A DNA stretch of 63,312 bases, filler included, from Neolecta irregularis DAH-3 (taxonomy: Eukaryota), in assembly GCA_001929475.1 (NCBI GenBank). It is 5 parts of 5 records of this genome, joined end to end, with 100 filler letters (N's around TTAATTAATTAA, not from the genome) between each part and the next. Parts side by side here need not be neighbours in the genome. Positions count along the whole stretch, not along the records: positions 1 to 15,025 come from LXFE01004132.1; positions 15,126 to 19,879 come from LXFE01004147.1; positions 19,980 to 25,665 come from LXFE01000577.1; positions 25,766 to 52,096 come from LXFE01004155.1; positions 52,197 to 63,312 come from LXFE01000582.1. One strand, given 5' to 3'. Below the pieces are notes generated by a model. The model had not been told where the DNA came from. It did no database searches and saw only the letters and a list, made by a program, of their open reading frames with translations. A program made the position numbers and the translations under genes. Shown one piece after another: positions 1 to 63,312 of the stretch. Position 1 is the stretch's first letter. Every line of letters begins with the position of its first letter.

Positions 1-1158
1 TGGACATCGGAGCAGCATTTGCTGCGAGCATCCTTCCCCAGAATGCAAGTGATCTTTGACCAGTCCTGCCAGACGTTGAGAAAAGCGTTCATCGTCGTTG
101 AAACTTTCCACCCTTTTATAACCACTTAACCCAAGCTCCTTCACCTCTTCGCCGTATTCCAAATCTAATTCAAAGAGTGTTTCAATGTGATCGCTTGTGA
201 AGGCGATGGGAACCACTAAGACATTCTTCTTGCCCGATTTCGCCAAGCCTCGAAGCATATCGATCGTTTGAGGCTCCATCCAAGAGGCAGGCCCTACTTT
301 GGACTGCCATGTCAACCGATACGGATTTTTGGTGCCAAGATCTTGCATAATAGATGATACGCTAGATGCCACCTCCATGACGTAGGTGTCCCCTTTCCGA
401 ACTTGTGACATGGGTAGCGAGTGTGCGGAGAAAAGAATGATGACTGGTTCTGGATCAGCGTACGTTTTCAATGAGTCTCGGATATGTTCGGCAAATGTCT
501 GTTCATGAATATTGTCGAAATGTGGAGAGCATACTTTCACAAGGCTCGGATGGTTGAACCATCTGTCAATTACACTCCATTTTATCCGTCCGTGTGGATC
601 AAGCTTCTTCGACCAATGATAAATATCATTTAAATTACTCCCAGTCGTAGAACATGTATATTGTGGGTACATCGTGACAGCAACAGCCCGTTCCACGCCG
701 TCTCGTAGCATCTGCTCCATAGTCTCGTTCGTAAGTGGACTTGCATATCTAAACATGATATAAGGCACATGAGGACCAGTTTCCGGTGTAGTCTTATCTA
801 GATACTTGCATATTGACTGAGCTTGGACTGTGGACCAATGTCGTATTGGGGAACCCCCGCCGATGGCAGAGTATGATGCTTGTATTTTGGGTGTTCGTCT
901 TCTGGCTATCCACTTTCCGATGGTTGATTGGAATGGGCCCAGTGGAATGATATCAGGGTCTAACAATCAGTATTCCCAGATCTTCAGAACTACCAGTGAA
1001 CAAACGAGTTAGGAAAGGTTGAACTTCACACAGGGTAGTAGGGCCGCCCATATTCATGAAACATATGGCCGAATTGTGAGAATATGCCAAGCTACGAATC
1101 TTACTGTAGGATTCTTCGACGCGGACGCGGTGACTGTAGCCATCGTTCTATGAAGCAT
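1..1158 (-). CDS. HEM15: Ferrochelatase (3' end runs off the window)
   Basis: Spliced translation MLHRTMATVTASASKNPT/AICFMNMGGP...FLTRLFT/DPDIIPLG...IGGGSPI...AHSLP...WQSKVGP...FTSDHIETLFELD, all ferrochelatase motifs; 3 introns visible. Confidence 0.95.
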
Positions 1159-1251
1159 TGTGGTGGAGATAGAAATGATGAGGCAATTTTAAATTTCTGA
1201 TCAAAAATAAAATCCTTCAGACAATCTCATTGATATCCACCACGTCAAGAA

Positions 1252-1784
1252 ATGTCTTTCGTAACACCACTAAAAATGATGGGTACTTTATGCCTTGGAG
1301 CTGTTTGCGTAATTTCTGCCGTTATTTTTCAATGTTCTCAAAGTTCAAGGGCTCGCTGATGACTGTTTCCCTCGCTTGTGTTCCGCTTCTTCTCTCATCC
1401 CAGTCTGACGGCGATGCTGCATCATCCTTCAAATTGCTCAAATTGAACTTGAAATCGTATCTGTATCCACTAGAGATTGTATCTATTACATCTCTGCTTG
1501 GCGCATTTGCCGCATCTTCGAGATCTCAAAGGCATCCGTATCTTATCTACTCGGCCATTGCTGGCTCCCTGATCTTTCCATATACTCGCTTTATCATGCC
1601 TTGTGTGCAACTTGAAGATCTCAACGCTGAAACTATCCAAAAAAGCCTTTCTAGATGGGGAACACTCAATTGGGGACGGTGCGCTTGAAATCCAATTTCG
1701 TCATATAAGCTAATCAGGTTCAGGGTTGCATTTGCAGGGATAGCATTTGGAATCGCTACCTTTGGTGGGTATGGAGACTTCTAG
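1252..1784 (+). CDS. Atg33/Scm4-like mitochondrial outer membrane protein
   Basis: 3 exons: MSFVTPLKMMGTLCLG...RHPYLIYS...GIATFGGYGDF*; RHPYL motif and C-terminal GxxGD are typical of the family. Confidence 0.7.
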
Positions 1785-1900
1785 TAAAACAACTTAAAAT
1801 ATATACCGTGTTTGAATATTCTTCTTTGAGCTGCAGACACCATGGGAACCCCAACTACACCTCTTCTGATCGGGAGTATGGAACCACCAGCACAGTATTA

Positions 1901-2786
1901 ATGAAGTATTACACAAATACGAGACAATACGCTGACCTGGAGTACGATTAAAGAAATATCGAGAATAAATCAGAGGCAGCTCGATTTACCCGATGGAGCG
2001 TATGTCTTTTTGCGTTGTGGCACCACCATTAATTCTACAGTTCTTGGCATGATCAATACAAGGACAGCGCTTATATTTACATTGGGGGATTGCCTTATGA
2101 TTTAACAGAAGGGGACGTCGTCTGCATATTCTCTCAGTATGGTATGCTTGTCTGCTCACCTGCTCATTTTCTAAGATACGGAGAGCCTCTTGATATCAAT
2201 CTCATTCGGGACAAGAATACTGGCAAAAGCAAAGGGTTTGCATTTCTCAAATACGAAGATCAGCGTTCGACAGTTCTTGCTGTCGATAACTTGAGTGGAA
2301 CTACAGTATGTCACTTGGTATCTACACTTGGCCTGACAAAAGGTCCTTGGGCGAACTTTGCGGGTGGACCATGTTTCTGAGTATCATCAACCTAAGAGGG
2401 AAGGAGAAAGCACCGATTTAGAAGATCCTAGAGCCGCTATGAATGTAGCACCAGAGGCTATGCTATCGAAGACGGATGTCGCCATCAGCAAGACTGATGA
2501 ACTTGATGAAGACGTCCTCGCTGAGGGACTGGATCCTGAGGATCCAATGCGAGGATACCTGATTGAGAAACGGCGCAAGGAACTTCGTTCTGAGAAAAGG
2601 GCTCGTAAAAAATGCGAGCGTATGTCTCGCAGTGAAAAACATGGCGATGAGTCTCGCGGTGAAAAACATGGCGATGAGTCTCGCAGTGAAAAACATGGCG
2701 ATGATAAACCAGAGCGGAAACGTAGTAAACGAGACAGTCGCAGCAGGAGCCCGCATCATCGTTCTCGTTCGCCTAGGAAAGTATGA
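1901..2786 (+). CDS. IST3: RES complex / U2 snRNP RRM protein Ist3/Snu17/RBMX2
   Basis: [25 protein letters not shown]...[23 protein letters not shown]...[10 protein letters not shown]-rich tail; 4 introns; first coding exon is only ATGAA. Confidence 0.95.
2625..2705 (+). repeat. 27-bp coding tandem repeat x3 (SRSEKHGDE) in IST3
   Basis: tctcgc(a/g)gtgaaaaacatggcgatga repeated three times. Confidence 0.9.
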
Positions 2787-3028
2787 CTAGGATGGTGTAC
2801 CAGGGTATCAGTCGAACGGAATATAACCCATGTAAAGCATTAACTAGAAATGTCTTGCTCCATAATTGTCCTCGTGAATTCGCCACACGTGTATTGTTCT
2901 GTGATACCTAACATGAACCGCGTTCGTCAGCTTAAATATCCAGTGGTCTCTCGTCCCGACAAATTCAACTTCCGCCCTCTCCTTTTCTTTCCTTCCCTAA
3001 ATCGCATAAGATTATCCCGCGGTCCACG

Positions 3029-4310
3029 ATGTCGTCTACTATGGTTGTTTGCCATCACTAGAGCACCATTGACGATTACAGAGTCGCAGAAAGAAAGCCA
3101 AGAAGACTGGCATTCAGTTTACGCTGATGATTACTGGTTGTTCGGGGACTGGAAAAACCACCTTTGTCAATACTCTTTGCGGCCGCCAAGTCCAGCCACA
3201 TCAAGAATGCGATGATCCTAAGAATGCTCATATCGAGGAGCAAATCAAGATCAAGCCTGTCACTGTGGGTATGAACAACCCTTGACCCTATTTTGACTGA
3301 AATCCTTAGAATTGGACGAAGAAGGTGTCCGAATTAGTTTGACAATTGTCGATACCCCAGGTTTCGGGGACAACGTCAACAGTGAGGCAAAGTGATTTGC
3401 AGTTTCCGGCTTTAATTGATGGTTAGTTTTGCCGCAATCGCTGGCTACCTTGAAAATCAATACGACGACATTCTTGCCGAAGAGTCGCGAATCAAGCGAA
3501 ATGCTCGGTTCAAAGACCATCGAGTACACGCTCTCTTGTACTTTGTCGTTTGCACAGGCCATGGGTATAATTAATTGCTTGTGCATAGCTGATTTTGAAG
3601 ATTGCGAGAACTTGACATTGAGCTCATGAGGCGACTTTCTCCACGAGTCAATGTTATTCCAGTTCTAGCAAAAGGAGACAGTCTTACCCCTGCTGAACTT
3701 GCAGAATGCAAAAGACTTATCATGGAAGACATTGATTATTATCAAATCGCGATCTACAACTTTCCATATGATGTTGAAGAGGATGATGAAGATACGATTG
3801 AAGAAAACGCTGAACTTCGAAGCCTTATGCCTTTTGCAATTGTTGGCAGCGAAGACATAATCGAGGTTGATGGTCGCCGAGTTCGAGCCAGAGTTTATCC
3901 TTGGGGTATTGTAGAGGGTACGGGAATGGTTCACATCGCAACGCTGATCTTTAGTCGAAAATCCTCGTCATTCCGATTTCTTGGCTCTTCGGTCGGCTCT
4001 TCTGCACTCTCATATTGCCGATCTAAAGGAAATTACTCATGATTTCCTGTACGAGAATTACCGTACAGAAAAGCTTTCCAAGGCTGTTGACACGGTTGAT
4101 GGATCGGAGACTGTTAATCCCGAAGAACTTGCTACTCAATCTGTTCGTCTCAAGGAAGAACAACTTCGACGCGAAGAGGAAAAGTTGAAGGAGATTGAAC
4201 TTAAAGTACAACGTGAAATTACTGAAAAACGACAAGAGCTCTTAGCTCGAGAAGAAAAGCTAAAGGAAATTGAAGCTCGAATTCAGCGTGAGCAATCACA
4301 TGATATCTAA
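3029..4310 (+). CDS. CDC11: Septin, Cdc11/Spn3/AspA group
   Basis: RRKKAKKTGIQFTLMITGCSGTGKTTFVNTLCG (P-loop), IVDTPGFGD, AKGD, RVYPWG, LYENYRTEKL, C-terminal coiled coil; 5 introns. Confidence 0.92.
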
Positions 4311-4521
4311 GTCATTTGATTCTGATTTCGATGGAGTGAGGAGTTTGTTGGACAAGAGGAGAGATTGGGAAGTCTTCCTTGCGTCATACTTCCATTCGGT
4401 GATAATTAATTGCAATTTCTATTATAGTGGGAGAAGATAAAGCTAGAGCCCAGAATACATTATGCGTGCAAGAATGCGCTGTCGTACTGGAGATCTGTGG
4501 TCTTCGCTGACAACCGAGATT

Positions 4522-5758
4522 TTAACTACCTGACTCATTTGTCCAGAGACCAAAAGGTCCGGGACAGCTTTTCCACAGTCTGATTGTTCCGTCCTCACTT
4601 GAAGTTGCATAAAGATTTCCATCCGGACTGAAACTTACACAATGCACGGCTCCATGGTGACCCTTGTAAATTTCTCAAGGTCAATGACTGCTTGTAGATC
4701 CAGACATACCTAATTCTTCTCCTGAAGGATAATCATACACTCTAACCCAGAGATCGCTGGCACCACCCGTAACAAATTTTGTATGAGAGGGATGGATGGA
4801 GATGCTGGAGACATCATATTCGACATTGATTTGCTTCTCGAGAGTGAAGCTATGTGTCAATTAGGAAGTAGGAGAAGGCGTACACGTCAGAGGATAAGAA
4901 ATAGACAGATTTTCCCGCAGTAACAGTTACACACTTTCCGTCTGCGCTTTGTTCCATCGATGTAATCATAACATTGGCGACAAATTCGTTGACGATGGTA
5001 TTGCTTCGAAGGTCGAACCAGCGAATCTTCTTGTCATCACCAGCCGATAGGATTAGATTTTCAGAGCGCCGATCCCACACGACAGATTTTATGACTCCTT
5101 CATGAGTCTGTAACTGACGGGGTGTACTTGTCTCTAGATCAAAGAGTCGAACTTTCTTTTCATGGCCGCCGGTGATTGCCTGGCAGGCATCTGGGGAAAA
5201 ATCCACACTTCTAACAATGTGCTCGTGAGGGAGAGATGTTTGCTCAGAACCAGTGTAAGTGTTCCAGACTTTACTGTTGGATCAGACAAATCGGGTTCTC
5301 GGTGATACGCGGTGAAATCAGCACTGCCGGTGATTGCTTTTCCCGCGTCTGTAGAAAGACGAGCGGACCATACTGCGCCTTTGTGTCCTAGGAAGGTGCC
5401 AATCCAGTCACCAGTTATTCCATTTCTAAGCATGGGATTGCCGTCTAAAAGTAAGAAGGAGGAACGGGCGACCCAAGACCCTTTGAGGCGGATATGAGAT
5501 AATACTCATCATCGACAATGGGGGAGAAATGGATGTACGTGACTGGGCGTTGGTGGCCTTTTCGAGTCAGTATTTAATTGGAAGCGGCTAATGCACCCGA
5601 ACATGTCTATTTGGGATCAGTTCACGGAAGCAAGGACATGCAGAACAGACCAAGGGCACGACCCTCGAAGATGCGGCCTGCTGCGGTTGTAATGGACGTG
5701 CCTGTTGCTGCTGATGCTGGAGATTTGGGTTCTGTTGTTGCGATGAATGCAAAAGCAT
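4522..5758 (-). CDS. STRAP/Unrip-like WD40 protein
   Basis: VVPL/TCS/GHQRPV...[26 protein letters not shown]...[10 protein letters not shown]; includes a 10-nt microexon at 5597-5606. Confidence 0.92.
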
Positions 5759-5872
5759 TGCAGGCGGTGCAGCAGCAATAGCAGAGAGAGTAGAGCAGCA
5801 GAGGCGTCTGGTGGTGAGAAATGACGCAACAACACTTTCTCACCACCAATTTTTTGGTTCCAGTCATCAGTA

Positions 5873-8521
5873 ATGACAAGGACACAAGGCATAGAAGACA
5901 CAGAAATACCGTCCTTTGAGCTTGCACGCGAATTGCGCGGCCATTCGCAGGATGTATGCGGCTCTGCTTCATATTTTATTGCTGGAACTCAACTGCCAGG
6001 TCAAGGCTGTTGCAGCTCCCACACCCGCCCTGCTGCTTTCTGCCTCCCGCGACGGTTCTATTCGCCAGTGGTCACTTGACAGTAATGGCGATACAGATAC
6101 AGATGGTGATGAGGCAGAGGTGTATTCTTCTAGCACCGCCTCCTTTGTCAATTGCATCGCCTGCATTTTGCCCTCATCCGACTTTCCTGGCGGTCTTGTT
6201 GTTGCAGGAGGCACAGACTGTGCTGTGAGCGTCTTTGCGCCTGGATCACACGAACCAATATATGTACTTGTCGGCCATTCACACAACGTCTGCAGTCTCG
6301 ACGTCGATACTGCTGGTGCAATTGTGTCTGGTTCCTGGGACAAGCACGTCTCGCTTAGAGTACTGCTGATCCTCCAGAACCGCCCGCATCTGGATCAATT
6401 GGCAATCTCATGCTATTCTGCAAGGACACACCCAGGCCGTATGGGCCGTCCTCATTTGGAACGACAGCAGCACAATCCTGACTGGTCCGCTCTCCTCCAT
6501 CTCATATCGTCTCACCCTCAGGCTCTGCGGACAAAACAATTCGTATGTGGAGCAATGCAGCCACAATCAAAACGTACGAGGGCCACACAGATTGCGTCAG
6601 AGCACTCTGTAAACTGGCGGACGACCGATTCGCAAGCTGTGGGAATGACAGGTAAAGCCGCTCACACTGCAAGATCTAAGCCTAGCGCTATTCGCATTTG
6701 GCATATTGATGGTTCTCAGCTCCGTCAACTGTACGGCCACACTTCATTCATTTACTCTCTTGCCCTTCTTCCCTCTGGCGAAATCGTTAGCAGTGGAGAA
6801 GACAGATCAGTACGCATATGGCGGAACCATGAGCTCATCCAAACTATAACAATCCCCGCAGTCAGTGTCTGGAGCGTTGCATGTTCGCCTTTGGGCGATA
6901 TAGTCTGTGGCGCCAGTGATGGGGTTGTGCGTGTCTTCACCCGTGATAGCACAAGGCGCGCCCCCATCCAGGTTCTGAAAGTATGAATCGCCCTTTCTAA
7001 ATTAATATTCTAGGCTTTCGAGGATACTGTCGCAGCCCAGGCCATTCCATCGTTTGGCTCATTTATAATCTCCTCTGACAACAAGCACGCAAGTGGGGGA
7101 TATCAACAAGGAGAACCTTCCAGGCTTGGAAGCACTTCAAAATCCTGGTATCTTCATAAAACCAATCTGAAGCCAATTCGATAGGCAATAAAGAAGCCCA
7201 AGTTATCATGATACGCAATGGCGAAACCGTGGAAGCATATCAGTGGACTGCTGGAAGCTGGCAAAAGATCGGAGAAGTTGTCGATGCCGTGGGATCAGGA
7301 CGAAAACAGATCTATGACGGCAAAGAATACGATTATGTTTTTGACGTGGATATACAGGAAGGTGCACCGCCCTTGAAACTTCCTTACAACGCCAACGAAA
7401 ATCCCTGGTCTGCCGCTAACCGTTTTCTCGAACAAAATGACCTTGACATGGGATTTCTTGAGCAAGTTGCAGATTTTGTCGTAAAGAATACAAAGGGTGT
7501 GAATCTGGGCGTCGCTGAAGATTTTAATAGTCAATACGGTCGTCACAAGCCATTTTTTCGCTTATCATACAGGTAGCCGATATAAACCTGGTCAAAAGGA
7601 TGAGGATCGACCGTCCGTTTTTCCGCAAAGGACCTATCTCTCTTTTAAACAAATCAACCTGGAGGGAATCAAGAAGAAAGTCCGAGATCTGAACAATACT
7701 GTATGCTAGAGCACTGGCGTTGCATTTAATGATCCAGGTTGGCACCGCATCACTTACATCAAAGGAACTGGAGCATCTCGACTCTATCTGTATTCTGCTT
7801 GAAAATTCGCAAGAAATTGACGATACTGGCATACAAGTCATTTTGAAAATTGCAACCTCGTGGCCGATTGCTTCACGCTTCCCTGGATTGGACCTCTTGA
7901 GAATTGTGGTCTTGTATCAGACCTCTATAGATTTATTAGGGATTATCCTTAGGCCAGACCTATATCACAAAGACCAAGGAGATACGAATCTGATGCTCGG
8001 GCTCCGCTCTTTAGTAAATTTCTTTAGTTCCAAGGATGGAAGAAATCTACTCGTTGATAGGATAGAAATGGTAATCCCTACTGCCAAACATTGATACTCA
8101 TGACCAGCTTTTGTCTCTAGTTTCTCTAGTTTCCTCACAAAACAAAAATGTGCGCCTAGCGCGGGCCACATCATATTTGAAGTAGGCTTCGTTGCGTTCC
8201 TCCTTCGTTTGACAAATAGTCTAGTGACTCTTATTCACGAATCCTCGAAGGAATATTTGCGGGAACAGATCGTGGATGTCGTTGAGAAGGTGCTCTTAAG
8301 TATGGGATGCTTATCTAATTTTTATATAGGCCAGTCGTTCGGAGAGTGACCCTGAGACTGTGTACCGCTTGCTTATAGCTCTTGGTACCGCTTTGTCGGT
8401 GCCTAAGCCAACTCGAGAAATGAAGCAGACCGCATTAAAGCTCGTTTTGCAATATCAGACATTATCGATGGAGAAAAGAATTACGAATGCGATTGAAGAT
8501 ATTCGTTTACTCATTGCATAA
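5873..8521 (+). CDS. DOA1: Doa1/Ufd3/Lub1 (PLAA): WD40 + PFU + PUL domains
   Basis: WD repeats, PFU motif YDYVFDVDIQEGAPPLKLPYN, PUL motif WP...RFPGLDLLR; about 12 introns, one with a GC donor (6344-6377). Confidence 0.95.
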
Positions 8522-8552
8522 TGTAGACAAGATAGAAAAGTTTAAATATTAT

Positions 8553-9169
8553 TCAAAAGTCTTGAACGCCGGTCTGACATTTGAGATTGTCCTCAAGATG
8601 GGCATCGCCTGGCGGGTCTTCTTGGAAATACGTTTCCTCTAAATCTCGCGTGATGAGATCATTATCGTCGTATTCAGAGTTATAGTCTACTTCATCATAG
8701 TCGAAGTCGCTCTAAAATATCAACAAAACACATGATACCCACTTTTACATCTAGGCCCATCACAAACAGATCCTTGAGCAGATCACCAAGTTCCGCGACA
8801 TTCTCGGGAGCAAATATATTCTCGGCATCATTCGCAAGAGATTCACTCCGCAAACTATTGTACTCTTTCTCATCCAGTTCCTAGTATTCGTAAGCCCAGC
8901 AGGCTTTTGAGCCGTACAGCCAAGATCCTGGAAGAAAATGCATGAGTATCATCCGATTCTTTGCCACGTTGCTCAGCGGCGATTTCATTTCTCACATTCT
9001 TGTTTAATAGCTGAGGATCCAACACAGAGCTATATTTTCCCTCAAGGTATTCCTTTTCAAATTTCTGCAAGTAAACAAAGCGCCGATTTGAAATCAGCAC
9101 ATGCCTCCTTTTGTTCGCAGGGACGCTTTTTAATGGCATTGGAAGATTAGATTTCATATGCGAAGACAT
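8553..9169 (-). CDS. CCDC97-like protein
   Basis: ISNRRFVYL...DPQL...FVMGLD/SDFDYDEVDYNSEYDD...RDLEETYF...TGVQDF*; 2 introns. Confidence 0.8.
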
Positions 9170-9852
9170 TTATTGTAATAATCAATTGTAGAGGGGTCCC
9201 AAAAACCAAATAATCAGCAAAAACCATGCTCCATATGTATTTGCTTAAATCTAGTAATAATATAATATATAGGCTTTTGTATACTACTTTTAATTACAAG
9301 TGTTATTGCGACCCTTCTTAGAATATACCACAATATCCAAGTCCTCAGACCCATTTTCCAGTTCTTTATAAATGTAAGTTACACAGGCTGAAATTTGGGG
9401 AGTTTTAGGTTAATTTTTAATTACTTTGCATCTCTTGCGAGTTTGAAAATATCAAGCCGAGCTCAAGACTCACTGTAGCCAGGAACCTCCAATTGTTTTA
9501 TTGTTTTTTATGAGCCTTTGGCTTGTAGAAAGTTAAGCTCTCTTCTGGGACTAGTGAATGGCTATCTGAGTTCGATTTAGAGCCATCCCTACAAGCCTCT
9601 TTCACCAGGGCTTTGTTTGCCCATCTCTCTACCAATATCCAGGATTGCTCTTCCAGGGTATCTTCATTACAGTTATAGAGCGTTGGAACCCGATAGTAGA
9701 ACAATATATTTTTGCATGAGAAGAAAAATAAATAACAATAAAGGGACGAGAATAAACAGTGGTAAAATGAGCCACTGTATAGATCAAAGATCAAAGAACA
9801 TACATTGTGCTGAAACAGAGAAAAGAAATGAAAGCAAAAAACCGAAGACAGT

Positions 9853-11756
9853 TTAAATACTCCCTTCATCACTACTAAGCTCCAACATCTCAAAATCGTC
9901 AACATCAGGACCACTGATATCGGAAAGAGTGTCAGATTCGGGGGCCGCAGCATTATCAGCTTTGGCAATAACGTCAACTAAAAGACCTTGTGGTTCAACA
10001 TGATGCTGATCAAGTTGCTCAACAGTCGGAAAAATAAGCTGTGACTCGGAAAGAGCTCCTAATTCGTTCGGATTTTGCGATACAGAAAGTGGTCTATCTA
10101 ATCAGAACTTGGAAACAATGTCGACTTACTGTATACTTTCCTTCTGCTCAGTTTGAGTGGCGGCAGTGAGTATAGTCAGCCCTTCAGTCTTTGAAATCGG
10201 TATTTCTGCTTTAAGTGAGAAGACGCCATGTTTTGGGCTGTTTGGCAGAACAACCATCGGACACAGGTGGATGCCCTTATCCTCGCATTTCTGACACTAT
10301 TCTGTCAGAAATATACCTCTTGGTAGGATTACAAGATCGAAATCGTCACATTTCAAACAATGGTAACGAGTTCCGATGATCGGACTAAATTTGTCAACAA
10401 TCTTGTTCAAAGTAAAATATACTCTTGAAGGCAATTATCACATCCAAAGCCGTCATGTTCCCCATCGTCATCATAACTTTTAATCGCTTCAAAATTAGGT
10501 CGAGGAAATGATGGACAACGAGGACTTCTGTATTTGACAAAAGTATGATGTGGTCCATGGATAGACCCTTGAGAATCGAAGCAGTTTTCGCACTAACTAT
10601 CAGTGGCGATTATTCAAAGGCGGATTGATACAAGATCAAAGTCGTGACAGGTGGCGCACAAGTAGCGGATACCTTTAATCGCTAAAATATAAGCAAACAT
10701 ATATATTTTAGCAAAACAAACCGCCTGAGCAATTATCACATCGAACAAAAGGGTGCAAAACTGGTGAATTCGCAACATGGCTAGGTTCGTTGAAAGCAGT
10801 GACTATTAAATTTGCGAGAGGGGTTTTAATCTTTATGAGTGGATGTTCATCTGGATGAGTTCCAAGCGCTTCGCAAGCTGAACAAAGATCCAAATCAGGA
10901 CATATAGAACATTTGTATCGAATGCCCTGAATAGGGGTATTTTTTTCGACACAATTTGGACCATCGCAGAGTACATGATGATGCGATACCTGTTCTCTAA
11001 TGGTAGACGGGGATTCTTGTTGCTCCTTTGTAGTCAATCCATCAATTTTGGCTGCAAGAGCAGAGACGGCCAGAGTCAAAATATCTGTTCGCTCGTTCAG
11101 CCTTTTTGGTTCAAACTGATTTAATTTCAAATCGATCTTCTTGATATCGGAAGCCAGCGAGGAGATTTTTTCAGAAATACCTGCAACATCCTGCATATTT
11201 GACTGGGCAACCACAGAAACATCAGGTGGTCTAGCCATCGCAGGACCAGCTTTTGCCATGGCACCTGCTTGGCTCGCCGTAGAAGATAAAGGCGCAGCAT
11301 GAGTAACCCCGGAAGCATCGACATAAAAGCGAGCCTCTAGGGGCCGCGCGGTAACGTTTACCTTTTTAAGCTGAAACTTGAACTTTGGTTTCTCGTTCTT
11401 CAAAATAGTGCGTCTTGTTATATCTTTCAAGTTCTTGATACTTCAGAGTAAGCCAAAAGGATGACGACAGCTGACCCAGACCCTTTTGGAGATATCGCTT
11501 TATAGTGATTCGCACGCTCTGCTCTTGTAGACTCTCGATATAACGTATACTGTCCATCATTCGGAATCCCCAAAGCCGTCATGACCTGTTTTTATCAACT
11601 CGTCGAGGGGGAAAACGGGGAAGGTACCTTGGCAATCAACGACGCCACATCCTGCGTGTTATCAAAACACGTCTTGTCAACTATTATCCTGCGAAACTTG
11701 AGGGGTTCAGTCTCAATCTTGAGCTCGACTTTAGCAGAAACAGCAGAAGCAGACAT
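9853..11756 (-). CDS. NBR1-like multi-ZZ zinc finger protein (autophagy receptor candidate)
   Basis: Three ZZ domains (CDGPNC...RYKCSICPDLDLC; CDNC...RYLCATCHDFDLC; CDNC...RYHCLKCDDFDLC), SQLIFPTV motif, C-terminal DDFEML. Confidence 0.75.
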
Positions 11757-11894
11757 ATGGGACTGGTGGCAGATGGGGTGGTGAAAGCGGTAGATAAGAC
11801 GCCGATCACGTCACCTGGTCTCATCTCCTATCTAACGAAACCTGAGGGAAGATAAGAAAGGAATTTAATACATATACACAGATATATGCAAAAA

Positions 11895-13300
11895 CTATGA
11901 TTTTTTATCTCCTGCGCCACCTGCTGTGATCGGGGGAGTGACAGTTTGAACGGCTGCTGGCGGATAATACACCGGAGTAGACTGCGGGCTGTAATAATAT
12001 GCTCCAGCGTTCTCAGTCGATTGACCTGCGTACCAATAATCACCGCCGTAATACATCGAATTCTCCATCATATCAGGTCCGCTCATCATTGGTGAATATC
12101 CCATATATGGCGAGACGGGTGAGTACGAGAATGACGGAACTTGGTTGTTGGTGTCGTAGACGTACGGGGGTGGTAGTGCATATGTATTCGGGTGAAAGGG
12201 CGCAGCATACACAGCTAAAGATTAGTAATAAAGAAGAAGAATAGCGTACCGGATCCCGGCAAGTGGCCCCAAGTCTTTTGTTTATGAAGAAAAGGTGGCG
12301 TAGCTGCACTGAGGACAGCCGGCGGAGCAACGCTAGGGTGATTTGCACCAAATTGAGCTATTTGAACGTTTCTCGTAGGACGAGGTTGATGAACTTGGAT
12401 TTGGCCGGCAGGGTTAGTCGCACTCACATCTGGACTTGATGGTTTCTTATAATGATGATGATGGTGATGGTTCGGGCGGGCATCGTCTTTGCGAGTAAAT
12501 TGATTTGGCTCATAAGAATTTTCAGAGGCAGGATAAACTTTCTTTATTGGTTGACCCGGTAGACAAATTTGTACGGGTAAATCTGCTCGAAGAGGTTTAT
12601 ACCTCGCAGGACGAACGTAATGCCGCCGGACATCGATTACAAGTGATTCAATTACCGTCACATTTGGAAGGTTTATCTGGGCGCAAACTGTATTATTTGC
12701 GGTTTTTGGTTTTGAAGGTGGCTAGAATCAGAAGAGAATTTATTGAAAATACCCTTGATGTAGGTTTCTGCCGGGTTTCCAGTGGATCGAACGCATCGTG
12801 CTTCCATCGTTCGTCAGAGGGATCCCTTTTATTAGCCAGGAAAATAAGATGAAGAAATACTTTGTTTGTTTACCACGTTTTCCACGGCCTTTAGTTGTTT
12901 CTCGAACGGGTTTCCGATTACGAGAGTCATGCATGAAGAAACTTCCAATGTACGGGACAAAAGTAGGATCACGAGCAGCTCGAGAAGTGTACTCTTGCCG
13001 ATTTTTCTTTAAAACATTTTCTTCGGAAAGGAGAGATAAATCTTCAAAATGTATATTTTCGACAGGAGTTGTATTTGTCGACATTCCATTCAACATTTCT
13101 TTTGTCTCTCTGCTCGAAGAAAACATTGCCGTTTCTCTAGAGGGGGTTTGTTTTGTTGGATCGGAAGGGATTTCACTCCAGTCCAACTGATTGCTTTCCA
13201 ATCGAGATTTCGGGATAAAATCCACGTTCGAATTTTCAGAGTCGCTTCCAAAGCCTTGTTCATCTTCGGAAGCGCTGTCTTGGAGAGGATGGTCGTCCAT
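11895..13300 (-). CDS. CASC3/Barentsz (Btz domain) exon-junction-complex-like protein
   Basis: DPTFVPYIGSFFMHDSR and ERWKHDAF Btz motifs; Pro/Tyr-rich C terminus; 3 introns. Confidence 0.75.
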
Positions 13301-13523
13301 ATATTAAAGATTCAATAGTGAGGAATAGACCAGGAAATGCAGTGGCAAATTTATGTGAACGAAAACACGTGAAAATCGCAGTTGTGTAGGCTAGTATACG
13401 TGCTCGTCACGTCAGCTATCTACATTCGTTCTGAGTATTCATTGCGTATCGTCTCCTTTGTATCATATGACTTTCCAAACGCATCATATCTTTTCCATAG
13501 GTAATGTCCATTATTCATATCAT

Positions 13524-14621
13524 TCATTCACTCTGCTCCAATGATATATCTTCCACGTCATTAAACCTTTTCCACTCTTCAGGAAAAGGAAACTTCTTTT
13601 TCGGTTTATAATGCCTCGTATCCAACGGCAGATCTTCAAACAAATCATCATGTTCCTACATTTTTTAAAACAAAGAAAAAGAAAAATCATACCTTTGCTT
13701 CTGCGATCAATTTATTTACGAGATCAGTTAGATATTTTTTATTTTGCAGGATAGTAGGAAATGCCTGACAGCTTAATTTTAATGTTTGATTTTGAGGGTT
13801 GAAGCGCGGGCCGGCTAATAAAGCCATTTTATGTTTTTCTTTTGGGGAGAGGACGAGATCGTCTATGGCTAGTTGTAGGACTACTTTTGAAGCAGCGGGG
13901 TGTGATTCACCGAAATAGGTTGTATAGCGGAACTGGAGGATTTGAGGATGTAAAGGGAGGGTGAATTGTTTTGCGTATTCTTTTGTTAGGAGATAGAATA
14001 AAGGGAAGTACGGGAGAGTTGAGGGAGAGAATAAGCTGCTTTCCTGTAGTAGTCTCTGATGAGTCTGTGGACGCTTAGCTGTGAATGTGCCATTGAATTG
14101 AGGGCGTCTTTTGTGGGGACAAAGTCTAGCGAAGGATCGAAGGGGGCGCCTCTCAAGGGCATTCCGTCGTGCTCTAGCTGGAGATTGCTGCCAGCTGCAA
14201 AATTGTCTGCGAGGCGCAGGTATTTTTCAAATGAGTAGTTTGGGTCCGGGGCTGCGTCCGAGTCTTCATCCGCGTCCGCATCAGCCTCTGACTCGTTCTC
14301 TGGCAAGGGGTCCTGAGGAGCGTCACGGCCAAACGAGTCTAGGCCCTCTTCGTCATTGTCGTCAGTGTCGATGTCTGAGCGTAGCTGCTGGAGCATGAGG
14401 GCGCGGAGTTTTGGTATTTTGTAGCGGTCGAGATCGAGGCTGATGTGCCTGCCGAGATGGCTGTGGTGGGAGATTGCATCGGCAAAGTCGTCAAAGGACT
14501 GCAGAGGAACCGTGTCTGGGAGGGGATCGAGGACAGAAGAAAGGGCGGGCGGGGGCGTTTGCGGGGGCCGGGCAGAGAAGCGGCGGCAGCGAATGCACCG
14601 GGAGAGCATCGGGCGCGGCAT
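13524..14621 (-). CDS. RSM24: Mitochondrial ribosomal protein Rsm24/mS35
   Basis: RDYYRKAAYSLPQL...LQFRYTTYFGESHPAASKVVL...LAGPRFNP...DLPLDTRH...FPEEW; Arg-rich presequence; 2 introns. Confidence 0.9.
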
Positions 14622-14777
14622 TGGAGGGCGGATTCGGTCTCCAGGCTTCCGCTAGACTATCCGTAGCCACCCTATCGCCCTAACCTTGCTTGTCCGCGCT
14701 GCGCCGTTTGCTCCAACCCACTCGTCTCTGGTGTTCACTCGCTCTCACTGATACTCGCCCTCACCACCTGTTCTATC

Positions 14778-14876
14778 TCACTCGGCCACTTCCATTACTC
14801 GGGACTTCCATCACTCGGCACTTCTATCACTCGGCCACTTCCATCACTCGGGACTTCTATCACTCGGCCACTTTCA
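14778..14876. repeat. 16-17 bp tandem repeat, about 6 copies
   Basis: tcactcgg(cc/g/c)acttc(c/t)a units upstream of RSM24, just before a 10-N gap. Confidence 0.85.
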
Positions 14877-14910
14877 CACTTCCATCTCACCCGCGTTCGA
14901 NNNNNNNNNN

Positions 14911-15025
<115 letters not shown>

Positions 15026-15125
15026 NNNNNNNNNNNNNNNNNNNNNNNNNNNNNNNNNNNNNNNNNNNNTTAATTAATTAANNNNNNNNNNNNNNNNNNN
15101 NNNNNNNNNNNNNNNNNNNNNNNNN
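15026..15125. other. Artificial contig linker N-TTAATTAATTAA-N
   Basis: Six-frame stop linker between N runs; the same linker occurs near 19924, 25710 and 52141. Confidence 0.97.
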
Positions 15126-15822
15126 CCCAAGACAGCCACTGTATTATGAGGCTTTTTCGAGTTCAATCTACAGAGGAGATAGTTTGCCGAGATCCATTCA
15201 TGAACAGCTACCATTAGCAGTGGCTGATAGGAAATTATGCACCTTTATCTTCGCCAGAGAGGATTCCAACGCCATCCTTGGTTATCGGAAAGGGATACTC
15301 ATTCTTCAGTCGTTTTCGGATTGCGTCGAGAATGGCCTCACCTGCTTCTTCATTGTGTGACTTGAGACCAATATTCGCTTTAACTAGAATTGATGTGCTG
15401 TCCTGAAGTTCCTTGGGAACTTTTTCCATGGCAAATTCAAGTAGCGGGTCAAGACTTTTCGCAGCTTCTATAGGGTTGGTAATGTAATATGGAAGACCGG
15501 GCTTGAGCTCAGCCCAGTCCTCATCTTCGAGTCTGGACATCCCATTACAGATCTTGAACGTGTAAACATGAATTCGAGATTGACTGTGTCCAGCGTCGAT
15601 TATCAGGACGTATTCAAGGGCCTTGGTATCCGTGGGGGTCAAAGACAGCGTTGTATTGTCCTCGGAGCATTTATCGAGGCCCCAACATGGAAATGATTTT
15701 GTAGAGGAAGCTGCCTCTGCATCTGCAAATCAGCTGGTTAATCTGTTTGAAAGAATACAAGTGAGAGCCGCAGTGACCAGAATAGATATGAAAAAGGCAT
15801 TCTCGGCAAACTTGAGACGCAT
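15126..15822 (-). CDS. Divergent GDA1/CD39 (NTPDase) paralogue with signal peptide, truncated by a gap
   Basis: MRLKFAENAFFISILVTAALTYAEA...IIDAGHSQSRIHVY...KANIGLK...LSGEDK/AVHEWISANYLL; same intron position after ACR3 as GDA1. Confidence 0.85.
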
Positions 15823-17073
15823 TTTGCTAGACTCAATTGAAGGAGCAAGTACGGTCAGGAATATATAGGTGGGCCGGAAACTATCCCCTCAATGGCCCTT
15901 TTTCATTCTATAATGTTCGGACCGAGAGCGGTCCAATAACACGAATTGAGATGTCACTGGATTATTTATTAAAAGATGTCAAGTTACAGACAGCCAATCA
16001 ATGGATAACATGCTGGGTTGATGACTTTTGCAGATTTAGTAGTTGATCTTCGGGTATACTGGATATTTCAGGATCAGTCTACGATACCATACAGGGTTTT
16101 TATTTTCTAGTGGGACTTAGCGAAAAATAAAGGTTTTGGTGTGAGTTGAGGATGATACCTTTTGGCGAACAATCAGGGTAAAGAATTGCAAGAAAGTTTT
16201 GACTCGAGATGTAGAGAGAAGGAACTCCATACCTTTTATATTTATTGGCGGAACACATGTCGCGAGAAAGGAGAAAAGAATGAGAAAAAGGAGGTATCTA
16301 AACTAGGTACCTCGAGTAAACCAATCGTATTCCCAGTTCGAGAACTATAGATCGTTGAATACTATTCAAAGTCCTAGTTTTTGTCGGTTACTATTGGGAG
16401 CGCGTGGTTTAGAATGAGCACGTGTTCGTTAATCTCAACGCAGAGGTACGCAGGAAAACCAGTCATGGAGGTGGAAATGATCGGGATATAGAGAGGGAGG
16501 GATGAGGAAGAAAGAGATATTGACGAGATTTTCGTAGCAAGTAGAGTGAAGTTGACTCGGGAGAGCTGAAGAGCAGTATCGCTTTTGTGCTTGGTTGGCC
16601 CAAGATTCAACCTCAAACTCAGTTGTATAGAGTGTCATACAGATATTGTATTTGATATAGATACGTGACTGTTGGGAATGATTATTGTGGTGTTGCTTGC
16701 CCAAGATATTGCGGTTAGCTAACCCTTCGAAACATGAAGATGCAGGGAACAACAAAAGGAAGGCAAATGAACGGCGATCAGCGAAGGGAGGCTAAAAATA
16801 ACAGGGAAGGGTCTGTCAAATCATCAAACAGCGCACTCTTTTTGTCAATGTTATAAGCGTGAAAGACGTGTGAGAACCAGAAGTACCTATCGAATGCAGG
16901 ATAATGATGATCCCGATTATGTTTTTATCCGATAATAGTAATGGTGGCTAGCTAGGAACTAAGTATTACCATAACGCAATGATAGCTGCGCCAGCTATAT
17001 GTATTATGCGATCTAATCGAACATTAGAGCTGACAAAGAATAGATGCAAGTCTATGCAAAACACATGAATAAA

Positions 17074-18791
17074 TTAAGAAAGTTCCTTCACTTTGCAGTC
17101 CTGGTTCTCAAGTAAAGGAAGTGAAGCACCGAGACACCAGCCTAGTTCATTCCCTTTCAGCTTTTTTGCAATCTTGACTTCTCGGTCCAAAGGCATATCA
17201 TATCCTACTCCTAAGAGAACCGAGATGAAGTTGAGATCCAGACACCATTCAGGCCGTTCTGTTAATTCCACAATTGCTCCCTGGATCGCTTCAAAGGGCG
17301 ACCATCCAACATCCCCAGTGCAGACGTTGGCGGTGAGAGAGCGAAGTTCGTCAAGAGTAAACGACGATGGCATTCCAAGCGGTGCTGTTCGATCATAGAA
17401 ATAACTAAAGATATAAACATCTTCCCTGGCAAATGTCTTGTCTAGAGATGGTTGGTGAGCCCCATTGAATGAGCATGGAAGAAGAGGGCAATGAGCTTCT
17501 TTGTTGAGAATGTTTTCTGCAAAATATCGACATTGAGAAGCGGAAGGAGTAGAGGGTCCTGTCATTCCCAGTTTTAGGGTTTCTCCATCCAGTTCGACAT
17601 CAATAAGACGACTCATGCCGGGAGGTATACATGGGTTGATGATGGGTTGTGACTTCCAGTTGTCTGACTTTGCAGAATCTTTAGCATTCTTAGCAACAGC
17701 ACGATGGATCAACTTGCGCGCTTCCATAAGGCCATAACCAAGATGAGAATGTTGATAAAGAGTAAAAGACCTTCCGCCAAATGTGAGAATATATTTGTGA
17801 TCTCCCGGTGCTAATTCCTCCGGCTTCCCGCCTTCTGGTGCCGGTCCAAATGTTGGTTCGAAGACAATCTGAGTAGAACCTCCTCCAAGATCGAGAATAG
17901 CAGCAGTAGGACCAGTCTTGGATGGGCCAATATTTCCAAGGAGATAATTTGCTGTAATCCAGGCATAGACCCCTGAAATATCATTTAATATTCTTGCACT
18001 GATCAAGCACACCTTCATCCTTTCCATCCATAATGGATACCCCATTATCACTGACAACAGGAAATGGGAAATTCTGTCGAAGACGAGTTTCGACAGCTTC
18101 AAGAATAGCTTTACTAGGACCTTCTCCTAGTAATCGAAGACCAGCTGTTGCTTTGACTGCAACTGGAGTGCAAGCGTATAGGTCATTTGGTACATTCTTC
18201 ATCCCAACTTGCAAAAGAGAATCGAGACTCTTTGCTGCACCCTCTGGATCCGTACCATATGATGATAATCCTGGTTTCGTTTGTTCGAATACTTCAGACT
18301 CCAGTTCGGGTGATATATCGCAATTATTGAATTTATAGACATGTACACGCGAGCCTGTTGAGCCGGCATCGATCATTAAGACGAATTGAACAATCGGCTT
18401 ACGAACATCTGCTGATTTATTGCATTTTGTAGTATGCAGCTGATGGCTGCTGGGATATGAAGGAGGAGTTGAAATAGGTGTCCATGGATTCGTTTCTTTT
18501 ACTACTTTAAGTGAATGAAACAAATAGAACCGGCTTACTGAGAGGACCAGAGGGCGAATATGACTCGGGAAGAAAGAACCAAGCTACTACGAGAAGTCCT
18601 GCGAAAACCGAAACTATCCTGAATATCCTAGCCCTTGTGATTGGAGATGACATGTCAGAATAGCGACGAGGTTTTTCGTAAGGGTCGTAATAAGCACTGT
18701 TCAGGTTTGATCTAGATGGAGGTTTCCGGGAAAAAAAAGAGTAGAATCTGGTTCTTTGTCTAAACAAAGCTGATTCAGGAGAAAAGGACAT
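17074..18791 (-). CDS. GDA1: Golgi guanosine diphosphatase (GDA1/CD39 family)
   Basis: N-terminal TM segment, [44 protein letters not shown]; 2 introns; start codon uncertain (18791 or 18653). Confidence 0.95.
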
Positions 18792-18927
18792 TGACAACCC
18801 TCAATTTAGTGGTTGGTTTCTGGTTTCCGGAATGGACTGAGGTCTTCACGTTCGCCTTATTCGATTTAATCTTCCACCCGCACTAAACAAGGAGTTTAAG
18901 GATTAAAAAAAGGAAATTATCGAGGAG

Positions 18928-19879
18928 ATGGTGGAGGTCCAGTTGTACGTCTATGATCTGTCTCAAGGAATTGCACGAAATATGTCTGTTGCATTGACCG
19001 GATCGCACTTTGATGCAATATACCACACATCAGTCGTTCTATTCGGCACAGAATATTACTTTGGCAATGGAATCCAGCAAACGTCTCCTCCAGGCTCGAC
19101 TCACCATGGTAATCCTATTGAAATCATCAAGATGGGCGAAACCCAGATTGACCAAGGGGTATGCATTTGGTGCGTCCGTAGGCTCAAAGACATCTAGACA
19201 TTCCAAGAATATCTAGAATCATTACAGACCATATATACCCCAGAGTCGTATGACCTTTTATCGAAAAATTGCAATAATTTCAGCGATGACGTACCACCAT
19301 TTTTGAGTCCCGTTTTGGTTGACAACCTAGGTTTGCCAGTTCCTTGTAGATAAAAAGATTCCTAGTCATATCACGAATCTACCTTCGGACTTTCTCAAAA
19401 CACCGTTTGGCCAAATGATTGCTCCTCAGCTGGGTCCAATGTTTCGTCCAATCACTCAGGCTGCCAGTGTTCCTCCGCCAACCTCTCGACCCTCAAAAAT
19501 GGTTCAGATCGTAAGAGATGTATCAGATCTGGGTCGACATATAGCGAATGCACCTTATGGTTGTTCCGTTCTATTCTTTACATCCGCATCTTGTCCGCCA
19601 TGTCGCGCTATCCAACCAACTTTTGAACGTCTTGCAAGCGAGCTCGGTAATTCATGTGCTTTTCTCAAGATAAGCGTAGACCAAGCTCAGGATTGCGGTC
19701 GAAAATACAATATTCGAGCTACCCCAACATTTATATCTCTATTGAAAGGAGCTATAGTATGTTAAATTGGAAACGCTGTCTAACCCAAGGTTGATACCTG
19801 GGCTGGCGGAGTTCCTAGCACCCTCGAATCTAATGTGAAAATGCTTATTGATATGAGTCGTCCTGGTAAATCTCGTATT
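18928..19879 (+). CDS. PPPDE/DeSI peptidase fused to a thioredoxin domain, truncated by a gap
   Basis: VQLYVYDLS...YHTSVV...NCNNFS catalytic His/Cys; SASCPPC thioredoxin motif. Confidence 0.9.
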
Positions 19880-19979
19880 NNNNNNNNNNNNNNNNNNNNN
19901 NNNNNNNNNNNNNNNNNNNNNNNTTAATTAATTAANNNNNNNNNNNNNNNNNNNNNNNNNNNNNNNNNNNNNNNNNNNN

Positions 19980-20512
19980 CAGGGAATTCTCAAAGACGGT
20001 ACCAAAGACATCTCCCCCAGTGACATGATCGCCAATTTGAAGCTCGCCGGGAGTGAATTCCCATTGTTTCTTTCGATCCAAAGCATTGGTGGCTATTCCG
20101 CGGGGTATATAGATACTAGATGAAAGCTCCTGGATAGACCGCAATGGTCTCTGGATTCCATCGTAAATGTTCTCCATCAACCCCGGACCAAGCTCAACCG
20201 AAAGGGGTTTCCCAGTTCGCAGAACTGGATCTCCAACGGTGATACCAGCTGATGAGTTTCAGCTTTATTCCACAAGGCCAGTATAGTACCTGTCTCCTCG
20301 TAAACCTGAATGGTTGCCTTATCTGCTTCAATCCGAATCACTTCCCCAACCAGCTTGTCATGCCCCACTCGAACCTACCCGTTCAGCCATTGAAAAAGAC
20401 ATAAACTTACAAGTTCGTACATCATGCATCCAATCATATTCTCCGCAACAACAACAGGACCTGAAACTGAGAAGACATATCCGTAGTCGGTCTCGTGAAT
20501 TTCCTGACCCAT
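19980..20512 (-). CDS. VMA1: V-ATPase catalytic subunit A, 5' part (cut by a gap)
   Basis: [17 protein letters not shown]...[18 protein letters not shown]...QVYEET...[21 protein letters not shown]. Confidence 0.96.
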
Positions 20513-20746
20513 CTAGAAGCAATGGATGTTGGATTTGGAGTTGAAACTCGGAGGTTTAACAACGATATACTCCACCATCTACCAATCCCGGTCTCTTGGT
20601 TCTTTCTCGTACGTCGCCTTCAGGTTTGTCTTGTCTCTTATATTGTGAGAGTTTCTGCTACGACCGTGGCTGCTGAACGACCGAGAAAGCGTCAACGGCT
20701 TTCGTCCGCTGCCGTCTCAATTCCTCGGACGTCTCCCATTTCCAAT

Positions 20747-22681
20747 ATGAGATCACCCGACGAGAATGGCGAGAATGGTCATCAGAATGGGCTCGTTACG
20801 CTTCAGAATGGTCAGACGGATATTTCCCATAGTCCTCTATGCACTTCCTATAACGGCTATGATCGAGAGCAAGTCTCGAGACTGCTTGTCCAGGCCCTGC
20901 ACGATCTCGGCTACGAGTGAGTGAATAGAGTTTAAGCAGGGTTCCAATGACGTTTTTATAGAAAAGCGGCATCTTCGTTGGAAGAGGAATCAGGCTTCAC
21001 CGTCGAGTCAAATCATATTTCTCAGTTCCGTCACGCTATACTTGATGGTCAATGGACTGAAGCCGAGAGTCTTACTTCCTCGTTAGATTTGAGACATGAT
21101 ATTCGTCGCGAAGTATTGTTATCTTACCAACCTAATGCCTAACTTTTACCAGAATCTCCTCTTCTTAATACGGAAACAGAAATTCTTTGAGCTTCTTGAA
21201 ATGAACGAGGTTCAAAAAGCTTTAAAAGTCTTACGGAATGAACTATCGCATCTAGATCAAGATCCCGAAGAATTGCATCATCTTTCAAGGTAAGCCGCCA
21301 CATTATTTAGCTAATGTTGTAGTCTACTGATGACGGCTTCTGTGGAAGATTTGAAAGAGGAGTCTGGCTGGGACGGTGCTGCCGGCCAGTCTCGTAAGAC
21401 TCTGTTGGCTCGACTTCAAGGTATGATGATTTTGGAAAGGTGCTTATTGTTTGATCATATATCGCCAGTTGCAATGATCCCTAGAGCTCGTCTCGCGTCG
21501 CTGCTTGATCAAGCACAGTGTTATCAAATCTCAAAATGTTTATATCACACTTCTACGGACCCTACCTCATTATTTTATGATCATAATTGCTCGAAATCCG
21601 AATTCCCTCGTACTACAATTAAAATCCTTGAAGCCCATACGGATGAAGTCTGGTTCGTCAAGTTCTCCCATAATGGCAGATATCTTGCTTCAGCTTCCAA
21701 AGATGCAACCGTTATCATCTGGAATTTGGAGGTAGCATTTCCAAAATCCACTCTGTTAACAAATCAGACATTCGAATCACTGCATCGACTTGTAGATCAT
21801 TGCAAGGCTGTAACATGTGTAGACTGGTCTCCAAACGATGCACAACTTTTAACATGTGGTCAAGACTTTCTCATCCGTCTCTGGGACGTCGCGGTAAATT
21901 TCCATCACTCTTAAAAATGATCTAACCCTCAAGATTGGTCGATGTATCCGGATATTTGAGCATCATCAAGATTCAGTTAGTTGTTGTGCATGGCTGCCTT
22001 CAGGCAATGCATTCGCCTCAGCCAGCATGGACCAAGATATAGTTCTTTGGAGACTGGATGGTGCCATAACATACAAATGGAGCGGATTCCGAATATACGA
22101 CCTCACGATCAGCAATGATGGCGAATATCTTGTTTCTATTTGTACGGAGAAAAAACTCCATGTCTATCATGTCCCATCACAACAATTTATATCAGACGCC
22201 CAGTTACAAGGGGAACCCACTTGCGTTACCTTTGCGGAAGACTCCCAGCATGTTCTCATAAATACATCTGCAAAGGTACTCCATAATATTATTGTCAAAT
22301 TCAAATTTTCAAGGAAGTACAGATGTGGTATATCCCGGAACCGCGGTTGGTTAGGAAATTTGTGGGACAAGATCAAGGCAAGTATGTGATACGCTCTTGT
22401 TTCGGAGGACCGAATCAAAATCTTATACTAAGTGGAAGCGAAGGTAGTCTTGTCATTGGCCTAAGAGGAGCTTATGTTAAGACGCACATGTTTACATCTG
22501 GCATCGCGAGCTGGGGACATTGATCGAGCGGCTTGCAGGTCATACTGGTACAGTCAACTGTGTGGCTTGGAATAGTACCAGTGTGAATGGCATGTTTGCA
22601 TCGGCAGGGGACGACCAACTCATACGCATGTAAAGAGTATCATATCAAAAGGAGCTGACAGAAAGTTGGTCGCACGGATAA
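20747..22681 (+). CDS. WDR26/Gid7-like LisH-CTLH-WD40 protein
   Basis: REQVSRLLVQALHDLGY, FRHAILDGQW, IPRARLASLL, HTDEVWFVKFS, YVIRSCFGG; about 9 introns; start may lie further upstream. Confidence 0.9.
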
Positions 22682-22745
22682 GGCTACATAGGACATATAA
22701 CTGCAATGACATAATGTTGCATGGTTTAACTCATCTACGGTTTGT

Positions 22746-25383
22746 TTAACGACCCTTGTATTCATCAACAAATTTGTCAATCTTAGAGTTCTGCCACGTC
22801 CAACGGACATTGTAAAGAAAGGGACGAAGATCAAAGCGGTTGTCATCAGGACTGTATGCTTCCGCATGATACGCTGGGGTTATTGTCGTCATTTTGTGAC
22901 GATTGACAGCGTAGTAATAGAAGAATCTTTTGACTTTTATTGCAATCTACCTTAGCGCCACAGGGACTTGAAAGAAGCATACCTCGAAGGGAGAGAGCCG
23001 ACCAGACCATTCATGTAACAACCTATTGAACATACTATATGGCCCGCACTTGTCCACTTTACGAAGTCGTCCAAATATGGATAATTCTTCATACGTCATA
23101 CCCATGTCAACCTGAGGGTCAAATAATGGCAAAGATATCCCATACCTCGTCAGACTGCACGTGATCATGTGTTATTGGTTCTAGTTCCGCTGTTGGTGTT
23201 GCAGTCAAAATTTCCTGCAGGATCGGAAGTCCAAAGGTCGTTTCGGAATATGCGATAAACCGTTTCAAGTCATTCTTCGAAATACCTCCGATGGGATTCA
23301 CATCAGCGCTAGAACAATCATATTTTGTCAAATATCCACGGATGCTAGTCTCTTAGAAATCTTTTCAAGGTATGGAGGACACCATTCATCAACATTGGCA
23401 CTTCCTAACACTAAGAGTGAACCCTGAAACCCTCGGACCCAAGGCAAAAGTTGAGCAAAGAAATATGCAAGGACCATTCGCAATCGAGCCTTTAACGATC
23501 AGGGACTTGCATTAATCAATGGCTGACTTGAATATTCTGTAGTGCAAAGTTTTCTGCAGGAGTACCTCCGTGTACTCCAAAGATCGGCGTCTTTCCTGTG
23601 ACAATCGAAAACAGATTAGTGACTGCGGAGACAAGATCGTCCATATTTAAATCAATGTGATAAGCTCCAATGCTTTGGGCCAGCACCTTGGCACGCTGTC
23701 GGGTTTCCTTACTTGAATTTTGAGTACCCATGAAACTTGTATGGAATATTCGACTTTAAATTAGCATAGTGTTGAGTGAAATAACTCATATACCGCGAAA
23801 CTTCCTGTGGACTTTTAGGAAGCCAGTCATGAGCGGATGTGTGTCCGGTGACTCGCCGGATGTCCTTGATTACAGTTTCATCTAAAACTAAGCTGCCGAA
23901 TTTAGACGTGCGCACTCTCATCCTGACATGCCTTGACAACGAGTTGAGACATAGAATGTACCAGGACCGCCGTTGAACAACTATCAATTCCGCCACTCAA
24001 TGGCAAAAAGTATCCGCTAGCTCCCGATCTGCGTAAATAATCCCATAGCCAGCAGGCTGGTCCAAATCTAGCAATAAGCAAGGGCAAATTAACAAGTCAC
24101 ACACGCAATCTCCTCTTCCGGTAGATGATATCTCACAGTGATTTCTTTAGTTGGTTCAATTCGCGCATCCCATTGACAACCTTCTATAGACAAGGGCTTG
24201 GGGGCTTCAATTCGAAGATAAGAGGGTGATTGAGTGGCTTGTATATTACGAGAAGAGGAAGTCCGATGGCTTCTCACAACTTCAAGGTCAACCGTCGCAG
24301 TTACTACTTCCTAGATCCAGGTAAGTGTATCTGATTACAAAGAAAATTCAACGTACGACTTCGTTGAGCGAAAACTGAGATCCTTGTGCAATAATCTTGC
24401 CATTAAGCGCGATCATAGCGCACCCGTCATAATACAGTCGGTCTCCGTCACAACCTTGCTGATTTGCATAGAGGTATATACCACCGGTCTTGAAATAAGC
24501 GGTTGGTCGTTAACTGAGAATACTTTATATGTTGCCTCTTGTATCAGTTCTACCCGTCGATGCAGCTTCCGAAGCTCGTGATGACTACCGCTCGAATTTG
24601 TAAATAGCTCAACGCCATTGAGACCCATTGCAATGTGGGGACTAGGCCGTCAGTAACCATTACGGCATTCAAGTACCTATTTGGCGTGAAAAGCTCTTCA
24701 CATGTTTCAGCACCAAAGCAGGAGTCTGGTGTGGATATCACCGCATCCCCAAAAGGTACACTTGTCTAAGATAAGTCCAGGACTGCGAAATAAAAACCCC
24801 TCACTTGACCGGTTAAATCTGATATAATTCTCGGCAGATGGAGAGTTTCGACATGCCTGGGACGACCCCATGGCGTAAAATAGCGCTGTTCACGATAATT
24901 TCCATCATTTGCAAGCGAGAGCTTCGGTCGGATGAGTATTATTTTACTATCAAGAATAATGACACGGCAATTATATTTGACATTTCGATGCACAACCGGC
25001 CTTGAATTAGAGTGTTTCTTCAGGGAGGTATACATTCCAATATCCAAATAAATGTTATCAGTATCGGGCGATTTCAAGATGGTTGCCAAGACTTCCCATG
25101 AATGCAGATAGGTATCATCTATAATATTCAGTAAATTTATAACTTTAAAGAGTCAACTTTCTAAAAAATGATCAAAGCATCCATACCCACTATGAGATTG
25201 TGAGCAGTTGCAGATGTCAAATTATTTTTCGTCTCACGTTATCTCAAGCTCAGGACCAACTCGAAGCGACGCACCCCGGGCTTTTGCAATCCTGATGCTT
25301 TCCAGGATTCTACCCAAGTTGCCATCAAAATCCATAGCCCATTGATTGAGTGAACATGTTGCTACAGTCGCAAGAAGACTCAT
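22746..25383 (-). CDS. QNS1: Glutamine-dependent NAD+ synthetase
   Basis: GPELEI / RPKL / ETCEEL nitrilase triad, [34 protein letters not shown]; about 13 introns. Confidence 0.97.
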
Positions 25384-25916
25384 AGTCTGGTTGGTGGGAA
25401 AAGCCCGGTTGATGGCGACATGCGCAAAAACAGGCCTTATCACCTGATATTAGTTAGTAACCCACGACCGTTCAGAGCGCCAACATATGACCACTCTCTG
25501 CCTCGAGACTTAACTTGCTATTCAATATCAACAATTTTGTGCACCAATTCCTGCTCTAATTCCCTTACTTTACCCCTGTAGTTCATCAGTATTCTCTCTC
25601 AAAAAGGATTTGCCCATACTTGAAATCCTCGACTTCCTTCCAACATTCCAATGGCCTGTGATCATNNNNNNNNNNNNNNNNNNNNNNNNNNNNNNNNNNN
25701 NNNNNNNNNTTAATTAATTAANNNNNNNNNNNNNNNNNNNNNNNNNNNNNNNNNNNNNNNNNNNNATGTGGACTAGATATTTATTTTCAAGTATTAGTTC
25801 AGTAAACCCACTAGGTCTTTATACAAAAGGATTTATTGTGCGGTTATCCAAAGCTGCACTAACGCCTCACTGTTGTTCGTGTCATCACAACTGATTAGTT
25901 GACAATATCTATTCGT

Positions 25917-52897: not shown

Positions 52898-53995
52898 CTA
52901 ATTCTTAGCCCTCCTACTCTTTCCAAGCCGTTTCTTAACACCGCCAGCTTTCTTTGGTCCCGTACCTTTCATTTTCTTCACTGAGAACCCATCAATATCG
53001 CCGCTACTTTTTGCATCATTGCTTTTGCTATACCTCTTCTTCCCTCCGAACCCAAACTTTTCGTCTCGTTTTTTACGTGACACTTTTGGTCTTTTCTTCT
53101 CCTCCTTCTTACTTGCTGTGTCAAGAGCAACATCAAAATCATCGTTTGTAGTAAGGTCTTCGCCTCCGCGTTCTAAATAGTGAGTAACAAAGCATCCACT
53201 GGGTTGGCATACTTCTCTTGAGCGTTTTGATTTTGTCGAGCGTATCTTTCTTGGATTTCTCCCGTTCTTGAAGTTTGGCCATTTGTACTTGCTTACCGAA
53301 TTTCTTCAGATCGCGCTGTTTCCTTGCTGTTTCTGAAGCCTTCTTTGCTGTTGCATCTTCCACAAGTTTATTTTTGACCTGGAGTTAGCAAATGTGATTT
53401 TGAACGCAGCGAATACTTTGTCCATATGTTGATCTGTCTTCAACATTTCTGCAAAATAATCTGTAGGCCTTGTAAAAGGGACGCCTTCGTTAACAAATAA
53501 TTTCTTTCCATTTTGCGCAGCCTCGAGGGCCTGCTTATAGAATGCAAGTTCTCTTGAAAGATCGTCGTTTACATCCTTTATATTTACAGCTTCCGAAGAG
53601 ATAACAACTTGGTGATCTGAAAATTTGAGGGAAGAGTATGGACGACATATCGATTTATATTTCTGAGCAAGAGCAGAGCGGTTATTGATAGTCATGCGTT
53701 GGTAAGGCACGATATCCACATCGTCGTTCGCATTCAAAATCAACGAGTCGGCATCAGATAAAGCCATTTCTTCTCCCTCGCTTTCCACTTCTTCATCATT
53801 TTCCGAGGAATTATCTTCAAAATCTTTTTCTGCTTCTACGTGTACGAGTTGAGGGGCCTCAGCGTTATCCCGATCTTGATTCGTAGAATTTTCAGCTATC
53901 TGCAACTTTTTTGCCCGACTATTCTTGACTTTCTGTCCTTTCTGTTCTTCAATGTGTCTTTTCAGCGCCGACTTCAATACGCCGACTTTGACCAT
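52898..53995 (-). CDS. EBP2: rRNA processing protein Ebp2
   Basis: DDLSRELAFYKQAL, RPTDYFAEMLKTDQHM, KKFGKQVQ, KFGFGGKKR..KSND, RLGKSRR; 2 introns. Confidence 0.97.
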
Positions 53996-54138
53996 GGTAT
54001 GTCAAATTAATATCGAAAAAATCAAGATGTAGCTGTGCCGAGATTTTTCTTCGAGATATCAACACGTGACATCGTTGAATGGGCGCTTCAAAGTTGTTAT
54101 CACCTGTTCGCATTAGCCAAACCAATCAAATTTACCAT

Positions 54139-54488
54139 ATGGACACAGCAAAAGAAGCAGTGACATCTACAACAGAAGCACCAACGGAACAAGGCGGAGC
54201 AGTAGAGCAAAGGTCAATTGTACCATTTATATCTGATATTCGATTGATAACTATCTAGACCGACGACATGCTGGATCAACTCGTATAAATCCCTGAAATG
54301 CCGTGTAGATGCTGAGAATGCAACAGCAAATCAAGATACAAGGCATGTCAAAAGATTTGCAAGCCAAATGTCACCATTTTTACTAGAACAATCTCACATC
54401 ATTAGTGGACGATATTCACACAAAACTTCAGAAATTGGAGGAATCTTTTGGCGATGAGCCGTTGCCTAGCGAAAAAGAAAAGGCTTAG
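54139..54488 (+). CDS. HSBP1-like small coiled-coil protein
   Basis: 4 exons: ...TDDMLDQL/QIKIQGMSKDLQAK/LDDIHTKLQKLEES; absent from the ORF track. Confidence 0.7.
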
Positions 54489-54679
54489 AGCTTAAATAAT
54501 GAAAGGATTCACAGTTGAAGAGGTAAGGCTTCGTGCCCTTGATACTGATTTAAGGCAATGTAGTTCAGAATGTTGGCTTTGGGAAGATATCTTGAGCTCA
54601 ACTTGTAATTGAAGAATATCTGAATGTATTTTAAAGGGTTTCAGTCGTTAAGCCAATGTGGATCTCGTACAAGTTATCA

Positions 54680-56181
54680 CTACAACTCATCCTTTGCAGG
54701 CTTCTCTGACTCGAATACTTCAAACGCCTTGAGAATATTTCTTCTGACTTGGAAATCATCGGCCCTATCCTGATGAACAAACAAAAACAGCTGTGATGAC
54801 TTACTTGGAAAGTGCCAAACTACCTTTTGCGAGAATATTGTCGAGCCGTAATCCTTCGTCGTTGACATACGAGGGTTTGGTCGTGATCTTTTCAAAGACC
54901 TTTAGATAATAATTCGCATGACTAGAGTGAGTAGTCATGTATATCATACATATACCTGCTGGGATTGTTCTCTGAAACCTTTTTTGCTTCAGAGATAATA
55001 TCCTTACTTTTTGTCTCCATAAATATTGTGGCAAGTTCATCTAGTTCAGCTATACGGCCGGCTTGCGACCCAAGGGTACCACCGATCTGTCGGTTTGTAC
55101 CAGCATTTGCATTGATGAAAGAAAGAATGCCCGCTTCTGTTCGCTCTCCAGAATAGCCAACAGGAGTCTTTGAGGGGCCTCGTGGAAAAACTACACTTTG
55201 TCAACTCAAAAAGGGCAATGAAAAGTATACATTTGAGTGTTGGATATCCCTGAACTCCATGCTGTTCACACAGGGCTGTGTGAACAGTACAATCAACTTT
55301 GGCAATGACAATCTAAATTCATTAGATGGAAAAGACAGGTCGAGTACATTAGGCTCTCCAATCATGTCGTTAGCGAGGTTGTCATATTCAGGAGCCAACT
55401 TTTGGCAATGTCCACACCTAGGAAATCAGGATTATTTTCCAAAATAAAGACCATGTCGTATAGAACTTTACAAAAACTTTGCGTAAGCCAAAAGTAATCA
55501 ATACAAAAGCTTACCATCCTTTTGGGGATCCATCACAATTGAATAAAAGTTCTCGTCAGTCAAAATTATCACTTCACTCCGAGATGTTTGTTTCGGTTTA
55601 ATTTTTACGCCAGCGCGTTCCATGATAAATTGTGAAAGAGACTCAAAGTCACGTCCTTTGTCGTAGTCTTGAGGATCTTTGGCAGAATTATCAAACCACT
55701 GTAGTTTGAACGAATGGACTCCTCATAAAAGTACCTTCAGGGTCGGAAAGCCCTTGATTCCAAATCTTTTACCAAGATCCTTGTGTTGATCTGCATCAAC
55801 TTTGGCGACAATAACTTTGTCTGGCTGATTAGTTGGAGATAAACGTCCCGATTACCTTTTGCGTGCACGAACTCGTCAGCGAGCTGCTCAAAAGTAGCTT
55901 TCTGTTAGAGGATATTGGGTGAATTCTTACGAGCCAAATTCTTGCAATGCCCACACCTTGACATTCAGAATTTTATATCCGCGTAATAGCATACCATGGC
56001 GCATAAAACTCAACTAAAGCTGGTATTCCTTTCCCGATAACCTTTGAAATACTGAACAAAAGGCCCGAATAGATTATTATACTTGATCAAAATTGTCCAA
56101 AGTCAAGTCTATGACATTTGAAGCAGAGATAGAAGAGGAGAAGAGTGCTGCTGCAGAAATAATGGACCAATTCCAAACCAT
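54680..56181 (-). CDS. ER protein disulfide isomerase, ERp38/TigA type (two WCGHC domains + ERp29-like tail)
   Basis: Signal peptide, two WCGHC motifs, GFPTLK/GYPTLK, C-terminal KDEL; about 11 introns. Confidence 0.93.
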
Positions 56182-56399
56182 CGTCGTGAATCTAAGCTAG
56201 GAAACCAAAACCAACTTTTGTAGTTCGAACCCCCCAAAACGATAATGCACCAAAACAAATCGTAGGGGGGGATATAATATCTAAATTATATCTTGTGATA
56301 GATTTCTGTTATTTTCGTCCAATTCATGTATATTCACTGGGATCGAATCGGGCTTTTGTGGGAAAATTTACGCCAACACCAACACTCTCACTGTTCACC

Positions 56400-56873
56400 A
56401 TGGTGGTTTTGCATGACGTTACAGATGAATCTTTTGTGGATGCCGGACACGAGAATGATGATGATTACACTGATGTTTCCTCAAATGAAGAAGAAAGCAT
56501 TAACGACGCTGTGTCTGAAGTAGACTTTAATCCTTCCCGCGAAACTCTTGCAGAACGGATTACCGCTTTGAAAGATATGGTATCCCCGTCAAACCGAACT
56601 CGGGTTCAAGGAGCTTTCTCGAAAAGCAGTGTTTTTGCGAGCACTGCAATGGTGGTGATTAGTCGGACACTGTGGGTTCTTTCGACAACGGCCTTATTTC
56701 TAGTTCCTTTGGCATTGATATCAGAAGAAGAGCGAGGGTTTATTGAGCAAGAGAAGGAATTCCAGATGCAACAGAACACGACAACGGAGGTATCTTATAG
56801 TGCATTGACCAAGTTATAGCTGACTTTTCAGAATTCGACATCTGCAAAGGATCCGATGTATGGCGATAAGTGA
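56400..56873 (+). CDS. TOM22: Mitochondrial import receptor Tom22
   Basis: Acidic N terminus, ETLAERITALKDMVSP, TM segment LWVLSTTALFLVPLAL; 1 intron. Confidence 0.92.
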
Positions 56874-57009
56874 AAATTTCTTTTTGAAGCCGGTAATGAT
56901 AGGAACAGCAGTCCAGTGTACTTGTATATATCTGTAGACTTTCCCACAATGCTTTTATAAAGTCATCTTGGGTTCTATTTCCTTTATATAGTCAATAAGT
57001 ACGAAGAAA

Positions 57010-58675
57010 TCAGTTGCTGCAAATGCCACTTCCTCTTATAGCACTCTTGTTGACAAATATTCTCGGCAGACCATTCTGCATTGAGACCGTGACAGAACCA
57101 TTGTATCCAACAGTAATCTCGTTACAAGCAACAACTTCGACCAACGTTGTGCCCTGTGAAAATTCACTTTCAAAGCTAAAGGTAGTGGATGCGGCTGTCG
57201 AACCACTATTTGTAAGAACCAAGAGCAAATTCTTTTTCTGAATGGCAGAGTCATGTTTATCCGCCTTGAGAAGCTTCATATCTGTTGTGAGGTGGCTCGA
57301 ATCGGCATATGCTAGATAGTTTCTCAACTGGTTGCATGTAGCAATAAAACTGTATAATGGAGCAGAAGTGGAGTACCCAGAAGTCCAAAGAACTTGTCTG
57401 ATCCTTAGCAAAGAAAAGAGCCACGATACCTGTTTGAGGGCGCATTGTTTCCTGTAAAGCTTTGCTCTTGACCATAAAATATCGTGGGTATACCATCACT
57501 TAGGATTGTGAACGCGACAACCTAACGATGAGTCTACGAAACGAAAAGAAAGTTTCATTTTTGTTTGCATTGACATCTGAATTGATAGATGCAAAGCGGT
57601 ACATGTCATGATTTTCAGAAAATGTGTTCATCAAGCTTGGATCGGGGAATGCAGCCTGGATTTGCGATATTTTGCTCATTGCAGCTGACATATCGGCCCC
57701 ACTAAAAGCAAACGCACCCAGAATGACCAGCTGCTGTGTTGCAAAGTCGTGGTTTGAATCTAAATATCTTTGGTAGCTAGCCAGGTAGTCAATGTCGGCA
57801 GAATAGACTAGATATGAGGAAATTCACAGATAACAGATACCCTCTCCAATGGTAAAGACATCTACTGAGGCTCTGTATGAAGAGAGAAATTCCTTGCTGA
57901 CATGCTTGGCGGCATCGATTCTAAGACCATCGAACTAGTCATCAGCATTCATGTTGGCAAAATATGTGTACCCCATAGGTCGAGATTGCATTCTGCGCCC
58001 ATTGTTTTAGAGGACCGGCGACATCGGTGTCTTCAAATCGGAGATCAGCTAGAGATACAATAGTTCCTTCTAGCCAACACTGCTCAATTTGGGTTTGTGT
58101 GGAATAGAGCGTGAGGGGACAATATTCGTGATAGTACTTGACCGAGTTGAACGGCTGTAGTTGGGAGTAATCGACTGCATTTTCATCGGCAGGATATGCC
58201 ATATGGTTGACCACGACATCTAGCATAACGTACATTCCTCTGGCATGGGCCTCGGAGACGAGGGATTTCAAATCATCACTGGATCCAAAGTGCGAATTGA
58301 GAGCGTCAAAGTTATTTGGCCAGTAGCTACGAGCTATCAGCTTTAAGAAATAGCAAGGTATACCCATGATAACCATTGCCGGCAAAGGTTGACTGATCGA
58401 TATTCTGATTAATAGGGGAAATCCAAATCGCTGTAAATCCCATCTCTTGGATGTATGACAATTTATTTTCAATCCCTTTCCATGTACCTGTCTCTTAATC
58501 GTAGATTCGCTTCAAACGTACCTCCGCAGTAATTATCAAGATCTCCACAAGACCCGCCCGATTCTTCAGTTGTGGCGAATCGATCTGTCATGATCTGATA
58601 AATTGACCTTGAACGCCAATCTGCTGCAGACGCAGCGAATATCGCAGGCACGAAGAGCAATAAAGCAAAGAGCAT
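57010..58675 (-). CDS. Secreted alpha-amylase, GH13_1 (Taka-amylase type)
   Basis: Signal peptide, [30 protein letters not shown], catalytic RIDAAKH / GEVY / ENHD; 6 introns. Confidence 0.95.
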
Positions 58676-59231
58676 AATAGGTGGCGAAGATGATCCGCGG
58701 AGTAGGTGAGCTTAGCGCGGAAAGAGGACAAGATATAGTCATTGTAGATGTCTTATTTCAAGATTCGATAGTGGAAGGAGAGAAGAATAGTCACTCGGTA
58801 TCATGAATCCGAAAAGAATTTCTTCTTGTACTGCGGCGCTATTTCGAAAATCTAGAATTCTAGCGATGTCTTGAGCCCCTTTCTCGTCGCACTTTAAATA
58901 AGCAAGGTTGGGGAACCGATATAAGAGATGCCTGACATAGTTAGTGTAACGGAGATGCTCCCTTGGAGTAAACCTGGATATCGGTATAGGGAGTGGAGGT
59001 TCCCTCAGCGTATGAGAGGTATAGCTTAGACACTAAGAAGTCATGTATATATAGCACCTATGTGGAAGATAGTCGTCATCATTACTGTGACGACTAACTG
59101 CCACATAGTTAGCCCTCTGCTACAGTTAGTACTTGAAAGTCCATGGCTAAATGACACTTGATGACCAGGAATGAATAGGAGACAATTACAAATGAACCTT
59201 CATATCGAATATGTAGCATCCAACTTCAGAG

Positions 59232-60887
59232 TCAGATAATCTTGGTATCAAAGATCCTCCATCTTCGCTTTGAACAACTCGCTTCCGACTCGCGTATATT
59301 GTATTCCTTAATACAACATTCAAACCACATTCCTTGAATTGGTTCACCGCGTCGTTCAAGTAAAGTACCCCAAAGAAGAAATAGTTTCTCCCGAAGTTTT
59401 GAGAGATTTACAAGACTGTCTCTCACGCTGCTGGTCAGATTTTTTCAGGGAGAACACACCTGACGGAGTCCATTCCCAAAAGATAGCTTGCGTCTTCATC
59501 GGCTACAATCACGGGAAGACAACATCGATCCTGCCCTTCCAGCAGTAAAGCAAACTGCCACGTTGTTGAATGAGTGGTTATTCTACAGTTTGGACAACGA
59601 TGTTTATGGGCTGTCGACCATCTACTCTCAGAACAAAATTTGTTTGCTATTCTCACGTCACCGAGCAAGCAACACATGATCGCACTGAAAAGTCTTCGAG
59701 ATGATCGGGCATAAAATCTATGACTTTTGCTTTTGTGCGAAACTTGCGAGGGTGGGGTGTCAAAGCCAGGATATCCCCGATATCCAACAACGGCCACTCG
59801 TTAAACCCACATTCAACTGGAAATCAGCGACTTGACAAGGCTGATATACCGTTGGCAACACCTTCACCAGGAATCGCAGATGAAATCATTTCTTCCTCCT
59901 TTTTTCGCATTTCCCGTTCATATTCCTCTTTCTCCTGTTCAAAATGTAACTGATAGTTCCTTTTCCGGTCAATCAGCGGACCCAGTCTTGAGTCGTGGGG
60001 TTTAATAGCACCGACGTTGATTCGGTCAGGGTAGGTTCGGTCTCCATGCAGCGCACCTTCTAATTGACCGTCTTGATTTAATTTTCCTCTCATATTACGA
60101 ATCCAACAAAATCCACCTTCTTTGAGCGTCTGTTGTGCGGCTTTTGCGTGTATGTCCCATATTGACACTTGCAGCGTATATTTCCCATACGGCCCTTGCC
60201 ATTTTTGCTGGGTGCCCCATTCAACATTGTGTACGAGAGAATTTGATGTGTAGTCGGTAATATATATGGTGACTGGATTTCCATTCCCGGTGAATAATTT
60301 GACGATTTCTCCCATGATATCGTAGAATCGCGACTCTTGTATATCTTTGACGAGGGTGAAGCCTTTTGATTTTGGCTTTGCCGCGATTTCTGAAGCTGGT
60401 ATTCCTGCTGCAGCGATTGTTCCGCCTTTGTTTTTCCACCAGTTTAACAGTTCTTTGGCATATGATAATTCTTCTTTGGAAAGGACAAAGCCGACTGTTT
60501 TCGAGCCTTTTCGAGAATAGGTGCACCATTCTGTGTTCCAGGTAGTGATGCCCTGGTTATCCGAGTTATGCAGCTGTATTCTGAGTGACCGTAAAAATAA
60601 CACGTCGCCGTCTTCTTTCAGATCTGGCAAATCTTTGGGGTTTGGTCGAAACATTTGGCACATGAGGCCGCTTCCAAGCAGAGATCTGGTAGGATCGCAT
60701 ATCGTCATGGAACAATTATAGTCTATCAATTGAGACGGCAGGTTTTGGTAATACCTGTTCCCTTTGATAAACGTACAGGACGATGAGCCGCTATTACTCC
60801 AACAACATTGAAAAGTTGGGTTATGGGTTTCAGGTCTGCGATCTGGGTATATTCCCATTCCGAGGTTAAAAGAGCTTTTGGTGCCAT
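59232..60887 (-). CDS. POT1: Telomere ssDNA-binding protein Pot1
   Basis: NVVGVI...SKGTDY...FRP...LP...GDVLFLR (OB1); IYITDYT...GPYGKYTLQVSIWD (OB2); KFRTKAKVIDFMP, WQFALLLE, LREKLFLLWG (OB3). Confidence 0.9.
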
Positions 60888-60966
60888 TGAGATGGGATCA
60901 CGCGTTCCGTCATTGATACTTTCACTATTATAATTTACGTCAAACTCCAAACTCCTAGTTGTATGT

Positions 60967-61914
60967 TTACTTTCCAAAAACAGCATTCTGGGGTGCAGCA
61001 GTCGGTTTGTCCTCGCTGGTAACATAAGCTCTGGTCATTCCGCCATCGACAGCCATTTCGGCAGCATTTAGGTAACTGCTCTCATCGCTAGCCAAGAATA
61101 CGACTACCTGCGCCTGTTCAACGGCTTCGCCAAAACGGCCCATTGGAAGGTGGATGAGTCGACGACTTGCTTTTTCAGGGGTATCGAGAAAGGCTTGGAG
61201 GAGCGGGGTGTTTAGAGGTCCAGGACAGAGAGAGTTGAGACGGATGTTGTGGCGAGCATGGACGATTGCTAGTTCTCGGGTCATTGCGAGAACAGCGCCT
61301 TTAGACGCGGTATCTGGAGATTCAGCGTGAATAAGAAGAGGATATACAAGCTAGTTGACTTGCGGCGCTTCCTACAAGAGCGACCACACTGGCGGTGTTG
61401 ATGATACTGCTTGGTCTCCCGTGTTTTCGCATAGCAGCGATTGCATATTTACACCCAAACCAGACCCCTTTGACGTTGATATTGTGAGTCAACTCCCAGA
61501 CTTTCTCGTCTGTATTCTCGTCGCCGTCGAGTGGATGCATAATGCCTTGTTTGTTAGTCGTAACCAGAGACAATATTGACAGAATTCTCAGACACAAAAC
61601 ATACCGGCGTTATTAAACAACACATCGACGCCTCCCCATTCTTCTGCGGCAGCAACTAGTGCCCTGACATGTGCTTCTTTGGAAACGTCTGTATGTTGTG
61701 TTTTCAGGACTGCGTGTGGAACGAGATGCTTGACTTTTGCAAGGGCGATATCCAATGATTTCTGGTTGATGTCGGATAGGATGACTTTGGCACCATGGGA
61801 AGCAAAGAGGATAGCGGTTTCGATACCAATTCCACTATTCTTAGACAAGTAGTGAAATCCGTACCCAGCGGCGCCTGTAATAATGCAATTTTTATTCTGT
61901 AGTCGGCCAGACAT
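60967..61914 (-). CDS. Short-chain dehydrogenase/reductase
   Basis: ITGAAGGIG, FNNAGIMHP, YTASKGAV, NSLCPGPLNTPLL, VDGG; 3 introns. Confidence 0.92.
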
Positions 61915-61917
61915 GGG

Positions 61918-62176
61918 GTGGCGGTGGTAGGCGGTGGAGATAGGATAGGGAGAGATCAAGGGGTAAAGGGTGGCGGTGGTAGGCGATGGAGATAGGATAG
62001 GGAGAGATCAAGGGGTAAAGGATGGCGATGGTAGGCGATGGAGATAGGATAGGGAGAGATCAAGGGGTAAAGGGTGGCGGTGGTAGGCGATGGAGATAGG
62101 ATAGGGAGAGATCAAGAGGTAAAGGATGGCGACGAGGTGGCGATGGAGATAGGATAGGGAGAGATCAAGGGGTAAG
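61918..62176. repeat. 52-bp G-rich minisatellite x5 abutting the SDR start codon
   Basis: Unit gtggcggtggtaggcg(g/a)tggagataggatagggagagatcaaggggtaaagg starting at 61918, 61970, 62022, 62074 and 62126. Confidence 0.95.
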
Positions 62177-62529
62177 GACAGAGATCAAGGGAAGGACATT
62201 GGACCAAATATATATGCCGTTTATTGAACAACCGATAACCTCCCGCTTGGTAGTAGAAAGAGTAGAGAAAAGCAATGAAAACAAGACGAGCTATGCTTCA
62301 AACACAAACATCATGAAAACGAATCCCCATTATGAAAACGAATCCCCATCATGATCATGATCATGATTAGAACGAACCCTTTGACCATCATTTAGAAACG
62401 CATCCATTGATCAAGCAAGTACCCAAAATCGACAACGCTAATGATAAACCCAGCTGCCGGGATGAAAGACGAAATAGTTTGAATGGAAGGACATGGACCA
62501 GAACAGACGAATTAGTTTGGGGATAGAAG

Positions 62530-63312
62530 CTAGTTTGCAATGGAAGGGACATGAGTGGCAGTTGATTCTGATCTGTCATCGATTCGCTGGACACACCACC
62601 AGCGGTGACCGGGCCATGCTTGCGACTGGCAGCTCTTGCTGCAATACTTAGTGCGTCTATAGTTAGTTTTGGAAGAGGAGAGCAAGACACCTGCATCGGC
62701 GACACTTTGCAAACTGGCGGCTGTATTCTTCCCACTTTCCGCATTTCATGTTTGCGCACTGTCTGATGCCGCCGCGGGATTCGTCTTTCCTGCAGGCGTT
62801 CCGCATGATGACGCCAGCCCAGTACTGGACTTCCTGGGGATGGATGCGCAGGGTGAACTTTTCGACTAGGGAAAAGATGTTGCAGGGAACTCTGTTGTCC
62901 GAGCAGGGGGACCGAGCCGAAAAGAGGTCGTCTATGTAGTATGATTCAGCGAAATATGTACGAAGGTTTGGATATTTTGAGATATAGGCAAACAGCTGCA
63001 GGGCGGAGACGATGTCTTCTTCTCGGGGCAGCGAGGCGCTTTTGTATTGTGCGTGCGAGGGACCTGTTAAATTTTGGGCGATGGTTGGGCGGATCAGGGT
63101 GTCTGAGGGAGGTTGGACTGCGCCGATGGTTTGAGCGGGCGGGGCCAGGCGTCTGTTTGGGCGTGCGATGAGGGGATCGTCAGTACGGGAGTCTGGAAAG
63201 AGGCGGCGGTCGGCACGGGAGTCTGGAAAGAGGCGGCGGTCGGCGCGGGAGTCGGGAAAGAGGCGGGGGTCGGGAAAGAGGCGGTGGCCGGGAAACAGGC
63301 GGCGGTGGCCGG
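62530..63312 (-). CDS. MUB1: MYND zinc finger protein Mub1/SamB (5' part outside the window)
   Basis: PREEDIVSALQLFAYISKY...QYWAGVIMRNACRKDESRGGIRQCA..CGKWE...FAKCRRC/RRTKYCSKSCQ..AW..HRWWC. Confidence 0.93.
63184..63312 (-). repeat. Coding minisatellite (about 30-bp and 19-bp units) within MUB1
   Basis: gggagtctggaaagaggcggcggtcggc(a/g)c repeats, encoding RRLFPDSRAD-like units. Confidence 0.75.

Follow-up and report, generated by a model that had tools for sequence, protein, structure and literature searches.

About one short intron in 25 in a stretch of genomic DNA from the fungus Neolecta irregularis DAH-3 departs from GT...AG and is nonetheless apparently spliced out as usual. Splice positions +2 and -2 are almost invariant in eukaryotic introns. 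Within the window, by which we mean the whole stretch of 63,312 nucleotides that was analyzed, six introns in conserved genes carry a change at one of these two positions. We consider it probable that all six are ordinary U2-type introns with one near-invariant base changed that are still removed precisely. The rate of about 4% was measured on these 63 kb only, and any genome-wide figure is an extrapolation from it.

Intron landscape of the window

Proteins encoded in the window matched the NCBI models of Neolecta irregularis DAH-3 at 100% identity, one exon over 173 residues and another over 141. The window holds about 150-190 introns, most of them between 31 and 47 nt in length, and a YTRAY branch motif lies 6-9 nt upstream of their 3′ ends. 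The typical intron is about 36 nt long, has no pyrimidine tract, and ends 7-8 nt after its branch adenosine. A gene parse returned 139 GT-AG introns, of which 133 measured 31-47 nt (mode, 36 nt); in 115 of the 139, the best branch motif was 6-9 nt away from the 3′ end. Because this parse recovered just 10 of the 14 listed RNA joints, the count of roughly 160 introns given by a first-pass annotation of the same DNA is fair. An A occupies +3 in 74% of all introns in the window. No snRNA genes were found within the 63 kb.

Six introns with non-canonical ends

The first-pass annotation had proposed six introns outside the GT/GC-AG classes, and all six were verified in the sequence at the claimed coordinates, strands, ends, and lengths:

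1070-1104, (-) strand: GT-CG intron of 35 nt in HEM15 (ferrochelatase), following the first coding exon; donor GTAAGA; branch-to-end distance 7 nt (CTCAC)
21421-21453, (+) strand: GT-TG intron of 33 nt in a WDR26/Gid7-like gene; donor GTATGA; branch-to-end distance 7 nt (CTTAT)
27980-28015, (-) strand: GT-GG intron of 36 nt in a TIP20/RINT1-like gene; donor GTAATC; branch-to-end distance 7 nt (CTGAT)
36021-36056, (+) strand: GA-AG intron of 36 nt in the cytoplasmic dynein intermediate chain (DIC); donor GAAAGT; branch-to-end distance 8 nt (CTAAT)
47720-47756, (+) strand: GA-AG intron of 37 nt in a YME2/RNA12-family gene; donor GAATGA; branch-to-end distance 7 nt (CTAAT)
57522-57556, (-) strand: GA-AG intron of 35 nt in a GH13 alpha-amylase; donor GAAACT; branch-to-end distance 7 nt (CTCAT)

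None of the six combines the GT or GC 5′ end with the AG 3′ end by which U2-type introns are recognized; three are GA-AG, and GT-CG, GT-TG, and GT-GG occur once each. The deviation is patterned, as had been claimed: G+1 and G-1 are kept in all six, three have A for T at donor +2, and the remaining three have C, G, or T in place of A at acceptor -2. Their normality in length (33-37 nt against a mode of 36), in the partner site, and in a branch motif placed 7-8 nt before the 3′ end was likewise borne out. In genic DNA, about 60 chance segments per terminal-dinucleotide class exceed the same signal threshold, so this normality has little weight alone, and the weight for the six comes from homology and RNA.

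Outside the dinucleotides, the signals of the six rank between the 23rd and 96th percentiles of canonical introns. The canonical alternatives at these sites have lengths of 47-81 nt or poor donors, and four of the six fall at the 2nd-12th percentile; those comparable to their non-canonical rivals are a 48-nt intron in WDR26 (44th percentile versus 42nd) and a 51-nt intron in TIP20 (22nd versus 76th). An in-frame canonical alternative exists at every site but DIC, and the next AG beyond the TG, CG, and GG ends lies 11-46 nt further downstream. Retention would give a stop or frameshift in four genes, as originally argued, namely HEM15 (35 nt), TIP20 (36 nt, TAA), YME2 (37 nt, TGA), and amylase (35 nt); it would keep the frame in DIC (36 nt) and WDR26 (33 nt). 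Placement of the junction is ambiguous by one or two bases in five of the six (WDR26 is unambiguous), and the DIC intron can also be read as GG..CA or AG..AC. Homology sets the junction to the residue at four sites (DIC, amylase, ferrochelatase, and WDR26). No unusual RNA structure was found in any of the six, their folding energies being no better than those of shuffled sequences (z from -0.78 to +1.19).

Homology at the exon junctions

Splicing of the HEM15 intron joins ...SKNPT to AICFMNMGGP. Among ferrochelatase homologs with enough N-terminus, T stands at -6 in 81 of 82 and A or G at -5 in 82 of 82, counted before N[ML]GGP, and the homolog consensus at the junction is S-K-G-P-T-A. Read-through produces YSHNS with no upstream ATG, and an 81-nt intron ending at the first AG past the branch loses the NMGGP motif and, set against canonical introns, ranks at the 2nd percentile.

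Alignment of the WDR26-like gene to human WDR26 (8qbn_7) leaves a single gap of exactly 11 residues facing 21421-21453. When spliced at TG, the protein (..LQ|DHISPVAMIP..) aligns gap-free to those of Morchella and Choiromyces (..LS|[RK]SIS[PA]SVMIP..), and the TG site is the only one that fits these two Pezizomycete proteins without a gap. Use of the canonical AG at 21468, 15 nt further on, gives the 48-nt intron of NCBI model P0241 and deletes the conserved xxISP. Three WDR26 homologs have inserts at the same site, indicating that the intron position is conserved.

In DIC, FS[PQ]K is followed directly by F[PS][ED]L[VL]LASY in 21 of the 24 homologs matched. The other three carry V-initial inserts at the same site, which again points to a conserved intron position. 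The amylase exons abut at adjacent residues in all seven solved sequences matched end to end (e.g., 2guy_A 313|314 and 3vm7_A 332|333). Retention shifts the amylase frame, and the in-frame canonical alternative of 53 nt (GT at 57574) loses six aligned residues and likewise ranks at the 2nd percentile. For YME2, the Pfam RNA12 match in the upstream exon extends to residue 41 of 46, within the part that a 70-nt canonical alternative would remove.

RNA and DNA contigs at three sites

RNA and DNA contigs were compared over 20 kb (27880-47879), which takes in the DIC, YME2, and TIP20 sites. The contigs of a public run (X2) are spliced RNA: all 14 listed joints, among 44 in total, are skipped at GT..AG or CT..AC, and contigs of a DNA run (X1) continue through these 14 joints. 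The RNA test of the non-canonical sites was arithmetic on binned depth, which assumes one contig of flat depth per bin. In eight of eight control bins, depth equalled contig depth multiplied by the covered fraction to within 0.1, and intron lengths were reproduced.

The uncovered RNA bases in the DIC, YME2, and TIP20 bins came to 105.0, 149.4, and 117.6, where removal of the non-canonical introns predicts 105, 149, and 118; the extra bases missing from RNA are thus 36, 37, and 36, respectively. Retention and every canonical alternative are off by 4 to 36 bases in these bins. At three of the six introns, therefore, absence from RNA with the non-canonical lengths was indirectly observed, from contig depth. 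The first-pass annotation had named retention or use of nearby canonical sites as what RNA might reveal, and by binned depth neither fits at any of the three sites covered.

The DIC bin (35884-36550) had an RNA depth of 71.2, where 71.20 is predicted with 36 nt removed, 75.76 with retention, and 71.70 with a 32-nt GT-AG alternative. The YME2 bin (47223-47879) had a depth of 58.8, against predictions of 58.84 with 37 nt removed, 63.13 with retention, which also places TGA in frame, and 55.02 with the in-frame canonical 70-nt alternative (GT at 47687). In the TIP20 bin (27880-28546), the observed depth of 45.8 compares with 45.76 predicted from introns of 38 + 44 + 36 = 118 nt, a case that also rests on the assignment of the two neighboring introns of 38 and 44 nt. 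TIP20 retention brings an in-frame TAA and predicts 48.76; for acceptors at the AGs 11 and 15 nt downstream, the predicted depths are 44.85 and 44.51. Among 598 TIP20 paths that preserve the open reading frame, five total 116-119 nt; all five total 118 nt, and each requires a non-AG acceptor at this site.

The genomic bases themselves, which the first-pass annotation had wanted confirmed, agree in the X1 DNA contigs (410-434x) at DIC, YME2, and TIP20, at contig level with minor alleles hidden. A single base differs between the X1 contigs and the window in 20 kb, which implies variation of about 1 in 20,000. This difference (32345 A>G) lies away from the three sites and is shared by the X1 contigs and the exons of X2, which is another sample.

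One-mismatch parse and GC-AG introns

An unbiased parse in which any single mismatch in GT..AG was permitted chose seven non-GT-AG introns among 145, and four of the seven were introns of the first-pass annotation (the three GA-AG and the GT-GG). Its donors included GA four times and GC once, and AT, CT, TT, and GG never. Two of the seven non-canonical picks (34884-34923 and 49430-49463) were false and were subsequently rejected.

GC-AG is a standard minor U2-type class, universal at about 1%, and GA-AG and GT-NG are normally far rarer. GC-AG introns are cases of a single +2 change tolerated by the major spliceosome, as the GA introns would be, and the window has one or two of them:

39627-39665, (-) strand: GC-AG intron of 39 nt in the gene at ~37738-40000, found by the one-mismatch parse; the bin depth fits 39 + 35 + 37 nt
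39494-39530, (-) strand: probable GC-AG intron of 37 nt, donor GCAAGT; a piece of RNA contig ends at 39493

At 39494-39530, the GC-AG reading is probable and is preferred to the in-frame 43-nt GT-AG intron of the parse: the bin depth is 59.4, where 111 uncovered bases predict 59.35 and 117 predict 58.71, a small margin.

Alternative explanations

The main competitor, which we regard as unlikely, is a mixed picture in which the two GA-AG introns and the GT-GG intron tested with RNA are real and some or all of WDR26, HEM15, and amylase are handled otherwise: WDR26 through AG 21468 or in-frame retention, HEM15 through another first exon or start, and amylase through GT 57574 or as a decaying gene. 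The RNA comparison spans 27880-47879, with these three genes outside it, and each has an in-frame canonical option (48, 81, and 53 nt, respectively), the first of which NCBI model P0241 adopts. These options, however, would remove xxISP from WDR26, six aligned residues from amylase, and either NMGGP or the invariant T at -6 from ferrochelatase. They are also atypical in length, those of HEM15 and amylase lying at the 2nd percentile, although the WDR26 option scores like the TG reading (44th versus 42nd), and RNA fitted the non-canonical reading at all three sites where it was tested.

That the depth arithmetic misleads, the segments being retained or removed without the spliceosome in genes that tolerate inserts or decay, seems to us very improbable. 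Contig depth is flat and summed over contigs, the three test joints are not among the joints listed, and NCBI model P0001 treats the DIC segment as coding. Against this, all eight control bins agree within 0.1 depth units, retention in YME2 and TIP20 would bring an in-frame stop and yet the downstream exons are open and conserved, and the structure expected of structure-dependent introns is absent from all six. Slightly less probable still is assembly error or polymorphism, by which the non-canonical bases would be false or belong to one allele, with the spliced RNA coming from a GT/AG allele. Contigs drop minor variants and could mask a GT or AG allele present in the same fruiting body, and the window may itself derive from X1, whose contigs may hence not be independent. 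Nevertheless, the separately built X1 contigs and the X2 exons differ from the window at one shared base per 20 kb, and six hits on splice dinucleotides that spare every terminal G are unlike random error or polymorphism. Precise removal of all six introns is the reading we prefer.

Comparison with known systems

U12-type introns have a 5′ consensus of [AG]TATCCTT together with a TCCTTAAC-like branch, and euglenozoan nonconventional introns have ends drawn together by stable base pairing. The six are unlike either: their donors (GAAAGT, GAATGA, GAAACT, GTAAGA, GTATGA, and GTAATC) lack the U12-type motif, a TCCTTAAC-like branch is absent from all of them, and none has an end-pairing structure. 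They resemble the neighboring GT-AG introns but for one base. U12-type and euglenozoan nonconventional introns are presented, in the accessible parts of the sources, as classes able to be without GT-AG ends (PMC12501133, PMC12621601).

According to the accessible text of two reports, GA (and GG) donors occur in the copepod Eurytemora affinis and the tunicate Oikopleura dioica (PMC5714493, PMC7072748). As described there, those introns are U2-type, with a GA 5′ end and an AG 3′ end as here; they reach percent level, as the GA-AG introns of this fungus may, and they spoiled gene models until the class was recognized. They have A at +3 after GA; all three introns here have it too, in a window where 74% of all introns do. 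The conserved upstream AG of that class (PMC7072748) is found here in one of three (AAG, TTG, and AAT). Those hosts are animals and this one is a fungus; the GG donors reported from them were not seen in this window, and here, unlike in the parts of those reports available, GA donors co-occur with non-AG acceptors. The survey also covered fungi, and its accessible text names only Eurytemora and Oikopleura as GA-AG outliers (PMC7072748). No report of such introns in Neolecta was found in the literature searched. The GA-AG count here is three among about 150-190 introns in one 63-kb window, two backed by RNA depth and the third by homology.

TG 3′ splice sites have been described in U2-dependent introns of 36 human genes, in the text available, as alternative sites (PMC2374985). 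The WDR26 intron, probably also U2-type, is like them in having TG for AG with the terminal G kept. On that description, human TG sites are alternative, whereas the TG, CG, and GG ends here are those that the conserved protein needs, and RNA depth at the TIP20 GG fits sole use.

Possible mechanism and consequences

The 3′ cut may be set chiefly by distance from the branch together with the terminal G. Such a ruler would make the A at -2 dispensable and would account for the use in TIP20 of a GG 7 nt from the branch over an AG 18 nt from it. At the 5′ site, G+1 and the remaining donor bases could suffice for acceptance despite A at +2. We infer removal by the spliceosome, the ruler mechanism, and the genome-wide rate of about 4%. 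The relaxed splice code for this lineage that the first-pass annotation suggested is plausible. Its fuller form, on which we are evenly divided, is a relaxed major-spliceosome code throughout the Neolecta genome: a ruler of 7-8 nt from the branch A plus a terminal G, any base at -2, a correctly spaced NG beating a downstream AG, and A accepted at +2, with about 2% of introns in each class and a change in an snRNA or second-step fidelity factor as the cause.

If true, a fungus whose routine splicing includes GA-AG and GT-NG introns would offer a natural experiment on the roles of +2 and -2, and in particular on whether the A of AG can be replaced when the distance from branch to 3′ end is fixed. 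It would also be a fungal case of percent-level GA-AG introns and likewise of non-AG acceptors in constitutive use, unreported for Neolecta in the literature searched.

The prediction that standard annotation would break at these introns held for all three NCBI models inspected: model P0001 keeps the DIC segment as a 12-residue insert, P0241 has a 5-residue deletion in WDR26, and the ferrochelatase model has an artefactual N-terminus at the HEM15 intron. If about 4% of introns are non-canonical and genes have about six introns each, roughly a fifth of Neolecta gene models would be affected, and such errors bear on comparative studies that use Neolecta as an early-diverging multicellular ascomycete.

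Six candidate introns with noncanonical ends

The six segments were confirmed with the coordinates, ends, and lengths assigned to them by the first-pass annotation, a sequence-only reading of this DNA.

Segments with one noncanonical terminal dinucleotide
1070-1104, HEM15 (ferrochelatase), GT-CG
21421-21453, WDR26, GT-TG
27980-28015, TIP20, GT-GG
36021-36056, dynein intermediate chain (DIC), GA-AG
47720-47756, YME2, GA-AG
57522-57556, amylase, GA-AG

All six retain both terminal Gs, as had been claimed, and measure 33 to 37 nt, with the A of a branch-like motif 7 nt from the 3′ end in five and 8 nt in DIC. For four segments, retention would introduce a stop or shift the reading frame, again as claimed, and the DIC and WDR26 segments remain in frame. 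With the terminal dinucleotides left out of the score, the six lie between the 23rd and 96th percentiles of canonical introns; their canonical alternatives measure 47 to 81 nt, start at poor donors, or place the branch 14 to 22 nt from the end. U12-type motifs are absent from all six, and none folds better than shuffled sequence. The normal length, partner site, and branch motif noted in the first pass were thus seen in every case but are no evidence by themselves, since about 60 segments of genic DNA per terminal-dinucleotide class reach the 20th-percentile signal score by chance. A signal-only scan by terminal dinucleotide was uninformative (133 GT-AG; 40-101 in each other class): beyond GT and AG, intron signals here hold little information.

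Intron landscape and unbiased parse

The window (63,312 bases, G+C about 40-45%) contains ten short N runs. Two of them, at 14901-14910 and 49088-49097, are 10 N long and resemble masked sequence more than gaps in the assembly; the other eight flank 12 bases each in the four filler blocks of 44 N + 12 bases + 44 N (15026-15125, 19880-19979, 25666-25765, and 52097-52196). Scanning it with Rfam and for tRNAs found no family and no tRNA. Genes were parsed with a small dynamic-programming parser combining coding log-odds with an iteratively learned intron model. Restricted to GT-AG, it arrived on convergence at 139 introns and 32 gene segments. Lengths are 31 to 47 nt in 133 of the 139 introns (mode 36), the donor consensus AAG|GTA(T)G is weak, and 115 introns have their best branch motif (CTGAT, TTGAC, CTAAC, CTGAC, CTAAT, and similar) 6 to 9 nt before the 3′ end. 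Because the parser found 10 of the 14 RNA joints listed and some of its calls were false, the actual number is probably 150-190, so that the earlier hand count of roughly 160 was fair. Short introns here frequently lack a stop on read-through, and ab initio counts are therefore too low.

Introns present in RNA contigs or an NCBI model but parsed as coding
30693-30728, + strand
31244-31278, + strand
32462-32496, + strand
35695-35727, + strand
42280-42318, − strand
28494-28531, − strand

When any single mismatch was permitted among the four terminal bases, seven of 145 introns were non-GT-AG: four GA-AG and one each of GC-AG, GT-GG, and GT-CG. AT, CT, TT, and GG donors and AA, AC, and AT acceptors were never picked by this parse. 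Four of the seven picks coincide with first-pass segments (DIC, YME2, amylase, and TIP20); HEM15 and WDR26 were missed, as reading through them cost the parser less. Two further picks were rejected: a GA-AG candidate at 34884-34923, which lies inside the unbroken RNA contig piece 34466-35015 where the parse had fused two genes, and a GT-CG candidate at 49430-49463, where the read-through ORF has its own ATG and the sequence is unconserved and of low complexity. The gene at about 37738-40000 seemingly has two GC-AG introns. For the first, the observed RNA depth of 59.4 is closer to the prediction for a GCAAGT donor (59.35) than to that for a GT lying in frame 6 nt before it (58.71).

GC-AG introns
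39494-39530, − strand
39627-39665, − strand

RNA depth at DIC, YME2, and TIP20

Two sets of contigs were mapped onto 27880-47879: X1, from a DNA run, and X2, from a run of spliced, RNA-like contigs. X1 contigs cross introns unbroken at a depth of 410-434 and carry the same bases as the window at the DIC, YME2, and TIP20 segments, so that the noncanonical bases do not stem from consensus errors in assembling the window, a possibility that the first-pass annotation had raised. Over 20 kb, the sole difference is at 32345, where the window has A and both X1 (depth 410) and X2 (depth 307) have G, either an assembly slip in the window or a strain difference. One X1 joint, from 37436 to 46067, was taken as spurious, as it has no supporting repeat. 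X2, although marked 'DNA?', consists of contigs that skip introns: among the joints listed, 14 of 14 X2 joints are GT..AG or CT..AC, and X2 therefore behaves as RNA.

The joints and pieces listed (15 of 44 and 16 of 77) are from elsewhere than the DIC, YME2, and TIP20 junctions, and there we used depth: as depth is flat per contig, the mean of a bin equals contig depth times the covered fraction. In eight of eight control bins this reproduced the intron lengths (35, 35, 36, 74, 82, 72, 77, and 35 nt) to within 0.1 depth units. The DIC bin has 105.0 uncovered bases, and its two annotated introns (69) plus the 36-nt GA-AG segment make 105; the observed depth of 71.2 compares with 71.20 predicted for removal of that segment and 75.76 for retention. 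In the YME2 bin, 149.4 bases are uncovered, against 149 when the 37-nt GA-AG segment is added to three canonical introns, and the observed 58.8 compares with 58.84 for removal, 63.13 for retention, and 55.02 for a canonical 70-nt alternative. For TIP20 (117.6 bases uncovered), a contig piece sets a donor at 28531, from which we enumerated 598 ORF-preserving paths over scored candidates. Five total 116-119 (all 118), and every one of the five requires a non-AG acceptor here; the two that are otherwise canonical consist of 38 + 44 + 36 (GT-GG). Use of an AG site lying 11 or 15 nt farther downstream would give depths of 44.85 and 44.51, respectively, and 45.8 was observed.

Indirectly, from this arithmetic, the sequence missing from the RNA matches the noncanonical segment exactly in length at all three testable sites, and at each the bin depth fits neither retention nor the nearby canonical sites that the first-pass annotation had named as counter-evidence. 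A flaw in the arithmetic is unlikely given the agreement of the eight control bins. That a GT or AG allele went unseen, or that the assembly is in error, we consider very unlikely, as variation among the window, X1, and X2 is, so far as contigs show it, about 1 in 20,000. Translational bypassing was rejected as an account of the frameshifting segments, the YME2 and TIP20 segments being already absent at the RNA level.

Homology at the junctions

Logan-derived Neolecta proteins were absent from the protein searches, in which the close matches (83-100% identical) were NCBI models only. Exons translated from the window are 100% identical over 173 residues to NCBI's 'Cytoplasmic dynein 1 intermediate chain 2, partial [Neolecta irregularis DAH-3]' and over 141 residues to the ferrochelatase model of the same strain.

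Among the best 40 DIC matches, 24 homologues fit the search pattern, and in 21 of these FS[PQ]K is followed directly by F[PS][ED]L[VL]LASY. The other three (database homologues P0002, P0004, and P0020) have inserts exactly at the junction, each beginning with V, as expected from an unspliced GT intron, which points to a conserved intron position at which the window has GA. Inserts in three WDR26-like homologues (P0242, P0243, and P0245) fall at the same point as the Neolecta intron. These in-frame inserts in database proteins of other ascomycetes coincide exactly with Neolecta intron positions; automatic annotation has probably left introns unspliced there, and the inserts mark the positions as ancestral.

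In WDR26, alignment with the human protein (8qbn_7) leaves a single 11-residue gap opposite the segment, and the fit to Morchella and Choiromyces is gap-free only with the TG site (DHISPVAMIP versus [RK]SIS[PA]SVMIP). The amylase exon ends are adjacent in all seven solved amylases matched to them (e.g., 2guy_A, 313|314), and two further solved sequences are consistent by offset. Across 82 ferrochelatase homologues with at least 10 residues ahead of N[ML]GGP, T stands at -6 in 81 and A or G at -5 in all (consensus S-K-G-P-T-A); the spliced window gives S-K-N-P-T|A. The one homologue that departs from this at -6 can be recognized from its sequence as the NCBI Neolecta model; it reads ...HNSA and arrives at the motif via an artefactual GT..AG. 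Some of HEM15, WDR26, and amylase might still use canonical sites or retention, a reading that this homology counters. Pfam RNA12 matches two YME2 exons (profile positions 93-133 and 144-200), and some of the sequence that would be lost with the canonical 70-nt alternative falls within the first of these matches; two TIP20 exons had no Pfam family match.

Mechanism and precedent

We think it likely that the six segments represent ordinary U2-type splicing of noncanonical introns. The 3′ cut would be set chiefly by a short, fixed branch distance and a terminal G, and A may be tolerated at donor +2. In TIP20, GG at 7 nt from the branch is preferred over AG at 18 nt. According to work on yeast genetics and spliceosome structures, an intron's first and last G pair during exon ligation, and the invariant terminal Gs of the six would fit this pairing. 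The relaxed splice code proposed in the first pass is partly supported: by the depth arithmetic, the lengths of three segments are missing from RNA, and its being a property of the lineage's spliceosome is plausible; whether these introns reflect a genome-wide relaxed code we regard as evenly balanced.

About 12% of introns in the copepod Eurytemora affinis are reported to have GA (or GG) donors (PMC5714493). Both in this copepod and in Oikopleura dioica, GA-AG is reported to be commoner than GC-AG; in one species it accounts for 3.2% of supported sites, which have AG upstream and A downstream, and a U1 variant has been proposed as the cause (PMC7072748). In 36 human genes, TG acceptors have been described that serve as alternative sites (PMC2374985). 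The percent-level GA-AG precedents are from two animals, whereas Neolecta is a fungus. The main text of the N. irregularis genome paper contains neither 'intron' nor 'splic', although its supplements may hold relevant intron statistics (PMC5309816), and our searches on Neolecta introns, splicing, and noncanonical sites found no paper describing such introns. The literature searched describes no fungus in which GA-AG introns occur alongside constitutive non-AG acceptors placed at a fixed distance from the branch.

Distorted gene models and a neighboring gene

The expectation that such introns would break standard annotation held: for three N. irregularis DAH-3 genes, the NCBI model is distorted where such an intron lies.

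NCBI models distorted at noncanonical introns
35919-36437, + strand, DIC (P0001): 36 nt kept as 12 intron-encoded residues
995-1147, − strand, ferrochelatase (P0121): poor GT..AG used, giving the artefactual N-terminus MAT|IRSLAYSHNS...
21421-21468, + strand, WDR26 (P0241): AG 15 nt downstream used, five conserved residues lost

Our parser, for its part, joined a short-chain dehydrogenase gene to the DIC gene via spurious introns (33826-37153, + strand). One X2 contig of 2,819 nt spans both genes, which indicates that their transcripts or UTRs abut or overlap.

Follow-up and report, generated by a model that had tools for sequence, protein, structure and literature searches.

The first intron of the Neolecta irregularis ferrochelatase gene is probably spliced GT-CG

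The first ferrochelatase intron of Neolecta irregularis is probably the 35-nt stretch at 1104-1070 on the minus strand, spliced GT..CG, as far as can be judged from the sequence of the locus and of its relatives (positions count along the window, that is, the whole 63,312-nt stretch of DNA that was analysed). Three or four splices are possible at this intron, and the question is which of them occurs. We propose that 1104-1070 would be an ordinary ultra-short U2-type intron, with a C at position -2 as its sole departure, and that the second splicing step would be performed at the CG as the simplest route to a conserved enzyme. Splicing would then join a short mitochondrial-type leader ending in KNPT to AICFMNMGGP, so that the N-terminal strand of the ferrochelatase would regain its invariant Thr. 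We infer that the CG is used, because the branch lies at the usual distance, the terminal G is kept and no AG follows for about 40 nt downstream of the CTCAC branch. Counting against this reading are the rarity of non-AG 3' sites, the presence of two in-frame GT-AG options and the annotation by the depositors.

By its sequence matches, the minus strand of region 1-1158 carries the 5' part of a single ferrochelatase (HEM15) gene of Neolecta irregularis. The ORF at 1..966 (322 aa, minus strand) matched PF00762 with 286.7 bits (E 2.5e-85; family cut-off 27), covering profile positions 28-316 of 317, and a 45-aa frame at 953..1090, which includes AICFMNMGGP, matched profile positions 2-28. The top database relative, 'Ferrochelatase, mitochondrial, partial [Neolecta irregularis DAH-3]' (hereafter P0001), was 96% identical. 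The 4% shortfall corresponds to intron 3 read through in frame: this intron has no stop, with the result that a plain ORF scan runs on through it and gains 12 spurious residues, which P0001 lacks. The next matches were at most 60% identical, and thus no second ferrochelatase copy was found among the 120 matches listed. The rest of the gene is intact, with 56-60% identity to orthologues. The features of the gene are as follows (X1 and X2 are two sequencing runs, described below).

1105..1158, minus strand: coding part of exon 1, with ATG at 1158 and a second in-frame ATG at 1143.
1070..1104, minus strand: predicted intron 1, 35 nt, GT..CG, gtaagattcgtagcttggcatattctcacaattcg; its removal gives the highest profile score.
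1099..1104, minus strand: donor GTAAGA, log-odds 1.08, 88th percentile of the 6,517 GT sites in the window.
1076..1080, minus strand: branch-like CTCAC, with its A at 1077, 7 nt to the proposed 3' end.
994..1069, minus strand: exon 2, 76 nt, first residues AICFMNMGGP, PF00762 positions 2-28; P0001 agrees from AICFMNMGGP on.
960..993, minus strand: intron 2, 34 nt, GT-AG, with CTGAT 7 nt from its end; P0001 reads ...RLFT and then DPDIIPLG.
535..959, minus strand: exon 3, with the PF00762 match and X2 contigs over 535-960.
499..534, minus strand: intron 3, 36 nt, GT-AG, in frame and free of stops; skipped by an X2 contig.
1..498, minus strand: exon 4, extending past the start of the window (and of the contig); covered by the ORF, the Pfam match and contigs of the sequencing runs.

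The exon 1 product is a short basic N-terminus that carries no acidic residues and ends in ...KNPT. An in-frame stop lies upstream of ATG 1158, the stop-to-stop frame 1057..1188 opening at 1188.

The first-pass annotation had pointed to the GT..CG stretch at 1104..1070, flanked by ...AAT CCT ACA before and GCC ATA TGT TTC ATG AAT ATG GGC GGC after, and both the stretch and its flanks can be read directly in the sequence, as can the placement of the A of CTCAC 7 nt before the 3' end. The same mRNA would be produced from 1103..1069, written as TA..GG, which is an alternative notation of the same intron. The distance of 7 nt from the branch A to the 3' end is also found in HEM15 introns 2 and 3 and in an RNA-supported intron at 1906-1942, and the length of 35 nt falls within the local peak of 31-42 nt. 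Thus, a GT donor fitting the local consensus, a branch motif and a length typical of U2-type introns are all present in 1104..1070, whereas the terminal AG of this type is absent; the stretch ends in CG, and the same CG is found in the X1 contig. AG occurs in it only at 1101-1100, 5 nt from the donor, and at 1093-1092, 13 nt from it. The assertion in the first-pass annotation that there is no usable AG holds for the donor at 1104 but fails for the GT donors at 1134 and 1126; it overlooked two in-frame 35-nt GT-AG introns that have these same two AGs as acceptors.

1100..1134, minus strand: rival intron C, 35 nt, GT-AG, donor GTCACC, with the AG within GTAAG as acceptor.
1092..1126, minus strand: rival intron B, GT-AG, 35 nt, donor GTCCGC.

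Retention of intron 1 was said to cause a frameshift to a stop, and indeed the frame from ATG 1158 stops at 1054 (34-aa ORF at 1054..1158). In the unspliced RNA, the stop of this 34-codon frame overlaps the ATG of MNMGGP as ATGA at 1057-1054, an arrangement that could permit termination-reinitiation. Two further routes, skipping of exon 2 and use of the next downstream AG (about 1027), both meet stops and were rejected.

U12-type introns have varied 3' dinucleotides and tolerate non-AG ends, and their consensus comprises an [AG]TATCCTT donor and a TCCTTAAC branch. The non-AG end of the Neolecta intron recalls this tolerance, but its GTAAGA donor and CTCAC branch are unlike the U12 consensus (donor GTAAGATT, branch region TTCTCACA), and a U12-type reading was rejected.

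The protein sequence at the join of exons 1 and 2 argues for the GT..CG splice. Among the 120 homologous matches listed, 96 extend far enough to show position -6 relative to N[ML]GGP, and 95 of these 96 carry Thr there, the exception being P0076 with Thr at -7. The homologue consensus before N[ML]GGP is K-P-[KGP]-T-[AG]-[IV], which the K-x-P-T of exon 1 fits; since exon 1 ends in KNPT, the GT..CG join reproduces the consensus. By contrast, Ser at -6, within the S-H-N-S produced by both GT-AG rivals, was found in 0/96 homologues, and the motif of the N-terminal strand, T-[AG]-[IV]-x-x-x-N-[ML]-G-G-P, is satisfied solely by the GT..CG join. Five candidate products were scored against a profile built from 94 homologue segments, with P0001 left out. 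The GT..CG product obtained 100.4 bits, about 8 bits above both GT-AG rivals (92.4 for intron B, 1126-1092, and 92.3 for intron C, 1134-1100). A variant with an additional Ser, in which the 3' site lies 3 nt upstream, scored 95.9, and the unspliced product from ATG 1057 was the lowest at 84.7. With the 45-aa exon 2 sequence as a query, no fragment of the spliced-form protein was found among proteins of 24-79 aa, and P0001 alone matched among proteins of 80-2000 aa.

We also analyzed 80 ferrochelatase loci from metagenome contigs, in 78 of which the motif was present. Thr occupies position -6 in all 78 motif-bearing loci; the T-[AG] pair is contiguous in 71 and is read across an intron in 7. 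In these seven fungal loci (L047, L050, L053, L054, L057, L073 and L077), representing 6 distinct sequences in 4 groups, the intron is canonical (GT-AG), 52-67 nt long and in phase 1, interrupting the same Ala codon behind its first base (...CCA ACA G / CN ATT...). Its position is 1 nt from the Neolecta GT..CG boundary, and identical to it if the Neolecta intron is written as TA..GG. Thus, an intron between Thr and Ala is not peculiar to the GT-CG reading. In both settings the intron follows the PT codons and comes before the A-I/V-hydrophobic strand that precedes NMGGP, but the Neolecta intron is 35 nt long, in phase 0 when read as GT..CG, and ends in non-AG, whereas those of the seven loci are 52-67 nt long, GT-AG, in phase 1 and located after an apparent micro-exon. 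Close relatives of Neolecta were not found in the metagenomes by a single-protein scan, and an alignment scan returned relatives of 45-56% identity only.

As a separate observation on the seven loci, their P-T codons are located on an apparent 8-nt micro-exon ([CT]CC[AC]ACAG) with ...AG before and GT after it (L047, 2318-2325; L053, 2299-2306; L057, 2307-2314; L073, 1292-1299).

The window was scanned for GT-AG stretches of 31-42 nt that have an open frame on either side and a [CT]TNA[CT] word 5-10 nt before their end. This constrained scan yielded 98 candidates, where control dinucleotides predict about 41; the survey is partly ab initio, and the control counts put its noise at roughly 40%. 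The candidates fell into 77 loci, of which 61 hold one candidate each. The donor bases beyond GT played no role in selection, and among the 61 single-candidate loci they were GTA in 34, GTG in 14, GTT in 11 and GTC in 2. At 12 of the 61, both flanking frames match one Pfam family (donors: 11 GTA, 1 GTG), and in the nine non-repeat loci among these 12 the profile coordinates adjoin; Pfam support for the locus at 36941-36976 (GTTGGT) is weak and confined to one side. The two GTC loci are at 46190-46221 (plus strand, GTCAGG) and 23527-23490 (minus strand, GTCAGC), and no Pfam family matched on either flank of them. Together with five RNA-supported introns, the 12 Pfam-flanked loci give 17 validated local introns, of which 15 have GTA, 2 have GTG and none has GTC. 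Compared with rivals B and C, only the GT..CG intron has a strict [CT]TNA[CT] branch at 5-10 nt; the branch statistics of the scan are not independent, because this word was imposed by the selection. Discovery of introns ab initio by ORF-bridging and by unconstrained EM was swamped by noise, the excess appearing in the constrained scan alone. The first-pass proposal that KNPT is joined to AICFMNMGGP is thus favoured by conservation, by the profile, by local splice norms and by the nearby intron of other fungi, while use of the CG itself is a prediction from these.

The contigs of the two sequencing runs, neither of which is registered as RNA, bear on the locus in different ways. One X1 contig (record 8, word depth 495) matches the window letter for letter over 854-2000. 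Its depth is close to the sum of those of two nearby allelic bubbles (240 and 224, at 793-883), so that the CG of intron 1 seems to be present in both haplotypes of the X1 sample. Given this contig, the CG is no obvious assembly slip, and the first-pass reading of CG rather than AG at this site stands; X1 may be the sample behind the assembly itself. The contigs of X2, a run labelled 'DNA?', omit 499-534, 1309-1349, 1679-1723 and 1906-1942, and pass directly from 1999 to 2041. Because they skip introns in this way, X2 behaves as a transcript assembly. It supports five introns, namely HEM15 intron 3 and four plus-strand introns, the fourth of which, 2000-2040, is marked by the loose end of an X2 contig. 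The donors of the five are GTATGC, GTAATT, GTGCGC, GTATTA and GTATGT (4 GTA, 1 GTG), with 7-10 nt after the branch A. At intron 1, the X2 contigs end at 960 and none lies over 961-1219, which is a hole in the cover and not evidence.

Of the other explanations, the GenBank model fares best, although we consider it unlikely. According to this model, the true intron is 1134-1100, and the GTAAGA and CTCAC signals as well as the KNPT codons are relics or chance occurrences. The protein would read M(LHRTM)AT followed by IRSLAYSHNSAICFMNMGGP; P0001 itself begins with MAT and continues IRSLAYSHNS..., and thus uses 1134..1100 and ATG 1143. The two models have in common introns 2 and 3 and the protein from AICFMNMGGP on, and differ in intron 1, in the initiation at ATG 1143, in the first 12 residues and in the Ser that replaces the invariant Thr. 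Intron C is canonical, in frame and of the typical 35-nt length, its leader is likewise basic and free of acidic residues, and it was the choice of the depositors. However, gene callers and most read aligners consider canonical junctions only, so the GenBank model does not constitute independent evidence. Moreover, the GTCACC donor scores -4.12, at the 12th percentile of the GT sites in the window, a branch-like motif is absent, and a GTC donor occurs in 0/17 validated local introns. Intron C also places Ser where Thr is found in 95/96 homologues and 78/78 loci, and its profile score is 8 bits lower. A further point in favour of the GenBank model is that, according to the genome paper (PMC5309816), DNA and RNA from fruiting bodies were sequenced and 99.4% of genes have RNAseq support.

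It is quite improbable that a former AG intron has been crippled, with the RNA remaining mostly unspliced and the enzyme being made from ATG 1057, by reinitiation, or through a minor cryptic splice. The ATGA overlap at 1057-1054 and the non-AG 3' end speak for such a scenario. Against it, the product from ATG 1057 would be devoid of the leader and would begin five residues into the conserved strand, without the invariant Thr, and has the lowest profile score (84.7 bits). Furthermore, the remainder of the gene is intact at 56-60% identity and is the only copy seen among the matches listed.

The two remaining alternatives are both very improbable. Intron B would yield ...TVTA followed by LAYSHNSAICFMNMGGP; it has canonical ends, is in frame and 35 nt long, and carries a loose branch-like GTAAG 9 nt from its end. 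Yet its GTCCGC donor scores -3.11 (23rd percentile), and its product has Ser at the position of the invariant Thr and 92.4 bits against 100.4. The other alternative keeps the donor at 1104 and moves the 3' site 3 nt upstream (intron 1104-1073, GT..AT), adding a Ser between Thr and Ala. Homologue P0076 also has an extra residue there, the profile score of 95.9 bits is the second highest, and GT-AT introns are about as frequent as GT-CG introns in two surveys (PMC11590231, PMC4528330). However, this site is only 4 nt after the branch A, outside the local range of 5-10 nt; the terminal G would be lost, and the score is 4.5 bits below that of the CG join.

Returning to the GT..CG splice, its mechanism may be considered in two ways. 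In fission yeast, a 3' AG is required even before the first splicing step, and in the second-step spliceosome the A at -2 contacts the branch adenosine; the CG site is therefore possibly inefficient. A wider reading, which we regard as rather doubtful, is that in the ultra-short introns of Neolecta the choice of 3' site depends chiefly on a fixed spacing of about 7 nt from the branch A, so that non-AG (CG) use would be constitutive, here in an essential gene. On this reading, the intron may derive by a one-base shift from the phase-1 GT-AG intron of other fungi at the same codon, and additional non-AG introns would be hidden in this genome by gene models forced to GT-AG. A window scan for further non-AG introns returned 155 rows indistinguishable from noise, and we therefore make no claim on other non-AG introns.

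GT-CG introns are already documented as a rare class, of which the Neolecta case is likely a further instance. RNA-based annotation of Ganoderma lingzhi gave 19 GT-CG introns among about 92,000 (~0.02%; PMC11590231). The Drosophila melanogaster FlyBase set (PMC4528330) contains 8 GT-CG introns, all 8 with RNA-seq support and all 8 adjoining a similar alternative (canonical) splice. The Neolecta intron resembles the class in having a U2-type donor and a 3' end that departs from AG at -2 only. Unlike the Drosophila cases, which adjoin an alternative splice, the Neolecta CG, as predicted from DNA, would be alone in yielding the conserved protein, and this in an essential single-copy gene and a 35-nt intron. 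A literature search found nothing on Neolecta splice sites, and the words 'intron' and 'splice' do not occur in the main text of PMC5309816.

If the GT..CG splice is real, the public ferrochelatase model is wrong at its start, and the N-terminus, probably including the targeting leader, would be corrected. A gene of haem synthesis that is essential and single-copy would then contain a GT-CG intron spliced constitutively, with no nearby canonical site for wobble, and this intron would provide a useful natural test case for the choice of 3' splice sites in very short introns. It would also illustrate that annotation restricted to GT-AG can swap a conserved protein segment for a cryptic one. If a GT-AG rival is true instead, the locus would be a case of cryptic-splice rescue following loss of the AG.

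Several minor observations concern the surroundings of the gene. The HEM15 ATG at 1158 (minus strand) and the ATG at 1252 of a divergent plus-strand gene are separated by 93 nt, and the X2 contig of the latter gene begins at 1220; the promoter common to HEM15 and the divergent gene, and both 5' UTRs, must be very short. Within 67-331, there are 6 differences from the window in X1 and 4 in X2, 2 of them common to both, and paired 60-letter contigs are present at 793-883 in both X1 and X2, suggesting that the sampled material contained two haplotypes or more. Finally, the long gaps at 15026-15125, 19880-19979, 25666-25765 and 52097-52196 each consist of N44, TTAATTAATTAA and N44, an all-frame stop linker, so the window is a chain of separate contigs, the first piece being 1-15025; shorter N10 runs are located at 14901-14910 and 49088-49097.

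Follow-up and report, generated by a model that had tools for sequence, protein, structure and literature searches.

A candidate GA-AG intron in a Taka-type alpha-amylase gene of Neolecta irregularis

The fifth intron of an alpha-amylase gene of Neolecta irregularis is a candidate GA-AG U2-type intron, i.e., it would belong to a rare but known kind. Positions 57556-57522 on the minus strand, read directly, hold 35 nt that begin with GA and end with AG, as the original prediction had it. The GA-AG boundaries are confirmed as real, well beyond chance. That this is a genuine intron, spliced exactly there, is the explanation we tentatively favour, at a little under an even chance; it has to be weighed against a recent lesion of the donor, an error or minor allele in the assembly, and the junction of the deposited gene model.

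The window, i.e., the whole stretch of 63,312 nt that was analysed, consists of five contigs joined by artificial spacers (44 N, TTAATTAATTAA, 44 N) at 15026-15125, 19880-19979, 25666-25765 and 52097-52196. Gene neighbourhood across the spacers is not real. Plain gaps of 10 N are found at 14901-14910 and 49088-49097, and an Rfam search of the whole window gave 0 matches. The amylase gene is located in the last contig, 52197-63312 (11,116 nt), on the minus strand at 57010-58675, with the ATG at 58675 and the stop codon at 57010-57012. It consists of seven exons and six introns of 32-37 nt, and the coding sequence totals 1458 nt, that is, 485 codons and the stop.

58675-58522, minus strand: amylase exon 1
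58488..58521, minus strand: amylase intron 1, 34 nt, GT-AG
58487-58364, minus strand: amylase exon 2
58327..58363, minus strand: amylase intron 2, 37 nt, GT-AG
58326-57972, minus strand: amylase exon 3
57935..57971, minus strand: amylase intron 3, 37 nt, GT-AG
57934-57841, minus strand: amylase exon 4
57808..57840, minus strand: amylase intron 4, 33 nt, GT-AG, with a CTCAT branch-like motif
57807-57557, minus strand: amylase exon 5, ending ...KN
57522..57556, minus strand: amylase intron 5, 35 nt, GA...AG, phase 0
57528..57532, minus strand: CTCAT branch-point-like motif in intron 5, its A followed by 7 nt up to the intron end; putative branch site
57521-57430, minus strand: amylase exon 6, starting VVAFTIL...
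57398..57429, minus strand: amylase intron 6, 32 nt, GT-AG
57397-57010, minus strand: amylase exon 7

Exon 5 is 100% identical to the NCBI protein "Alpha-amylase 1 [Neolecta irregularis DAH-3]" (P0001, 482 aa). The gene contains the Pfam domain PF00128 and the C-terminal domain PF09260, and the N-terminus of its product resembles a signal peptide. The deposited protein aligns over its full length to solved fungal alpha-amylases (3vm7, E=2e-123; 6xsj, 4e-121; Taka-amylase 2guy, 1e-118). These data support a Taka-type fungal alpha-amylase of family GH13, presumably subfamily 1 in CAZy usage. Identity to Taka-amylase A (2guy/7taa), 3vm7 and 6xsj is about 44% at full length, and the Neolecta protein shares with them the catalytic Asp/Glu/Asp, the signal peptide and PF09260. 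The catalytic residues D218, E242 and D310 fall in invariant columns and are all kept, and the NH and NHD motifs are also present. Once the GA-AG intron is excised, the Neolecta amylase is colinear with these enzymes.

Exon 5 ends with ...AAC AAA AAT and exon 6 starts with GTT GTC GCG TTC. In the alignment to PDB 3vm7, the N that closes exon 5 is paired with N332 and the V that opens exon 6 with V333; this V also aligns to residue 314 of Taka-amylase 2guy. As N332 and V333 are adjacent in this alignment, the junction is gap-free, and the original prediction of colinearity with Taka-amylase is borne out. Searched by itself, exon 6 matches 3vm7 333-362 and Taka-amylase 314-343, in both cases starting with its residue 1. 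The terminal K and N of exon 5 are the majority residues of their columns (95/119 and 112/119 homologues), and six of the seven residues of VVAFTIL are the commonest or second-commonest of theirs, while the second V is outside the four commonest. The 35 nt also cannot be retained, as had been claimed, since a transcript keeping them runs into a frameshift and a stop 18 codons on (ORF 57500..57823).

All frame-restoring boundary pairs around the junction were enumerated, with donors at 57620-57525, acceptors down to 57470 and lengths of 20-130 nt. This gave 1603 pairs and 930 distinct proteins, which were scored against a profile of the 119 homologues returned with the deposited amylase (40-45% identity). 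The GA-AG pair is the top-scoring of the 1603 at 615.0 bits, tied with an equivalent AA-GG pair one base along; the latter yields an identical mRNA, but neither of its ends is canonical, and it was rejected. The next pair with an AG acceptor reaches 609.0 bits and the best canonical pair 602.8 bits. The main candidates are the following.

57556-57522, minus strand: GA-AG model, 35 nt, 615.0 bits
57568-57522, minus strand: GC-AG alternative, 47 nt, GCAAAC donor and same acceptor, four residues including K deleted, 602.8 bits
57574-57522, minus strand: GT-AG alternative, 53 nt, GTCAAT donor and same acceptor, six residues including KN deleted, 597.2 bits
57542-57499, minus strand: GT-AG of the deposited model, 44 nt, GTTTCG...CCTAAG, VVAFTIL lost, 595.6 bits

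The GH13 alignment, named as a check in the original prediction, thus comes out colinear for the GA-AG model, at 615.0 bits against 595.6-602.8 bits for the alternatives. The lengths agree. The segment from FSENHD to GQEQ has 42 residues in the GA-AG model, as it has in 114 of the 119 homologues, but 36, 38 and 39 residues with the 53-nt GT-AG, 47-nt GC-AG and deposited 44-nt GT-AG introns, each of which is seen in 0/119 homologues. The alignments support GA...AG as the sole boundary pair that keeps the amylase colinear with its family. The same prediction held that in-phase GT or GC alternatives delete the conserved KN. This is correct for 57574-57522, which loses KN, and for 57568-57522, which loses K; it fails for the GT-AG pair 57542-57499, which keeps KN and deletes VVAFTIL instead. 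The list of competing junctions (gat/gtcaat and aat/gcaaac) was accordingly incomplete, having missed the likeliest competitor, the one behind the deposited protein. Another donor, GTAGAC at 57537 joined to the acceptor at 57499, falls in the wrong reading frame.

Rebuilding the protein with the intron 57542-57499 reproduces the deposited amylase letter for letter: at the junction, it reads ...KNETFF then SDGIP. This model could be right, i.e., the native mRNA could use this GT-AG pair and the enzyme carry that very sequence. It is a published model from a project with RNA-seq, its dinucleotides are canonical, its 44 nt lie within the 32-48 nt of other introns in the window, and GTT donors do occur. 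However, it scores 19.4 bits below the GA-AG model, and its product shows a 3-residue gap at the exon 5/6 junction against both 3vm7 and 6xsj, besides the segment length of 39 that no homologue has. The 21 nt that it discards encode VVAFTIL in frame, the conserved helix segment of the family. In the AlphaFold model of the deposited protein (53-sequence alignment, mean pLDDT 88.7), there is just a helix of 7 residues (321-327), followed by coil (328-333) and then a strand (334-338). The missing segment is, in this model, the end of the helix before the GIP-bearing strand, which we take to be helix alpha-7 before strand beta-8 in the usual (beta/alpha)8 numbering. Altogether, we consider it very improbable that the deposited junction is the native one.

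The NAD synthetase gene in the same window (minus strand, contig 19980-25665) is informative about the annotation. The deposited protein (P0121, 712 aa) carries an 11-residue insert that a profile of 110 homologues lacks. This insert is an unspliced, in-frame GT-AG intron of 33 nt at 25001-25033 (minus strand), with a CTAAT branch-like motif; when 25033-25001 is spliced out, ...DIGM is directly followed by PVVH. As the same annotation keeps this intron, its junctions are not RNA-verified, and the published models are no evidence for the junction that the cell uses. The gene models are described as a MAKER merge of Augustus, SNAP, GeneMark-ES and PASA/Trinity evidence, with 6.6 Gb of RNA from wild fruiting bodies, in the excerpted text of the genome paper (PMC5309816). 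The deposited amylase junction is probably not RNA-backed. Since exact GA-AG excision is the sole route to a normal enzyme, the public gene model is probably wrong; the deposited 482-aa amylase most likely errs at junction 5 and, by comparison with the family, lacks a conserved helix segment.

How unusual is the GA intron among the introns of Neolecta? Excluding it, we checked 30 introns in the window by homology or Pfam: 14 in NAD synthetase, five in the amylase, three in RINT1 and eight from single genes (ceramidase, aldehyde dehydrogenase, septin, Ebp2, short-chain dehydrogenase, Doa1, Btz and GDA1); for these last, frames and profile positions were inspected by eye, a weaker check than a full alignment. 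All 30 are GT-AG and none is GC-AG. Position +2 of intron 5 (57555, minus strand) is A, while it is T in 30/30 of the others. The 19 introns with exact coordinates, all GT-AG, are 32-48 nt long with a median of 37. Their +3 position is A in 12, G in five, T in one and C in one, and +4 to +6 are variable; the donors carry little information past GT and a tendency to have A at +3. They have CTNAY-like motifs a few nucleotides before the AG, e.g., CTCAT and CTCAC. These branch-like motifs are loosely defined, being CTNAY or sometimes TTGAC, and lie only about 5-12 nt from the AG.

With its 35 nt, an A at +3, a CTCAT branch-like motif and a terminal AG, the GA intron falls within this pattern. Intron 4 of the amylase has the same CTCAT at the same spacing. 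The preceding exon ends with AAT, as does the exon before the NAD synthetase intron 25033-25001, and the donor is one base away from GTAACT. Judged from its sequence, it is an ordinary Neolecta intron in all respects but +2. GTT and GTC donors exist too, including GTCAAT; GTT is found in 1/19 of the validated introns and in 5/28 of a heuristic set of GT-AG introns from a window-wide ORF-bridging census. Such donors being in use, and 44 nt falling inside the observed range, the rival junctions cannot be dismissed on splice signals alone, and the case rests on the protein. The census itself is too noisy for counting non-GT donors, because GT is not even the commonest dinucleotide among its candidates. 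Two flags of "no GT possible" raised by ORF bridging, in Doa1 and Btz, were threshold artefacts, and ordinary GT-AG introns are present there.

U12-type introns have the donor consensus /RTATCCTT and the branch consensus TCCTTAAC. Read directly, intron 5 has GAAACTTT as its donor and zero TCCTTAAC-like motifs in its 35 nt, and a U12-type reading was rejected.

We suggest that the ordinary U2-type spliceosome removes 57556-57522 in spite of the GA donor. Recognition would depend on an intron length that is fixed and very short (about 32-48 nt), the G at +1, the A at +3, the putative CTCAT branch signal 8 nt from the intron end and the terminal AG. With so little information in Neolecta donors beyond GT(A), one mismatch at +2 may be permissible. 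The resulting mRNA would encode a complete secreted amylase of 485 aa. A working GA-AG intron would not be unexpected in this genome: the rate of 0.038% seen in Ganoderma, applied to about 23,800 Neolecta introns (5,546 genes with 4.3 introns each), gives about nine. Several observations count against GA-AG splicing. The flank of the intron lacks the upstream AG context of frequent GA-AG users, the exon ending with AAT instead; the nearest GT upstream of the donor is 18 nt away, and a GT six bases upstream, which the human FGFR case has, is absent here; and 30/30 of the other checked introns are GT-AG.

A broader version would be that Neolecta defines its tiny introns (about 32-48 nt) chiefly through their length, branch site and 3' end, and that the donor +2 position is no longer strictly read. 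If this were true, Oikopleura and Eurytemora would have a fungal counterpart in Neolecta, many of whose public protein models would contain systematic errors. As all 30 other introns are GT-AG, the window gives no independent sign of such a lax donor rule, and we regard it as rather doubtful.

In yeast and human genes, a donor whose +2 position mutates from T to A is usually spliced poorly or not at all. The GA could be a recent lesion: in the material that was sequenced, +2 of a GT-AG intron (GTAACT) would have changed from T to A, leaving a young pseudogene or null allele. At the DNA level, such a lesion or a base error would be indistinguishable from a working GA donor. The transcript would now be retained, with the frameshift and stop after 18 codons, or be cryptically spliced, e.g., at 57542-57499. 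That the intron is a single base from a typical donor fits this explanation, as does the DNA source, which was wild fruiting bodies, and a secreted amylase may well be dispensable in many life styles.

The conservation of the protein gives further weight to a lesion. Among the 120 columns that are at least 90% conserved, the Neolecta amylase keeps 102, below all 119 homologues, whose minimum is 103. At one such position, in the NREA-W motif, it has V where 119/119 homologues have A. NAD synthetase is ordinary in this respect; it keeps 320/333 conserved columns and ranks 19th from the bottom of 110, although the comparison between the two genes is imperfect because their homologue sets differ in breadth. 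The Neolecta amylase is the most divergent at conserved columns of the sequences compared, which points to a fast divergence specific to this gene and may fit relaxed or shifted constraint.

In a test for a pseudogene, however, the GA donor is the only candidate lesion. With the GA-AG intron removed, there are zero stops and frameshifts over the 485 codons, and the other five introns are intact and GT-AG; the column retention is the lowest of the 120 sequences. No second lesion is present in the 1458 coding bases, so any inactivation would be very recent. The catalytic and most of the invariant residues are kept, and about nine GA-AG introns would be expected genome-wide at 0.038% in any case. 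We consider a donor lesion possible, but on balance unlikely.

Errors of assembly or base calling might also explain the A at +2, or the pooled fruiting bodies might have carried it as a minor allele; the true or prevailing sequence would then be GT and the intron canonical. The intron is otherwise fully typical, and the genome was assembled with Velvet from Illumina reads of field-collected fruiting bodies. The reported coverage is 199-fold for DNA from wild fruiting bodies (PMC5309816, excerpted text), at which consensus substitution errors should be very rare. There is also no N or contig end near 57555, in a contig that spans 52197-63312. Such an origin of the A therefore appears improbable.

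The intron position offers little help from relatives. The nearest protein besides the deposited amylase is 44-45% identical, and a second Neolecta species is absent among the homologues. A metagenome scan returned five amylase loci of at most 47% identity, and none of the four that cover the region has an intron at the GA-AG position; three have one intron about 13 residues downstream and one has no intron there. The position of intron 5 is, going by these loci, not common to metagenomic fungal homologues.

Two other genes lie close to the amylase in the same contig. A POT1 telomere-protection gene (PF02765 and PF16686) is located directly upstream, and a Tom22 gene (PF04281, E = 6e-30) is convergent with the amylase gene. 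About 190 nt separate the end of the Tom22 ORF from the stop codon of the amylase, so that their transcripts may overlap at the 3' ends. Elsewhere in the window, there are two matches to GDA1/CD39 nucleoside phosphatases on different contigs. The first covers profile positions 7-136 only and sits at a contig start; it may copy the N-terminal part of the second, either as a paralogue or through duplication in the assembly.

59827-60897, minus strand: POT1 gene
56196-56816, plus strand: Tom22 gene
15238-15729, minus strand: first GDA1/CD39 match
17077-18583, minus strand: second GDA1/CD39 match

For the public record, we suggest that the 485-aa reading should replace the 482-aa protein, or that the gene be flagged as possibly disrupted. 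One more fungal GA-AG candidate is no surprise, given a frequency of about 0.04% in one curated fungal annotation, and it would gain weight only if splice-site use proved relaxed throughout the genome of this fungus, whose introns are extremely short.

GA-AG introns are known from other fungi. In the excerpted text on Ganoderma lingzhi, the hand-curated annotation has 35 GA-AG introns out of about 92,000, or 0.038% (PMC11590231). The corresponding text on Fusarium graminearum lists GA-AG among the non-canonical donor-acceptor types, and for seven genes with non-canonical sites Sanger sequencing gave confirmation (PMC3577648). The Neolecta intron is like these, as far as they are described there, in that it lies in a fungal nuclear protein-coding gene, has G at +1, A at +2 and an AG acceptor, and is rare amid GT-AG introns. 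In all three fungi, such introns are missed by gene predictors that allow GT or GC only. However, the Ganoderma and Fusarium cases have transcript or Sanger support, while the Neolecta intron is known here from DNA alone. Introns of Neolecta are also much shorter, with a mean of 42 bp in a genome of 5,546 genes and 4.3 introns per gene according to the excerpted genome paper (PMC5309816), and 32-48 nt here.

Intron 12 of SYMRK in Trema orientalis has a GA donor that was shown by complementation to be fully functional, as stated in the excerpted report (PMC10668435). In both cases, a single-base change in a conserved gene produces a GA donor and looks like a knock-out. The Trema case differs from that of Neolecta as described: it concerns a plant gene, the ancestral donor was GC and not GT, and function was shown by complementation.

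In Eurytemora affinis as well as Oikopleura dioica, GA-AG introns make up a few percent of all introns (Frey & Pucker 2020, PMC7072748, in excerpt). For these species, an AG that is conserved ahead of the donor is described there, together with a possible variant of U1. The candidate in Neolecta has in common with them the GA donor, the A at +3 and the AG acceptor. In contrast to these two species, its exon ends with AAT and not AG, and all 30 other checked introns are GT-AG.
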